Assembly: GCA_031549385.1 (NCBI GenBank) | Contig: JAVBPW010000001.1 | Location: 6,142 to 38,141 of the forward strand | DNA: 32,000 nt | DNA from: Alphaproteobacteria bacterium | GTDB taxonomy: Bacteria > Pseudomonadota > Alphaproteobacteria > Rs-D84 > SZUA-605 | Direction of reading: 5' to 3' | In this document: piece by piece, positions 1 through 32,000 of the stretch | Layout of the letters: each line of letters opens with the position of its first letter | How positions within the stretch are numbered: position 1 is the stretch's first letter | Position numbers and translations under genes: made by a program | Notes under the pieces: generated by a model | What the model was told of the DNA's origin: nothing | What the model saw: the letters and a program-made list of their open reading frames with translations, nothing else | Database searches by the model: none

Positions 1-1887
1 TCTTTCCCATTAAATCTTCAACTAGTTTTTTAGTACGCCCAGCATCTTCCATATCTTCTTCTGTTCTGTTTGGAATTACTACTCTTACTAATTGACGAGT
101 CTTTGGATTCATTGTTGTATCTTTTAATTGATCTGAATTCATTTCACCCAAACCTTTAAAGCGAGAGGTTTCATACTTTCTGTTTTTAAATTCTTTTTCT
201 ATTATTTCATTTAATTCTTTATCTGTTTTTGCATAAAAACTTTTTCCACCACCTGATATTTTATATAATGGAGGTAGTGCTATATATAAATGTCCATTAG
301 AAATTAATTCTGGCATTTGTTTATAAAAGAATGTCATTAATAATGAAGCAATATGTGCACCGTCTACGTCGGCATCAGTCATTATGATTACTCTTGTGTA
401 TCTTAATTTTTCAATATCAAAATCTTTTCCGAGTCCACAACCTAATGCTTCCGCTATATCTGATAGTTCTTTATTTTCATCTATCTTATCTTTTGATGAT
501 GATGCTACGTTTAAAATTTTTCCGCGTAATGGTAATATAGCTTGAAGCTCACGATTACGTGATTGCTTTGCAGTACCACCAGCTGAGTCTCCTTCTACTA
601 TAAATATTTCTGTGTTCTCTCTTGTCTTAGATGAACAGTCCGTTAATTTACCTGGAAGACGGAGTCTTTTTGTTGCACTTTTTCGCGCAATATCTTTTTC
701 TTTACGAGATCTTAATCTTGATTCTGCTACTTCAATTATATCGTCTAATAATAATGTAGATGCTTTTGTGTTTTGTGTTAGATATAAATCTATCGAATCC
801 TTTAATGCATTTTCAATTAACTTTATAACTTCTGGTGAAGATAATTTTTCTTTTGTTTGACCTTGGAACTGTGGAGTCTTATAAAATAATGAAAGTAAAC
901 AACAAGCGTCAGAAAATAAATCATCTGTTGTAATTATTTCTGCTTTCTTATTTCCTATCATTGCTCCAAAACTTTTTAAACATTTTAATGCAATGGATTT
1001 AAAACCACTTTCATGTGATCCACCTTCTGGTGTTGGAACTGTATTACAATATGATGAGAAAAAACTTTCTCTGCTTGTACACCAATTTAATGCCCATTCT
1101 ATTTTACCTTGTTCGTTTGGTAAACATGATACTCCACAAAATTGTGATGGCATTAAACATTCTTTTCCTTTTAATGACTCTGATAAGAAATCAGATAAAC
1201 CATTTGGAAAATAAAATTCATCTGTTGCTGGAATACCCATATCTTCTGTTATTAATTCTGGATTACACTTCCATTCTATTCTTACACCTTTTTCTAAAAA
1301 TGCTTTTGAACGTGCAAGACGATAAATTCTTTTTGGTTTGAATAATATTTTATCTGTAAAAATAGTCGAATCAGGACGGAATGTTACTTTTGTTCCATGA
1401 CCTTTTGCATCACCTAATACTTCTAAACCACCTGTTGGTTTTCCATAAGCAAATGTTTGACGATATTTTTTTCCATCTTTTATTACGATTATTTCCATAA
1501 ATGATGAAAGAGCATTTACTACTGATGAACCTACCCCATGTAAACCACCTGAAGTTTGATAGCTTTTTGAGCCTGAAAATTTTCCACCTGAATGAAGAGT
1601 CGTTAAAATTACTTCAAGTGCTGATTTATTTGGAAATTTTGGATGTGGATCAACCGGAATACCACGACCATCATCTGTAATTGATATTAAATTGTCTTCT
1701 GAAAGTTCAATTGTTATTTTTTTTGCAAAACCCGCTACTGCCTCATCCATAGCATTATCCAAAATTTCAGATACTAAATGATGATAGGCATTTTCGTCCG
1801 TTCCACCGATATACATACCTGGACGTTGACGAACTGGCTCTAAACCTTCTAATACTTCTATATCTTTTGCACTATATGAATTCACTA
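1..1887 (-). CDS. parE: DNA topoisomerase IV subunit B (type IIA topoisomerase B subunit); 3' end runs off the left edge
   Basis: Absent from the ORF track because it is open to the window edge. My minus-strand translation from GTG at 1887 reads (V)[53 protein letters not shown]. Minus strand 1560-1500 reads [19 protein letters not shown], the GyrB/ParE GHKL ATPase signature. I associate the YIGGTD form with alphaproteobacterial ParE, so parE versus gyrB is a judgement call. Confidence 0.85.
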
Positions 1888-1968
1888 CGCAATTTCCTTT
1901 ATTTTCCAGTCTATTATATAAATTGGGATTTCTTTTTCAAGAACTTTAAAAGATATTTTTCTCATTTG

Positions 1969-1996
1969 CTTGATTTTTCTGAAAAATATCTTATAT
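1969..1996 (+). promoter_or_regulatory. Candidate RpoH (sigma-32) type promoter upstream of dnaJ
   Basis: CTTG (1969-1972), 17 nt, then CTTATAT (1990-1996) fits the alphaproteobacterial heat-shock consensus CTTG-N17-CYTATNT. It would leave only about 5 nt of leader before the dnaJ ATG and no RBS, so this is a weak call. Confidence 0.3.
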
Positions 1997-2007
1997 TTCT
2001 ACTTACT

Positions 2008-3132
2008 ATGTCGAAAGATTATTATGAAATTTTAGGAGTATCAAAAACAGCTAGCGACGATGAGCTTAAGAAAGCTTATCGTAAATTGGCTATGAAATAT
2101 CACCCTGATAAAAATCCGGGAGATAAAGAAGCTGAACAAAAATTTAAAGAAATTAGTACTGCTTATGATACTTTGAAGGATAAAAATAAAAGAGCTCAAT
2201 ATGATCAATTTGGAGAAGCTGGGGTAAATAACGGTTCTTCTGGATATGGTGGTGGAAATTCTTCTGGCTTTAATGGGTTTAATGATTTTGGTAGCGGATT
2301 TAGTGGAAATGATTTTTCAGACATATTCGAAAATATATTCTCAGAAATGATGGGCGGAATGGGAAATCGAGGAAGACGTAAGAAACCTTCTAATAAAGGC
2401 GCAGATCTTTCTTATCATATGACTATTTCTTTATCTGATGCTTATCACGGTGTTACTCACACACTTTCTGTTTCTAAAAATAATACTTGTTCTAAATGTC
2501 ATGGAACTGGGTCTAATGATGGAAAAGCTTCTACTATTACTTGTCCTAAATGTGGCGGAGCTGGCGTGCTTCAAATGCGTCAGGGATTTTTCGTAACTCA
2601 AGTTATTTGTGATGAATGTAACGGCTCTGGAACAGTTGTTAAAGATCCTTGCACAAAATGTGGTGGAACTGGAACAGAATATGGGGATAAAAAATTAGAA
2701 ATTAAAATTCCTGCTGGAATCGATACAGGAATGAAAATAAAATTAACAGGTGAAGGTGATGCAGGACTTAGAGGCGGCGAACCTGGTAATCTTTATATTA
2801 TTATAGATGTTAAAAACGATAAAATATTTAAACGTGAAGGTGATGATCTTTATGCTGATGTAGATGTTCCATTTACTACTGCTATTATGGGTGGAGATAT
2901 TGAATTGAAACATATTAGCGGCGAAGAATTTAATGTTAAAATTCCTGCTGGAACAAATCCTGAAACTCAACTTAGATTGAAAGATAAAGGTATGCTTAAA
3001 TTACAATCTTCTTATTTTGGAAATTGCTATATCACTGTTAAAGTAAAAATGCCTAAGAAAATTTCTAAGAAACAAGCTGATCTTTTAAAAGAATTTGAAG
3101 CCGAAGGCAAAAAATCTAAGAGTTGGTTTTAG
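2008..3132 (+). CDS. dnaJ: Molecular chaperone DnaJ (Hsp40)
   Basis: [11 protein letters not shown]...HPDKNPGD J-domain, a Gly/Phe-rich linker, four CxxCxGxG zinc-finger repeats ([32 protein letters not shown]) and a C-terminal substrate-binding domain. The start is moved from the track's 1867 to the ATG at 2008, because the 47-aa extension overlaps parE and is low-complexity. Confidence 0.95.
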
Positions 3133-3150
3133 CAACCTGACGTTGCACGC

Positions 3151-3645
3151 TTAGTTTTTCTTCTTTTTAAAAAATCCTAACACTTTTTTAATCTTTGATA
3201 CTTTTTGTCGGCTGTGACGGGCTTGATATTCGTCTAAACGTTTTTCTAATGGCAATACCCTTATCTTCATTCCTGCAATTTTCATGATTTCATATTCTGA
3301 TGTGTCTAATACTGGTGACCATTTACCATTCTTTTTATATTGATAGTCACCTATTAAATCTATATTAACACCTTTGATTTCATACTTTCCATAACATGAA
3401 CGGTACATATCTGTTTGACTGCATACCGGCTTTTGCTTTCTGTATTCTTTTATAAGTTTATCAACTTTATTACATTGAGATGAGTCCAATGCAATATCTA
3501 TGTCATATGAAACAGGAACATTTACATCTTGAAGTATCAAGGATGTTGATCCTATTAATGTCCATGGTATTTTATTTGGATCTACTTTCTTATAAAATAT
3601 TTTTAATGCGTCTAAAACTTCTTTAAATTCACTTGTATTTTTCAT
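3151..3645 (-). CDS. Small Pol-beta-superfamily nucleotidyltransferase (ANT/Lnu-like size), substrate unknown
   Basis: The track ORF starts at GTG 3651; the ATG at 3645 is more likely. LIGSTSL followed by YDIDIALD fits the G-S...DxD signature of the nucleotidyltransferase fold. At about 164 aa it matches the size of small adenylyltransferases. Confidence 0.5.
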   Translation of the reverse strand: MKNTSEFKEVLDALKIFYKKVDPNKIPWTLIGSTSLILQDVNVPVSYDIDIALDSSQCNKVDKLIKEYRKQKPVCSQTDMYRSCYGKYEIKGVNIDLIGDYQYKKNGKWSPVLDTSEYEIMKIAGMKIRVLPLEKRLDEYQARHSRQKVSKIKKVLGFFKKKKN

Positions 3646-3699
3646 TCGCACAATAGTACTACTTTATAGGAATGTTTTCAATCTTTTGGAGAAATATTT

Positions 3700-3727
3700 T
3701 TAAAAAAGGCTCTTTTTCAGAGCCTTA
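3700..3727 (-). terminator. Rho-independent terminator downstream of the NMO-family gene
   Basis: Minus strand reads AAGGCUCU-gaaaa-AGAGCCUU followed by a U run. Stem arms are 3706-3713 and 3719-3726, and it sits 3 nt after the stop at 3730. Confidence 0.7.
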
Positions 3728-3729
3728 GA

Positions 3730-5118
3730 TTATGCACCTTTTTTGAGTTCCGTGAGGAATTCTTCAATTGTTGGTACTTTCCCGTTAGCAAATAATGGAT
3801 CGTTTGCAAATCTGTATGCACTGTGACCTGAAAACATTAAATTGTTTTCTATATCACCACCATGAGCTACTGCTACTAGTGTCTTTTGAATACAGAAGCT
3901 TCTTGGATCTGGTTCTATCTTTATATCGTCCCTTTCACACCAGCCTGAAAATTTACAGCCAGCTAAACATCCTACACAGGATTTTTGCTCTGCTACTATT
4001 TTCAATGCTTGGCCTGGAGTTTCAAACACTAATGTAGAATCTGGTGTTGGAAGCGGTACGTTAAACCCAGCGTTTGCATATTCTGTTATTTTGTTTAATG
4101 AATCTGTTGATACATATGTATTTTTACCCGACGGTAAAACATATAATTGATCATTTGTTTCATTTGCTTGGTCAGAAAAAGCAACTTGTCTTTCTTTACG
4201 AGCATTTAAATTTCTTACAAATTCATTGTCAATTGCTGATGAATACATTCCAGTTGGTGAGAATTTTTGTAGCTTAATGTCACCTTCTTTTAATGATAAC
4301 ATTTTTTCTCTCCAAGCTTGTGATACTGGAGATTCTTTTGTTAATAGTGGACGAGTTCCTAATTGGAATGCTACTTCGCCTACTTCTGGATTGTTCATAT
4401 ATTGGGTACATTCTGACAATGTCCAAATTCCACCTGCTATGATGATAGGAACTGCTGCGAGTCCTACTGAATTCATGAACTTTCTTAGTTCAACTATACG
4501 GTCGTATGCACTTTCTCTTTTTTTAGGATCTTCAGCACCTGAAATTCCATTATGACCACCTGCTACCCATGGGTCTTCGTATATTACACCACCTAACCAT
4601 TCTTGTGTCTTTTCAAATCCTCTTGACCAGAGGGCTCTGAATGCACGAGCTGATGATACTATTGGTTGATAATGTACTTTGAATTTAGCTGCTATTTCGC
4701 CTAGTTGGTATGGCATTCCTGCCCCTACTGAAATTCCGTGGATTTTACCTTTTGCACGTTCCAATATTCCTTCTAGGATTTCACGAGAATTACTTACACC
4801 CCATAAGATGTTCATCAATATACGACCTTTACCTTGTGATTCTTTGTAAGCTATTTCTGCGTTTGCTACTCCACCTTCTATTGAAAGACGTACTAATTCT
4901 TTATGTCTTTCTTTAGGAGTATCACCTTTTATGATGGCTGGATTGGGATTTCCATTTTCATCGTATGTGTCTGCCATAACTGCACTGAATGTTCCTGCAC
5001 AATCTTGAGCAGCAAAACGGCCAGAAGTTAAACCTGTAGATAATGCTACACCTTTTCCACCCTCGATTATTGGGTCGATAAGTTTACCGGCTATTTTAAC
5101 TTTTTTTAAATTTAACAT
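3730..5118 (-). CDS. Nitronate monooxygenase / FabK-like TIM-barrel flavoprotein family, with a C-terminal Cys cluster
   Basis: 462 aa with GISVGAGMP and PIIIAGGIW motifs typical of the NMO/IMPDH-like FMN barrel family. There is an extra C-terminal region carrying CVGCLAGCKFSGWC...C. An AAGGAG RBS lies upstream of the ATG at 5118. Confidence 0.65.
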   Translation of the reverse strand: MLNLKKVKIAGKLIDPIIEGGKGVALSTGLTSGRFAAQDCAGTFSAVMADTYDENGNPNPAIIKGDTPKERHKELVRLSIEGGVANAEIAYKESQGKGRILMNILWGVSNSREILEGILERAKGKIHGISVGAGMPYQLGEIAAKFKVHYQPIVSSARAFRALWSRGFEKTQEWLGGVIYEDPWVAGGHNGISGAEDPKKRESAYDRIVELRKFMNSVGLAAVPIIIAGGIWTLSECTQYMNNPEVGEVAFQLGTRPLLTKESPVSQAWREKMLSLKEGDIKLQKFSPTGMYSSAIDNEFVRNLNARKERQVAFSDQANETNDQLYVLPSGKNTYVSTDSLNKITEYANAGFNVPLPTPDSTLVFETPGQALKIVAEQKSCVGCLAGCKFSGWCERDDIKIEPDPRSFCIQKTLVAVAHGGDIENNLMFSGHSAYRFANDPLFANGKVPTIEEFLTELKKGA

Positions 5119-5214
5119 TTAAATCTTCTCCTTTGTAATGTTAATTTCGTCCTTATTTCTAGGATAAAAATCTTTATAGCACAAAAAAATTGTGATATAA
5201 AGCAATTTTTTACA

Positions 5215-6216
5215 TTATTTTTTTAAGATTTTTAAGACTTCATCCAATATTCTTGTTATAGATTCTTGTGTATTAAATGCTATATGGGGGGTGATTATTA
5301 CATTTTCAAGCTTCTTTACATCAGAATTTTTTTTCATTATTGAAAGAATCTTCTTTTTAGTAGCTGAATCCTTGCTGGATAGCTCTGATTTTGATGGTTG
5401 AGTTAATACCTCATATTCCATTACATCTGATGCAAAACCTGATACTTTCTTTGATTTTAGAGCATCATATAATACAAAAACGTCTATTAATTCGCCACGA
5501 GCTGTGTTTATTATTAAAACTCCGTTTTTCATCTTAGAAAATAGTTTCTTATCAAACATATGATAATTTTGAGTCGGAATATATGGGCAATGAAGCGAAA
5601 TTATGTCTGAATTCTTTAATAATTCATCTAATTTTGCATATTTTATTTCTTTGCTCTTTTTTATCTCTTTTTCTTTAAATGGATCGTGAGCTAATACTTT
5701 CATATTGAAAGCTAATGCAAGACGAGCCACTTGTTGACCTATTTGACCGTAGCCTATTAAACCTATTGTCTTTCCATGAATATCTGTTCCTATAAAGTTT
5801 GCATAGTCTACTTTTTTGTCTATTTGATGTTGCGCTGCTGGAAGAACTTTTCTTGTTAAAGATAGTAATAATGCAAATGTATATTCTGCTACTGTTATTG
5901 CTCCATAACCTTCTATGTTTTTTACTTGAATGTTTTTAGATTGGCAATAATTTAAATCTATATGATTTGTTCCTGTGGAACGAGTTATTATTAACTTTAA
6001 GTTTGGAAAATTTTTTAATTCTTTTTCTCCAACTTTTGATGTTATGAAAATTGATAACATTTCAACTTGTTTTTGAAGTACTGATAATTTCTTTATTGAT
6101 GATAAATTTAATTCATCTTTTATGTATGTGAAATTATATTTTAGTAAGGTATTCTTTGTAAGGTAGTTTTTTTCTGTTTCCTTACAATCAAAAAATAATA
6201 TGTTTTTCTTTTTCAT
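5215..6216 (-). CDS. D-isomer-specific 2-hydroxyacid dehydrogenase family protein (NAD-binding)
   Basis: 333 aa with a GLIGYGQIGQQVARLA Rossmann motif, HCPY...NTARG and ITPHIAF. This is the typical layout of the D-2-hydroxyacid / phosphoglycerate dehydrogenase family. Confidence 0.8.
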   Translation of the reverse strand: MKKKNILFFDCKETEKNYLTKNTLLKYNFTYIKDELNLSSIKKLSVLQKQVEMLSIFITSKVGEKELKNFPNLKLIITRSTGTNHIDLNYCQSKNIQVKNIEGYGAITVAEYTFALLLSLTRKVLPAAQHQIDKKVDYANFIGTDIHGKTIGLIGYGQIGQQVARLALAFNMKVLAHDPFKEKEIKKSKEIKYAKLDELLKNSDIISLHCPYIPTQNYHMFDKKLFSKMKNGVLIINTARGELIDVFVLYDALKSKKVSGFASDVMEYEVLTQPSKSELSSKDSATKKKILSIMKKNSDVKKLENVIITPHIAFNTQESITRILDEVLKILKK

Positions 6217-6260
6217 GATACGCTGTATTTTATCATATTTTTAATATGCTTTCAAGAACA

Positions 6261-6289
6261 CAAAAAATGGCAAGAAATAATCTTGCCAT
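6261..6289 (-). terminator. Rho-independent terminator downstream of thyA
   Basis: Minus strand reads AUGGCAAGA-uuauu-UCUUGCCAU followed by UUUUU. Stem arms are 6267-6275 and 6281-6289, directly after the thyA stop at 6292. Confidence 0.7.
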
Positions 6290-6291
6290 AA

Positions 6292-7071
6292 TTAAACCGC
6301 GATTGGAGCTTTAATGCCTGGATGAGGATTATACCCTACCACTTCAAAGTCTTCGTAAACAAAGTCTTCAATATCTTCTACCTTACGCTTAATTATAAGC
6401 TGAGGCAGTGGACGAGGCTCCCGAGTAAGTTGTAATCTTACTTGTTCTTGATGATTGTCATAAATATGAAGGTCACCATAGGTGTGGACAAAATCTCCTA
6501 CTTCATAATTACACACATGAGCAATCATGTGAGTCAACAAAGCATATGATGCTATGTTAAATGGAACACCAAGAAAAGTATCACAACTTCTTTGATACAA
6601 TTGACACGAAAGAGTACCTTCATACACATACCATTGAAATAAACAATGACATGGAGGAAGTTTCATTAAAGGAATTTCTGGAGGGTTCCATGCACAAATT
6701 ACATTTTGTCGGGAATTAGGATTGTTTTTGAGTTTTTCTATTGATTCTTTCAATTGATCAACCCCTCCGCAATTTCTCCATTGTTTTCCATACACGGGAC
6801 CTAGGTCACCGTTTTCATCTGCCCATTCGTCCCAAATTGTTACTCTGTTATCATTAAGATACTTTATATTAGTATCTCCTTTTATAAACCACAAAAGTTC
6901 ATAAATAATTGATCGCAAATGTAGCTTTTTGGTAGTCATGAGCGGAAAGCCTTCCTTTAAATCATATCTGGCTTGATAGCCAAATACACTTTGTGTGCCA
7001 GTACCTGTACGATCTTCTTTGAACACTCCTTTATCAAGGATATGTTGCAACATATCTAAATACTGTTTCAT
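6292..7071 (-). CDS. thyA: Thymidylate synthase (ThyA type)
   Basis: [15 protein letters not shown]...EDRTGTGT...LPPCH..FQWYV...QRSCD. The canonical ThyA motifs are present, including the catalytic Cys in PPCH. Length is 259 aa. Confidence 0.97.
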
Positions 7072-7186
7072 TTTTTAAAATTTGATTATTTACTTTTGAT
7101 TTTAGTTTTGTTGACATTTTAGTTTCTTTTTTGGAAAAAGCAATTATTTTATTGCCTGTTAGTTTTTTATCAGCAATAATAAGGAC

Positions 7187-8344
7187 ATGAAAAATTATGA
7201 TGTAATTATTATTGGCGCTGGTGCTGCTGGATTAATGTGCGGCGGGAAGATTAAATCTGCATCTGTACTTATTATTGATTCTTCTTCTGAAATTGGAAAA
7301 AAGTTAAAAATATCTGGAGGAGGAAAATGTAATTTTACTAATAAATATCTTAGTGATGCTAATTACATCAGTCATAATCCTAAATTTTTGAAATCTGTTT
7401 TATCTAAATTCAAACCTGAAAATATTACTTCTTTGCTTGATAAATATAGTATTTCATATGGAGAGAAAAAATTAGGGCAATTGTTTGCTACAACTTCTTT
7501 GGATATTATCAATATGCTTAAATCTGAATTAGGGGATAATGTTGAATTTTCTTTAGAAAATATTGTTGAGAAAATTAAAAAGATAGATGATGGATTTGAA
7601 ATAAAAACTTCTTCTGGCAATTTTAATTGTAAAAAACTTGTTATTGCAACTGGGGGAGCATCATATAAAAACTTAGGAGCTTCTGACTTTGCTTTGAAGT
7701 TAGCTCAACAGTTTGGAATTAAATACTATGAATTTACCCCTGCTCTTGTGCCACTTACTTTTTCTTCTTGGAATGATAGTTTGATGGGAGTTTCTTTTAA
7801 AACTCAAGTTTGCTTTAATAAAATATGTTTTGTTGATGATATTTTGTTTACTCATTTTGGATTAAGTGGACCTGCTGTGCTTCAAATATCTTCTTATGTT
7901 AAACAAGGGGAAAATATTTCTGTTAACTTTTTACCTGGAGAAAATGTTAAAAAGCTTTTAATGGAAATAAAAAAATCTGATGGTAAAAAAAGTTTGTGGC
8001 AAATTTTTTCTGAAAAAATGCCTAAAAAACTTTTGGAGTTTTTGCTTGCAGGATTTGATAGTAAAACGTCTTTAAATCAAATGTCTGATAAAATTCTTGA
8101 AGCAGTTGCTGCTAAATTATCTCATTTTGAATTAAAGGTTGCTGGAAATAAAGGTTTTGATATGGCTGAAGTTTGTCTTGGCGGAATTGACCTTAATGAA
8201 ATAGATAATAAGTTTGAAGTGAAAAAAGTTAAAGGACTTTATTTTATAGGTGAATGCTTAGATATTACTGGTCAACTTGGTGGGTTTAATATTCATAATG
8301 CTTTTGCTAATGGAGCTATTTGTGGTGAGGCATTGAATGAATAA
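7187..8344 (+). CDS. HI0933/BaiN-like FAD-dependent oxidoreductase
   Basis: DVIIIGAGAAGLMCG dinucleotide fold, the SGGGKCNFTN motif characteristic of the HI0933 family, and a C-terminal GGFNIHNAF. Length is 385 aa. Confidence 0.8.
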   Translation: MKNYDVIIIGAGAAGLMCGGKIKSASVLIIDSSSEIGKKLKISGGGKCNFTNKYLSDANYISHNPKFLKSVLSKFKPENITSLLDKYSISYGEKKLGQLFATTSLDIINMLKSELGDNVEFSLENIVEKIKKIDDGFEIKTSSGNFNCKKLVIATGGASYKNLGASDFALKLAQQFGIKYYEFTPALVPLTFSSWNDSLMGVSFKTQVCFNKICFVDDILFTHFGLSGPAVLQISSYVKQGENISVNFLPGENVKKLLMEIKKSDGKKSLWQIFSEKMPKKLLEFLLAGFDSKTSLNQMSDKILEAVAAKLSHFELKVAGNKGFDMAEVCLGGIDLNEIDNKFEVKKVKGLYFIGECLDITGQLGGFNIHNAFANGAICGEALNE

Positions 8345-11300
8345 ACTTGCAACTGAAATTCAAAATAAAGCTTCGAATCCTACTATATCTGCTTGGGTAG
8401 ATGCTTCTGCTGGAACTGGAAAGACTAAAGTTTTAACTGATAGAATTTTGAAGATACTTCTTTATGGCGGAGATATTTCAAAAATACTTTGTATTACATA
8501 TACAAAAAATAGCGCTAATGAAATGCTTAATCGATTGATTGAGACTTCTAAGAAATGGGCTATGATGAATGATGAAAAGTTGAAATGTGAATTGGGTAAT
8601 ATATTAGAAGATGAGTATATAAATGATGAGCTAATTTTAAAGGCTAGAACTTTATTTGCTGTTGTTTGCGAAAATATTGAAAGCATTAAAATTAAAACTA
8701 TTCACTCTTTTTGTGAAGAAATATTAAAGAAATTTCCTGTGGAAGCTGGAATTAATCCTCATTTTAAAAATATTCCTGAAAATGAACGAAAAGCATTTTT
8801 GAAAAATGTTATTAATGAAATATTCAAACAAAATGATGTTCAAGTTTTAGACCAAATAAGCTACTTAGCTTCATTTATTAACCAAGATGCGTTTGGAGAT
8901 ATTCAAAAAGATATTATTAGTAATGCTAATAAATTTGAAGAATTATTTAAGACTGATTTTAAAACTATTGATAATAAACTTAGAAAAACTCTTGAAATCA
9001 AAGAGACTGATTTAGATAAAATTAAGTTAGATTTTATAAAAAATCATATCGGACTGTTTAATGGGTTTGTTAACATTTCTTCTGCTCTTAGTGAGACTGC
9101 AAAAAAGTATGGAAGAGAATTATCAGAATTCTTATTACTTAATGATATTGATAAAATCAGAAACTTTAATTCTGTTGTTAGCATTTTTTTAACCGGAGAT
9201 AAAACTGTTAGAAAGACTCCTAAAGAAGATAATTTTCAAAATTTGGCCAATAAGGTTTTTGAATTTTATAAAGTTTTTGTTAATATTAATGTTTATAATC
9301 AATCAAAAGCTGTTCTTATTATTGCCAAGAAATTCTTAGACCAATATAAACAAGAAAAAGAAAAACAAGGGTTGCTTGATTTTGATGATTTAATTTCTAA
9401 AACTCTTGCTCTTTTGACTAAAAAAGATATTTCTTCTTGGGTTATTTATAAAATGAATGGCGGAATTTCTCATATTCTTCTTGATGAAGCTCAAGATACT
9501 TCACCCTATCAGTGGAAAATTATTGATGCTATATCTGAGAACTTTTTTGAAACTAATCCAAGAAATTTTGCTGAGTTTAAATCTATATTTATTGTGGGAG
9601 ATAGAAAGCAATCTATTTATTCTTTCCAAGGAGCGGATGTAGAAAACTTTGAAAAGTATTTTAAATATTTAGAAGATAAAATTGATAATTCTGATTATAA
9701 ATTTAAAAAAGTTGATATGAATGTATCTTTCCGTTCATCTGAGACTGTTTTGAATTTCGTTGATGAAGTGTTTAAAAAAGATGAAATTCTTAAAGGTGTT
9801 TCTTTAGATAAAGTTAAGCATATTAACGGAAAAGAACTTAACGGAAGAGTTGAACTTTACCCACATATCAAATTAAATGAAAAAGTCAAAAAAGACTATA
9901 TTGAAGGACATTTTGACGAAAAGTTTTATGAAAATAACTATTTGAATTTGGCGAAAGCTATTGCAATTAAGATTAGAAATCTTTTAGATAGCAAAATATA
10001 TCTTGCTGATCAAAAGAGATATTTATCAGAACAAGATATTATAATACTTGTTAAAAGCAGAAATAGAATTGTGAGCTATTTAAACAAAGAACTTAAAAAT
10101 CTTGATATAGAATTTGAAGGAATCGATAAATTTAAACTGCTTGATGATATGGCTACTGAAGATTTGCTTGCTTGCGGAAAATTTGCAGTGTTTCCTTTTG
10201 ATGATTTGAATTTAGCAGGTCTTTTTAAATCTCCACTAATTGGCGGAAGCGAAAAGGAACTTTTTGATCTGTGTTATGGACGTGGGGGAGAAAGCCTTTG
10301 GGATAGGATTTTAAATTCTTCTGATGTTGAAATCGCTAAAAAAAGAACAAAGTTACAGAAAATATATGAACATAGAAATGATACGCCGTTTGAATTTTAT
10401 TCATTTGTTTTAAATAAACTTGATGGAAAAAAATTATTGCTTAAAAGGCTCTCTATGGCTGCTCTTGATAGTATAAACTATTTTATAAATACAGCGCTTG
10501 AATGGAATAATAAAATTGTTTCTGATTTGTCTTCTTTCTTAGACTTCATTGTTAATGGAGATATAGAAATTAAACGTGAGGGACAAGGTAATAAACAAAA
10601 TGGCGTTAAAATCCTTACTGTTCATGGAGCTAAAGGACTTGAAGGACAATATGTGTTTCTAGCTGATACTTGTAAAGTTAAAAGCAATAAAGCTGAAGAT
10701 AAGTTTATATTTGATGAAGAATTGTTTTTTTGGTTCGTTAATAAGAGCTTTGTTAATGAACAAATTGAAAATTCTTTAGCTCATCAATCAGAAAAAGATA
10801 TGGAAGAATATAAAAGATTGCTTTATGTTGCTTTAACTAGAGCTAAAAGAAATCTATATATATTTGGATTAGAAAAGTGCGAGAAGAATTCTTGGTATGA
10901 AATACTTAGAGATACTTTTAATTCTTTAGATAAGAAAAAGATTGAAAGTGTTCCTGAATATTTGGCTGAATATTATGAAGAAGATGCTAAGATACTTTCT
11001 GTGGAAAATATTGTGGAAGAAGTATCTGAAATTATTGAAGAGAAAATTGAAAAGAAAAAAGAAAGTAATTTCAACTATCCTCAAGAACCTGAAATTGAAA
11101 CACCTGTTTTAAAGAATGACGTTGAGTTAGATAAAAATGAAGAATCTATTAGAATAGGAAATATTATTCATAAAATTATGCAAAATGTTTCTCAAATACC
11201 TGAAGATATTAGGCTAGATTGGGTTAGTGAAAAAATTGAAAATTCTGATTTAAATGATAATCAAAAAGAAGATTTTAATAATAGTTTGAAAACTATTTTA

Positions 11301-11585
11301 GATGATTATCCTTGGATGTTTGAAAATAATAGACCTGAACAAGAAGTAATTGTTAAAGGGAAAAATGGAACTCAAGTTTATAGAATCGATAATCTTATTA
11401 TTAATGAAGATGAAGTCATCATTATTGACTATAAAACTGATAGAAAAGCTTCACTTGAATTATTTGAACTATATAAAAAGCAATTGAAAAACTATAAGCT
11501 AGCAATTGGCGATATTTATAAAGATAGAGCCATAAAGACTTATATTCTATGGCTCCTAGACGCTTCCTTACAAGAAATTATTTAG
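8337..11585 (+). CDS. addA: Double-strand break repair helicase-nuclease AddA
   Basis: 1082 aa with UvrD-type Walker A ASAGTGKTKVL, helicase motif II LLDEAQDTS, TVHGAKGLE, LLYVALTRAK, and a C-terminal RecB-type nuclease motif IIDYKTD. The start overlaps the upstream stop (ATGAATAA). No addB is adjacent. Confidence 0.85.
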   Translation: MNKLATEIQNKASNPTISAWVDASAGTGKTKVLTDRILKILLYGGDISKILCITYTKNSANEMLNRLIETSKKWAMMNDEKLKCELGNILEDEYINDELILKARTLFAVVCENIESIKIKTIHSFCEEILKKFPVEAGINPHFKNIPENERKAFLKNVINEIFKQNDVQVLDQISYLASFINQDAFGDIQKDIISNANKFEELFKTDFKTIDNKLRKTLEIKETDLDKIKLDFIKNHIGLFNGFVNISSALSETAKKYGRELSEFLLLNDIDKIRNFNSVVSIFLTGDKTVRKTPKEDNFQNLANKVFEFYKVFVNINVYNQSKAVLIIAKKFLDQYKQEKEKQGLLDFDDLISKTLALLTKKDISSWVIYKMNGGISHILLDEAQDTSPYQWKIIDAISENFFETNPRNFAEFKSIFIVGDRKQSIYSFQGADVENFEKYFKYLEDKIDNSDYKFKKVDMNVSFRSSETVLNFVDEVFKKDEILKGVSLDKVKHINGKELNGRVELYPHIKLNEKVKKDYIEGHFDEKFYENNYLNLAKAIAIKIRNLLDSKIYLADQKRYLSEQDIIILVKSRNRIVSYLNKELKNLDIEFEGIDKFKLLDDMATEDLLACGKFAVFPFDDLNLAGLFKSPLIGGSEKELFDLCYGRGGESLWDRILNSSDVEIAKKRTKLQKIYEHRNDTPFEFYSFVLNKLDGKKLLLKRLSMAALDSINYFINTALEWNNKIVSDLSSFLDFIVNGDIEIKREGQGNKQNGVKILTVHGAKGLEGQYVFLADTCKVKSNKAEDKFIFDEELFFWFVNKSFVNEQIENSLAHQSEKDMEEYKRLLYVALTRAKRNLYIFGLEKCEKNSWYEILRDTFNSLDKKKIESVPEYLAEYYEEDAKILSVENIVEEVSEIIEEKIEKKKESNFNYPQEPEIETPVLKNDVELDKNEESIRIGNIIHKIMQNVSQIPEDIRLDWVSEKIENSDLNDNQKEDFNNSLKTILDDYPWMFENNRPEQEVIVKGKNGTQVYRIDNLIINEDEVIIIDYKTDRKASLELFELYKKQLKNYKLAIGDIYKDRAIKTYILWLLDASLQEII

Positions 11586-11787
11586 ATAGATTTTGTATTA
11601 ATTTTACTAAATTTCTTTGACCTTCAAGAAAATACAATTCCTCTTTAGTTGCTGATGATGGAAGAGTTTTATTTAAAGTTATCTGATTTAAATATTCTAA
11701 CACATTCTTTCCATTTATATTATTGAAAGTTAAAAAGAAACTTCTTTGTAATTGCTCTCTTTCTTGTTTTTCTCTGACGTTAAACAT
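11578..11787 (-). CDS. Small portal-linked phage protein (Bbp19-like pattern), function unknown
   Basis: The track start (11793) is GTG. The ATG at 11787 overlaps the portal stop (ATGTTTAA) and has GAAGGTG upstream. The pattern F.TFNN.NGKNVLEYL...EGQRNLV resembles the small proteins that accompany podovirus portal genes. Its stop region overlaps the addA stop convergently by 8 nt. Confidence 0.45.
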   Translation of the reverse strand: MFNVREKQEREQLQRSFFLTFNNINGKNVLEYLNQITLNKTLPSSATKEELYFLEGQRNLVKLIQNLSK

Positions 11788-13357
11788 TTGCACCTTCCAT
11801 TTGCTTTTGTGTTTTTTGTATCATCCATTCTTTATAATTTTCTAGATTTTCAGCTAAGACTTTATCATCTAAATTTATCAAGCCATCTATTAAATTTGCT
11901 GGCATTTTATGAACAAACTCTAAAACCTTGTTTTCATATTCTTCATCTTTTGTTAGTAAAAAACTTTTAGAAATATTCATCTTTTTAGTTATTGATTGAA
12001 GGATTTCTTCTTTGTCTATCATCTTTTCAAATGTTTGACCTAAGGCTGATACCATTTTTATCCAATCCAAAATATTCGATACATCATCATAGGACTTTAA
12101 CTGGCCTAGTTTTGATACATAATTTATCTGAATATCACTTTTAGAATATGGATCTTTAATCTCACCCCTTCTTTTCAATATTGAATATGCTCTTAAAATT
12201 AATGGATTTAATAACTCACTTTGTAATCTTCCATATGTTGCTCCAAGTACCTTCAACGAGATACTTGAACGTTGCAATACTTCTGTTGCTGACATATTAA
12301 AGTTTTGATTAAATGGCTGTAATTGTGTTGATAATAATGCAGATTTTATATTCTCTCTTATATCTTTTAAAATTAAGTCTGAAATATTAAAATCTGTTCC
12401 TACTTTCAACGGTGTTAGCCCACTTGACCCCATTGCTTTTGGTATTATTGCCCCTGGGGTTAGTTCTATATTTGCTGGATTTAGCACTCCATCATCGTCC
12501 GCTTGCCATACTCCGCTTACTGCTAAAGAAGCATTTTTTAATACTAATTCTACTATTTTATTTGCTGTTTTTATGTCAGGTAGCGCTTTCATTATTGGAG
12601 ATCTTCCATAAAAAACTGATGGAGATTTAGTAAAGCGGAAAATTATAAATGGATTTTGCTCGAATGTTCCTGATGCTAATACTTGATTGTCATTTTCTGT
12701 GAAAATAAAATATTTAAATTCATTGTTTTGCTTGTATACACATTCCACTATATTCAACTTAAAGTCTGAGTCATTCTTTTGCACATCTTCCATTTGCTTT
12801 GTCGGAATAAAATTTGAAAACTTTTCTTTTATTGCTGCTAATCCCATTTGACTTTTCTTATATATGGTTTCTGGATGGGTTGAATTGTTTTCATCTATAT
12901 AAATATCACGCATAGAAATTGCTTTGAAATTAAAGGCTGAATTTTGTCCTAATTGAGCTTCTTCAAATAATAAACATGCTGTTCCTATTACACATAAATC
13001 TATGTAGCATTGATGAATTGTTGAAAAGAAATTTGAGCGACCTAAATGAGCATATATCTTTTCTTGAGTTTCATGCAATGTGATTTCTGCTAATCTCTTT
13101 GATTTTCTATCTTTAGTTTCATAGTTTGAATGCAACTGAAACCATGATGAATAAGGTGGAGTCATTTCTGATAAAAGATGTGAAGCTAATTGGTCTACAC
13201 AATCTGATGCAGTTGAATCAAATAAATTATCTTTTCTTGCACATGATGCAAATACATTTTGAGAGGGAAATGTATAATTATAACATTCTTCCCAAAGAGA
13301 TTCTAAATCTCTTCTTTGCTCTTTTATTTTATAATATTTTTGTATTTTATTTTCCAT
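11780..13357 (-). CDS. Phage portal (head-to-tail connector) protein, T7 gp8-like
   Basis: 525 aa, against about 536 aa for T7 gp8. The N-terminus Y.IKEQRR....W.ECYNYTFPSQNVF....D.LFDSTASDCVDQLASHLLSEMTPP parallels T7 gp8 (YERLKNDR...CAQYTIPSLFP...GARGLNNLASKLMLALFP). An AAGGAG RBS lies 5 nt upstream. Confidence 0.85.
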   Translation of the reverse strand: MENKIQKYYKIKEQRRDLESLWEECYNYTFPSQNVFASCARKDNLFDSTASDCVDQLASHLLSEMTPPYSSWFQLHSNYETKDRKSKRLAEITLHETQEKIYAHLGRSNFFSTIHQCYIDLCVIGTACLLFEEAQLGQNSAFNFKAISMRDIYIDENNSTHPETIYKKSQMGLAAIKEKFSNFIPTKQMEDVQKNDSDFKLNIVECVYKQNNEFKYFIFTENDNQVLASGTFEQNPFIIFRFTKSPSVFYGRSPIMKALPDIKTANKIVELVLKNASLAVSGVWQADDDGVLNPANIELTPGAIIPKAMGSSGLTPLKVGTDFNISDLILKDIRENIKSALLSTQLQPFNQNFNMSATEVLQRSSISLKVLGATYGRLQSELLNPLILRAYSILKRRGEIKDPYSKSDIQINYVSKLGQLKSYDDVSNILDWIKMVSALGQTFEKMIDKEEILQSITKKMNISKSFLLTKDEEYENKVLEFVHKMPANLIDGLINLDDKVLAENLENYKEWMIQKTQKQMEGANV

Positions 13358-13390
13358 ATTTTCTCCTTACTGTTTTATAGGAAATTAATT

Positions 13391-13413
13391 TAGCCCTGAA
13401 TTAATCAGGGCTA
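13391..13413 (-). terminator. 9-bp hairpin between the ftsZ operon and portal (weak or partial terminator)
   Basis: TAGCCCTGA-attaa-TCAGGGCTA. On the minus strand it is followed by AAAUUAAUUUCC, a poor U-tract, so termination is probably leaky. Confidence 0.35.
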
Positions 13414-13437
13414 TTAAACGTTACAAATTCGTTAAAT

Positions 13438-13884
13438 TTATTGCTGTTGATACTTAATTAAATCTGAAATAGATTTATTTTCTTGTATATCACTTATCTT
13501 AATTCTCATTGGTTCACATTCATAACTTATCTTTGTATTTGTTATAAACTCAACTACTGGTGTTATTAATGTCATTGTTATTAAACATACTGTTATCATT
13601 ACTAAAGCACCTGCAAAATTAATTTGCTTACCACTTGCTAGCATATCAAATACCATTTTTAATATAACAAAAAATATCATTATATATGCTAACATTTTTA
13701 AAAAATCGATTAACTCTTTTACGTATTTTTGAAAACAACTGTTTGAAGTTACTACTAATGAATCTCCACTGATTACATTTTCATATCCAACAGATGTGAA
13801 ATAATTTTGCATCTCTGATAATGATACTGCAAATAAGTTACTGCATGCAAATATTATTAGAAAAATTACAAATATTTTATTCAT
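13438..13884 (-). CDS. Small membrane protein (signal/lipobox-like N-terminus plus two TM helices), function unknown
   Basis: 148 aa. The N-terminus FVIFLIIFAC resembles a lipobox, followed by two hydrophobic helices (MLAYIMIFFVILKMVF and AGALVMITVCLITMTLITPVV). The ATG overlaps the ftsZ stop (ATGAATAA), implying translational coupling. Confidence 0.5.
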   Translation of the reverse strand: MNKIFVIFLIIFACSNLFAVSLSEMQNYFTSVGYENVISGDSLVVTSNSCFQKYVKELIDFLKMLAYIMIFFVILKMVFDMLASGKQINFAGALVMITVCLITMTLITPVVEFITNTKISYECEPMRIKISDIQENKSISDLIKYQQQ

Positions 13885-15397
13885 CTTGTTCTTTTAAAAA
13901 GCTTTCAAAAGTATTTTCTTCTTCATTTAATGATGGCATGTCTTTGAATAAATCCATCAAATCATATGAAGCTGGTGTTTCTTTTTTAACTGGCTTTGGT
14001 TCTGGCCTTACTGGTCTTTCACCTTCTTCTTTAGCACCAAAGATATTTTTTAATTTACTTGAAAAAGATGCGTTTTTATCATCTGGCTTTGGTTCATTTG
14101 TTTGACCAATTGCCATTGATGAGATATCCAATGCTTGTGGGGTATCATCAAATTCTTCGATGATTACTTCATCCATTGTCATTGGAAATACTTCTTCAAT
14201 TTCTATTACTTCTTCTTGTTCTTCTTGCACTTCTTGTTCTTCTTCCAATGGAATAAATGTTTGTTCTTCATCTTCTTGAGTTGGTATCTCTTGAATTATT
14301 GTTGTTTCTGTGATTTCTATTATTCCATCTAATGGATCTAAGATTTCACCAGCTTCTTCTTGAACTGGTTTTGCTTCATCCAATATAGGTTTGATAAATT
14401 CATCAAAACTTTTATATTTGAAATCTGTATTTACTGAACCACTTAAACCTGTTGCTATTAATGTTAGGATTAATTTTCCATTTAAGCTTTTATCAAAGTT
14501 TGTTCCGAAAACAAAATTTTCTTGTGTCTTTAATTGATCCCTAACTTTTTCCATTATTCCTTTTACTTCACTTAATCTGATATCTGTACCACCAGAAATT
14601 TGAAGTAATACTTGTTTTGCTGAAACGGCACTTCCTTTGTCTATTAAATGATTTTCTAATACTTGTGAAACAGCATCTTCTACTCTGTTATCACCTGTTG
14701 TGATTGCAGAATTTACCATTATTTGACCACCATTATCTAAGATAGATTTGATGTCAGCAAAGTCTAAATTAATTTGACCTGTTGTATTTATTATGTCTGT
14801 TATTCCTTGTATACCATTTGCTATTTGCATATCTGCTGAACCAAATGCTTCTGATACTGGAATGTTATTATCAAATGCTGTGAAGAAATTTTCATTTGGT
14901 ATTATTACGTAACTTGATGTAGCTCCTGATAAATCATCCAGTGCGGAATTTGCTACTTTCTTTCTTTTTTCTCCTTCAAATGAGAATGGAAGAGTTACGA
15001 TTGATACGTTTAATACACCTGCTTGTGTTGCTGCATTTGTTAATATTGGAAGAGCTCCTGAACCTGTTCCTCCACCTAAACCGCCTACAAAAAATATTAA
15101 TGAAAAATCTTTAAAATAATCTTGAATTGCTGCAATATTTTCTATTGCACTTTGTTTTCCTATTTCTGGATTTCCACCTGTACCAAATCCTTTAGTCAAT
15201 TTTACACCAAGAGGAATCTTTGTTTCTGATAGTGAACTTTGTAAACTTTGAGAATCTGTGTTTAAGGCTACATATGTAACGCCTGATATTTTCTGCTTTA
15301 TTAGAGTGTTTAATATATTTATACCTGCACCACCTACACCTGCTATTAATATTTTTGGTGTAACATTATCTTCAAATTTAGCCCATGTATCTTGCAT
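13877..15397 (-). CDS. ftsZ: Cell division GTPase FtsZ
   Basis: GVGGAGINILN, GFGTGGNPEIG, GGLGGGTGSGALP (T4 loop), NLDFADI (T7 loop), a long acidic linker and a C-terminal FESFLKEQ resembling the conserved FtsZ tail peptide. A GGAGGG RBS is present. Confidence 0.9.
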   Translation of the reverse strand: MQDTWAKFEDNVTPKILIAGVGGAGINILNTLIKQKISGVTYVALNTDSQSLQSSLSETKIPLGVKLTKGFGTGGNPEIGKQSAIENIAAIQDYFKDFSLIFFVGGLGGGTGSGALPILTNAATQAGVLNVSIVTLPFSFEGEKRKKVANSALDDLSGATSSYVIIPNENFFTAFDNNIPVSEAFGSADMQIANGIQGITDIINTTGQINLDFADIKSILDNGGQIMVNSAITTGDNRVEDAVSQVLENHLIDKGSAVSAKQVLLQISGGTDIRLSEVKGIMEKVRDQLKTQENFVFGTNFDKSLNGKLILTLIATGLSGSVNTDFKYKSFDEFIKPILDEAKPVQEEAGEILDPLDGIIEITETTIIQEIPTQEDEEQTFIPLEEEQEVQEEQEEVIEIEEVFPMTMDEVIIEEFDDTPQALDISSMAIGQTNEPKPDDKNASFSSKLKNIFGAKEEGERPVRPEPKPVKKETPASYDLMDLFKDMPSLNEEENTFESFLKEQDE

Positions 15398-15481
15398 ATT
15401 TCCCTCCGAACTTAGTGTCCGATACTTTTTGTTTTTAAAGTATTTTCTTTAAAAATCCAGTTTTTTCCTTATTCGGTACAC

Positions 15482-15490
15482 ATTATAACA
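15482..15490 (-). promoter_or_regulatory. Candidate extended -10 promoter for ftsZ
   Basis: Minus strand reads TGtTATAAT, about 85 nt upstream of the ftsZ ATG. Confidence 0.35.
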
Positions 15491-15549
15491 TATTGTTTGT
15501 TTTTTTTATAGACTTTTTTATTTTTTTATATTACTATGCTTTAGTCATT

Positions 15550-15625
15550 GGCCAGGTAGCTCAGTTGGTAGAGCAAAGGACTGAAAATCCTTGTGTCGAC
15601 GGTTCGATTCCGCCCCTGGCCACCA
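15550..15625 (+). tRNA. tRNA-Phe (anticodon GAA), CCA encoded
   Basis: GGCCAGG-TA-GCTC-AGTTGGTA-GAGC-A-AAGGA-CTGAAAA-TCCTT-GTGTC-GACGG-TTCGATT-CCGCC-CCTGGCC-A-CCA. This is a clean cloverleaf with one A-C mismatch in the T stem (15599 with 15613). Confidence 0.95.
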
Positions 15626-15897
15626 CTTATTTTATTTTCAATAAAATCATTGTTGGAGGAGACGTTTCCTCACCTTCGGTTCGATGTCCTCGGCAAAATT
15701 GCCTGCGGGCTTCGCGTACGCATTTTAAATGCTACTTGTCGGGCCGCCCCTGGCCACTACTTATTTTATTTTCAATAAAATCATTGTTGGAGGAGACATT
15801 TCCTCACCTGCGGTTCGATGTCCTCGCAACTTTCGTTGCTTGCGGGCTTCGCGTACGCATTTTAAATGCTACTTGTCGGGCCGCCCCTGGCCACCAC
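15610..15897 (+). repeat. Tandem direct repeat: two units (15610-15743, 134 bp; 15744-15880, 137 bp) plus a terminal 17-mer, each starting with a copy of the tRNA-Phe 3' end
   Basis: CCGCCCCTGGCCAC(C/T)AC occurs at 15610, 15744 and 15881. The units are near-identical except for a swapped hairpin: GGCAaaatTGCC at 15692-15703 versus GCAACtttcGTTGC at 15826-15839. They are GC-rich relative to the surroundings. Confidence 0.9.
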
Positions 15898-15923
15898 AAA
15901 CTTGAAGTTTGACATTTTATTTT
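15897..15923 (+). terminator. Weak hairpin plus T-run ending the tRNA-repeat array
   Basis: CAAACT-tga-AGTTTG followed by ACATTTTATTTT. Confidence 0.4.
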
Positions 15924-15989
15924 AAAAAACTAAATAATTTTCCTAAATATCTAATTTTAGAATTGCTATTATTAGTTTATTTGGAAATT

Positions 15990-17165
15990 TTAATCTTCTA
16001 TGAATGGGTAGGATTTTACTGCTTCGGCTATCTTTTTTACTAATAATCTTTGATAGTCGTTTGTCTTTAATCGTTTCTCTTCTTCTCTGTTTGACATGTA
16101 TCCTAATTCAACTAATACTGATGGAATGTGAGACTTTAATACTGCAAATGGAGCGTATCTTTGATTAGTGTCTAATAATGATACACTTCTGTCCTTCTTA
16201 CATTTTTCGATTACTAACTTTGAAAAGATTATTGATTCCTCTTTTGTTTGTCGTAGTTTTAAATCACTTAACATACTTACTACTTTTTTATCATAATTTT
16301 TTGATAGTGATAAATCCATTAAGTCGGCTGCGTTTTCTCGTTCGGCTAGTCTTTGAGATTCTATGTCAGATGCTTTGTCTGATAATGTATATATAGATAA
16401 CCCCTTTGTATTTTCTTTTGGATGAGAGTCAGCATGAATTGATATAAATAAATCTGCCTTTTTCTTTCTTGCAAATTCACTTCTTTCAGCAAGCTGTAAG
16501 AAAGTATCGTTGCGACGAGTTAGATATACTTCATATCCCATGTTTTCTAATTCTCTTTCCAATAACTTTGCTGCTGATAAAGTTATTGTTTTTTCATAAG
16601 TTCCACCTTTTCCTATTGCTCCTGGATCTTTTCCACCATGACCTGCATCAACTACTATTATCTTCTTTGTATGCTTTTTCATTTTTTGATCTTGAGTTAT
16701 TATTGGAACGTTTGTAGTTTTTGGAATAACTTTTTCTTCGTCATCATCTTTATCTTTTGAACCTGATTTGCCTTTTTGAACAGTATCAAAAACTATACGA
16801 TAGTTTTTATTTGAACCTTGTGGATTTAATATAAAATGTTTTTCTATTTTTGCATCACCGTCTACATCAAGGACTACTCTGTTTATATTTGGTAATTTTC
16901 CATAACGAACATCTTTTACATAGTCTAACTTTGAACCTGAGCCATTTAACTTATAAGCTTTAGCTTGTTCTATATTTATTACTATGCGGTTATCCATATA
17001 TAAAAATGTATATTCTGGCTTGAAAGGAGTTTCTAATACAAATCTTACTCCACCCTCTGGACGTTTGCCTAATCTGTAGTCCATAGTCTCTGGTGCTCCA
17101 AATCCTTGCGAAAAGATTCCACATAAGAATAAAAAGAAAAATAATAAACCTTTTATTTTATTCAA
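15990..17165 (-). CDS. amiC: N-acetylmuramoyl-L-alanine amidase, AmiC-type (signal peptide, AMIN domain, amidase_3 domain)
   Basis: 391 aa. Signal peptide LLFFFLFLCGIFSQGFGA; AMIN-like N-domain (VRFVLE...RIVINI...RVVLDV); catalytic domain IIVVDAGHGGKDPGA...ADLFISIHADS...SVLVELGY. The start codon is TTG at 17165 and overlaps the stop of the upstream pilin-like gene. Confidence 0.85.
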   Translation of the reverse strand: MNKIKGLLFFFLFLCGIFSQGFGAPETMDYRLGKRPEGGVRFVLETPFKPEYTFLYMDNRIVINIEQAKAYKLNGSGSKLDYVKDVRYGKLPNINRVVLDVDGDAKIEKHFILNPQGSNKNYRIVFDTVQKGKSGSKDKDDDEEKVIPKTTNVPIITQDQKMKKHTKKIIVVDAGHGGKDPGAIGKGGTYEKTITLSAAKLLERELENMGYEVYLTRRNDTFLQLAERSEFARKKKADLFISIHADSHPKENTKGLSIYTLSDKASDIESQRLAERENAADLMDLSLSKNYDKKVVSMLSDLKLRQTKEESIIFSKLVIEKCKKDRSVSLLDTNQRYAPFAVLKSHIPSVLVELGYMSNREEEKRLKTNDYQRLLVKKIAEAVKSYPFIED

Positions 17166-17628
17166 ATTCTATATTCAGTATATTTACTGCCCCTTCTTGA
17201 CATTGTAAGTCTTCACTTGTTTCTGCATCTCTTCTTACTGCACTTCCGTTTAACCAAACTTCTTTTGCAGATTTCCATTCTGAAAGTCCATAGAATATAC
17301 AATCAGCTTGGGATAATTCTTCATAGGAAATTATAAAACCTTGACCACCTTCTGATGGACGAACTATAAATTCTTTTCCATATGCATTTCTGTTGTTTCT
17401 TAATGCTCCATATCTTTGTAAGTAAGATATAGTCAATAAACCGTAATCTGATTTTCCTTGGAATAATGTCTTTATGTTTTCTGATAAATCTTCAACTTCA
17501 TTTATTGTAGACATTCTTGTTAATTTTTCACGTGATCTTGTGTACATTGAAACAGCACCGATTGTTAATATTCCTACAATTGCGATAACGGCCAAAGTTT
17601 CCAACATTGTTCTTCCTGATTGTCTCAT
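17158..17628 (-). CDS. Type IV pilin-like (prepilin-type N-terminus) protein
   Basis: MRQSG/RTMLETLAVIAIVGILTIGAV has Gly at -1, Glu at +5 and a hydrophobic alpha1-N helix. Two C-terminal Cys (C..FY and LQC) are consistent with a D-region disulfide. The +1 residue is Arg instead of Phe/Met. An AAGGAG RBS is present. Confidence 0.7.
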   Translation of the reverse strand: MRQSGRTMLETLAVIAIVGILTIGAVSMYTRSREKLTRMSTINEVEDLSENIKTLFQGKSDYGLLTISYLQRYGALRNNRNAYGKEFIVRPSEGGQGFIISYEELSQADCIFYGLSEWKSAKEVWLNGSAVRRDAETSEDLQCQEGAVNILNIEFE

Positions 17629-17668
17629 TTTGTGCTCCTTGGTAAAATATCTTTGATTTTGTTAAAAG

Positions 17669-17677
17669 ATTATAGCA
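17669..17677 (-). promoter_or_regulatory. Candidate extended -10 promoter for the pilin-amiC pair
   Basis: Minus strand reads TGcTATAAT, about 40 nt upstream of the pilin ATG and immediately after the TerL stop. Confidence 0.4.
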
Positions 17678-17693
17678 TAAAAATTATTTTATT

Positions 17694-18551
17694 TCAAATA
17701 TTGAAATTAGTTTTTGCTTGATAAAATGCTTTTTTTTCATTTGAATTTATAATTACTTTTCTTGATAAACTTCCAAAGTTTGATTCTAAGCCTGTTGCTA
17801 TTGCATCTATACAATCATCTTTATTATTTTGACGCTCTATTTTGAAAGATTCTAATTCTTCAACTAACACTGAAGTAGTCAGATTTGCTTTTATATAAAA
17901 ATATGATGAATATAAAAGTGGTTGAATGTTTCTTATTATTCTCTCATTCTTGTTTTGTGTTTGGACTACCTTCTTTATAAATATAGGATAATTCATAGTT
18001 TTTGCTGTTTGAATTATCATCTCTGATAAGAATGCACCTATTCCATTTGTTTCAATTACTAAGTTGAATAAATTGTTCTTTTTCATAAAAATTATTACCT
18101 CTTCACACTGATACTGCGCAGATGAATTTTCATCTTCTTTATTTAAACATTTCAAATCATTTATATAACAATTACTTTGATCATCTTTGAATATTGCTAC
18201 TACTATACTTTTATCACTTGTTGCTTTACCTAATGATGGATCCCATGATACACATCCGAAAGTTAAATTTCGACCATCCAAAAAATATTTTTGTATTCCA
18301 TTACTTTGAAATAACTCCACATCTTTGTTGTATACATTTATTAGTGAAGTATCAAAAAAAATATTGTCCGTTTCTGGGACAATAAGCAACATTTGTGAAT
18401 TAAATTTTAATGGACCTGAACGATGTGCTATTTCTTTACATTTTTTAGGTGAAAATCGTTCTGGCCAAACTGAATTTCCTTTTTCATCAAAAAGCGGTAT
18501 TTTTAATATTTCAAACCCTTCTAAGAAAGGTGGAGATTTTGAAACTAACAT
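17694..18551 (-). CDS. Terminase large subunit, C-terminal (nuclease) half as a separate ORF
   Basis: 285 aa beginning ...IPLFDEKGNSVWPERFS..IAHRSGPLKFNSQMLL, then VSWDPSLGKATSDKS (first acidic nuclease motif region) and NKDDCIDA near the end. It has its own AAGGA RBS and ATG, with a TAA directly upstream in frame. Confidence 0.8.
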   Translation of the reverse strand: MLVSKSPPFLEGFEILKIPLFDEKGNSVWPERFSPKKCKEIAHRSGPLKFNSQMLLIVPETDNIFFDTSLINVYNKDVELFQSNGIQKYFLDGRNLTFGCVSWDPSLGKATSDKSIVVAIFKDDQSNCYINDLKCLNKEDENSSAQYQCEEVIIFMKKNNLFNLVIETNGIGAFLSEMIIQTAKTMNYPIFIKKVVQTQNKNERIIRNIQPLLYSSYFYIKANLTTSVLVEELESFKIERQNNKDDCIDAIATGLESNFGSLSRKVIINSNEKKAFYQAKTNFNI

Positions 18552-18787
18552 TTATTTCCTTATTTTTGCGAATCCAAAATGCTTTATCAACCTTTTAAAA
18601 GGCAACTTATCTTTGTTTGAAATTTCAATGATTTATAAAAAAAAGAACCCGGGGCAACTTTTTTATAGGAGAGGAGGAAGGAGAAAAAGAGAATGCCTCG
18701 GGATTTTTTATATAGACTCGGAGCCTATACGGTTCACACTTTAAACACCTGATTCTAAATTGTCAAGCATAAAGTTTTCTTTAGTAT
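18552..18787 (-). other. 236-bp non-coding insert splitting TerL, carrying a promoter-like element and a long hairpin
   Basis: Stops occur in all minus-strand frames. TTGACA-N17-TAAAGT lies on the minus strand (18766-18738). An extended hairpin at 18648-18702 (CCCGGGGCA...TGCCTCGGG plus an inner T/A-run stem) has an apical loop that is CUCCUUCCUCCUCUCCU on the minus strand and GGAGAGGAGGAAGGAG on the plus strand. T-runs flank it on both sides. Confidence 0.6.
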
Positions 18788-19420
18788 TTATTTATTTGCA
18801 TATATTGTGTCATAAGTGTGTGGAGTACCTATATAAAGCTGTAAACCATTGGGATTCAATATAAAATCTAGTTCTGATAGAAATTGGCGAAGATTTTCTC
18901 TTTTTTCCGAATTATCGCTGTTTTTTGGCACTTCGCAGTCATCACATATTATTATATCAGCCCTGTAACCCGTTATATTTCCCATTACTGATGCTGAAAT
19001 TACAGATGGATCTCTTAATTCTTTAGTTCTTTCAACTGTAAAACAGTCTGAAGCCCATTGCTCTTTCTTTAATGGGACTAAATTTTGGGTTAAAGGATGC
19101 TTTTGTATAATATGTTTTATATTTCGTACCATTTTTGTTGCCAAATTTTGTTCACATGACAAGATTAATATGACTAAATTTGGATTTTTATATAAAATCC
19201 ATGCACAAAATAAACCAACTATTGATGACTTGCCTGAATTTCGAAAAGCCATCAATAATCCCTTTTTAGTTTGTGATGTGTGTATTTTTTCCAACCAAAA
19301 TGCTATTTGTTTATGATGATTTGGGGTTTTGAATTCGTTTTGTTTGTTAAATATATCTATAAATTCATAAAAATTTACTTTGATTGCTTGATTAGATATT
19401 TCCGTAATCTTCGCTTTCAT
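18788..19420 (-). CDS. Terminase large subunit, N-terminal (ATPase) half as a separate ORF
   Basis: 210 aa with Walker A-like AFRNSGKSS, Walker B ADIIICDD, and an end at LYIGTPHTYDTIYANK, where an uninterrupted TerL would run on into the nuclease domain. The ATG lies inside the 3' end of the fibre-like gene (29-nt overlap). Confidence 0.85.
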   Translation of the reverse strand: MKAKITEISNQAIKVNFYEFIDIFNKQNEFKTPNHHKQIAFWLEKIHTSQTKKGLLMAFRNSGKSSIVGLFCAWILYKNPNLVILILSCEQNLATKMVRNIKHIIQKHPLTQNLVPLKKEQWASDCFTVERTKELRDPSVISASVMGNITGYRADIIICDDCEVPKNSDNSEKRENLRQFLSELDFILNPNGLQLYIGTPHTYDTIYANK

Positions 19421-20054
19421 TGTAAGCTTCCATGATAGTTCCTAAATCTTGAGAAAGTTCAGGAAATTTTGCTTTTAATAAATCAATCATATTTACTACC
19501 AAACCATAACAACTTCCATCGTTTGAATTATTTAACAACTTTTTCATATCTTCAAATATTATTTTTATATCTTCATATGTTTTTTCAGCTGATAAACTTT
19601 CATCAAGGAAATCAATTTCTGAATTTACTAATCGTTTTGCTGTTTCATCCCAGACTATTGCTTTTTTTGCTTCTGCTTGAGGAAGAGTTGTTTTTATTTC
19701 ACCTTTTTCTGGATCATATTTAATACATTTCTTTAGCTCCTCATTTGTCTGTCTTATTAATTCAACTATGTAATCCATATCTAGATTTAAATCTTGAGCA
19801 GATATTACCCCATATTCTTGTAAATCTGTTTGGCGAACTATTTTTAAATTCCTTTTTATAACTATTTTACTATTTAATGCTGGTGGAATGGAAAATATTA
19901 TTTGCCCATAATCATCACTGAGCTCTGTATGGTAACCACCCTCTTGCTTTAATCCATTTATATAAATTTCTAAATTTTCTGGTTTAAAAACTTTAAAGTT
20001 AAATGAAAATTCTGTTGTTGTACCATTTGCTTTATATGTTACTTGATTATCCAT
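19392..20054 (-). CDS. Tail fibre protein, T7 gp17 N-terminal adaptor-domain-like, short
   Basis: 220 aa. VTYKANGTTTEFSFNFKVFKPENLEIYINGL....Y......G.IIF..P......I.IKR.....R.TDLQEYGVISAQDLNLDMD parallels the T7 gp17 N-terminus (LTYQLDGSNRDFNIPFEY...VVVTLIG...IELRRVT...VDFTDGSILRAYDLNV). A GGAGG RBS is present. Confidence 0.75.
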   Translation of the reverse strand: MDNQVTYKANGTTTEFSFNFKVFKPENLEIYINGLKQEGGYHTELSDDYGQIIFSIPPALNSKIVIKRNLKIVRQTDLQEYGVISAQDLNLDMDYIVELIRQTNEELKKCIKYDPEKGEIKTTLPQAEAKKAIVWDETAKRLVNSEIDFLDESLSAEKTYEDIKIIFEDMKKLLNNSNDGSCYGLVVNMIDLLKAKFPELSQDLGTIMEAYNESEDYGNI

Positions 20055-20544
20055 TTGTACCTCCGCTGATTATTGTAGTTGTGCTTTTTGTTGTCTTTGG
20101 CATTGCTGAACTTACTGTTGTTACTGTACTGCCTACTCCAGAAATTAGATTTCTTCTTTTTGACATTAAATTCTTTGATAATGTGTTATCTAAATCTCTT
20201 GTCAAATTTTTTGAACTTGCTTCATAGTCTTGTTGATTACTATATTGTCTTTTAGCAGATTCTTCTTTTATATTACTTAACACTGCTGATGAAGATTCTG
20301 AATCTATTTCAATTTGATTAGCTCCAAATCTTGCACTTTGTTCTGCTAATGTTCTTTTTAATAATGAATTTTCTGTTTCTTGTTGCTCCTTATAATTTCT
20401 GTCCAAAGCTTCTTTTTTAATCTCATAATCTTCCATTATTGTTTTCTTTTGTTTTTTATTTTCATCTGCATTTAAGGCTTGATCTATACCTTTAAATATT
20501 AAATCAAATCCTGTTGCTGCTACCGTTGCTGCTGCTGTTGCCAT
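20047..20544 (-). CDS. Hypothetical virion-associated protein (coiled-coil, Ser/Thr-rich tail)
   Basis: 165 aa with an AAGGAGG RBS. It occupies the position of the T7 gp13-16 internal proteins but is far smaller. I recognise no motif. Confidence 0.4.
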   Translation of the reverse strand: MATAAATVAATGFDLIFKGIDQALNADENKKQKKTIMEDYEIKKEALDRNYKEQQETENSLLKRTLAEQSARFGANQIEIDSESSSAVLSNIKEESAKRQYSNQQDYEASSKNLTRDLDNTLSKNLMSKRRNLISGVGSTVTTVSSAMPKTTKSTTTIISGGTNG

Positions 20545-20556
20545 TTAAAACCTCCT

Positions 20557-22446
20557 TTAAGATAGTGCTTTAATTTTTAGTGAAATACTTTGCATACAAA
20601 ATTTAAATGGTGCATCACTTTGTATTTTCCAAAGTGGAGTGTTTCCATTTGTTTTATATCCAAATGATGACATTACATAATTACCTGTGAATTCTGTTAA
20701 ACCTTTTCCATAACTACGTTGCTCCAGTTGTAATTTGTTTAATCCAAATCCTGTGTCTATTTCTAATATTGCTGATTCTTCTAATCTTATTGATAATTCT
20801 ATTAGTCTGTACTTTTTGTAACCACCGCCTGATAACTTAGTAAATGGAAATGGAACAATCGTATGTTTATATGGATAGCCTATACAATAACTTGAAACAG
20901 GTTCGTTTAAAATCATTGTACTTTCTTCTATTTTCTTTTTTGAATATATAAAATCATCAACTTTAATATAAATTTCTTCTCCTAAATATTCACTTAATTC
21001 ATAAATACCTGTTATACTTTGTTCTTTTGAATGTTCGTATTTTGCACAATCTAAATATAAATCGTCTTCAAATTTTTCCAGATAAAAGTTTTCATTTCTT
21101 TTAGTTATTACATAGGTATTATTATCTAATGTTGTTGAATATAAAAACTTCCCATATGTTTGATAGTTACTCCAAGATAAAACTTGATTCTGAGGAGATA
21201 CTGTTAATACTGCCATTTCTCCATTTGATAAAACTACATACAATTGTCTTTTAGACTTATTATAAGTCATATCAGTTGGATCTTTTATTAAATGTGAACA
21301 AAGTTGCGATAGATTGTTTGATGTATAATTTGCTACCACTTGTCCATATACAAATTCTCTGATTTCTTTTTTGTCTTTTGATACAAAAATTGTTGCTGAT
21401 TCTATTTGTAACACTGGTAAAAATCTCTCTGTTGGACTTCCTATTGCTGTTTGCTTCGATAAAGATACTGTTGATGGTGTTATCAAATTTGTTGGAACTA
21501 TCCATTCACCACTGTATGTTAAAATTTGTAAATGAAGGGCTGAAAATATTGTCTGAATTTCTTCCATACCTGAAGATAGGAGACAGAATTCTATTGCTTC
21601 ATCATCTAACCCTTGTCCGCAATCAAAGTTTCCATATGTAAAAGTTTTTGAAAACCATAACTTATTTGGCTGAGTTGGAGTTGCTCCAAAAACTAAACGA
21701 CCTTGATGAAAACATGAAGTTTTTGGATACCCTCTTGTATCAGAAAAAGCAGCCTCTTTGTATGAACCTTGAGCAATATTTTTAAATTGCTTTAAGACCT
21801 GAATGTTTGCTTTTACTAAAGAAATTATACTTATAATTTTAAAAGAACCTTCGTTAAATATAAATTCTTTATTAATCATGTCTGATGTAAAAAAATCTAC
21901 ATTAGATGTTATTGTTGTTGCCCCTGTTATTCCAGCCGGTGTAAATAAAACACTCTTTTTATCATCAAATTTATAATAAGGGTAAAGACTTGTTCCGTAT
22001 GTGTCTTGAGCGAACACAAAATTCTTAAACACAAAACCATAAGTTTTTTCATAGGTCAAAACTTTTGGATGGTGGTTTTGATGAGTGAAAATCATTTCTG
22101 ATAAATTCTGAGATGTTTGTATTTGATCGATTTCACTTTCTTTATATGGAGTTTCTAAAATATCAAATAACGCATCGTCTTTGTATAAATACATTAGACC
22201 TGGAAGTAATACTATTAGATAATTATCATTACTTTTTAATGTAAAACTGAATAATTTTCCCTTTTGTGGAAGTTTATGGACTAGTTTTAATCCGCCTCTT
22301 CTTTTTATTGCTCCACTCTCTGTTGTGTGAGCATTTTGTAAAACTGATACCCCGTTTGAATGTGCTGCTAAATCAGCACGAGATGTGTAACTTTGAGCAA
22401 GTTCTCCATTTAAGAAAGAGTTTTGTGTGTGTGTAAATATTGTCAT
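20557..22446 (-). CDS. Tail tubular protein B-like (T7 gp12-like)
   Basis: The track start (22452) is TTG. The ATG at 22446 lies 6 nt after AAGGAG. The N-terminus NSFLNGELAQ....RADL.....G...L.N......G.IKRRGG follows the pattern of the gp12 N-terminus (KNLKGGISQQPD..RYPDQ....NG........GLQKRPP). Its position after gp11-like also fits. Confidence 0.6.
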   Translation of the reverse strand: MTIFTHTQNSFLNGELAQSYTSRADLAAHSNGVSVLQNAHTTESGAIKRRGGLKLVHKLPQKGKLFSFTLKSNDNYLIVLLPGLMYLYKDDALFDILETPYKESEIDQIQTSQNLSEMIFTHQNHHPKVLTYEKTYGFVFKNFVFAQDTYGTSLYPYYKFDDKKSVLFTPAGITGATTITSNVDFFTSDMINKEFIFNEGSFKIISIISLVKANIQVLKQFKNIAQGSYKEAAFSDTRGYPKTSCFHQGRLVFGATPTQPNKLWFSKTFTYGNFDCGQGLDDEAIEFCLLSSGMEEIQTIFSALHLQILTYSGEWIVPTNLITPSTVSLSKQTAIGSPTERFLPVLQIESATIFVSKDKKEIREFVYGQVVANYTSNNLSQLCSHLIKDPTDMTYNKSKRQLYVVLSNGEMAVLTVSPQNQVLSWSNYQTYGKFLYSTTLDNNTYVITKRNENFYLEKFEDDLYLDCAKYEHSKEQSITGIYELSEYLGEEIYIKVDDFIYSKKKIEESTMILNEPVSSYCIGYPYKHTIVPFPFTKLSGGGYKKYRLIELSIRLEESAILEIDTGFGLNKLQLEQRSYGKGLTEFTGNYVMSSFGYKTNGNTPLWKIQSDAPFKFCMQSISLKIKALS

Positions 22447-22456
22447 TGCCAACTCC

Positions 22457-22858
22457 TTAATATAAAAATAGTGTTTGTGGTAAGTTTGTGTAATTGCTTC
22501 GAAGATCGAGATGTATAAATGTTTTTGCTATACCAACTGAAAAGCCTAAATTAAGTGCACACCTTATTAGCTTTGCATTTAAAATCCCGTTTTGTTTTGC
22601 TATATCAATTGCACAAGTTGCTAAATTTTGCTTTTCATCAAAAATGTGAAAACTGTTTTTTACTCCACCTATTTCTTGATTATAAGATAAACTTCTGCAA
22701 CATGAATTAACAATCATAGGATGTCCATAAAGCAATCTTAATTCTTTTAATTTTTCTGCAAAACTACAAGCTAGTATTCCGTCTTTTGATTTTTTACATT
22801 GAAGTTCCTTTATGGAAAAGAGAACTTTTCCATTGTCGTCTTTTATATCTTGTAACAT
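22457..22858 (-). CDS. Peptidase M15-family cell wall peptidase (endolysin-type)
   Basis: 133 aa. SCCRSLSYNQEIGGVKNSFH...CAIDI...FIHLDLR fits the M15A pattern (S.YRS...N...GG...S.H ... A.D ... H.D zinc ligands). Confidence 0.75.
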   Translation of the reverse strand: MLQDIKDDNGKVLFSIKELQCKKSKDGILACSFAEKLKELRLLYGHPMIVNSCCRSLSYNQEIGGVKNSFHIFDEKQNLATCAIDIAKQNGILNAKLIRCALNLGFSVGIAKTFIHLDLRSNYTNLPQTLFLY

Positions 22859-22859
22859 A

Positions 22860-23429
22860 TTAACCTCGGCAGTCTATTAATGAGAATTTAGTTATTTTTT
22901 CTGGGGTCTTTTGTTGAGCGTCTATTAGTTTTGCTAATCTTTCTTGGCTTATACAAACTTGGTTTAAGTAACTTGATTTTGCATGGTCTTCTGTTAATGG
23001 AAGACAAAATTCATAAGATAAAAAATCCACTAATAAATTTATGAAAAATGGAGGCATTTGACTTTCGTCAATATCCTGAATCACTTTTATTGTTACTATG
23101 TCTGAGTTTGCATAAAGTCGGTCTTTCATTATTTTATATGAAATGTCTGAAAAATTATCCCCTGCCCCACATGAAATTATCCTTAAAATATTTTTAGGTA
23201 ATAAATAGGTATATGAATAACCTTGAATTGCAGGTTCATCTAATGATGCTGGTTGAATTAAATTGCAAGCAAATGTCCATGGGTATGATGAAAGCAATTT
23301 TTGTTTTACTATTTTATAAAAAGATTTTGAAATTTTAGCTTCTGCTGTGTTTTGATTAAAATTTGATATTGTATTTGCACCTATTTTAAGCAATGCCATA
23401 GAGCAAATATCTATGTTTGTGTAATTCAT
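22860..23429 (-). CDS. Tail tubular protein A-like (T7 gp11-like)
   Basis: 189 aa, against 196 aa for T7 gp11. DICSMALLKIGANTISNFNQNTAEAKISKSFYKIVKQKLLSSYPWTFA parallels gp11 [46 protein letters not shown]. Confidence 0.7.
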   Translation of the reverse strand: MNYTNIDICSMALLKIGANTISNFNQNTAEAKISKSFYKIVKQKLLSSYPWTFACNLIQPASLDEPAIQGYSYTYLLPKNILRIISCGAGDNFSDISYKIMKDRLYANSDIVTIKVIQDIDESQMPPFFINLLVDFLSYEFCLPLTEDHAKSSYLNQVCISQERLAKLIDAQQKTPEKITKFSLIDCRG

Positions 23430-23452
23430 TAGAAATACTCCTTTTAAAGTTT

Positions 23453-23475
23453 AAAGGGGGCAAAAAGCCCCCTTT
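23453..23475 (-). terminator. Strong GC hairpin after the capsid and 76-aa genes (probable partial terminator)
   Basis: AAAGGGGGC-aaaaa-GCCCCCTTT, a 9-bp stem, is the most GC-rich hairpin inside the cluster. It sits between the 76-aa ORF and the gp11-like gene. Confidence 0.5.
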
Positions 23476-23477
23476 TA

Positions 23478-23708
23478 TTACATTGCTACTAATGTTACTG
23501 CTGTGTCAGTTACTGCTGAAACTGCTGCAATTACACTTTGATCACTTGCATTGATGAAAATAAAATCATTAGCATTAATTACTTTTGACATGTCTGCAAA
23601 ATATGTAGATGCCATTGTTACTGCTTTTGTATCTGTTGTTTTATAGTGCCACAATGTGAAGCCATTTGCATAGGCTAGTACGCTTAAATTGTTTGTTTTA
23701 AAAGCCAT
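23478..23708 (-). CDS. Small hypothetical phage protein downstream of the capsid gene
   Basis: 76 aa with an AAGGAG RBS and tight spacing after the capsid gene. I recognise no motif. Confidence 0.4.
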   Translation of the reverse strand: MAFKTNNLSVLAYANGFTLWHYKTTDTKAVTMASTYFADMSKVINANDFIFINASDQSVIAAVSAVTDTAVTLVAM

Positions 23709-23719
23709 AGTATTCTCCT

Positions 23720-24553
23720 TTATGCTACTATTGCTGCGTCATCTTTGCAGCTGATTTTTACTATTCCACTTTCGTCAATTACACATGAACCTTGGCTCAT
23801 TGAGTTTGATATGAAATGTGATTGGCGATCGCCTTGCCATGAAATGTCAGATTTTACTTCTGAACCTACAGCATGACCTATTGCTGTTTTATGATAAATA
23901 AAGCATTGGCGATTTCCTGAAATTAATGGAAGATTGTTGTGTAAAATCCAAATTACTCCCATCCATTTTCTTGCTTCACTTCCATTTATTAATGCATAGT
24001 TTTCACCACAATATTCTGATGAAGTGAATTCTTTAATGCTTAATAGTTCTGACCATTGATGAACACCTACTACACCAAATCTTTGACCGTCGTCTGGACA
24101 TGAAAGTTCATTCAATTTTTCAATTGCTTTCATAATCTTTTCTTTTGTTAGACCTTTTGTGTCCGCTGCTACTTCATTTGTTGCTTTTGAAAGTGCACTA
24201 ATGATTAATTCATCTGTTTTTCTTCCTAATGCATATGCTCCAGCTGAAGCTATTACTTTTCTTTCGTCTGTGTTTGTTTTTAATTCATCCATAGCATCGC
24301 ACCAATCGCCTGCATAAAAATCTTGCAAAACACATTCTATTGGTGTGTGTTGAATGTTCATTGTTGGAACTAACCCATGACGAGATTTTGTTGATGCTGT
24401 GCCTTTGCCTACTCTTTGGAATGTAGTTGAAGAACCTTTTACATCATTTTTTACTCGCACAGTGTTGCGTAGTTTTGTTCCGTATTGTTGATATTGCAAA
24501 TGTACATCTGCTTCAAATTGTTTGATAAATGCTTGATCTATTGTTAAAGACAT
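23720..24553 (-). CDS. Major capsid protein
   Basis: 277 aa, positioned after the scaffold gene. The N-terminal pattern F..QFEADVHLQYQQ.GTKLRNTVRVKN.V.GSSTTFQRVGKGTASTKSRHG is one I recognise from podovirus and prophage capsid proteins. An AAGGAG RBS is present. Confidence 0.7.
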   Translation of the reverse strand: MSLTIDQAFIKQFEADVHLQYQQYGTKLRNTVRVKNDVKGSSTTFQRVGKGTASTKSRHGLVPTMNIQHTPIECVLQDFYAGDWCDAMDELKTNTDERKVIASAGAYALGRKTDELIISALSKATNEVAADTKGLTKEKIMKAIEKLNELSCPDDGQRFGVVGVHQWSELLSIKEFTSSEYCGENYALINGSEARKWMGVIWILHNNLPLISGNRQCFIYHKTAIGHAVGSEVKSDISWQGDRQSHFISNSMSQGSCVIDESGIVKISCKDDAAIVA

Positions 24554-24642
24554 TCTTATTCTCCTTTAATTAATTATTTAATTGTCGACTTTATACCGGA
24601 GGGTGAGTCTTTATTTATTGTTATCCTTGCGGGCAATAGTTT

Positions 24643-25272
24643 TTATTTGTATAGTTTTTCAAATCCTTCTTTTACCTTTTGGCAAAATTCCGGATCATTT
24701 TCTTTCCAATATTTTGGATTATTCATTAGCTTCTTTAGTGAATCTAATGTTAATTGTTTTGATGGGGATGATGTTTCGTCTAAGATTTTAGGCTCTGATG
24801 AATTCAACATCTTATATAGTAATAATACTCCGTCATATGATGAAGCAAGAACTTCATATAAATCTTGAGATAGATTATTGTCTGCATATGTTTGAATTTG
24901 AGATGCTACTTTTTCCCAATTTTCTTGTCCACCAAAATAATTTTTTAAATTTTGTAATTGTGTTTGTTGTTTTAAATCAAATTCTGTTTCTTGTATCTTT
25001 GTATTTAAATTCTGATTCAAAATATCATGAACACATTTTGCTTGTGATTTTGTAAATTTATTTTCAAATAGTTTCTTACCTATAGCTTCATCTTGAAAAT
25101 CTAGTTCATATTCACTTGGGTCTTGAGGTAAATCTAAATTTATTTCTTCTTGATTTGATGTGCTTAGCTTTTTTTCTAAATCTTTATATGATTTCAATAA
25201 ATTTTTTGCGTTTAGTTGACCTGTTTCTTTATCCAAAAATTTTTCTGGTATCTTTATTTCTTGATCTGTCAT
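24643..25272 (-). CDS. Capsid scaffolding / assembly protein
   Basis: 209 aa, acidic and helical. The N-terminus IPEKFLDKETGQLNAKNLLKSYKDLEKKL is typical of phage scaffold proteins, and the gene sits immediately upstream of the capsid gene. Confidence 0.6.
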   Translation of the reverse strand: MTDQEIKIPEKFLDKETGQLNAKNLLKSYKDLEKKLSTSNQEEINLDLPQDPSEYELDFQDEAIGKKLFENKFTKSQAKCVHDILNQNLNTKIQETEFDLKQQTQLQNLKNYFGGQENWEKVASQIQTYADNNLSQDLYEVLASSYDGVLLLYKMLNSSEPKILDETSSPSKQLTLDSLKKLMNNPKYWKENDPEFCQKVKEGFEKLYK

Positions 25273-25280
25273 AATTGCTC

Positions 25281-25466
25281 CTATTTTAAATTTTCATCAA
25301 TAGATTTTCTTAAGAAAACTATCGAAAATAATGGGAAGATTGTGGAAAATAAATTAGCTAAATCTAAATCTCCTAATAAATATCCTGAGACTGCTGAAAT
25401 AATTCCTGTGATTGATACAAGGTATGTTTTTTTACCTTTTAACATTCCACCGTTTAATAAATTCAT
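25281..25466 (-). CDS. Holin-like small membrane protein (two TM segments)
   Basis: 61 aa with two hydrophobic stretches (YLVSITGIISAVSGYLLG and LFSTIFPLFSIVFL) and a charged C-terminus. It is adjacent to a cell wall hydrolase. Confidence 0.45.
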   Translation of the reverse strand: MNLLNGGMLKGKKTYLVSITGIISAVSGYLLGDLDLANLFSTIFPLFSIVFLRKSIDENLK

Positions 25467-25476
25467 TTTAATTCCT

Positions 25477-25938
25477 TTATATTTTGTAAAATAAATATTG
25501 TTTTATTTGAGTTTGGTAACCTTTTCCTTCTGCGAGTTCTGGAAATTCGTCTTCGTGATGGTAAAAAGTAGATCCAAAGGTTGTATCCTTTAAAATTCCT
25601 CGTAGCACTTTACCGGCTAGCCTTGAACATATTGCAAATTCAGGATTGGTTATTGTGGTACCTGGAAGTTTATTTTTTAATTTTTGATAAAAGTTTTCAT
25701 CTAAACAAATTGAGTCTATGGTTTTATTAGCATGATTTGAATTTTTAATTCTGTTTGCTATTGTGCATGCTATTGCTTCTTTTAAAATTAATGAAAGACC
25801 ATAAGATTCATGATATATGGTAAAGGCTAGTATAAATTGTTGGTGTTCTTTCTTTTGACAATCTTGAAGTAATATATCTTTATATTCTTTGGTTGCATTT
25901 GATTTTGTGAAATCACAAAATTTTAAACTATTTAACAT
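25477..25938 (-). CDS. SleB-like cell wall hydrolase
   Basis: 153 aa. AFTIYHESYGLS...EAIACTIANRIKN resembles the Hydrolase_2 (SleB) core motif (..Ea..e...g..AVa.vi.NR). Confidence 0.55.
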   Translation of the reverse strand: MLNSLKFCDFTKSNATKEYKDILLQDCQKKEHQQFILAFTIYHESYGLSLILKEAIACTIANRIKNSNHANKTIDSICLDENFYQKLKNKLPGTTITNPEFAICSRLAGKVLRGILKDTTFGSTFYHHEDEFPELAEGKGYQTQIKQYLFYKI

Positions 25939-26218
25939 TATACTTCCTTTTTTCTAATTTTTCTTCTATACGCAATAAATGATTTGTTAGACGAGTTTCA
26001 AGATCTCTAATGTAAGAAACCGAACAATAGGACATTGCTACTTCAAGCTTGTATGAAGATAAATCTTCGGCAAGCTTTATAACATTTGCCTTTGCTTCGT
26101 CTTTTAATTGATTTAAATCGTTTTGAGTTTGCCTTGAATGGGATCTTAGTAAAAAAAATAAGCCTGTTAGTGCAGGCAATTCTATTACTTGTATCCACCA
26201 AAAATAGCTAAATTCCAT
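25928..26218 (-). CDS. Phage membrane protein (N-terminal TM plus coiled coil), first gene of the cluster
   Basis: 96 aa. A TM helix (WWIQVIELPALTGLFFLL) is followed by a coiled-coil region. There is an 11-nt overlap with the hydrolase gene. A holin, antiholin or spanin-type role is possible. Confidence 0.4.
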   Translation of the reverse strand: MEFSYFWWIQVIELPALTGLFFLLRSHSRQTQNDLNQLKDEAKANVIKLAEDLSSYKLEVAMSYCSVSYIRDLETRLTNHLLRIEEKLEKRKYNVK

Positions 26219-26240
26219 TAGTACCCCCTGAGTTTAGATG

Positions 26241-26270
26241 AAAAAAGCCCAAAACCTTTCGATTTTGGGC
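26241..26270 (-). terminator. Intrinsic terminator between the cluster promoter and the first cluster gene
   Basis: Minus strand reads GCCCAAAA-ucgaaagg-UUUUGGGC followed by UUUUUU (26246-26241). The U-tract exists only in the minus-strand reading. It ends 22 nt before the ATG at 26218. Confidence 0.75.
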
Positions 26271-26279
26271 AAAAAAAGA

Positions 26280-26344
26280 GGAGACCGAAGTCTCCATAAA
26301 AGTGAGAACCGAAGTTCTCATAAAGTGAAGTCCGAAGACTTCAT
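26280..26344 (-). promoter_or_regulatory. Three tandem C(UUCG)G hairpins in the 5' leader of the cluster
   Basis: Minus strand reads AUGAAGUC-UUCG-GACUUCAC (26344-26325), AUGAGAAC-UUCG-GUUCUCAC (26321-26302) and GGAGAC-UUCG-GUCUCC (26295-26280). The stems differ but stay paired, while loop and flanks are conserved. Confidence 0.7.
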
Positions 26345-26381
26345 AATTTCTTAGGAAATAGTTTTCCCTTGAAGACTTATC

Positions 26382-26410
26382 AGTATATAGAACTTTTTCA
26401 TAAAAGTCAA
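26382..26410 (-). promoter_or_regulatory. Sigma-70-type promoter facing the phage-like cluster
   Basis: Minus strand reads TTGACT (26410-26405), 17 nt, then TATACT (26387-26382). Confidence 0.55.
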
Positions 26411-26581
26411 CTACAAATTTGAAATTTTATACATTGTTTTTTAATTTACAACAAAATACTCTCTAAATACAATCTCTTAAATTTGTATAATTTTTTTCAA
26501 AAAGTGGACTAATTTTTCATTTTTAGACTAAATATTATAATATTTTGTAATTTTGCGATTCGTAAAGTTTTCATTATTTAC

Positions 26582-26609
26582 TTGCATTTTTGGTTTTGGA
26601 CTGTACTAT
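26582..26609 (+). promoter_or_regulatory. Candidate promoter for mlaC-tkt
   Basis: TTGCAT, 16 nt, then TACTAT, about 25 nt upstream of the GAGGAG RBS. An alternative extended -10 (TGTATAAT) lies at 26484-26491. Confidence 0.35.
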
Positions 26610-26632
26610 TTAACCCATAAGAGGAGAGAGAT

Positions 26633-27268
26633 ATGTTGAAAAAAATTTTGTTTGCATTAGTTTGCGCAGTTATAGGAACATCTTATGCCCAACTTAGCGA
26701 GGCAGATAATAAAGCAGCAGTTGATAAGATGAAAGCTTTAGTTACTGATGTAGAAGATAAAATTTTAAAACGAGATATCCCTCAAGATGAGAAAAATAAG
26801 CACTTTGATGAAATTCTTGTTTCCCAAATGGATTTGGAAAAGGTTTCATCATTTATTGTTGGAAAACCATGGAAAGAAGCAAATTCTGCTGATAAGGACA
26901 AATTTTTAAAATCTTTCAGACATTTTCAAATTTTAAGATTTAAAGAAACTTTTAATTCTTACTCTGATGAAGTTATTGAAGTTGGGGGTACTTTACCTTC
27001 TTCTTCTAAAAATCAATTGTTTGTTGAAATGCAAATTAAGTCAAAAAGTAAACAAGGTGAGCCTATTGATATTAAATGGAAAATGGCAAAAGAAAATAAT
27101 GGAGATTTCAAAATTACTGATGTTGTGATTGAAGGAGTTTCTATGGCTGCTTCTTTAAAGCAAGAATATTCTGCTATTTTAAATAACGCTACAGGCAATA
27201 AGCTTGAATATCTTGCAAAAAAAATAGATGCTAAAGCAAAAGAATTTGAAAAGCCTAAAAAGAAATAA
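26633..27268 (+). CDS. mlaC: Phospholipid-binding periplasmic protein MlaC/Ttg2D family
   Basis: 211 aa with signal peptide KKILFALVCAVIGTSYA. SSFIVGKPWK....DKDKFLKSFR and WKM....G.FKITDVVIEGVSMAASLKQEY parallel E. coli MlaC (W...Q.[23 protein letters not shown]). Confidence 0.75.
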   Translation: MLKKILFALVCAVIGTSYAQLSEADNKAAVDKMKALVTDVEDKILKRDIPQDEKNKHFDEILVSQMDLEKVSSFIVGKPWKEANSADKDKFLKSFRHFQILRFKETFNSYSDEVIEVGGTLPSSSKNQLFVEMQIKSKSKQGEPIDIKWKMAKENNGDFKITDVVIEGVSMAASLKQEYSAILNNATGNKLEYLAKKIDAKAKEFEKPKKK

Positions 27269-27278
27269 GGCGGTTCCT

Positions 27279-29153
27279 ATGAATAACAATACTTATACTA
27301 ATATTGCTACTGCTCTTCGTATGCTATCTGTTGATATGGTTGTTAATGCTGGAAGTGGACATCAAGGTATGCCGCTTGGTATGGCTGATATTGCAACTGT
27401 GTTATTTTGTAATCATTTAAATTTTAATACTCAAAATCCTCATTGGATTAATAGAGATAGATTTATTCTTTCTAATGGTCATGGTGTTGCTCTTCAATAT
27501 TCACTACTTTATATGGCTGGGTATGAAGATATTAAACTTGAAGATATTAAAAATTTTAGACAAGTTGGCTCAAAAGCTGCTGGACATCCTGAATATCGTT
27601 CTTTTGATGGAATTGAGACTACTACTGGTCCTTTAGGACAAGGGTTTGCTAATGCAGTTGGAATTGCTTTGGGACAAAAAATATTAAATAAAAAATGTGG
27701 CAAAAATGCTTTAGATTTTAAGGTATATTGTTTCTGTGGAGATGGCGATCTTATGGAAGGTATCTCATATGAAGCACAAAGTTTTGCTGGAAAAAACCAA
27801 CTCAATAACCTGATAGCTGTTTTTGACAATAATCAAATTACTATTGATGGTAATGTTTCCCTTTCTCGAAAAGAAAATATTAAAGAAAGATTTTTATCAA
27901 CTGATTGGAATGTTATTGAAATAGATGGTCATAATTTTAAGCAAATTGATGACGCTTTTAAAAAGGCTAAAAAGGAAACTAAGCGCCCTACTTTAATTAT
28001 TGCTAATACTATTATTGGTAAGTTTAGTGAATTTGCTGGGGAAGCTAAAGTTCATGGAAATCCTATTAATGCAGAGGGCAGAGAAAAAATTGCCAAAAAA
28101 TTAAATTGGAAATATAAACCTTTTGAAATACCTGATGATATCATTTGTGAATTCCAAAAACTATCATCACGTGGACAAGAAAAATTTGATAACTTTGATA
28201 AAAAATCTTTTGATGTTTTCGAAAAATTTTATGGCGATAGTTACAACGAAAAACAAATAAATTCTAAATTAAAAAAATATATTTCTGATATTGTTAAAAA
28301 CAAAAAAGATGTTTCTACACGAAAAGCTTTCGGTGAAGTTTTAGGATTGGTTAAAGATGATATTTTTGACTATGTTAATGGGTCTGCTGATTTGACTGAA
28401 TCTAATAATTTTATAGTTGATGATGAATATATTAGATATGGTATCAGAGAACATTTTATGGCTGCTTGTTCGAGTGGACTTTCATTAATGGGTTTTAAAA
28501 GCTTCTGTGGTACTTTCCTTGCTTTTTCTGATTATATGAGACCTGCTATTCGATTATCTTGTCTTATGGGGTTAGATGTTAATTACGTGTTTACTCATGA
28601 CTCAATTGGGGTTGGAGAAGATGGACCTACTCATCAACCTGTTGAACAATTAAGTGGATTACGATTAGTGCCTAATATTACTGTGTTTAGACCTTGTGAT
28701 GCAATTGAAGCAACACAATGTTTGAAGTATTCGTTAGAAATAGATACACCAAAAGTATTTGCATTATCTCGTCAAAATTTGCCTGTTATTTTAGATAGCA
28801 AAACTGATAAAGTAAGTTATGGAGCATATGCTATTGTTGATTGTAAAAAACCATCATTAATTATTATGGCAAGTGGCTCAGAAGTTCAAATAGCTTTAGA
28901 GTTGGCTAAAGATAAAAAAAATGTTCGAGTAATTTCATTTGTTTCTATGGAACTTTTTGAAAAACAAAATGAAAAATATAAATCAGAATTATTGCCAAAA
29001 GGCGTTAAAAAGGTTGCTATTGAAGCTGGAGTAACTGGTCTTTGGTATAAATATGCTAATCAAGTTTTTGGTATTGATACATTTGGAAAATCTGGAAAAT
29101 ATAAAGACATTTTCGAATGGGCAAAATTGACTTATAAACAAATCAAAATTTAG
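27279..29153 (+). CDS. tkt: Transketolase
   Basis: SGHQGMPLGMADIA, the GDGDLMEG thiamine-diphosphate motif and THDSIGVGEDGPTHQP. The start is moved from the track's 27228 to the ATG at 27279, because the 17-aa extension overlaps mlaC. Confidence 0.95.
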   Translation: MNNNTYTNIATALRMLSVDMVVNAGSGHQGMPLGMADIATVLFCNHLNFNTQNPHWINRDRFILSNGHGVALQYSLLYMAGYEDIKLEDIKNFRQVGSKAAGHPEYRSFDGIETTTGPLGQGFANAVGIALGQKILNKKCGKNALDFKVYCFCGDGDLMEGISYEAQSFAGKNQLNNLIAVFDNNQITIDGNVSLSRKENIKERFLSTDWNVIEIDGHNFKQIDDAFKKAKKETKRPTLIIANTIIGKFSEFAGEAKVHGNPINAEGREKIAKKLNWKYKPFEIPDDIICEFQKLSSRGQEKFDNFDKKSFDVFEKFYGDSYNEKQINSKLKKYISDIVKNKKDVSTRKAFGEVLGLVKDDIFDYVNGSADLTESNNFIVDDEYIRYGIREHFMAACSSGLSLMGFKSFCGTFLAFSDYMRPAIRLSCLMGLDVNYVFTHDSIGVGEDGPTHQPVEQLSGLRLVPNITVFRPCDAIEATQCLKYSLEIDTPKVFALSRQNLPVILDSKTDKVSYGAYAIVDCKKPSLIIMASGSEVQIALELAKDKKNVRVISFVSMELFEKQNEKYKSELLPKGVKKVAIEAGVTGLWYKYANQVFGIDTFGKSGKYKDIFEWAKLTYKQIKI

Positions 29154-29452
29154 TTATCATCTACTTTTCGTCCTTTTGCTTTAAAAATACATGCTGAAGA
29201 TTTACTATCCCAATTTCCACCACGACTTGTGCAATCTTTTTTATATGCATCATTTTTAATCTCTTCTGCTTTTTTCTTTTCTTTATCTGCTGCTTTTTGC
29301 TCTTTCTTTTCAGCTTTTGCTAATGCTTTTTCTTCTTTTTTTATTTTATTTAATTCAGAATTAATTTCTTTTTCTTGAGCTTTTTTGATTTGTTTTTCAA
29401 TTTTTTGAGCAGTTTTTTCTTCTTTCTTAGTTATTACTGGGAGATATACCAA
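29150..29452 (-). CDS. Lys/Glu-rich ORF, probably the frameshifted C-terminal continuation of the upstream surface protein gene
   Basis: It has a TTG start and overlaps the upstream ORF by 26 nt in another frame. It repeats the modules AEKKEQKAADKE and KIEK.IKKAQ.KE found at the end of the 492-aa ORF. It ends with a two-Cys motif, CTSRGGNWDSKSSAC. Confidence 0.4.
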   Translation of the reverse strand: MVYLPVITKKEEKTAQKIEKQIKKAQEKEINSELNKIKKEEKALAKAEKKEQKAADKEKKKAEEIKNDAYKKDCTSRGGNWDSKSSACIFKAKGRKVDDN

Positions 29453-30905
29453 AATCCATATTATCTAAATCTTGTTGGATACTTTTATTTAAATCTTCTT
29501 GATCTTTTTTAGACTGTTTTAATGCGGCATCTAATTCTTTATCTTGAGCTTTTTTGATGGATTTTTCTATCTTTTCACCTTGCTTTATTTCTTTATCAGC
29601 TGCCTTTTGTTCTTTTTTCTCCGCCTTTTCTTCTGCTTTTGCCTCTGCCTTTGCTTCTTTTTCTGCTGAACTTTTAAATAGTGTTCCTGCTTGTAGTTTT
29701 CCACCAAGAATTCCACCTGCTATAGCTCCTACTCCTGCTGCTACTCCAGTTACTATATTCTTGTTTCCTTCTACTTTAGATTTTACTCCAGAAATTGGGT
29801 CATAACCAAAAGTTGCTGCGTCACATTTTAATACTTCACCATTGTTAAATGTTAATTTAATTTCACCAGGATCGTTTGCTCCTACTGCTGGATATTTTAA
29901 TGATACGTCAAATGTACATGAACCAACACCATTGAATGTTCCGTTAATATTTTCACATGCTTTTTGCCATGCGTCAAATTCGTTTTGCATAGATTTTTGA
30001 TCTTTTTCTATTTTTGAAATTACTTTGTCATATCCATATGATCCTATTGATTGACATCTGTCTATTACTTCCAAACATGTTGCTCTGTATGTTGCACGTG
30101 AAATGCTGTCAAAACAAAGTTCATATTGGTATTTTTCACCACGACATGCTTTAGCCATACATGATTCTATTTCAGAATCACATTTACTTATTGCTGCTAG
30201 TTTTGCTGAATCTAAATTACCCTGTCTTGAATTATCAAGTTCCATTATGAAATTTGCCCATACGTCTTGTGAAACTGATACTCCACAATCTATTAAAACA
30301 CCTTCACAAGCTTGTTTCTTTAATGTTACTTGGTCAAGATTTAATGTTGCACAATTTTCATAATTTGCTCCACACACTGAACCTGATTTCATACATCCAT
30401 TAAATTTTTTTGAACAATCTGAAATATTTGCTGAAAGCATTCTTTCAAATTCTGCATCTGCTTTATTTTGTTCTGCTATAATTTCTGCTTTGAATGCATT
30501 TAATTCTTTTTCATAAGATTTTGCTATATTTTCAAATGTGTAAACTTTATCTTTGATTTCTATCATTGTGAAATCTGTAACTGTTGTTGTGGCAGTAGTA
30601 GTTGTTGTTGCAGCTGTTGTTCTTGGAGTAGTCCCTGCTTTTGTTGTAGTTGTTACTCTGTTTGCACCTGTTCGACTTGATGCAGCACGACCACTTGTTC
30701 CACGAGATGCAGCAGCCTTACTTCTTAATTGAGTACTTGAACTTGAGCTTTTACTTGATGAAGATGCAGCACTTTTAGAAGCTGAACTTCTTCCTGTGTT
30801 TGCTCTTTGAGAATATGAGTAAGAAGATGCAATAACTAGCATCGCAAACAAAATTAAGTATCTTTTATTAAATTTGTGCACTCTTTTCTCCTGAAATCTT
30901 GTCAT
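29427..30905 (-). CDS. Secreted or membrane-anchored Ser/Thr-rich, Cys-rich protein of unknown function
   Basis: 492 aa. An N-terminal hydrophobic anchor/signal (YLILFAMLVIASSYS) is followed by a roughly 80-aa S/T/A/R low-complexity region, a roughly 250-aa domain with about 20 Cys, a Gly-rich TM-like segment (VTGVAAGVGAIAGGILGG) and a KE-rich tail. Confidence 0.6.
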   Translation of the reverse strand: MTRFQEKRVHKFNKRYLILFAMLVIASSYSYSQRANTGRSSASKSAASSSSKSSSSSTQLRSKAAASRGTSGRAASSRTGANRVTTTTKAGTTPRTTAATTTTTATTTVTDFTMIEIKDKVYTFENIAKSYEKELNAFKAEIIAEQNKADAEFERMLSANISDCSKKFNGCMKSGSVCGANYENCATLNLDQVTLKKQACEGVLIDCGVSVSQDVWANFIMELDNSRQGNLDSAKLAAISKCDSEIESCMAKACRGEKYQYELCFDSISRATYRATCLEVIDRCQSIGSYGYDKVISKIEKDQKSMQNEFDAWQKACENINGTFNGVGSCTFDVSLKYPAVGANDPGEIKLTFNNGEVLKCDAATFGYDPISGVKSKVEGNKNIVTGVAAGVGAIAGGILGGKLQAGTLFKSSAEKEAKAEAKAEEKAEKKEQKAADKEIKQGEKIEKSIKKAQDKELDAALKQSKKDQEDLNKSIQQDLDNMDFGISPSNN

Positions 30906-30998
30906 ATTGTATCACAAAATTCGTTGTATTAAAAGCATTTTTTAATTTTTTTATTGCTTCTTTCTGGTTTTATGCTATAAGGTAGGAAATTTAAATAT

Positions 30999-31667
30999 AT
31001 GAGGTTTTTTATGGATTTGATTATTCGTGGACAAGTGGGAAGGATTGAGGCTGCATATCAGAAGAATCCACAACCAGCTGCCCCTGTTGTTTTAGTTATG
31101 CCTGATGCTCCTAATGTTAGTGGAGCTAATATGAACGATAAGTTAACTTATACACTGTTTCATTCATTCGTTAATGAAGGGTTTCATACTTTAAGAATGA
31201 ACTTTAGATCTGTTGGAAGATCAGAAGGCGAATTCACTGGTGGCGAAGGCGAACTTGCTGATGCTGGGTGTATTTTAGACTGGATACAAAAGAATCATGA
31301 ATATTCTGAAAATATCTGGGTAGCTGGAGTTGGCTTTGGTGCTTATATAGGAATGCAACTTTTAATGAGAAGACCGGAAATTACTACTTTTATTACAGTT
31401 AATCCACCATTGGCTGATTTTGACTTTTCATTCTTATCACCATGCCCTTGTAACGGTTTGATTTTAAACTCTGCTGGAGATACTAACGAAAACCATAATT
31501 TACGTAAAGCATTGGCTGATAAAATTAATGAACAAAAAGATGTTAAAGTTAAATACGTTTCTTTAAAAGATACTACTCCGGCTTTTGAAAATAGATTGCC
31601 ATTACTATTTAAAACTTTGAGAGAATATATCGCTACACAAAAAGATAAAGAAAATAAGTTGATATAA
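30999..31667 (+). CDS. Alpha/beta-fold hydrolase family protein
   Basis: 222 aa. The layout is typical of small alpha/beta hydrolases, with VVLVMPD..., FRSVGRSEG, and a nucleophile-elbow-like VAGVGFGAY. The ATG at 31011 has a better GAGG spacing than 30999. The stop overlaps the ruvB start (TAATG). Confidence 0.6.
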
Positions 31668-32000
31668 TGAATAATGATGAACAAAGAATTTTTGATGCTA
31701 AGAAAAAAGATGAAGACATTTTATCTTTAAGACCAAAGTTTTTAAAAGAACTAATTGGTCAAATGGAAGTTAAAGATAATTTAGATGTTTTTATTTCTGC
31801 AGCGCTTAAGGAAAGCAGAGCTTTGGATCATGTTCTTTTTCATGGACCTCCAGGACTTGGAAAAACTACACTCGCTCATATTGTTGCTAGAGAATTAGGA
31901 GTTGGATTTAGAGCAACTTCCGCACCTATGATTTCTAAGGCTGGTGACTTGGCTGCTATTCTTACAAATTTACAACAAAATGATGTTTTGTTTATTGATG
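31667..32000 (+). CDS. ruvB: Holliday junction branch migration helicase RuvB; 5' part, runs off the right edge
   Basis: My translation reads [112 protein letters not shown]. This contains the canonical RuvB N-terminus and Walker A. Confidence 0.95.

Follow-up and report, generated by a model that had tools for sequence, protein, structure and literature searches.

Gene transfer agents (GTAs) represent domesticated, dispersed sets of caudovirus genes that lack replication functions (PMC9662315; PMC12946183). Genes of the RcGTA type are conserved and under purifying selection in the reduced genomes of Rickettsiales and Holosporaceae (PMC9254644), and a podovirus-like GTA, termed FpGTA, was reported in Faecalibacterium in 2026 (PMC12946183). 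The locus described here belongs to the order Rs-D84, whose genomes are smaller than 1 Mb and miss most biosynthesis, and for which a lifestyle dependent on a partner has been suggested (PMC12306168).

The window, i.e., the whole stretch of 32,000 nucleotides that was analysed, carries 15 phage-type genes on the minus strand in two blocks (11578-13357 and 17694-26218). They were called from open reading frames and from Pfam and PHROGs profile searches, and encode a portal, a scaffold, a capsid, two tail proteins (gp11-like and gp12-like), a stub of a fibre, a set of lysis proteins and a terminase (TerL) of the T7 type. The genes and the cellular features embedded among them are as follows.

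25928-26218, minus: protein of 96 aa with transmembrane (TM) segment and coiled coil, first operon gene (phrog_29007, 6e-21)
25477-25938, minus: SleB-type cell-wall hydrolase (PF07486, 26.4 bits, just below the cut-off of 27; phrog_938 endolysin, 4e-9)
25281-25466, minus: holin-like protein, 61 aa (two hydrophobic segments, by eye; no family match)
24643-25272, minus: scaffold, directly before the capsid gene (phrog_1018, E = 0.007, weak alone)
23720-24553, minus: major capsid protein (PF19821, 9e-73; phrog_3437)
23478-23708, minus: conserved virion-module protein, 76 aa (phrog_18004, 1e-11)
22860-23429, minus: gp11-like tail tubular protein A, adaptor (phrog_394, 9e-35)
22457-22858, minus: M15 peptidase, a peptidoglycan hydrolase, between the gp11-like and gp12-like genes (PF08291, 6e-11)
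20557-22452, minus: gp12-like tail tubular protein B, nozzle (phrog_376, 2e-91)
20047-20544, minus: low-complexity protein, 165 aa, in the slot of the T7 internal proteins (no family match)
19392-20054, minus: short fibre, a gp17-type N-terminal adaptor plus ~100 aa (phrog_1640, 1.5e-12, residues 4-102)
18788-19420, minus: TerL-N, ATPase core, 210 aa (phrog_38 positions 266-459)
18552-18787, minus: non-coding spacer separating TerL-N from TerL-C, containing a promoter-like site (18766-18738) and, as ribosome-binding site, AAGGAA
17694-18551, minus: TerL-C, 285 aa (PF22530, 1.7e-8; phrog_38 positions 473-714)
13438-17628, minus: embedded cellular block from TerL-C to portal, 4.3 kb, no particle role, composed of the next five features
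17158-17628, minus: pilin-like ORF
15990-17165, minus: amiC
15550-15625, plus: tRNA-Phe
13877-15397, minus: ftsZ (TIGR00065, 297.8 bits, above cut-off)
13438-13884, minus: TM ORF
11780-13357, minus: portal of the T7 gp8 type (PF12236, 4e-99; phrog_332, 7e-92)
11578-11793, minus: Bbp19-like small protein, always after the portal (PF25181, 6.6e-7)

The sequence-only reading of this DNA had proposed a T7-order head, tail and lysis gene set, and all of its gene calls are confirmed at the same positions; the phage-derived coding sequence amounts to ~10.1 kb, close to the 10.3 kb it had estimated. Its description of the setting holds as well. The G+C content of the element (0.296) resembles that of the rest of the window (0.311), the element is locked between housekeeping genes (dnaJ, thyA, addA, mlaC and transketolase), and AGGAG-type ribosome-binding sites precede most of its genes. 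The ends of addA (11585) and of the Bbp19-like ORF (11578) form the convergent 8-nt overlap that had been pointed out, and the 4.3 kb said to separate the portal and its partner from the other genes hold the embedded cellular features listed above. Parts of this arrangement recur in relatives: the pilin-like/amiC pair likewise lies downstream of TerL-C in locus L166, and ftsZ adjoins the portal gene in L010. The reported lack of integrase, replication, regulatory and large core genes is borne out, as Pfam and PHROGs profile searches of the window detected no integrase, repressor, polymerase, small terminase (TerS) or large core protein. No att repeats were found at the element ends, and no antiterminator, receptor-binding domain or ejection protein at the locus. 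The particle system would thus be either incomplete or equipped with parts encoded elsewhere in the genome.

Related loci support the scaffold call, which is weak on its own: scaffold orthologues match PF05396 (T7 capsid assembly protein). Fibre orthologues match PF03906 (Phage_T7_tail) weakly. Among the loci listed, the gp11-like and gp12-like genes occur in 85 of 85, the 76-aa ORF in 82 (with an equivalent position in Pelagibacter phage Hodr), a positional counterpart of the 165-aa ORF (o115) in 79, and the SleB-like gene, the holin-like ORF and the portal-Bbp19 pairing, which is also present in phage Hodr, in 66 each. The 165-aa ORF has weak similarity (E = 8e-4) to a 141-aa ORF located after gp12 in L133. 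In relatives, homologues of the 96-aa TM/coiled-coil protein are found either following TerL or adjacent to the SleB-like gene; the protein is possibly a lysis accessory. The M15 peptidase is shared with the closest relative, L168, and is not found in the Enterousia loci; the L166 lineage harbors a GH108 lysozyme close to this position. The gp12-like protein probably starts at an ATG that lies 6 nt downstream of the annotated TTG.

The terminase is encoded by two genes. TerL-N aligns to residues 46-211 of the T7 gp19 structures 8dgc/4bij and keeps Walker A (FRNSGKS), Walker B (DIIICDDCE) and motif III (GTPHT). TerL-C comprises the rest of the ATPase domain and the RNase H-like nuclease, is collinear with fused TerLs, and retains the acidic nuclease motifs WDPS, ETNG and DDxxDA. 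In at least 80 species TerL-N is a stand-alone ORF (197-229 aa), and in at least 72 TerL-C is one too; the split point is homologous across ten divergent lineages. The spacer matches no Rfam family and thus gives no sign of an intron. Sister elements encode a single fused TerL of 497-533 aa, and the split-TerL set is monophyletic (capsid neighbor-joining bootstrap 90; 100 for the complementary clade with capsid, gp11 and gp12 combined). Judged by its motifs and this common split site, TerL is a conserved two-gene arrangement in which all catalytic motifs are kept. The sequence-only reading had found every ORF intact except TerL; the ORFs are indeed intact, and its view of TerL as an interrupted gene is rejected, given one homologous split site and intact motifs in relatives.

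The expression signals lie upstream of the first gene.

26382-26410, minus: sigma-70-type promoter-like site, TTGACT-17-TATACT (sequence scan)
26247-26345, minus: leader with three tandem ~23-nt units, each a UUCG-loop hairpin
26295-26280, minus: leader hairpin 3, followed by U7, intrinsic-terminator-like
26270-26247, minus: leader hairpin 4, followed by U6, intrinsic-terminator-like

Both terminator-like hairpins precede the first start codon of the operon. Of 77 related loci, 72 have the pattern TTGAC-N17-20-TAnnnT 5' of the first gene, with a -35 box that is at least 90% conserved. In each of these 72 relatives, one to three terminator-like hairpins separate the promoter from that gene. Compensatory changes occur in the first stem, where AU replaces GC in 11 of 34 sequences. 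Because a conserved strong promoter is followed by one to four intrinsic terminators ahead of the operon, antitermination control is implied. A single regulated leader had been proposed for the locus; this applies to the 7.4-kb main operon (26218 to 18788), the sole part downstream of the leader, and not to TerL-C and portal/Bbp19, which are placed outside it. No recognisable promoter of its own was found for the portal gene.

At least 80 species-level genomes of uncultured gut Alphaproteobacteria carry the gene set in intact form; the named hosts among them are Candidatus Enterousia (order Rs-D84, <1 Mb). Of the 600 pattern matches listed, 573 code for a relative of the capsid, and more than 100 chromosomal homologues are 63-80% identical to the capsid. 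An internal stop occurs in only four of ~900 matched orthologue segments, and no other orthologue was found to be frameshifted or missing. In ~64 Enterousia-type species among the matches listed, the element occupies one chromosomal site. The f140-lplA genes lie on one side of it; the downstream flank is conserved less well, with UPF0102 in some species and a gene for a tRNA methyltransferase in L003. A dnaB gene lies inside the Enterousia element and is cellular by its scores (NF006606, 611 bits versus a cut-off of 540; below the phage_DnaB cut-off). The parts of the element are scattered differently between lineages, and its G+C content tracks that of the flanks across 0.28-0.57 (r = 0.96, mean difference -0.001).

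Every gene has a dN/dS well below 1, with values (approximate, since dS is close to saturation at a median of 1.0-1.4) of 0.10 for capsid and portal, 0.14 for TerL-N, 0.22 for the holin-like ORF, 0.23 for TerL-C and 0.35 for the SleB-like gene. These are comparable to the cellular genes dnaB (0.09), whose value the capsid matches, and lplA (0.20). Mean p-distances within Enterousia are 0.15 for the capsid and 0.22 for DnaB, so the capsid is the better conserved of the two. The distances of five genes (capsid, portal, gp12, TerL-N and TerL-C) show a correlation with those of dnaB (Pearson 0.66-0.82, Mantel p <= 0.001), part of which could stem from linkage alone because dnaB sits inside the locus. 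Together, the genome comparisons show the element to be domesticated and inherited with the chromosome across this bacterial group. Its conservation under purifying selection shows that it is functional, and gene transfer is the function we infer. The earlier proposal of a domesticated, GTA-like candidate is thereby strengthened by synteny, intact orthologues and dN/dS.

We favor, with a probability of about 0.6, the reading that a temperate podovirus of the T7/pelagiphage type left a vertically inherited remnant, which is selected as a host-controlled GTA-like system that makes short-tailed, DNA-filled particles. A strong constitutive-type promoter (26410-26382) would drive a leader of ~160 nt with tandem intrinsic terminators, and the 7.4-kb operon would be transcribed only when an antitermination factor or condition overrides them. 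Portal, scaffold and capsid would assemble a T7-type procapsid without a protease. DNA would be pumped by TerL-N (ATPase core) and TerL-C (lid and nuclease) in non-covalent association. The heads would be filled with chromosomal DNA, and packaging would start without sequence specificity because the locus encodes no small terminase. The tail would consist of the gp11-like and gp12-like proteins and the short fibre. The holin-like protein, the SleB-type hydrolase and the M15 peptidase would lyse the producer cell; alternatively, the peptidase may aid tail penetration. Since ejection proteins of gp15/gp16 size are absent, DNA probably reaches only the periplasm of a sister cell, from where host uptake machinery and recombination would take over. 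Direct sequence support is confined to leader control, the procapsid and the two-part terminase.

The particle might instead serve as a weapon or another non-transfer purpose, packaging DNA incidentally and killing or perforating competitors, as PBSX of Bacillus subtilis packages DNA and acts as a tailocin (PMC12946183). The conserved tail, lysis and peptidoglycan-hydrolase genes, the recruitment of differing hydrolases (M15, GH108) beside the tail genes in different lineages, and the lack of ejection proteins in profile searches all fit such a use. It is unlikely, however, as the strongest constraint falls on capsid, portal and both terminase halves (dN/dS 0.10-0.23), which would be unexpected if DNA-filled heads were irrelevant, and the fibre is a short stub in which the PHROGs search recognised no killing or receptor domain. 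No podovirus-type killing particle is known. Exaptation for a partner organism, through delivery of DNA or protein or another symbiotic function, would suit the dependent lifestyle proposed for the small Rs-D84 genomes (PMC12306168), and the same suggestion has been made for the RcGTA-type heads of endosymbionts (PMC9254644). We consider it improbable and purely speculative: profile searches found no eukaryote-like or effector domains in the locus, and the conserved lysis cassette indicates release by producer lysis in the fashion of a GTA.

A still mobile element that moves horizontally among these bacteria, be it a minimal temperate phage or a satellite dependent on a helper, is suggested by the existence of sister elements (11-20 kb) that have a fused TerL and a CI-like repressor, and by IMG/VR, which classes many of these loci as proviruses. 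The fixed site in ~64 species among the matches listed, the cellular dnaB or ftsZ within the element, the flank-like G+C, the differently dispersed parts and the absence of integrase, att repeats, replication genes and TerS make this very improbable. In no Rs-D84-type locus was a homologue found for the sister elements' CI-like repressor, TerS-like ORF or two small conserved ORFs. Phage relatives are distant too, and no near-identical complete phage was found: the capsid of the nearest isolated phage is 46% identical, and that of the nearest phage-like contigs ~60%. The two-piece TerL, the separate portal and the missing replication and lysogeny genes could also mark a functionless cryptic prophage that awaits erosion, but this scarcely deserves credence. 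A decaying prophage is contradicted by intact ORFs in at least 80 species, dN/dS values of 0.10-0.35 like those of cellular genes, one homologous TerL split with every motif retained, and the conserved promoter/terminator leader. Moreover, three reduced-genome lineages that include these hosts of <1 Mb are 81-94% coding, with no pseudogene build-up reported (PMC12306168).

No earlier description of the Rs-D84 podovirus-derived lineage was found in the literature, and on the best reading it would be an independently domesticated, podovirus-derived, GTA-like particle system. A T7-like podoviral GTA had been expected to be new; FpGTA precedes it (PMC12946183), though that system is from Firmicutes and unrelated to the Rs-D84 element. 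The predicted leader control is likened to that of a lambdoid late operon and likewise to that of the Caulobacter GTA cluster, and the RcGTA type is similarly retained in reduced alphaproteobacterial genomes (PMC9254644).

The phage-derived genes lie on the minus strand at positions 26218 to 17694 and 13357 to 11578, with housekeeping genes on both flanks. Most belong to a tightly packed operon that runs from 26218 to 18788 with intergenic gaps of -29 to +89 nt. The gene calls proposed by the sequence-only reading were all confirmed by the ORF list and by profile searches against Pfam and PHROGs.

Features of the element in the window

26410-26382, minus strand: promoter-like site TTGACT-17-TATACT upstream of the first gene
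Leader, first part: three tandem units of ~23 nt, each with a UUCG hairpin, the third then followed by U7
Leader, second part: a further 10-bp hairpin and then U6, followed by the ribosome-binding site
Operon gene 1, minus strand: 96-aa TM/coiled-coil protein (phrog_29007)
Operon gene 2, minus strand: SleB-type hydrolase (PF07486, marginal; phrog_938)
Operon gene 3, minus strand: 61-aa holin-like protein
Operon gene 4, minus strand: scaffold (weak match in the window; orthologues match the T7 assembly-protein family PF05396)
Operon gene 5, minus strand: capsid (PF19821, 9e-73)
Operon gene 6, minus strand: 76-aa ORF, o76 (phrog_18004)
Operon gene 7, minus strand: gp11-like protein (phrog_394)
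Operon gene 8, 22457-22858, minus strand: M15 peptidase
Operon gene 9, minus strand: gp12-like protein (phrog_376, 2e-91)
Operon gene 10, minus strand: 165-aa ORF
Operon gene 11, minus strand: 220-aa fibre stub with gp17-type N-terminal domain (phrog_1640)
Operon gene 12, minus strand: 210-aa terminase ATPase (TerL-N)
Beyond a 236-nt non-coding spacer, minus strand: TerL-C, 285 aa, the rest of TerL
Between TerL-C and portal: pilin-like gene, amiC, tRNA-Phe, ftsZ and a TM ORF
4.3 kb past TerL-C: portal (PF12236, 4e-99) and Bbp19-like ORF

Matches in Pfam, PHROGs, and the PDB identify a caudovirus-derived structural, packaging, and lysis set (portal, capsid, tail, TerL, lysis), and its virion module is T7-like, of the Autographivirales type, with a gp8-type portal, gp11 and gp12, a gp17-type adaptor, and a gp19-type TerL. 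The element spans 14.8 kb including the cellular genes inside it, and G+C is uniform in the window (0.296 in the element, 0.311 in the remainder). The sequence-only reading had seen no integrase, repressor, polymerase, small terminase (TerS), or T7 core proteins, and profile searches likewise found no resembling gene in the window. No ORF of the window matches gp14, gp15, gp16, or the single-subunit RNA polymerase, and the 165-aa ORF is the only one at their position. No genes for autonomous replication, integration, or excision were found in the 32-kb window or in ~80 related loci. The dnaB gene inside the loci of Candidatus Enterousia is not counted as a phage replication gene, because it scores as a cellular equivalog, above the cellular replicative-helicase cut-offs and below the phage_DnaB cut-off.

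Several features of the gene neighborhood vary. The M15 peptidase gene between gp11 and gp12 was at first considered unique to the window, an idea that was rejected since the closest relative, L168, carries one at 4900-5301. At another homologous locus, L166, a GH108 lysozyme with a PG-binding domain is located between o76 and gp11 (11212-11874). Such differing peptidoglycan hydrolases among the tail genes of the lineages may reflect selection for virion-associated wall-degrading activity. Directly after TerL-C, several lineages encode a type IV pilin-like protein with a G|xxxxE leader motif (window 17158-17628, L001 17294-18220, L166 19489-19953, L113 about 10859), which may be a conserved cellular neighbor or related to DNA uptake. 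The last 16 nt of tRNA-Phe (CCGCCCCTGGCCACCA) reappear twice more within 15610-15897 of the window, each copy ending a ~135-nt tandem unit, and the two units are 96-97% identical. These units correspond to no Rfam family, and their folding is no stronger than that of shuffled sequence. Past integrations at tRNA-Phe may have left them as relics, although no integrase lies nearby.

Capsid homologues number about 3000 in the databases. The best 120, which include the window's own sequence as one entry, are 59-100% identical (nearly all 63-71%), and many come from contigs 0.2-1 Mb long. When each species was represented by one genome, a scan yielded at least 573 capsid-encoding stretches, the best 80 of which come from MAGs of uncultured gut Alphaproteobacteria of rumen, human, chicken, horse, and termite guts, labeled "Candidatus Enterousia," "Alphaproteobacteria bacterium," or "Rickettsiales bacterium." Enterousia, a member of the order Rs-D84, has genomes of <1 Mb that lack most biosynthesis and are not pseudogene-rich; its description does not mention phage genes (PMC12306168).

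Conserved synteny in relatives had been put forward as a check on domestication, with frameshifted or absent orthologues speaking against it. The window proteins recovered the same set in related loci by tblastn, and essentially all orthologues are uninterrupted ORFs. In ~64 species, the set occupies a single site downstream of lplA. The order there starts with SleB, holin, scaffold, capsid, o76, gp11, gp12, a small ORF, (fibre), and TerL-N, continues with three opposite-strand genes (a 225-aa ORF, an XRE-type HTH protein, and dnaB), and ends with TerL-C, portal, Bbp19, and a TM ORF. The opposite-strand genes (14387-17722 in the homologous locus L003) take the same place between the terminase genes in ~76 loci. 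The XRE-type HTH protein (334 aa; dN/dS 0.11; about 80% identity between species) may regulate the element, and the 225-aa ORF has no family match. In Enterousia, Bbp19 is followed by an 86-aa TM/coiled-coil ORF, which was considered as a homologue of the 96-aa protein of the window; BLASTP found no similarity, so only a similar architecture is claimed. Deeper-branching relatives carry the same genes in a different arrangement. L001 and L166 resemble the window, and in L166 the pilin-like gene and amiC follow TerL-C as they do there; L010 has the order TerL-N, ftsZ, portal, TerL-C, and in L007 and L057 the portal comes directly after TerL-N. The capsids of L168 and L166 are 80% and 71% identical to that of the window, respectively.

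The element is maintained by purifying selection. Median pairwise dN/dS (Nei-Gojobori, pairs with 0.1 < dS < 1.5) is 0.10 for capsid and portal, 0.14 for TerL-N, 0.16 for o76, 0.17 for fibre, 0.20 for gp12, 0.22 for gp11 and holin, 0.23 for TerL-C, 0.24 for scaffold, and 0.35 for SleB; the same method gives 0.09 and 0.20 for the cellular controls dnaB and lplA. All 11 tested genes thus fall at 0.10-0.35 and none near 1, as the sequence-only reading had anticipated, though dS near saturation makes these values rough; should dS be underestimated for that reason, the true dN/dS would be lower still. Across 60 loci, a correlation with dnaB distances holds for the protein distances of capsid, portal, gp12, TerL-N, and TerL-C (Pearson 0.66-0.82, Mantel p <= 0.001), with the caveat that dnaB is physically linked to the element. 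The capsid has diverged less than DnaB (0.15 versus 0.22). Across 80 loci, the element has a G+C between 0.30 and 0.57 that matches the remainder of each locus (r = 0.96, mean difference -0.001, sd 0.015).

A decaying prophage is very unlikely given the uninterrupted orthologues and the low dN/dS values. A currently mobile element is also very unlikely. The fixed site, the G+C tracking, the correlation with dnaB, and the monophyly of the loci with split TerL point to vertical inheritance with the host lineage. The possibility that the window holds a recent fragment of a nearly identical phage found no match either, as the best isolate capsid, that of phage Hodr, is 46% identical and the best phage-like metagenomic contigs reach ~60%.

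The two-ORF terminase had been regarded as the only interrupted gene of the set. This interpretation has to be abandoned, as the split is kept at the same position in ten lineages with motifs intact. TerL-N aligns to the T7-family TerL structures 8dgc/4bij, residues 46-211 (1.5e-25), harbors intact Walker A (FRNSGKS), Walker B (DIIICDDCE), and coupling (GTPHT) motifs, and ends about a dozen residues beyond the last of these. TerL-C retains the acidic nuclease motifs WDPS, ETNG, and DDxxDA of its RNase H-like domain; a PDB sequence search with it found nothing. When the halves from ten divergent lineages are aligned to the fused TerLs of sister elements from IMG/VR, all TerL-N end after "GTPHT..TIY," all TerL-C start at "PFL.G[FY]..L.IP," and the break coincides with a variable linker of about 12 residues. 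The split falls within the ATPase domain, between the core and a part that, by analogy with other TerL structures, is probably the lid.

Separate ORFs encode TerL-N (197-229 aa) in 80 species and TerL-C in 72. The 236 nt that part them in the window are replaced by 3.4 kb with dnaB in Enterousia and by ftsZ and portal in L010, and in some loci the two are not neighbors at all. No sign of an intron was seen between the halves; the Rfam scan of 11000-27000 returned only tRNA-Phe and one sub-threshold sRNA match. The sister elements have a single TerL ORF of 497-533 aa, and a representative search with TerL-N retrieves mostly fused proteins of ~500 aa with 50-60% identity. The split-TerL loci form one clade in neighbor-joining (NJ) trees (bootstrap 90 with the capsid; 100 for the complementary clade with three genes). 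Since the break point is the same and the clade is single, the split goes back to a single old event, after which both products were kept. TerL-N and TerL-C would then reassemble into a working motor. A literature search for split terminases yielded nothing beyond intein-containing TerL and general reviews; some actinobacteriophages are annotated with the ATPase and nuclease parts of TerL as separate genes. With its cut after the coupling motif and its long-maintained halves, the split TerL amounts to a natural experiment on communication between the ATPase core, the lid, and the nuclease in viral packaging motors.

The leader of the operon is the second unusual part of the element. Its terminators are assigned to the leader because the neighboring mlaC gene is divergent. 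A TTGAC-N17-20-TAnnnT site, often with an extended -10, is found in 72 of the 77 relatives with enough upstream sequence, and all 72 promoter-bearing relatives have one to three terminator-like hairpins between this site and the first gene. Conservation covers the -35 box and about 25 nt of the initial transcript, and the first leader stem shows compensatory substitutions. Judged from its sequence, the leader has the architecture of an antitermination-controlled operon, and the conserved promoter and terminators would imply regulated read-through. Neither the window nor the scanned related loci yielded a Q-, N-, or GafYZ-like antiterminator gene, which may lie in another part of the genome. 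A sub-threshold Rfam match to "Betaproteobacteria toxic sRNA" (26240-26286, 30 bits against a gathering score of 50) is probably the last terminator hairpin of the leader. A separate promoter-like site and ribosome-binding site precede TerL-C. For the portal, the 80-nt gap (13358-13437) after the ftsZ-linked ORF shows no clear promoter and no clear terminator, so this gene may be co-transcribed with a cell-division operon. In the window (ftsZ at 13877-15397) as in L010 (region 16470-19621), ftsZ immediately precedes the portal in the same orientation.

The retained genes suggest what the element makes. The conserved capsid, portal, and terminase halves indicate DNA-filled heads as the selected product, and the holin-like and hydrolase genes indicate release by lysis. 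The lack of TerS in the locus suggests non-specific packaging, and the lack of ejection proteins suggests delivery to the periplasm only, as in RcGTA. Overall, a system similar to gene transfer agents (GTAs) is most likely on the gene evidence. A PBSX-like killing particle or a particle with some symbiosis-related use is less likely. The fullest form of the GTA-like reading, held tentatively at a probability of about 0.4, is that an order-level gut group with genomes of <1 Mb (Rs-D84/Enterousia and relatives) gives ~1% of its genome to a new, independently domesticated T7-like GTA family that has a two-piece terminase motor and an antitermination switch and would be the main recombination route in partner-dependent hosts. 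The hosts are among the animal-gut bacteria with the smallest genomes, in which no gene is kept without a benefit. That such genomes hold 10 kb of phage-derived genes, with a capsid slower to evolve than DnaB, is therefore a sign of strong selection for some function, one possibility being recombination that counters genome decay. To our knowledge, Alphaproteobacteria are thought to have only the RcGTA and Bartonella GTA types, and the element would, if the reading is true, be a further independent GTA origin in this class, from a podovirus lineage.

Two kinds of IMG/VR entries are related to the element. About 50 are Rs-D84-type chromosomal loci that were excised as "proviruses" of roughly 10 kb. 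The entries L086-L130 are chromosomal loci listed as viral genomes, many of them ~10 kb long and starting exactly at the capsid gene, and GenBank MT838907.1 is a 5-kb "Bacteriophage sp." from human faeces with a capsid 62% identical; all are probably mis-assigned bacterial DNA. Catalogues that list chromosomal loci as viruses inflate provirus counts in rumen and gut data. The other entries are the sister group (capsid identity 58-64%, G+C 0.35-0.73), which forms the sister clade of the split-TerL set in NJ trees. Its compact members (L131, L133, L153, L155, L157, L158, and L163; 11-20 kb) share with the window the structural genes, the small ORF after gp12, and the TM/coiled-coil and SleB lysis pair. 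Unlike the Rs-D84-type loci, they have a TerS-like ORF (phrog_31793) besides the fused TerL, and L131, L133, and L157 encode a divergent CI-like repressor (HTH and S24 peptidase). They also have two conserved small ORFs, and L131 carries PF11351 "GTA_holin_3TM." Some sister contigs contain core-sized ORFs and long fibres. No polymerase or integrase was found in the sequence examined of the compact elements, and neither the window nor the Rs-D84-type loci have homologues of these extra genes, among them the TerS-like protein, the CI-like repressor and its partners, and the 3-TM holin. The compact elements could be minimal temperate phages or further SOS-inducible particle systems. A likely history starts with a temperate podovirus of the sister type that became fixed in an ancestor and shed the repressor, the early genes, TerS, the core proteins, and the greater part of the fibre; TerL would then have split, and the element would have been rearranged along with the chromosome.

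Among phages, T7-like and pelagiphage podoviruses share with the element the order of TerL, portal, Bbp19-like, scaffold, capsid, small ORF, gp11-like, and gp12-like genes; the window differs in that it has no RNA or DNA polymerase, large core proteins, or full fibre. The closest isolate, Pelagibacter phage EXVC031P Hodr (OQ414635), has a capsid only 46% identical and is a 34-kb phage with 783- and 1247-aa ORFs after the gp12-like gene and many further unannotated genes. The features of PICIs and capsid-forming PICIs are not seen: integrase, replication genes, and terminal direct repeats are absent, and the element has its own tail genes. The leader resembles the lambdoid PR'-tR' arrangement in its strong promoter, close intrinsic terminator(s), and long structural/lysis operon. 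In lambda, the PR'-tR' promoter-terminator of the late operon works with the Q antiterminator. Control by anti-termination is also reported for transcription of the Caulobacter GTA cluster (10.1101/2023.11.12.565669).

GTAs are well known as a class (PMC9662315), and in reduced Rickettsiales and Holosporaceae the head genes of the RcGTA type are conserved by purifying selection (PMC9254644). The RcGTA type is like the element in its structural, packaging, and lysis set without replication or integration genes, its vertical inheritance in Alphaproteobacteria under purifying selection, its dispersible parts, and its retention in strongly reduced genomes (PMC9662315; PMC9254644). RcGTA descends from a siphovirus-like ancestor and has a prohead protease, a tail tube, and a megatron, whereas the element has a T7 gp8-type portal (PF12236), a PF19821 capsid, a gp11-like/gp12-like tail, and a split T7-type terminase. 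The RcGTA families (HK97-type capsid with prohead protease, tail tube, megatron) gave no matches, and the window has PF19821 and a scaffold without a protease.

The sequence-only reading had supposed that a T7-like podoviral GTA would be new. This holds for the element itself, of which no description was found in literature searches for GTAs with podovirus, T7-like, Enterousia, or Rs-D84, but not for the type: FpGTA of Faecalibacterium prausnitzii, reported in 2026 and near-ubiquitous in its host genus, has been called the first podovirus-like GTA-like element (PMC12946183). Both reside in gut bacteria and combine TerL, portal, scaffold, capsid, and short-tail genes without replication genes, in FpGTA as a roughly 10-kb operon (PMC12946183). 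FpGTA differs in its Firmicutes host, its TerS candidate, and its unsplit TerL, and its proteins are absent from the matches of the window proteins. Particles and their 8.4-8.9 kb DNA have been shown experimentally for FpGTA (PMC12946183). Since its ancestry also differs from that of RcGTA, the element is an independent domestication, set apart by its split terminase and by the terminators crowded into its leader, both of them unusual.

Follow-up and report, generated by a model that had tools for sequence, protein, structure and literature searches.

The locus analyzed here raises the question of why a tRNA gene in an AT-rich genome should be followed by two GC-rich tandem units, each of which closes on a copy of the 3′ end of that tRNA. 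The window, by which the whole stretch of 32 kb is meant, comes from an uncultured alphaproteobacterium of the Rickettsiales type and has a GC content of 30.6%. It contains a single tRNA gene on which ARAGORN and Rfam concur, tRNA-Phe(GAA), and the array lies directly behind this gene, between a divergent ftsZ gene and a convergent amidase gene. The amidase has its best database matches among proteins labeled “MAG: Rickettsiales bacterium” and “Alphaproteobacteria bacterium”. The features of the locus are as follows.

13877–15397, minus strand: FtsZ, divergent from tRNA-Phe.
15505–15532, plus strand: promoter-like site upstream of tRNA-Phe, TTTATA-16-TATATT (consensus scan, 9/12 matches).
15550–15625, plus strand: tRNA-Phe(GAA) with encoded CCA (ARAGORN; Rfam tRNA model, 70.2 bits).
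15610–15626, plus strand: 17-mer copy 1, CCGCCCCTGGCCACCAC, comprising the T-stem 3′ strand, the acceptor 3′ strand, ACCA and one extra base.
15627–15743, plus strand: interior of unit 1, 117 nt, with an AT-rich leader of ~30 nt and then a GC-rich core with small hairpins.
15677–15685, plus strand, with a second copy at 15811–15819: T-stem/T-loop 9-mer CGGTTCGAT, identical to the tRNA (the unit interior aligned locally with the tRNA).
15692–15703, plus strand: variable hairpin, unit 1 version, GGCA-aaat-TGCC, GGCAAAATTGCC.
15744–15760, plus strand: 17-mer copy 2, in which CTA replaces CCA (one mismatch).
15761–15880, plus strand: interior of unit 2, 120 nt.
15826–15839, plus strand: variable hairpin, unit 2 version, GCAAC-tttc-GTTGC, GCAACTTTCGTTGC.
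15881–15897, plus strand: 17-mer copy 3, identical to copy 1.
15897–15925, plus strand: weak AT-rich hairpin, CAAACU-uga-AGUUUG (−3.4 kcal/mol), followed by a T-rich run.
15990–17165, minus strand: AmiC-type amidase, convergent toward tRNA-Phe.

The array comprises 2.13 copies of a module of ~135 nt, placed between tRNA-Phe and its trailer, and has the topology 17-X-17-X′-17 followed by the terminator-like trailer. The 17-mer consists of the final 16 nt of the tRNA and the base that follows them. Its three direct copies at 15610, 15744 and 15881, and with them the two-unit anatomy, are confirmed as they had been described in the first-pass annotation, a reading of the sequence that preceded this analysis. 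No further match to the 17-mer with three or fewer mismatches is present in the 32 kb, where 0.01 would be expected by chance. The two units have periods of 134 and 137 nt and share common blocks of 83 nt at 96% identity and 62 nt at 97% identity; TRF reports no repeat in the region because only about 2.1 copies are present. Point differences between the units are observed at G15664/A15798, T15676/G15810 and C15703/T15840 and in the 17-mer (CCA/CTA). The three changes originally listed hold, and the count rises to four if C15703/T15840 is included. In addition, one hairpin is replaced between the units (GGCAaaatTGCC versus GCAACtttcGTTGC), and this swap, at 15692–15703 versus 15826–15839, is likewise found as it was first reported. 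Mini-ORFs of 14 and 15 codons (15684–15728 and 15818–15865) stay in frame despite the difference of 3 nt in length; they were rejected as coding sequences, with no Shine-Dalgarno sequence at a workable distance and with unit lengths that are not multiples of 3.

The source of the window is a metagenome-assembled genome, and a tandem of this kind could in principle have been made in assembly, if alleles of one unit from two strains had been concatenated. In the same sample (SRR23967709), two independent Logan contigs break off at 15583 and 15866, that is, at the two edges of the repeat, as such an artefact would allow. However, a true repeat with two ways in and two ways out gives exactly such contig breaks in a k=31 graph. 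The junction between unit 1 and unit 2, which joins P arm, CTA core and leader, moreover holds the private CTA variant that is found in neither of the other 17-mer copies. Because mis-joining of the other two copies could not produce this variant, the tandem is unlikely to be an assembly artefact, and we regard the concatenation of alleles as very improbable.

The array has a counterpart in layout in the tyrT/RtT repeats of E. coli, a precedent absent from the first-pass annotation. These repeats have been known since the late 1970s, and to our knowledge their origin and role are still unsettled. At the E. coli tyrT locus (L045), the gene for tRNA-Tyr is followed by units with a period of 178 nt, present in 3.14 copies. 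The units end in AATCCTTCCCCCACCACCA, which is the 3′ end of tRNA-Tyr (19 nt), and are composed of an AT-richer leader and a GC-rich core, with AAGGTTCGA, a T-loop-like copy of the tRNA T arm, in the middle. The RtT structure in Rfam closes on the tRNA-derived end. One of the tyrT repeat units is stated to encode the rttR sRNA in a passage of PMC3318445 that cites Bosl & Kersten 1991.

Similar to the E. coli array, the array in the window consists of tandem units directly behind a tRNA gene, and each unit ends in the tRNA 3′ end including CCA, 17 nt here and 19 nt there, with CTA in one of the three copies here. In both arrays the final fractional copy is the tRNA end alone (2.13 and 3.14 copies, respectively), the leader of each unit is AT-richer and its core GC-rich, GGTTCGA occurs as a T-loop-like motif in the middle of the unit, and the predicted closing helix uses the tRNA-derived end. 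The main differences are the identity of the tRNA (Phe rather than Tyr), the host (alphaproteobacterial rather than enterobacterial), the unit length (134/137 rather than 178 nt) and the absence here of a tpr-like basic ORF, in whose place only the ORF of 14–15 codons is seen, without a properly spaced ribosome-binding site. Also unlike the E. coli case, an RNA product of the units in the window is predicted only from sequence position. The RtT model (RF00391, threshold 45 bits) finds no match in 15400–16050 even at E ≤ 10, whereas it gives four matches of 133–138 bits in the E. coli tyrT locus, which served as the positive control. The resemblance is therefore architectural and not homologous. 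Rfam as a whole, at gathering thresholds and at E ≤ 10, finds only the tRNA in the region; weak matches to YrlA, RcsR1, PreQ1 and permuted tmRNA were set aside as chance or as driven by the T arm. A tmRNA was also rejected as a candidate, with none found by ARAGORN in the units.

Comparison with other genomes bears on whether the array occurs beyond this lineage. No close relative is present in the databases searched, and the relatives sampled are distant, with identities of 38–51% for FtsZ and 45–69% for the amidase. Apart from self-matches, the amidase has its closest database matches at 69% (partial) and 47%, and FtsZ at 51%. Look-ups guided by FtsZ and the amidase provided the loci L003, L042, L043, L044, L046 and L047, among which tRNA-Phe is present only in L042. 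One more locus, L029, was obtained from metagenome contigs with the 3′ 53 nt of tRNA-Phe as the query. In L042 (FtsZ 51% and amidase 45% identical), FtsZ and tRNA-Phe are arranged as in the window, and a T-run and a terminator hairpin are located directly 3′ of the tRNA, with no unit in between. L029, a metagenome contig with 55% GC, contains a tRNA-Phe that matches the one in the window at each of its 76 nt, and the base after CCA is C there too. FtsZ is again divergent upstream, and a capsid-gene fragment lies ~330 bp downstream; neither a unit nor a second 17-mer is observed. The comparison of tRNA-Phe loci by unit number that had been proposed earlier thus yields two loci, L029 and L042, both without a unit. 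As far as this sampling allows, the array is an insertion between tRNA and terminator that is specific to the lineage of the window, and the absence of the unit in relatives this distant says little about recent constraint.

The same loci bear on the A–C mismatch in the T stem of tRNA-Phe (15599/15613 in the Rfam alignment), which had been taken as a sign that the 3′ half of the tRNA was supplied by a recombining element. The mismatch is real, but it is also present in the unit-free L029, and L042 has a normal G–C pair at this position. CCGCC forms the T-stem 3′ strand in the window, L029 and L042 alike. The deviant base is thus on the 5′ (host) strand, and the mismatch is a trait of the lineage rather than a product of recombination at the locus. 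Rearrangement is nonetheless visible nearby, as the gene order at the 3′ end of the amidase differs among the window, L042 and L003. In L003 (amidase 69% identical), a portal gene comes directly after the amidase with no tRNA between them. In L042, an S15-type hydrolase and RuvB follow the amidase, a pair that is found in the window at 30999–32000 in the opposite orientation relative to the amidase. The array is therefore located at a rearrangement junction.

Further copies of the unit, for which the first-pass annotation had proposed a search of this genome and its relatives, were found neither in the window nor in phages, plasmids, viral contigs or GTDB species genomes. There is no further unit in the rest of the 32-kb window, and a covariance model built from the two units detects no additional copy in 179 kb of collected loci. 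BLAST finds no unit in phage records and only three short matches in plasmids, the best of which, in Sinorhizobium, lies in GC-rich, protein-coding-looking though unannotated sequence and is taken as chance. The unit core has no match in IMG/VR viral contigs. No copy was found in 185,579 GTDB species genomes, a set that does not include the source genome; a loose two-anchor pattern gave 24 matches there, all of them chance occurrences in GC-rich genomes in which the anchors alone align. The IMG/VR contigs that do contain the 17-mer are unrelated GC-rich phages, some with a longer segment of the tRNA-Phe 3′ end (L041, L040), and they show only that the tRNA-Phe 3′ end serves as an att site in general.

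The composition of the units is as unusual as had been reported, with 56% and 57% GC in the last 100 nt of the two units compared with 30.6% in the window. Such a GC content in a genome of about 31% GC needs either a recent foreign origin or selection. All four substitutions between the units exchange GC for AT or the reverse. A direction can be assigned to one of them alone, CCA to CTA, and it leads toward AT; young sequence would show this pattern during decay in an AT-biased genome.

With respect to structure, the two variable hairpins are matched in stability (−5.7 and −5.8 kcal/mol); among shuffles of the same composition, just 8% and 5% fold equally well, for a joint chance of roughly 0.4%. 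For the whole units, folding z-scores are −1.75 and −2.25 on the plus strand and −0.63 and −1.19 on the minus strand. Three other small hairpins recur across the folds, in agreement with the initial description of further hairpins, but none of them is significant individually (z −1.2 to −1.6). The long-range helices differ between the single-sequence (MFE) and alignment-based folds, and no two-sided (compensatory) pair change is found within the aligned predicted helices of the two units. The hairpin swap is the sole non-trivial structural signal. It fits selection for a stem, and it fits equally the rewriting of a quasi-palindrome by template switching, which, we infer, can keep the pairing without selection.

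Both units are located between the tRNA and the only terminator-like signal, and the array would therefore be part of the tRNA-Phe precursor; in L042, by comparison, the tRNA is directly terminated. The earlier suggestion that the tRNA and both units lie on one transcript is thus a fair one. The hairpin and T-rich run at 15897–15925 likely represent the original trailer and terminator of tRNA-Phe. This signal is present at the end of the array as first described, but it is weak, and the terminator consensus scan does not call it. At the other end, the site at 15505–15532 may serve as the tRNA-Phe promoter, with the reservation that such sites are no more numerous in the region than in shuffled sequence.

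Taken together, the array looks like a young, lineage-specific by-product of recombination with a layout that is already known from E. coli tyrT/RtT. With about even confidence, we interpret it as an RtT-type tandem repeat in the tRNA-Phe trailer that arose by recombination at the tRNA 3′ end and unequal exchange, and that is probably co-transcribed and trimmed away. In the proposed sequence of events, recombination at the tRNA 3′ end, which is known as a hot spot and lies here at a breakpoint in gene order, would have left ~117 nt of GC-rich DNA with a copy of this end on either side. Unequal exchange between the 17-nt copies, or slippage between them, would then have doubled the segment. The array would be transcribed within the tRNA-Phe precursor and removed during ordinary 3′-end maturation, in which endonucleases would cut in the AU-rich leaders and exonucleases would then trim the ends. 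The fragments set free in this way are most probably by-products that lack any function tied to their sequence. For the first 17-X-17, a single recombination event at this end of the tRNA is a plausible origin. Several observations do not sit easily with this interpretation. The GC-rich core and the swap of hairpins of equal stability may be due to selection on an RNA, the transcribed strand folds somewhat better than the opposite one, 17 nt is short for homologous exchange, and the GC-rich 117 nt matches no source in the collections searched.

These observations bring up the alternative that the units are functional structured sRNAs, which would be released from the tRNA-Phe precursor by tRNA processing, stabilised by their tRNA-like 3′ ends, and active in the manner of RtT or of the 3′ETS-leuZ sponge. 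The 3′ETS-leuZ of E. coli is a non-tRNA segment that is transcribed downstream of a tRNA and set free when the tRNA is processed; it is single-copy and Hfq-bound, acts as an sRNA sponge and has known sRNA partners, so that tRNA trailers can be functional RNAs. The likeness to the units is that of a non-tRNA segment behind a tRNA gene. In addition to the strand bias in folding and the persistence of the GC-rich core, this reading draws on the position of the units, which implies co-transcription, on the maintenance of both geometry and stability in the hairpin swap, and on the parallel with RtT in architecture, including the T-loop-like motif and the closing helix on the tRNA-derived end. We nevertheless consider it rather unlikely. 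The whole-unit z-scores are modest, at only −1.75 and −2.25, the fold predictions disagree, two-sided pair changes are absent from the aligned helices, and the palindrome could have been rewritten by template switching without selection. Moreover, the first unit, whose end is the middle copy of the 17-mer, ends in CTA and not CCA, no homologue is present in the collections searched, and the sampled relatives are without the unit. Another reading, in which the units are decayed tandem copies of the tRNA itself, with the T loop split by an insertion of 57–60 nt and the 5′ halves drifted toward AT, would account for several details of register. CGGTTCGAT equals the tRNA T arm and is located 50 nt from the preceding CCA, the offset at which the T arm lies from the 5′ end of the tRNA, and a GAGGA...TCCTC hairpin is found where an anticodon arm would be expected; unit core and tRNA have the same GC content (0.56), and the T arm is split in the same way in the E. 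coli RtT unit. The 9-mer match is weak evidence, however, as about 4% of shuffles score equally high (p about 0.04). The units contain no 5′ acceptor strand, they have no match to the Rfam tRNA model or the tRNA clan at E ≤ 10, and ARAGORN finds no tRNA in them, even after removal of the insert (57 nt) in silico, at standard and 80% thresholds. Descent from tRNA copies is for these reasons quite improbable.

A third alternative is suggested by the literature on tRNA-targeted integration, in which insertion by an integrase is recognized by an intact tRNA gene accompanied by displaced, directly oriented 3′ fragments, and a fragment beginning, like the 17-mer, with the T-stem 3′ strand fits the T-loop/junction crossover class (PMC4383910). 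The units could on these grounds be miniature att-flanked integrative elements, similar to CIMEs, or the scars of two serial integrations, with the 17-mer as the att core and an integrase supplied in trans. High GC would fit foreign DNA, the unrelated phage contigs L041 and L040 contain tRNA-Phe 3′ ends as att-like segments, and phage-derived genes adjoin tRNA-Phe in both the window and L029. We judge such an origin improbable. No Phage_integrase match is found among the 36 window ORFs tested, and the two ORFs cut by the ends of the window resemble GyrB/ParE and RuvB in their sequence motifs. Intervals of 117–120 bp are far below any known island, a circle of 134 bp would be very strained, and viral, phage and plasmid collections hold no related sequence. 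Two independent integrations would not leave remnants that are 96–97% identical; the two intervals are copies of each other, and hence at most one primary event, followed by duplication, is called for. As for the phage-like genes of the window, which encode portal, capsid, tail tubular proteins, fibre, a split terminase and an M15 peptidase, no fourth tRNA fragment bounds them. They are an old, domesticated set and not a recent T7-like prophage, because they are interleaved with FtsZ and the amidase and because the same linkages are found in the distant relatives L042 and L003. Serial integration beside a T7-like phage cluster, as first proposed, is thus not borne out. The companion proposal of active cis-mobilizable mini-elements fares no better, as the intervals fall short of tRNA islands both in length and in the lack of an integrase (PMC4383910).

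The distinction can be made more precise by comparison with the known systems. Tandem genomic islands of the Islander type also show an intact tRNA followed by displaced, direct 3′ fragments that start in the T-stem region (PMC4383910), but the array is without an integrase, its intervals measure 117–120 bp rather than kilobases, and they are mutual copies. CIMEs and Rickettsia palindromic elements resemble the units in being non-autonomous, short, hairpin-rich and repeat-flanked DNA, here in a Rickettsiales-like genome. CIMEs are kilobase-sized and have att sites in common with a resident ICE; no resident integrative element that shares the 17-mer as an att site is found in the window, nor is a related unit sequence found in the viral, phage and plasmid collections. 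Rickettsia palindromic elements are dispersed in many copies, whereas no second locus is present here within 32 kb.

An independent, sequence-unrelated array with an RtT-like layout in a distant lineage suggests either a general mechanism by which such arrays are made, for example recombination at the T loop or 3′ end of tRNA genes and subsequent unequal exchange, or a general use of tRNA-end mimicry for trailer RNAs. Carried to its conclusion, the latter would make RtT-type arrays a recurrent, independently arisen class of modular trailer RNAs, built with a T-loop-like motif and a 3′ end taken from the tRNA, with ends set and stabilised by the tRNA maturation and CCA-repair machinery, and would make the tRNA-Phe array a second, sequence-unrelated member, in Alphaproteobacteria; this generalisation is speculative, and we hold it to be doubtful at best. 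A conserved, processed RNA, seen in transcripts or in genomes of the same genus, would make the array more interesting. If the array is only a scar, it identifies tRNA-Phe in this lineage as a hot spot of rearrangement next to a domesticated, podovirus-like set of genes. On the practical side, RtT-type arrays break short-read assemblies at tRNA genes and can be mistaken for the att sites of islands.

The window carries a podovirus-type structural gene set in which the FtsZ and AmiC-type amidase genes are interspersed.

11578-13357 and 17694-26218, minus strand: podovirus-type structural gene set
13877-15397, minus strand: FtsZ gene
17694-18551 and 18788-19420, minus strand: large terminase in two ORFs

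Encoded in the set are a T7-like portal, a Bbp19-like protein, a capsid, tail tubular A- and B-like proteins, and a fibre N-terminus, together with an M15 peptidase and a cell-wall hydrolase. The set (11578-13357, 17694-26218) lacks an integrase as well as genes for replication and regulation. Two linkages of the window are found again in distant relatives (L042, L003): FtsZ followed by a protein of ~148 aa and next by portal and Bbp19; and terminase followed by a protein of ~155 aa and next by the amidase. The set looks like an old domesticated module, possibly a GTA-like one. The large terminase lies in two pieces with 236 bp between them, an N-terminal ORF of 210 aa and a C-terminal nuclease ORF of 285 aa, and is similarly split in L042 (1-1711). 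The split could mean a pseudogene, an enzyme made of two parts, or an element lying between the ORFs. The window FtsZ is unusually divergent: its closest non-self match among 5.8 billion proteins has 51% identity across the GTPase core.

At the amidase 3' end, the three genomes compared (window 15990-17165 and 30999-32000; L042 3818-6832; L003 3-2476) have three different gene orders. After the amidase come a hydrolase and RuvB in L042, the portal gene in L003, and the tRNA-Phe array in the window. The tRNA-Phe repeat is therefore located at a rearrangement breakpoint. In L003, the closest relative, the amidase-portal spacer (663-910) is rich in GC and hairpins, such as cattgc...gcaatc and cccctttgggg; it matches no Rfam family and does not resemble the window units.

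Three short features are found in and beside the array.

15684-15728 and 15818-15865, plus strand: mini-ORFs, one per unit, MSSAKLPAGFAYAF and MSSQLSLLAGFAYAF
15909-15938, plus strand: strong promoter-like match, TTGACA-18-AATAAT (11/12)

The mini-ORF frame is kept across the swapped hairpin, the two versions of which differ by 3 nt in length, and the stop codon is positioned in a hairpin loop; neither mini-ORF has a ribosome-binding site at the proper distance. The promoter-like site lies directly past the array, oriented antisense into the amidase 3' end, and may be a chance match in AT-rich DNA.

The tRNA-Phe itself recurs on a metagenome contig, L029.

L029 6993-7562: tRNA-Phe region of a contig with 55% GC

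Between this contig and the window (31% GC), the two tRNA-Phe sequences are 100% identical, including the A-C mismatch in the T stem. About 330 bp 3' of its tRNA, L029 carries a homologue of the window capsid gene (23720-24553), with the alignment limited to about the first 57 codons. L001, a Logan contig of the sample that also gave the window, ends at window 15583, within the anticodon loop of tRNA-Phe and not at the repeat. This may point to another sequence in the sample that shares the 5' half of the tRNA, or to variation among strains.

Follow-up and report, generated by a model that had tools for sequence, protein, structure and literature searches.

The T7-type large terminase (TerL) encoded in the 32,000-nucleotide alphaproteobacterial stretch analysed here (hereafter the window) is best explained as a naturally split enzyme whose two genes have a small-RNA gene between them, rather than as a disrupted gene, and we put the probability of this reading at roughly 0.78. 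As judged from comparison with relatives, the TerL of the ancestor of a whole clade broke in the flexible linker that connects the ATPase and nuclease domains, and the two halves have since been kept as separate genes.

Both halves are encoded on the minus strand. The ATPase half of the T7-type large terminase, TerL-N (210 aa, 18788..19420), ends in ...LYIGTPHTYDTIYANK (DTIYANK*) with a TAA stop codon at 18790-18788. The RNase H/RuvC-like nuclease half, TerL-C (285 aa, 17694..18551), starts in a different frame from an ATG at 18551, with an in-frame TAA immediately upstream (18554-18552) and an AAGGA ribosome-binding site 5 nt 5' of the start codon (18557..18561). An earlier note made from the sequence alone had described this same arrangement of a TerL-N stop at 18788 and a TerL-C restart at 18551 with its AAGGA, ATG and TAA, together with stops in all minus-strand frames of the intervening DNA, and both descriptions held: the 236-bp spacer is non-coding, each of its three minus-strand frames being interrupted by several stops. 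The same note had remarked that the halves total 495 aa and that few residues appeared to be lost. The alignment with 13 intact homologues of ~495 aa, a comparison that the note had called for, bears this out, with no conserved residue missing at the TerL-N/TerL-C junction. In that alignment the break point falls in a linker of variable length, from GTPHTxxTIYxx to PFLxGF, between the ATPase and nuclease domains. TerL-N and TerL-C are also deposited as two proteins, with TerL-N as the separate 210-aa entry P0123.

Each half carries the hallmarks of its domain. TerL-N matches Pfam Terminase_6N with 28.1 bits (cut-off 22), and TerL-C matches PF22530, the T7 RNaseH-like terminase nuclease family, with 35.1 bits (cut-off 27). 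The Walker A (FRNSGKSS), Walker B (IIICDD) and GTPH coupling motifs of TerL-N are kept in the alignment with intact homologues, and residues 45-208 match the terminases of T7 (gp19, 4bij, E=1.5e-23) and PhiV-1 (8dgc, E=1.5e-25). In TerL-C the motifs WDPS, ETNGIG and DDCIDA are intact, and residues D104, E167, D245, D246 and D249 are invariant across 5 standalone and 23 full-length homologues. Searches of PDB sequences with TerL-C, both as a single sequence and as a profile, returned nothing useful. Its AlphaFold model (pLDDT 81.3) found the T7-like PhiV-1 terminase as the best PDB fold match (E=6e-10), with RuvC and the terminase nucleases of T4, RB49 and Sf6 ranking next, and TerL-C is accordingly predicted by modelling to fold as a terminase nuclease. 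The ATPase and nuclease domains that characterize a T7-type TerL are therefore both present, but not on one polypeptide.

The relatives used for comparison were all metagenome-assembled genomes. ATPase-only genes with the shared linker end (...DTIYxx*) make up a clade comprising over 40 protein clusters; of the 114 cluster representatives that a search with the ATPase half returned, 43 end no more than 8 residues from TIY, and many of these lie on contigs of 40-365 kb. Standalone nuclease genes with a shared start (M...PFLxGF) form at least 16 clusters, with all of the starts located 3-15 residues ahead of (P)FLxG[FY]. The closest relatives of TerL-C are such standalone genes, which ranked above every full-length TerL. 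In a neighbour-joining tree, built without bootstrap and with few intact sequences, 13 split ATPase domains were placed apart from the 13 nearest intact TerLs. The split ATPase genes thus group as one monophyletic clade sharing the split point. Intact TerL was found in 75 of 80 related viral-contig loci.

Both halves show purifying selection, with nonsynonymous change far below synonymous change in each. The dN/dS values were 0.05-0.2 for TerL-N and 0.15 for TerL-C (L021 versus L036), with dS saturated in most pairs, and the comparison of this window with L007 gave a pN of 0.26 and a pS of 0.82. L007 and L008 are contigs of the closest relative (JGI 3300042603) and end 22 nt and ~87 nt from the junction, respectively, so that they do not reach across its spacer. 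C-domain and N-domain identities stood in the same ratio in split pairs as in intact TerLs. In the split-clade loci L014/L041 and L016, a nuclease gene was not found within 10 kb, and neither was the small RNA with a CU-rich loop described below; the nuclease may have been lost there, and the halves therefore need not always act together. The shared split point, the standalone nucleases, purifying selection, invariant catalytic residues and the predicted fold strongly support a functional two-polypeptide TerL, which was one option of the earlier note. Its second option, a pseudogene disrupted by an insertion, is rejected, the halves being intact, subject to purifying selection and in possession of all catalytic motifs.

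The split clade occurs in chromosomal podovirus-like clusters of host-associated, mostly AT-rich Alphaproteobacteria. In this window such a structural cluster, recognized by Pfam matches and by orthology to the clusters of relatives, lies upstream of TerL-N on the minus strand (19392..25938). It includes a cell-wall hydrolase gene, genes in the scaffold and tube positions, an M15 peptidase gene, a nozzle-like 631-aa gene, a 165-aa gene, a 220-aa gene and the capsid gene (23720-24553, minus strand). The portal gene (Head-tail_con, Pfam E=4e-99; 11780..13357, minus strand) is separated from the remaining cluster by ftsZ, tRNA-Phe, amiC and a pilin-like gene. The standalone TerL-C directly follows the portal gene in relatives. 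Two other diverged lineages (L009 and L108) share this window's arrangement of ATPase gene, RNA and nuclease gene, with the halves ~240-400 bp apart in all three. In many relatives the separation reaches kilobases; in some, 3-5 kb of DNA that holds small RNAs, tRNA-Phe, ftsZ and the portal gene intervenes. The cluster of one relative has a match to GTA_holin_3TM. In its genes, the system has what is expected of a gene transfer agent (GTA), namely a chromosomal cluster for structure, packaging and lysis that is free of replication and integration genes.

All features of the spacer are given on the minus strand. A sigma-70-type promoter-like element, TTGACA-N17-TAAAGT, occupies 18738..18766 with 10/12 consensus matches and would set the 5' end of a putative CU-loop small RNA of ~95 nt (18637..18731). 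The 3' end would be set by the U-tract UUCUUUUUUUU (18637..18647), a probable site of intrinsic termination. A 9-bp 5' hairpin (UAUAGGCUC/GAGUCUAUA, 18710..18730) appears in both the minimum-free-energy and the centroid structures; its sequence is not shared with relatives, which have other 5' hairpins. Between this hairpin and the U-tract, folding and a covariance model agree on a terminator-type hairpin (18648..18702), the GC-rich stem of which (CCCGAGGCA / UGCCCCGGG; 9 positions, one mismatch) closes a largely unpaired, pyrimidine-rich loop of 37 nt (18657..18693). The loop (UUCUCUUUUUCUCCUUCCUCCUCUCCU...) contains ...CUCCUUCCUCCUCUCCU... and has a CCUCC anti-Shine-Dalgarno-like core.

Several of these features had been listed in the earlier note. 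The promoter-like element is present at 18766-18738, but its match alone is at chance level, with 23 promoter-like sites found in the window DNA where 20.9 were expected. The 55-nt extended hairpin exists at 18648-18702 but is better described by the 9-position stem and 37-nt loop, and the reported local GC richness is a slight rise (0.33-0.36 versus ~0.25-0.31 around). The putative transcript, taken as 97 nt, folds at z = -3.1 (1/200 shuffles), and the entire spacer shows no unusual folding compared with shuffles (z = +0.16).

The placement of the element well above chance comes from its relatives. A covariance model, R1, built from 13 relatives with this window excluded, matches 18630-18713 on the minus strand with 34.9 bits (E=2.6e-7), the next best match in the window scoring 15.9 bits, and the position of the element is kept in relatives. 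The spacer also has the features that define the family: a GC-rich stem, a pyrimidine loop of 28-37 nt and a U-tract directly after them. Among 25 family members, in an alignment fitted to the model, 94.5% of the stem cells are paired, with compensatory change at 10 of 12 pairs. This level was reached by 0 of 500 shuffles, and slid controls were 34-55% paired. The family loops consist of nearly invariant pyrimidine tracts (e.g. UUCCUUUUCUCUCCUUUCCUCCUUCUCUCCU), an identical loop of 21-31 nt being found across genomes in which TerL-N is only ~55-75% identical, and the U-tract is kept in all members.

The same element lies downstream of TerL-N in L009, L010, L013, L018, L023, L027, L033, L035, L036 and L108, and in all 10 of these relatives it is accompanied by TTGACA-N17-TAnnnT at a position equivalent to that in the window, with a -10 of TATAAT or TAAACT that is often of the extended TG type. 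The family promoter is located ~60-110 nt upstream of the hairpin and, in the relatives as in the window, is a match by sequence. Family copies also occur away from TerL-N, convergent to it (L018, L035), beside a mipZ-like gene (L017, L022) or in tandem (L029), and L108 has two CU-loop hairpins in a row. Searches of Rfam with E up to 10 gave no match for the spacer region (18300-19100) or for the elements of relatives, and at gathering thresholds the whole window yielded tRNA-Phe only. As a negative control, a metagenome scan with the 19-mer of the window's loop returned 51 loci, which were all chance CU-rich tracts without an R1 match. The comparison supports the assignment of the spacer element to a conserved, multi-copy family of small-RNA genes that is absent from Rfam. 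The earlier note had suggested searching the genome for further copies of the insert; none was found within the 32-kb window, and the RNA, rather than being private to this locus, belongs to a multi-copy chromosomal gene family.

A regulatory target of the RNA did not emerge from the window. The prediction with the loop against 26 translation-initiation regions was non-specific, giving a good score for any strong Shine-Dalgarno sequence, and no specific target was found among them. The region of TerL-C was among the weakest (-5.5 kcal/mol, rank 21/26), and control of the nuclease by the RNA is therefore hypothetical. The third option of the earlier note, a small RNA whose CU-rich loop could pair with ribosome-binding sites including that of the nuclease half, is supported as regards the RNA, which is backed by family membership, stem covariation and the conserved promoter and terminator, but not as regards the site of TerL-C, a poor predicted target. 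A perfect 12-nt complement of the loop inside ftsZ had E = 0.36 and was dismissed as chance.

We propose that TerL-N and TerL-C, bound to each other non-covalently on the portal, package and cut DNA for a domesticated, GTA-like particle. The ~95-nt RNA would act in trans as a stand-alone transcript, base pairing to purine-rich Shine-Dalgarno regions and thereby repressing translation. The hairpin of the RNA may also end the transcription that arrives from TerL-N, in which case the nuclease would be expressed by read-through or from its own weak promoter. Expression of the nuclease would be uncoupled from that of the ATPase and would probably be lower.

Two alternatives concern the RNA. The hairpin could be a mere intrinsic terminator of the TerL-N (late) operon, within ordinary intergenic DNA, that gives rise to no independent RNA, its loop being kept for, e.g. 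protein binding or processing at the mRNA 3' end. Such a role suits an element that ends in a U-tract and that, wherever a copy adjoins TerL-N, follows this gene directly and on its strand, and also suits the promoter match of the window, which is not above chance. We nevertheless consider it unlikely, given that TTGACA-N17-TA(T/A)A(A/C)T, often with an extended -10 TG, occurs at the corresponding place in each relative examined, that family copies are also found away from TerL-N, and that such identity of the loop between genomes with diverged TerL-N is not what a plain terminator shows. It is quite improbable that the element acts in cis on the nuclease gene as a leader or attenuator, with transcription from the spacer promoter and regulated read-through of the CU-loop terminator setting TerL-C expression. 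Most family members are succeeded not by TerL-C but by a further small-RNA gene, by a tRNA or by nothing on that strand, and no alternative antiterminator pairing was found in a search of limited depth; the arrangement that would suit a leader, with TerL-C directly after the element on the same strand, is that of this window, L009 and L108, and in L009 the U-tract is only ~35 nt from the TerL-C ATG, which leaves no space for a separate promoter.

Two further alternatives concern the terminase itself. A TerL pseudogene produced by the recent insertion of a small mobile element, such as a miniature inverted-repeat element, would account for a spacer placed exactly between two domains, for the 8-nt direct repeat AAATAAAT at both junctions (18790-18797 and 18550-18557) and for an RNA family with multiple copies within genomes. 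This is very improbable because the same architecture is found at a TerL-N identity of only 55-63% and the two halves, both undamaged, evolve under purifying selection. Within the 32-kb window, a repeat search and blastn-short detected the spacer only once. Neither the repeat search nor reading of the sequence showed terminal inverted repeats, and an AT-only repeat of 8 nt is weak evidence at 30% GC. Finally, an intact TerL could be restored if the spacer were an intron or if the halves were joined by a split intein. Introns and inteins are known from phage terminase genes, and removal of 239 nt (the stop codon plus the spacer) would restore the frame. Against this barely credible possibility, some relatives have 3-5 kb, including ftsZ and the portal gene, between the halves, and the spacer as a whole is not exceptionally folded. 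No catalytic core of a group I or group II intron, and no other Rfam family, was matched in 18300-19100 with E up to 10. A split intein is contradicted by the halves, as neither has residues beyond those of intact homologues, TerL-N ending and TerL-C starting at the linker.

Compared with known packaging systems, the split terminase resembles the T7-type TerLs of T7 (gp19) and PhiV-1 (PDB 4bij and 8dgc) in having an ASCE ATPase with Walker A/B and GTP(H) motifs and an acidic RNase H/RuvC-like nuclease, and its neighbouring genes keep a T7-like order of portal, scaffold, capsid, tube, nozzle and terminase, but each domain has its own gene and forms its own polypeptide. The TerLs of cultured phages are single genes throughout and are only 24-28% identical to that of the window. 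In phi29, the packaging ATPase gp16 has no nuclease activity and works with a dedicated small RNA (pRNA). The system described here likewise pairs a packaging ATPase with a small RNA, but it retains a nuclease gene, and neither the spacer nor the elements of relatives have similarity to pRNA or a match to it in Rfam. In herpesvirus pUL15, the ATPase and nuclease parts lie in two exons with other genes in between and are re-joined by splicing; the parts are similarly separated here, but nothing suggests their re-joining. The literature on split terminases yielded a single remark, on the Parabacteroides phage phiPDS1, whose large terminase was annotated as two coding sequences, for which the authors did not exclude an artefact of assembly or of the genetic code (PMC10773633). 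That phage is a single lytic siphovirus of Bacteroidales, for which conservation, selection or an RNA gene between the halves was not shown.

The RNA has its nearest counterpart in the Cuckoo/CcsR RNAs (RSs0680, alpha-r14), which have 2-4 adjacent hairpins with the loop motif CCUCCUCCC in each (PMC4615179). Both families are alphaproteobacterial, multi-copy and sometimes tandem, with highly variable, covarying stems and a conserved C/U-rich anti-Shine-Dalgarno-like loop. Unlike Cuckoo/CcsR, the family described here lacks CCUCCUCCC and has almost purely pyrimidine loops of 28-37 nt rather than ~9 nt, and the window has a single CU-loop hairpin, which doubles as a terminator and is matched by no Rfam model.

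The structural cluster is similar to GTAs, both those of the RcGTA type and FpGTA of Faecalibacterium (PMC12946183), in being a chromosomal head, tail, packaging and lysis cluster without replication or integration genes that is syntenic with host genes across diverged genomes. It differs from the RcGTA type in its T7/BPP-1-like podovirus ancestry, as opposed to an HK97-like siphovirus ancestry, and from all of the GTAs compared in its split terminase and in its interruption by ftsZ and tRNA-Phe. FpGTA was called the first podovirus-like GTA by its authors (PMC12946183), and we found no literature on a podovirus-like GTA of Alphaproteobacteria. It is a tentative and rather doubtful idea that these clusters represent an unrecognised, vertically inherited podovirus-type GTA of host-associated Alphaproteobacteria with a split motor, in which the CU-loop RNA would be part of the system, either as a translational switch of the nuclease-to-ATPase ratio or particle production or, at the most extreme, as a pRNA-like cofactor of the motor.

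Current models of tailed-phage packaging have TerL as a single chain, with a hinge through which its ATPase and nuclease domains communicate. The separated domains of T4 gp17 reportedly retain their respective ATPase and nuclease activities yet fail to package DNA, which counts against a working two-polypeptide motor and also makes the split clade a natural experiment on the need for a covalent linkage. The clade supplies numerous sequence pairs with which co-evolution can be analysed and the enzyme reconstituted. Annotation pipelines probably mislabel such halves as partial or frameshifted terminases. The RNA, with copies near ftsZ, a mipZ-like gene and the particle cluster, adds an uncatalogued and highly conserved family in gut and other host-associated Alphaproteobacteria without cultured representatives. 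For these bacteria, the split would let the cell set the nuclease and ATPase levels independently, and this bears on the way in which a domesticated particle could change from genome-specific to non-specific packaging.

In the window, the large terminase (TerL) was found as two minus-strand open reading frames (ORFs) that match separate domains of the T7-type enzyme. The ATPase half, TerL-N (18788-19420(-); 210 aa, ending in ...LYIGTPHTYDTIYANK*), was assigned to Terminase_6N in Pfam, and T7 gp19 and the PhiV-1 terminase matched its residues 45-208. The nuclease half, TerL-C (17694-18551(-); 285 aa), was assigned to the T7 terminase RNase H-like nuclease and lies in another frame, preceded by AAGGA and an in-frame TAA. 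Several stops interrupt each of the three coding-strand frames of the 236-bp spacer, and the ORFs, frames and stops all agree with the split reported in the earlier note. Against 13 intact homologues of ~495 aa, the two ORFs aligned end to end with the break point in a variable-length linker, GTPHTxxTIYxx to PFLxGF, and no conserved residue was lost. The TerL-N stop codon and the TerL-C start codon overlap with the two copies of an 8-nt direct repeat (AAATAAAT; window 18786-18797 and 18550-18557), and the related locus L009 has ATAAAAT at both equivalent places (~4605-4615 and ~4871-4880); the repeat may be what is left of a target-site duplication made by the original insertion, or a chance match in AT-rich sequence. 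The sole consensus intrinsic-terminator-like site in 17000-20500 is inside the TerL-C coding sequence (18362-18384(-); TATTGTCCCAGAAACGGACAATA, then a T-run). In the closest relative (L007/L008, JGI 3300042603; identity of the two halves 79% and 58%), the assembly is interrupted to either side of the TerL junction and the spacer is therefore missing; a repeat at the junction may have broken this assembly.

The same division was found in many relatives. The ATPase half, used as a query, retrieved many proteins 195-212 aa long, on long contigs of as much as 365 kb; 43 of 114 cluster representatives end within eight residues of TIY, and nearly all of the 43 show DTIY at the position of (Y/F)TIY in intact proteins. 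In a neighbour-joining tree, 13 split ATPase domains formed one clade, separate from the 13 nearest intact TerLs. When 1.84 billion representatives were searched exhaustively with the nuclease half, standalone nucleases (at least 16 clusters; 272-300 aa, 38-58% identity) outranked all full-length TerLs (34% or less), and every standalone nuclease starts with M, 3-15 residues and (P)FLxG[FY]. Cultured-phage terminases showed only 24-28% identity, every one of them being a single gene, and the terminase was intact in 75 of 80 related viral-contig loci. We concluded that the split is conserved and is not a lesion. In one T7-like viral contig (L151 9176-10831, IMGVR_UViG_2767802241_000001), the ATPase and nuclease parts are out of frame or interrupted in comparison with the 75 intact relatives, which could reflect a frameshift, a sequencing error or another split.

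The order of the genes, and the distance between the two halves, vary between subclades. L009 and L108 have the gene order of the window with a spacer of 268-406 bp, and the gap is 3.4 kb in L095 and L107. In L021, L023, L029 and L036, the nuclease gene directly follows the portal gene; it shares the strand of TerL-N and lies ~5 kb downstream, past small-RNA genes, tRNA-Phe and ftsZ. Within 10 kb of the split-clade TerL-N genes of L014/L041 (GCA_016937865.1) and L016, no nuclease gene was found, nor was the small RNA described below found nearby, and in these lineages the ATPase may work, or be retained, independently of the nuclease. In L041, the cluster is rearranged in its gene order, and the portal gene starts 14 nt after TerL-N.

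The earlier note had considered both a functional two-polypeptide enzyme and a pseudogene disrupted by a small insertion. Nonsynonymous divergence was far below synonymous divergence in both halves, with dS saturated in most pairs: dN/dS was 0.05-0.2 for TerL-N and 0.15 for TerL-C (L021 versus L036), and pN and pS between the window and L007 were 0.26 and 0.82. C-domain identity divided by N-domain identity gave 0.57-0.86 in split pairs and a mean of 0.76 in intact pairs, so by sequence comparison the nuclease half shows no more rapid decay than the nuclease domain of intact enzymes. Within the RNase H-like site, the acidic residues D104, E167, D245, D246 and D249 are invariant in 5 standalone nucleases and 23 full-length homologues. 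Modelled with AlphaFold (pLDDT 81.3), the nuclease half from the window was closest in fold to the T7-like PhiV-1 terminase (E = 6e-10), followed by RuvC/Ydc2 and the terminase nuclease domains of T4, RB49 and Sf6. Because of this selection, the undecayed nuclease half, its invariant acidic residues and its predicted fold, we rejected the pseudogene, and the conserved two-gene architecture, selection on both halves and intact motifs and fold support the two-polypeptide enzyme. We also rejected an intron or intein, since Rfam gave no match, both halves are free of additional residues, and kilobases separate them in relatives.

A third proposal, a small RNA with a CU-rich loop in the spacer, was also supported. 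The promoter-like TTGACA-N17-TAAAGT (18766-18738(-)) and the hairpin (18648-18702(-); a 9-position stem, CCCGAGGCA/TGCCCCGGG, round a 37-nt loop) are both present. The claimed GC richness of the spacer proved slight, and promoter-like matches were no commoner than in shuffled sequence (23 versus 20.9). The putative transcript (~18731 to 18637) had a folding z of -3.1. A covariance model built from 13 relatives, leaving out the window, matched 18630-18713(-) with 34.9 bits (E = 2.6e-7), the runner-up in the window scoring 15.9 bits. Together with compensatory stem changes and conserved promoter and terminator signatures in relatives, this match supports the spacer as a candidate small-RNA gene. 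No Rfam family matched any member of this CU-loop RNA family.

In relatives, the equivalent element lies directly downstream of the TerL-N stop codon and consists of a TTGACA-N17-TATAAT promoter (extended -10 in many), 1-3 hairpins differing between subclades, and a GC-rich stem closing a nearly pure pyrimidine loop of 28-37 nt, followed by a U-tract. Among 185,579 species genomes, a 21-nt loop sequence (CTCCTTTCCTCCTTCTCTCCT) was matched exactly 23 times; it is identical in ~14 Alphaproteobacteria or Rickettsiales metagenome-assembled genomes, and the others are low-complexity tracts of unrelated phyla that match by chance. The stem sequences differ but keep their pairing (CCCTGTTGCG/CGCAACGGGG, CCTGTCGCG/CGCGACAGGG, CCCTGTTGTA/TACAACAGGG, TCCCGAAGCC/GGCTTCGGGA, CCTAAGGCACTT/AAGTGCCTTGGG and CCTCGGAG/CTCCGAGG). 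In an alignment of 25 members fitted to the model, 94.5% of stem cells were paired, with compensatory changes at 10 of 12 pairs; 0 of 500 shuffles reached the observed values, and slid controls were 34-55% paired. The model matched none of 51 loci with a chance 19-nt CU-rich match, indicating that it detects more than pyrimidine tracts.

The family is multi-copy and not bound to the terminase. A second copy was found by the model in most loci, and copies occur convergent to TerL-N, in tandem and beside a ParA-like ATPase gene that resembles mipZ by reading (L017 ~6158-7311 and L022 3341-4386; VIVVGNEKGGSGKST...). MipZ is the FtsZ-positioning protein. Other copies adjoin ftsZ, and three are packed into 1.2 kb, upstream of ftsZ, in L029 (1-1151), which is binned as Bacteroidales but probably mis-binned, as its genes match the alphaproteobacterial cluster. 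Given these gene neighbours, a link to cell division is possible. In a gut clade (L010 4697-4848, L013 3178-3310, L018, L023, L027, L033, L035 and L036), the RNA directly after TerL-N is ~130 nt long with an extended -10 promoter and four hairpins, including an invariant GCCGAGACGACCCCUCAUUUCGGC hairpin kept even in GC-rich L023; no Rfam family matched this RNA. Two ~110-nt direct repeats (cccgtttgccagacgagtccacaaatcatactattctaaacttctcgctaacaccgctcgtcgttaagaatagg) lie between the two small-RNA genes of L013 (3300-3520).

We propose that the ATPase and nuclease polypeptides would assemble non-covalently into a working terminase, and that the terminator of the CU-loop RNA would uncouple nuclease expression from ATPase expression. 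Read-through must play a part in L009, because its nuclease gene starts only ~35 nt past the U-tract. The RNA itself may act in trans as an anti-Shine-Dalgarno repressor, as an analogy with C/U-rich-loop small RNAs of the cuckoo/CcsR kind suggests. Duplex prediction gave no specific target; the best scores fell on leaders with a strong Shine-Dalgarno sequence (an MlaC-family gene, capsid and portal). The suggestion that the RNA targets the ribosome-binding site of the nuclease gene was not borne out, as the predicted duplex score of this gene was among the worst.

Across the window, a chromosomal segment with 30.6% GC, podovirus-like genes (portal, capsid, a nozzle-like gene, M15 peptidase, cell-wall hydrolase and both terminase genes) are interleaved with the host genes dnaJ, thyA, ftsZ, tRNA-Phe, amiC, mlaC, tkt and one for an AddA-like helicase-nuclease; its annotation contains no integrase or replication genes. 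Relatives with intact TerL have a compact ~11-kb cluster between host genes, comprising portal, Bbp19, scaffold, capsid, tube, nozzle, terminase, hydrolase and a GTA-type holin. Synteny of the split-clade cluster with tRNA-Phe and ftsZ persists even where the proteins of the compared genomes share only 35-60% identity, which suggests a long history of vertical descent like that of gene transfer agents. Here tRNA-Phe and the essential division gene ftsZ lie inside the phage-like cluster, between the ATPase and portal genes (window 11780-25938; L010, L013, L021, L029 and L036), which at such divergence is unusual for a prophage. Behind the tRNA-Phe (GAA) gene (15550-15625(+)) come two direct repeats (134-137 nt, 96-97% identical; window 15550-15912), each of which ends in a copy of the tRNA 3' end (CCGCCCCTGGCCACCA/CTA). 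A spurious 139-aa ORF runs across the repeats, which look like stacked attachment-site scars of integrations at tRNA-Phe. Downstream of TerL-C, the window's subclade conserves an AMIN-amidase (AmiC) gene and a gene (window 17158-17628; L007 931-1377; L009 7385-7849) whose product, 154-156 aa long, has by reading a type IV pilin-like N-terminus (MRQSGRTMLETLAVIAIVGILT...) and matched no Pfam family.

By its domains the enzyme is a T7-type TerL, but it is not a single polypeptide. The one report of a terminase in two coding sequences that we found in the open-access literature is a remark on phage phiPDS1, whose authors suspected an artefact. The CU-loop RNA, likened in action to cuckoo/CcsR RNAs, lacks their defining CCUCCUCCC loops and falls outside Rfam. 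The cluster resembles gene transfer agents but is of podovirus type; FpGTA of Faecalibacterium is described in a 2026 paper as the first podovirus-like gene transfer agent (PMC12946183). In sum, the split terminase and the putative anti-Shine-Dalgarno-type small RNA are new forms of known kinds and bear on the mechanics of the packaging motor and on domesticated phage particles.

Follow-up and report, generated by a model that had tools for sequence, protein, structure and literature searches.

How transcription enters a cluster of phage-derived genes is the question raised by a locus in a Rickettsiales genome, where the structural and lysis module of a T7-like podovirus is preceded by a promoter-like sequence and a run of terminator-like hairpins. 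We analyzed this locus within a stretch of 32,000 nt (i.e., the window). A preliminary description of the same DNA had read the region as the antitermination-type switch of the whole cluster, with put- or boxB-like hairpins. Its account of the region as the 5' leader of a phage-derived operon, with a near-consensus sigma-70-type promoter, stable hairpins, and a strong intrinsic terminator before the first gene, is borne out by our analysis, and every element that it listed was found at the minus-strand position that it had given. To its list of hairpins we add a fifth element that it had missed (i.e., the weaker hairpin H0; 26368 to 26353).

Layout of the leader and of the operon behind it

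On the minus strand, the elements follow each other in the order TTGACT-N17-TATACT, three cUUCGg hairpins (H1 to H3), a 10-bp cGAAAg terminator with U6 (T4), an RBS, and the ATG of the first gene (g1) at position 26218 (Table 1). The promoter-like sequence agrees with the consensus at 10 of 12 positions and ranks among the best promoter-like sites on the same strand within 15.5 kb; given the usual distance of ~7 nt, transcription would start at about 26376 to 26378. The dyad in the promoter spacer could bind a protein or could simply result from the promoter elements and the AT-rich spacer. No promoter-like sites were found within the leader itself by the promoter scan. Since only 22 nt separate the U-tract of T4 from the ATG of g1, there is no space for a second promoter, and all g1 transcripts must therefore cross T4 and the cascade.

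Table 1. Positions of the leader elements and of the genes of the cluster in the window
Feature	Position	Strand	Description
-35 hexamer TTGACT	26410-26405	minus	Sequence and promoter scan; 17-nt spacer to the -10 hexamer
Promoter-spacer dyad ACTTTT-ATGA-AAAAGT	26407-26392	minus	6-bp palindrome found by search
-10 hexamer TATACT	26387-26382	minus	Sequence and promoter scan
H0 GGGAAA-ACUA-UUUCCU	26368-26353	minus	-4.8 kcal/mol; between promoter and H1
Conserved 11-mer GGGAAAACTAT	26368-26358	minus	Within H0; contains the -10-like NANNNT (AACTAT)
H1 UGAAGUC-UUCG-GACUUCA	26343-26326 (with tail to 26321)	minus	7-bp stem, cUUCGg, -8.5 kcal/mol
H2 UGAGAAC-UUCG-GUUCUCA	26320-26303 (with tail to 26297)	minus	7-bp stem, cUUCGg, -8.5 kcal/mol
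H3 GGAGAC-UUCG-GUCUCC	26295-26280 (with tail to 26271)	minus	6-bp stem, cUUCGg, -9.9 kcal/mol
T4 GCCCAAAAUC-GAAA-GGUUUUGGGC	26270-26247	minus	10-bp stem, cGAAAg loop, -14.4 kcal/mol
U-tract of T4 (U6)	26246-26241	minus	After the T4 stem
RBS GGGGG	26228-26224	minus
Start codon ATG of g1	26218-26216	minus
g1	25928-26218	minus	96 aa; N-terminal membrane helix and coiled coil; phrog_29007
Hydrolase_2 gene	25938-25477	minus	Second of the lysis-like trio headed by g1
61-aa membrane protein gene	25466-25281	minus	Third of the lysis-like trio
Remaining unit, first part	17694-25272	minus	Scaffold, capsid (PF19821), 76-aa protein, tail tubular A, M15 peptidase
Remaining unit, second part	17694-25272	minus	Tail tubular B, 165-aa protein, fibre N-terminal domain, split large terminase
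Portal and Bbp19-like genes	13357-11578		Past a 4.3-kb stretch of host genes

Within the unit from 17694 to 25272, no strong terminator-like sites occur on the same strand besides an insert in the terminase gene. This second promoter-like and terminator-like insert splits the gene into two ORFs, so that even particle production is uncertain. The host genes that lie between the terminase and portal genes are ftsZ, amiC, and tRNA-Phe, the last in the opposite orientation. With the portal and Bbp19-like genes past these host genes and the terminase gene interrupted, a switch of the whole cluster, as previously proposed, was too broad a claim. The gene content is that of a GTA (i.e., structural and lysis genes only, with host genes around); the ORF annotation of the window placed no replication or integration genes in the cluster. 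Neither a DNA similarity search against phages nor a search of the g1 protein against phages returned a match.

Folding of the leader and variation among its hairpins

Folding the leader transcript, as the preliminary description had suggested, recovered stable local hairpins together with T4. The 166-nt leader has a folding energy of -52.3 kcal/mol, compared with -34.1 +/- 3.4 kcal/mol in dinucleotide shuffles (z = -5.4; equaled by 0 of 200 shuffles). It folds into independent local hairpins, with pairing probabilities of ~0.7 to 0.9 or higher for the stems of H1, H2, H3, and T4 (at least 0.9 for T4), and T4 and the other hairpins stay intact in the MFE structure, the centroid, and all co-transcriptional prefixes. 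None of these predictions (i.e., MFE, centroid, and prefix folding of the leader) contained an alternative fold that sequesters an arm of T4. A riboswitch or attenuator with alternating terminator and antiterminator folds was ruled out, since no T4-competing structure appeared in the prefix folding. Because no fold competes with T4, trans-acting control of the antitermination type is the natural reading; to that extent the earlier notion of an antitermination-type switch stands, separated from its put or boxB identity and its whole-cluster scope. A leader peptide was likewise rejected on inspection, as the ATGs that precede each hairpin lack an RBS and start only short ORFs.

We scanned the minus strand for intrinsic terminators using plain criteria (i.e., a G+C-containing stem of at least 5 bp, a loop of 3 to 8 nt, and a U-tract beginning at most 2 nt away). 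T4, H3, and H2 passed, and T4 is the top terminator-like site within 15.5 kb. A U-rich tract follows all three UUCG hairpins (two of which, H2 and H3, pass the plain scan), with tails of CUUUAU after H1, CUUUUAU after H2, and UCU7 after H3; along this series the U-tracts measure U3, U4, and U7, next to the U6 of T4. H3 has the form of an intrinsic terminator, while H1 is a borderline one (4 U in 8 nt) and gives a weak terminator-like signal. With their short U-tracts, H1 and H2 may terminate poorly. The scan of positions 25800 to 27000 returned 6 sites against an expectation of 0.4, and a relaxed criterion identified 4 terminator-like hairpins in the leader, compared with 0.4 in shuffles (none of 100 shuffles reached 4).

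The three UUCG hairpins are unique of their kind across the 32 kb. The motif CTTCGG occurs 7 times on both strands of the window, and 3 of these occurrences fall within 52 nt on one strand. The regular spacing of 23 to 24 nt that had been described was confirmed. The stems had also been described as fully paired, and the pairing of H1 to H3 holds, with lengths that needed revision: H1 and H2 have 7-bp stems (the outer A.C is unpaired), and H3 has a 6-bp stem. When the three units were compared, 20 of 21 stem cells were paired, and 4 of the 7 stem pairs had changed on both sides. This level of pairing and covariation was reached by 5 of 500 shuffles, and slid registers dropped to 24 to 57% paired cells. 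Ten of the 26 columns of the unit alignment are variable; 9 of them lie among the 14 stem columns, and 1 lies among the 12 columns of loop and flanks (hypergeometric p of about 0.005 by our own arithmetic). These counts agree with the earlier observation that the stems differ yet stay paired around a conserved loop and conserved flanks (i.e., UUAUG at the 5' side and C(A/U)CUUU at the 3' side). Variation that is concentrated in the stems, with a near-invariant loop and flanks, is also what sequence-specific recognition of the loop and flanks would lead one to expect.

Pair counts alone are not specific to RNA, as palindromic DNA gives the same counts. We argue for an RNA-level element from the conserved asymmetric center (minus strand, UUCG; plus strand, CGAA), the variable arms, and the restriction of the T-tracts to the minus strand. 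A reading of the palindromes as DNA operators was rejected because the asymmetric center is conserved while the arms vary.

Leaders of related clusters

Eight loci have the same gene order and sufficient upstream DNA (i.e., the window, L002, L009, L011, L044, L068, L078, and L081). In all eight, TTGAY-N17-TAnnnT is located 123 to 296 nt upstream of g1, and the leader carries 1 to 4 terminator-like hairpins (1 to 3 in the seven relatives), compared with 0.14 to 0.40 in shuffles. The architecture of promoter, terminator, and first gene recurs, then, in each of the seven other loci. The sequences of the hairpin stems are unrelated among the eight loci, and the UUCG trio is absent from all seven other leaders. 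The hairpin array that the preliminary description had expected in homologous loci is therefore not a shared feature; what the leaders have in common is the promoter, the 11-mer, and a variable number of terminators.

The 11-mer (nG[GT]An[AT]AnTnT, a pattern derived from the same sequences) lies 13 to 15 nt past the -10 hexamer in 8 of 8 leaders, and in 6 of them its GGR pairs with a downstream YCC. Within it, the A and T of NANNNT are invariant in all eight leaders, although this is a low-information motif taken from the same sequences, with one chance match in the window. Dyads of a T-run and an A-run like that of the window are visible in the promoter spacers of the seven relatives, the dyad having been recognized in these same sequences. 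A scan of viral contigs for the degenerate promoter plus 11-mer gave only unrelated loci among the matches listed.

In the closest relative (L001; g1 75% identical), the contig ends 68 nt upstream of g1, and the leader comparison is limited to that stretch; a terminator with an unrelated stem and U8 takes the place of T4. The cluster does not adjoin the mlaC neighborhood of this relative. A metagenome scan for further relatives yielded only a 47% relative. More broadly, g1 is carried by >575 species, and in several Rhodospirillales genera the cluster keeps a constant place on the chromosome; in Azospirillaceae and Ferrovibrio, a related cluster adjoins the same host genes (DUF952, pyrD, and an EAL-domain gene).

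Two control layouts can be distinguished in the family: most relatives have an S24 repressor and an SOS-type box, whereas the gene order of the window has a promoter and a terminator cascade. In three of the same-order relatives (L009, L011, and L068), a perfect SOS box of the alphaproteobacterial type is located on the promoter (8 of 8 positions), and in these, repression may be the main switch instead of antitermination. At the corresponding site, the window promoter matches only 4 of the 8 positions. A gene of the OmpR type situated just before the promoter of L011, L068, and L081 was discarded as a candidate, since it is lineage specific and the window has no copy of it. Loci with the other gene order have the g1-g2 pair behind the terminase gene and a GTA_holin_3TM-like gene after the pair. 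Of 114 such loci, 44 show a strict terminator ahead of g1, compared with 5% of control windows. An ordinary terminator upstream of g1 in L079 also has a UUCG loop.

Candidate control by antitermination

We propose, with what we judge to be an even chance of being right, that a constitutive promoter is gated here by a cascade of four terminators that is read through only by terminator-resistant polymerase. The near-consensus, probably constitutive sigma-70 promoter of this domesticated-looking T7-type podovirus structural and lysis operon would fire, and the polymerase would meet four fast-folding tetraloop hairpins, each with a U-rich tract after it. Ordinary transcription would stop as short RNAs of roughly 60 to 135 nt, and the lysis and virion genes would stay silent. 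The operon would be turned on once the polymerase had been made terminator resistant by a processive antiterminator acting in trans (Q-, GafZ-, or BrrG-like, or a functional analogue). Such a factor would be encoded outside the window and would probably be loaded near the promoter, where the spacer dyad and the conserved 11-mer/H0 are located. H1 to H3 would serve as extra terminators or pause hairpins and not as an antiterminator element, and they would represent tandem duplicates whose stems were kept orthogonal. The cluster would probably be expressed only when the polymerase ignores terminators, as in phage late operons and GTAs.

No ORF of the window matched an antiterminator family (i.e., Q, Q21/BrrG/GafZ-like, or N-like), as the preliminary description had already remarked for Q- and N-like genes. 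For the role of regulator in this family, p125 (the first gene in the other gene order) is the obvious candidate. Its sequence had no Pfam, PHROG, or PDB match, and its confident structural model (pLDDT 84.5) resembled nothing in PDB or BFVD and had no detectable likeness to Q21. The lack of an antiterminator gene in the window weakens the proposed reading, as does the fact that p125 shows no Q-like fold and is itself missing from the window.

The control proposed here parallels that of lambda PR'-tR' and of the Caulobacter and Bartonella GTA leaders. Late control in lambda combines the PR' promoter, a promoter-proximal pause element, the tR' terminator, and the antiterminator Q. As at PR'-tR', a strong-looking sigma-70 promoter stands directly before lysis and virion genes, the leader contains intrinsic terminator(s) with a predicted short abortive RNA, a candidate -10-like NANNNT lies in the predicted initial transcribed region, and the promoter spacer holds a possible binding site. 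Unlike in lambda, a Q gene is found neither beside the promoter nor in the window, and four tandem hairpin/U-tract signals take the place of one terminator. UUCG loops are over-represented in bacterial terminators, and the hairpins of the leader resemble tandem UUCG/GNRA terminators in their short G+C-containing stems, cUUCGg or cGAAAg closure, and U-tracts. They differ from the usual tandem terminators in standing at the 5' and not the 3' end of an operon and in comprising three paralogous copies with conserved flanks and 23- to 24-nt spacing.

In the Bartonella GTA (BaGTA), the leader has TTGACA-N17-TATCAT, a -10-like NANNNT, and a terminator that is overridden by the Q21-like BrrG, and this promoter-terminator-antitermination architecture was shown experimentally (bioRxiv 10.1101/2024.11.20.624540). 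The present leader is similar to that of P_bgtA-K in belonging to an alphaproteobacterial phage-derived cluster and in having a near-consensus promoter, a candidate -10-like NANNNT just downstream, and a terminator in a noncoding leader. The BaGTA antiterminator is encoded at a separate locus, its leader preceding the capsid operon, and the window likewise lacks an antiterminator gene. The BaGTA leader differs in its length (864 nt) and its weak L-shaped terminator, compared with ~160 nt and four compact tetraloop hairpins here; moreover, the T7-like virion module of our cluster is unrelated to that of BaGTA, and a BrrG-like protein was not found in the window. In the Caulobacter GTA (CcGTA), antitermination is mediated by GafZ through a binding element between -35 and -10, with the involvement of NusA, NusG, and NusE; the promoter requires activation by GafY and IHF, and the terminator is located after the first gene (PMC11150451). 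The two systems share a cluster of ~14 kb with structural and lysis genes only, and expression of CcGTA depends on the bypass of intrinsic terminators. In contrast to CcGTA, whose particle is RcGTA-type (HK97/siphovirus-like), the promoter described here looks constitutive, and the terminators lie before the first gene.

The cascade could also act without any switch, as a constitutive attenuator or insulator that only holds the strong promoter down to a low, constant output and stops stray antisense transcripts; any on/off control would then sit elsewhere (e.g., with a repressor at the promoter dyad). We regard this as unlikely. It would accommodate the weakness of H1 and H2, the lack of a factor in the window, and the dyad in the promoter spacer, and the joint occurrence of such a leader and a promoter-borne SOS box in relatives indicates that terminators and repression can coexist. 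However, T4 (-14.4 kcal/mol, U6) and H3 (U7) in series should allow very little read-through, and an operon that starts with lysis genes is unlikely to be constitutively on. The presence of a terminator before g1 in both gene orders, in distant genomes, and even inside the cluster fits regulated read-through better. As a complete promoter-to-terminator unit with a very stable modular fold, the leader might instead be an independent sRNA gene, producing a stable RNA of ~105 to 135 nt with a function in trans, its position being incidental, or the RNA might be a by-product like lambda 6S RNA; we hold this to be very unlikely. The weak Rfam matches of the leader are to sRNA families, but they are below threshold and driven by the terminator, and no family was found at gathering score (best, 30.2 bits versus 50). 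A conserved sRNA sequence is absent from the homologous leaders, the single-stranded segments are short and U-rich without an obvious seed, and the unit is tied to the operon, as g1 lacks any other promoter.

Two further readings assign the hairpins a positive role. In lambda N/nut, a boxB hairpin with a GNRA-like purine loop is preceded by boxA and acts with the N protein; the boxA core is GCUCUUU. The three cUUCGg hairpins might analogously be tandem nut-like sites for an RNA-binding antiterminator or Nus complex, after which the polymerase would pass T4; the preliminary description had offered this protein-binding version as one of its two options. The near-invariant loop and flanks around stem interiors that differ yet pair, the regular spacing, and the resemblance of the 3' flanks (CACUUU or CUCUUU) to the boxA core speak for such an array, as does the part that NusA, NusG, and NusE take in CcGTA antitermination (PMC11150451). 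We nevertheless find it quite unlikely: no such array occurs in the homologous leaders, the loops are UUCG and not GNRA-like, the boxA consensus is absent upstream of the hairpins (a partial CUCUUU lies downstream of H3), and there is no N-like ORF in the window. The conserved flanks are plain U-tracts as well, and the three units arose recently by duplication. H3, given its U7, counts as a canonical terminator in its own right, an odd property for a positive element, and UUCG loops are present in ordinary terminators upstream of g1 elsewhere (e.g., L079). In HK022, put RNA consists of two long, irregular stem-loops through which the polymerase is modified in cis, with no protein involved. If the nascent hairpins bound the polymerase directly in the same manner, terminator resistance would need no protein, in line with the stem-loops between promoter and terminator and with the lack of any factor gene in sight; N/nut, put, and the present leader have in common RNA hairpins in a phage leader ahead of terminators, along with the notion of antitermination signaled by RNA. 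This is highly improbable, as a constitutive cis-acting antiterminator ahead of its own terminator would be no switch, and three perfect 6- to 7-bp tetraloop hairpins, triplicated, flanked by U-tracts, and absent from all relatives, are unlike put. The Rfam search gave no match at gathering score for the leader to any family, put included, insofar as Rfam holds a put model. The put- or boxB-like identity given in the preliminary description is therefore not supported, though a protein-binding role retains a small probability, in view of the UUCG loops, the U-tract after each hairpin, their absence from homologous leaders, and the lack of an Rfam family.

A more far-reaching possibility, which we consider rather doubtful, is that the leader gates a podovirus-type GTA-like element of Rickettsiales that has not been described before, that the SOS box was lost and control moved to the RNA level, and that the triplicated cUUCGg array, with its conserved loop and flanks, is specifically recognized by a host factor or the polymerase and decides between termination and read-through. 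Such a gate, if it exists, would constitute a new kind of antitermination signal, beyond mere extra terminators. The window promoter would in that event be the orthologue of the SOS-box-controlled promoters of the relatives.

If the proposed reading of a terminator cascade bypassed by terminator-resistant polymerase is true, this operon would belong to a third, structurally unrelated (i.e., T7-like) family of alphaproteobacterial particle clusters that shares the logic of the Caulobacter and Bartonella GTAs, in which terminators restrain a strong promoter until the polymerase becomes terminator resistant. With four separable hairpins in a compact 160 nt, the leader would then be an unusually clean substrate for establishing how many terminators such a polymerase ignores, and it would be useful for finding the responsible factor in unculturable organisms. 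Given that these clusters are widespread and occur with two control layouts, they would provide a useful case for studying how the control of domesticated phage modules evolves.

Leader sequence and folding

Direct reading of positions 26100-26700 confirmed, on the minus strand, the promoter, three UUCG hairpins, terminator, ribosome-binding site (RBS), and ATG of the preliminary description; a weaker fifth hairpin (H0) was also seen (see table). The U-tract of the final terminator (T4) lies 22 nt from the ATG of the first downstream gene (g1), and a promoter scan detected no promoter-like sites within the leader; thus, all g1 transcripts must cross every hairpin.

Features of the leader, of the genes that follow it, and of the adjoining host segment
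Feature	Position	Strand	Remarks
-35 TTGACT	26410-26405	minus	
-10 TATACT	26387-26382	minus	17-nt spacer after -35
H0 GGGAAA-ACUA-UUUCCU	26368-26353	minus	between promoter and H1
H1 UGAAGUC-UUCG-GACUUCA	26343-26326	minus	
H2 UGAGAAC-UUCG-GUUCUCA	26320-26303	minus	
H3 GGAGAC-UUCG-GUCUCC	26295-26280	minus	then UCU7
T4 GCCCAAAAUC-GAAA-GGUUUUGGGC	26270-26247	minus	then U6
RBS GGGGG	26228-26224	minus	
g1 (96 aa)	ATG 26218	minus	membrane helix and coiled coil, phrog_29007
Hydrolase_2 cell-wall hydrolase		minus	2nd after leader
61-aa membrane protein		minus	3rd
Scaffold protein		minus	4th
Capsid protein		minus	5th; PF19821, E = 9e-73
76-aa protein		minus	6th
Tail tubular protein A		minus	7th
M15 peptidase		minus	8th
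Tail tubular protein B		minus	9th
165-aa protein		minus	10th
Fibre N-terminal domain		minus	11th
Large terminase, two ORFs	19420-18788 (N-terminal ATPase); 18551-17694 (C-terminal nuclease, own RBS)	minus	last of downstream series
Type-IV-pilin-like protein (host)	17628-17158		beyond terminase
AMIN-Amidase_3 amidase (host)	17165-15990		
tRNA-Phe (host)	15550-15625	plus	opposite to cluster
FtsZ (host)	15397-13877		
148-aa membrane protein (host)	13884-13438		

The leader had a minimum free energy of -52.3 kcal/mol, compared with -34.1 +/- 3.4 kcal/mol for shuffles (z = -5.4; H0, -4.8; H1, -8.5; H2, -8.5; H3, -9.9; T4, -14.4 kcal/mol). Every hairpin was local in the full-leader fold, with stem pairing probabilities of about 0.7 to 0.9 or more from H1 to T4. 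Successive prefix folding revealed no structure competing with T4 at any step. T4 therefore forms by default, and a riboswitch or a classical attenuator is ruled out.

The leader elements are not due to chance. A terminator scan identified six terminator-like sites in 1.2 kb (0.4 expected), with H2, H3, and T4 among the minus-strand ones. Three of the seven CTTCGG occurrences in the window fall within 52 nt on one strand, no further UUCG hairpins exist elsewhere in the 32 kb, and Tandem Repeats Finder detected the 23- to 24-nt period of the hairpin units. The proposal that the stems differ yet stay paired was borne out: 20 of 21 stem cells are paired across the three units and four of the seven pairs are changed on both sides, a combination matched by only 5 of 500 shuffles, and pairing collapses in slid registers. 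Nine of the 10 variable columns of the three-unit alignment are in the stem, while variation touches just 1 of the 12 columns of loop and flanks (p about 0.005, our own arithmetic). Pair counts alone are nondiagnostic, since palindromic DNA would score alike; the conserved asymmetric center, the variable arms, and the restriction of T-tracts to the minus strand together point towards a minus-strand RNA.

A terminator-like hairpin (GCCUG-CACUAA-CAGGC, then UUAU8; 26152-26177, minus strand) also occurs 41 nt into the g1 coding sequence. At the same g1 codons, the closest relative (L001) has other nucleotides, which form a weaker CCC...GGG hairpin followed by UCUUUUU. This intragenic hairpin is possibly a fifth stop signal or else a by-product of Leu/Phe codons.

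Genes downstream of the leader

The window genome is a Rickettsiales metagenome-assembled genome (MAG; 31% G+C), and the next g1 relative is also annotated as Rickettsiales. The genes downstream of the leader constitute a T7-like podovirus structural and lysis module, and the nearest phage relatives of the capsid are Pelagibacter and Vibrio podoviruses. The portal (PF12236) and Bbp19-like genes appear only after the host genes at 13438-17628; this portal sub-locus is not governed by the leader, and "switch of the whole cluster" was thus too broad a description. A 9-bp hairpin (TAGCCCUGA-UUAAU-UCAGGGCUA; 13413-13391) without a good U-tract lies 35 nt before the portal start. The remaining window genes are housekeeping ones (dnaJ, thyA, AddA-like helicase, mlaC, transketolase, and others). 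None of the window genes was identified as an integrase, a replication gene, or an antiterminator, in agreement with the earlier observation that no Q- or N-like gene is evident in the cluster.

The 237-nt gap between the terminase ORFs (18552-18787, minus strand) contains TTGACA-N17-TAAAGT, a hairpin (CCCGAGGC...GCCCCGGG) with a CU-rich, anti-Shine-Dalgarno-like loop (CUCCUUCCUCCUCUCC), and UUCU8. The terminase is split likewise in L116, an AT-rich relative, where the insert is 407 nt long and of like design (9052-9457; a promoter-like site, two CU-rich-loop hairpins, and a GCAA-loop terminator), and TerL is uninterrupted in all GC-rich relatives. The insert, for which no Rfam match was found, may represent a small RNA gene nested in the terminase locus or else a promoter/terminator module internal to it.

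Leaders and gene orders in the g1 family

Members of the g1 family were found in at least 575 alphaproteobacterial species genomes and about 150 IMG/VR contigs, in two gene orders. Order B, that of the window, is also found at the g1-bearing loci L001, L002/L007, L009, L011, L044, L068, L078, L081, L116, and L164, whose G+C content is low or moderate; it begins with g1, with unrelated host genes upstream. Eight independent loci had enough upstream DNA for comparison. All eight leaders carry TTGAY-N17-TAnnnT 123 to 296 nt 5' of g1, and a promoter-anchored alignment displayed a common T-run/A-run dyad in the promoter spacer. They also share an 11-mer, nG[GT]An[AT]AnTnT, 13 to 15 nt past the -10 (window copy, GGGAAAACTAT; variants elsewhere, GGGATAAGTGT, TGGAATAGTAT, and CGTAGAAGTAT), the 11-mer and dyad being recognized in the very sequences that define them. 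The last six bases of the 11-mer are compatible with the -10-like NANNNT, which is used in the Bartonella gene transfer agent (BaGTA) and lambdoid phages for sigma-dependent pausing (bioRxiv 10.1101/2024.11.20.624540), and in six of the eight leaders the GGR of the 11-mer and a neighboring YCC pair into a small hairpin. The composite promoter/11-mer pattern also matches one unrelated window site, and the matches listed by a degenerate scan of viral contigs were nothing but noise.

The order-B leaders contain 4, 3, 2, 2, 2, 1, 1, and 3 hairpin-plus-U-tract signals, versus 0.14 to 0.40 in shuffles. The hairpin sequences are unrelated from one locus to another; L001 has ATCCCG-CUUUGU-CGGGAU and U8 at the exact T4 position, and the UUCG trio is found in no other order-B leader. 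As read from these sequences, the constant of the class is a strong predicted promoter, then several putative terminators, then a lysis-first operon. A perfect copy of the Caulobacter SOS box, GTTC-N7-GTTC (PMC9578287), lies directly against the cluster promoter's -35 in L009 (3838-3853), L011 (3836-3851), and L068 (3776-3791), all from gut and rumen alphaproteobacteria. The same site has 7/8 matches in L081 and 4/8 in the window, whose promoter looks like an orthologue lacking the SOS box. In L011, L068, and L081, a gene for a 166-aa OmpR-type winged-helix protein with a degenerate receiver domain ends about 40 nt before the promoter; it is absent from the window. Contigs of AT-rich relatives end just 5' of g1 (L001, 68 nt; L116, 42 nt; L164/L165, 10 nt), and these four independent ends may be due to a repeat located elsewhere in the genomes, to hairpin arrays that hamper assembly, or, in L116, to trimming of a provirus.

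Order A is commoner (Rhodospirillales and others). It opens with a divergently oriented S24 LexA/CI-like repressor; p125, small ORFs, portal, Bbp19, scaffold, capsid, and other structural genes come next, and TerL, g1, and Hydrolase_2 (followed in one case by a GTA_holin_3TM-like gene) lead up to the host genes. The element spans about 18 kb, and neither replication nor integration genes were seen in it. Its regulatory region has GTTC-N7-GTTC or GAAC-N4-GTTC boxes, and an AT-rich promoter island with a box lies between the S24 gene and p125 in L293 (1-1200) and about 20 other loci. A strict terminator separates TerL and g1 at 44 of 114 distinct order-A loci, versus 5% of control windows. The conserved p125 protein (125 to 150 aa; motifs AEEAWFWF...RPCEP...HYG) had no match in Pfam, PHROG, or PDB. 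As an antiterminator candidate it was set aside: the confident five-helix model of this putative family regulator matched neither Q21 nor any other structure searched (PDB and BFVD).

DUF952, dihydroorotate dehydrogenase (pyrD), and EAL protein genes follow the element in nine Azospirillum species, Niveispirillum, Ferrovibrio, and one Magnetospirillum-labelled MAG, which argues for long vertical inheritance. In the closest relative (64 to 75% protein identity), mlaC is not beside the cluster (L001 versus L287; same metagenome and MAG lineage); thus, in contrast to its fixed site in Azospirillaceae, the element differs in chromosomal position between two related Rickettsiales.

Proposed control of the cluster

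The proposed antitermination-type architecture is supported by the order-B comparison and by precedent. With about even confidence, we take the window leader to be a constitutive promoter behind which a series of four intrinsic terminators, their U-tracts growing in length, would let through only a terminator-resistant polymerase, on the basis of the class-level architecture and the logic of lambda, BaGTA, and the Caulobacter GTA (CcGTA). The promoter would fire constitutively, and the polymerase would stop within the cascade unless made resistant by a factor, which is not encoded in the window. Most simply, the three UUCG hairpins would be extra terminators or pause hairpins that arose via tandem duplication; UUCG and GNRA tetraloops would let short stems fold fast and stably, as termination needs at 31% G+C, and divergent stems would keep the copies from mispairing.

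The lambda PR'-tR' region, where a promoter and then terminator(s) precede the late operon, follows the same logic as the order-B leaders. In the BaGTA capsid operon, TTGACA-N17-TATCAT is combined with a -10-like element and a terminator in the leader, a logic common to the order-B leaders, and the Q21-like factor BrrG is encoded elsewhere (bioRxiv 10.1101/2024.11.20.624540). In CcGTA, GafZ acts in antitermination with Nus factors through a binding element between -35 and -10 (PMC11150451), the same terminator-bypass logic as that proposed here.

It is unlikely that the cascade merely throttles the promoter, with no switch, and quite improbable that the leader is an independent small RNA. A sequence-specific recognition array would accord with changes being concentrated in the stems, with the near-invariant loop and flanks, and with CUCUUU as a partial boxA-like motif; however, such an array is confined to the window lineage, H3 plus U7 makes a canonical terminator, and the loop does not resemble that of boxB, making this reading rather unlikely. 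A put-like cis RNA is highly improbable, since a constitutive antiterminator ahead of its own terminator would give no control and the put architecture differs from that of the window hairpins. With the trio also absent from other leaders, the put-like or boxB-like identity suggested previously is unsupported.

The T7-like structural and lysis cluster (window 11578-26218; L003-L163 and L293-L369) appears to be a so far undescribed GTA-like element of podovirus type. Only RcGTA-type elements were found in the literature on GTA-like elements of Rickettsiales and other Alphaproteobacteria, and an Azospirillum GTA is mentioned in PMC3245306 with reference to Boyer et al. 2008. Control by the window leader appears to be a variation on known logic, and the phage-derived element that carries it appears to be undescribed.
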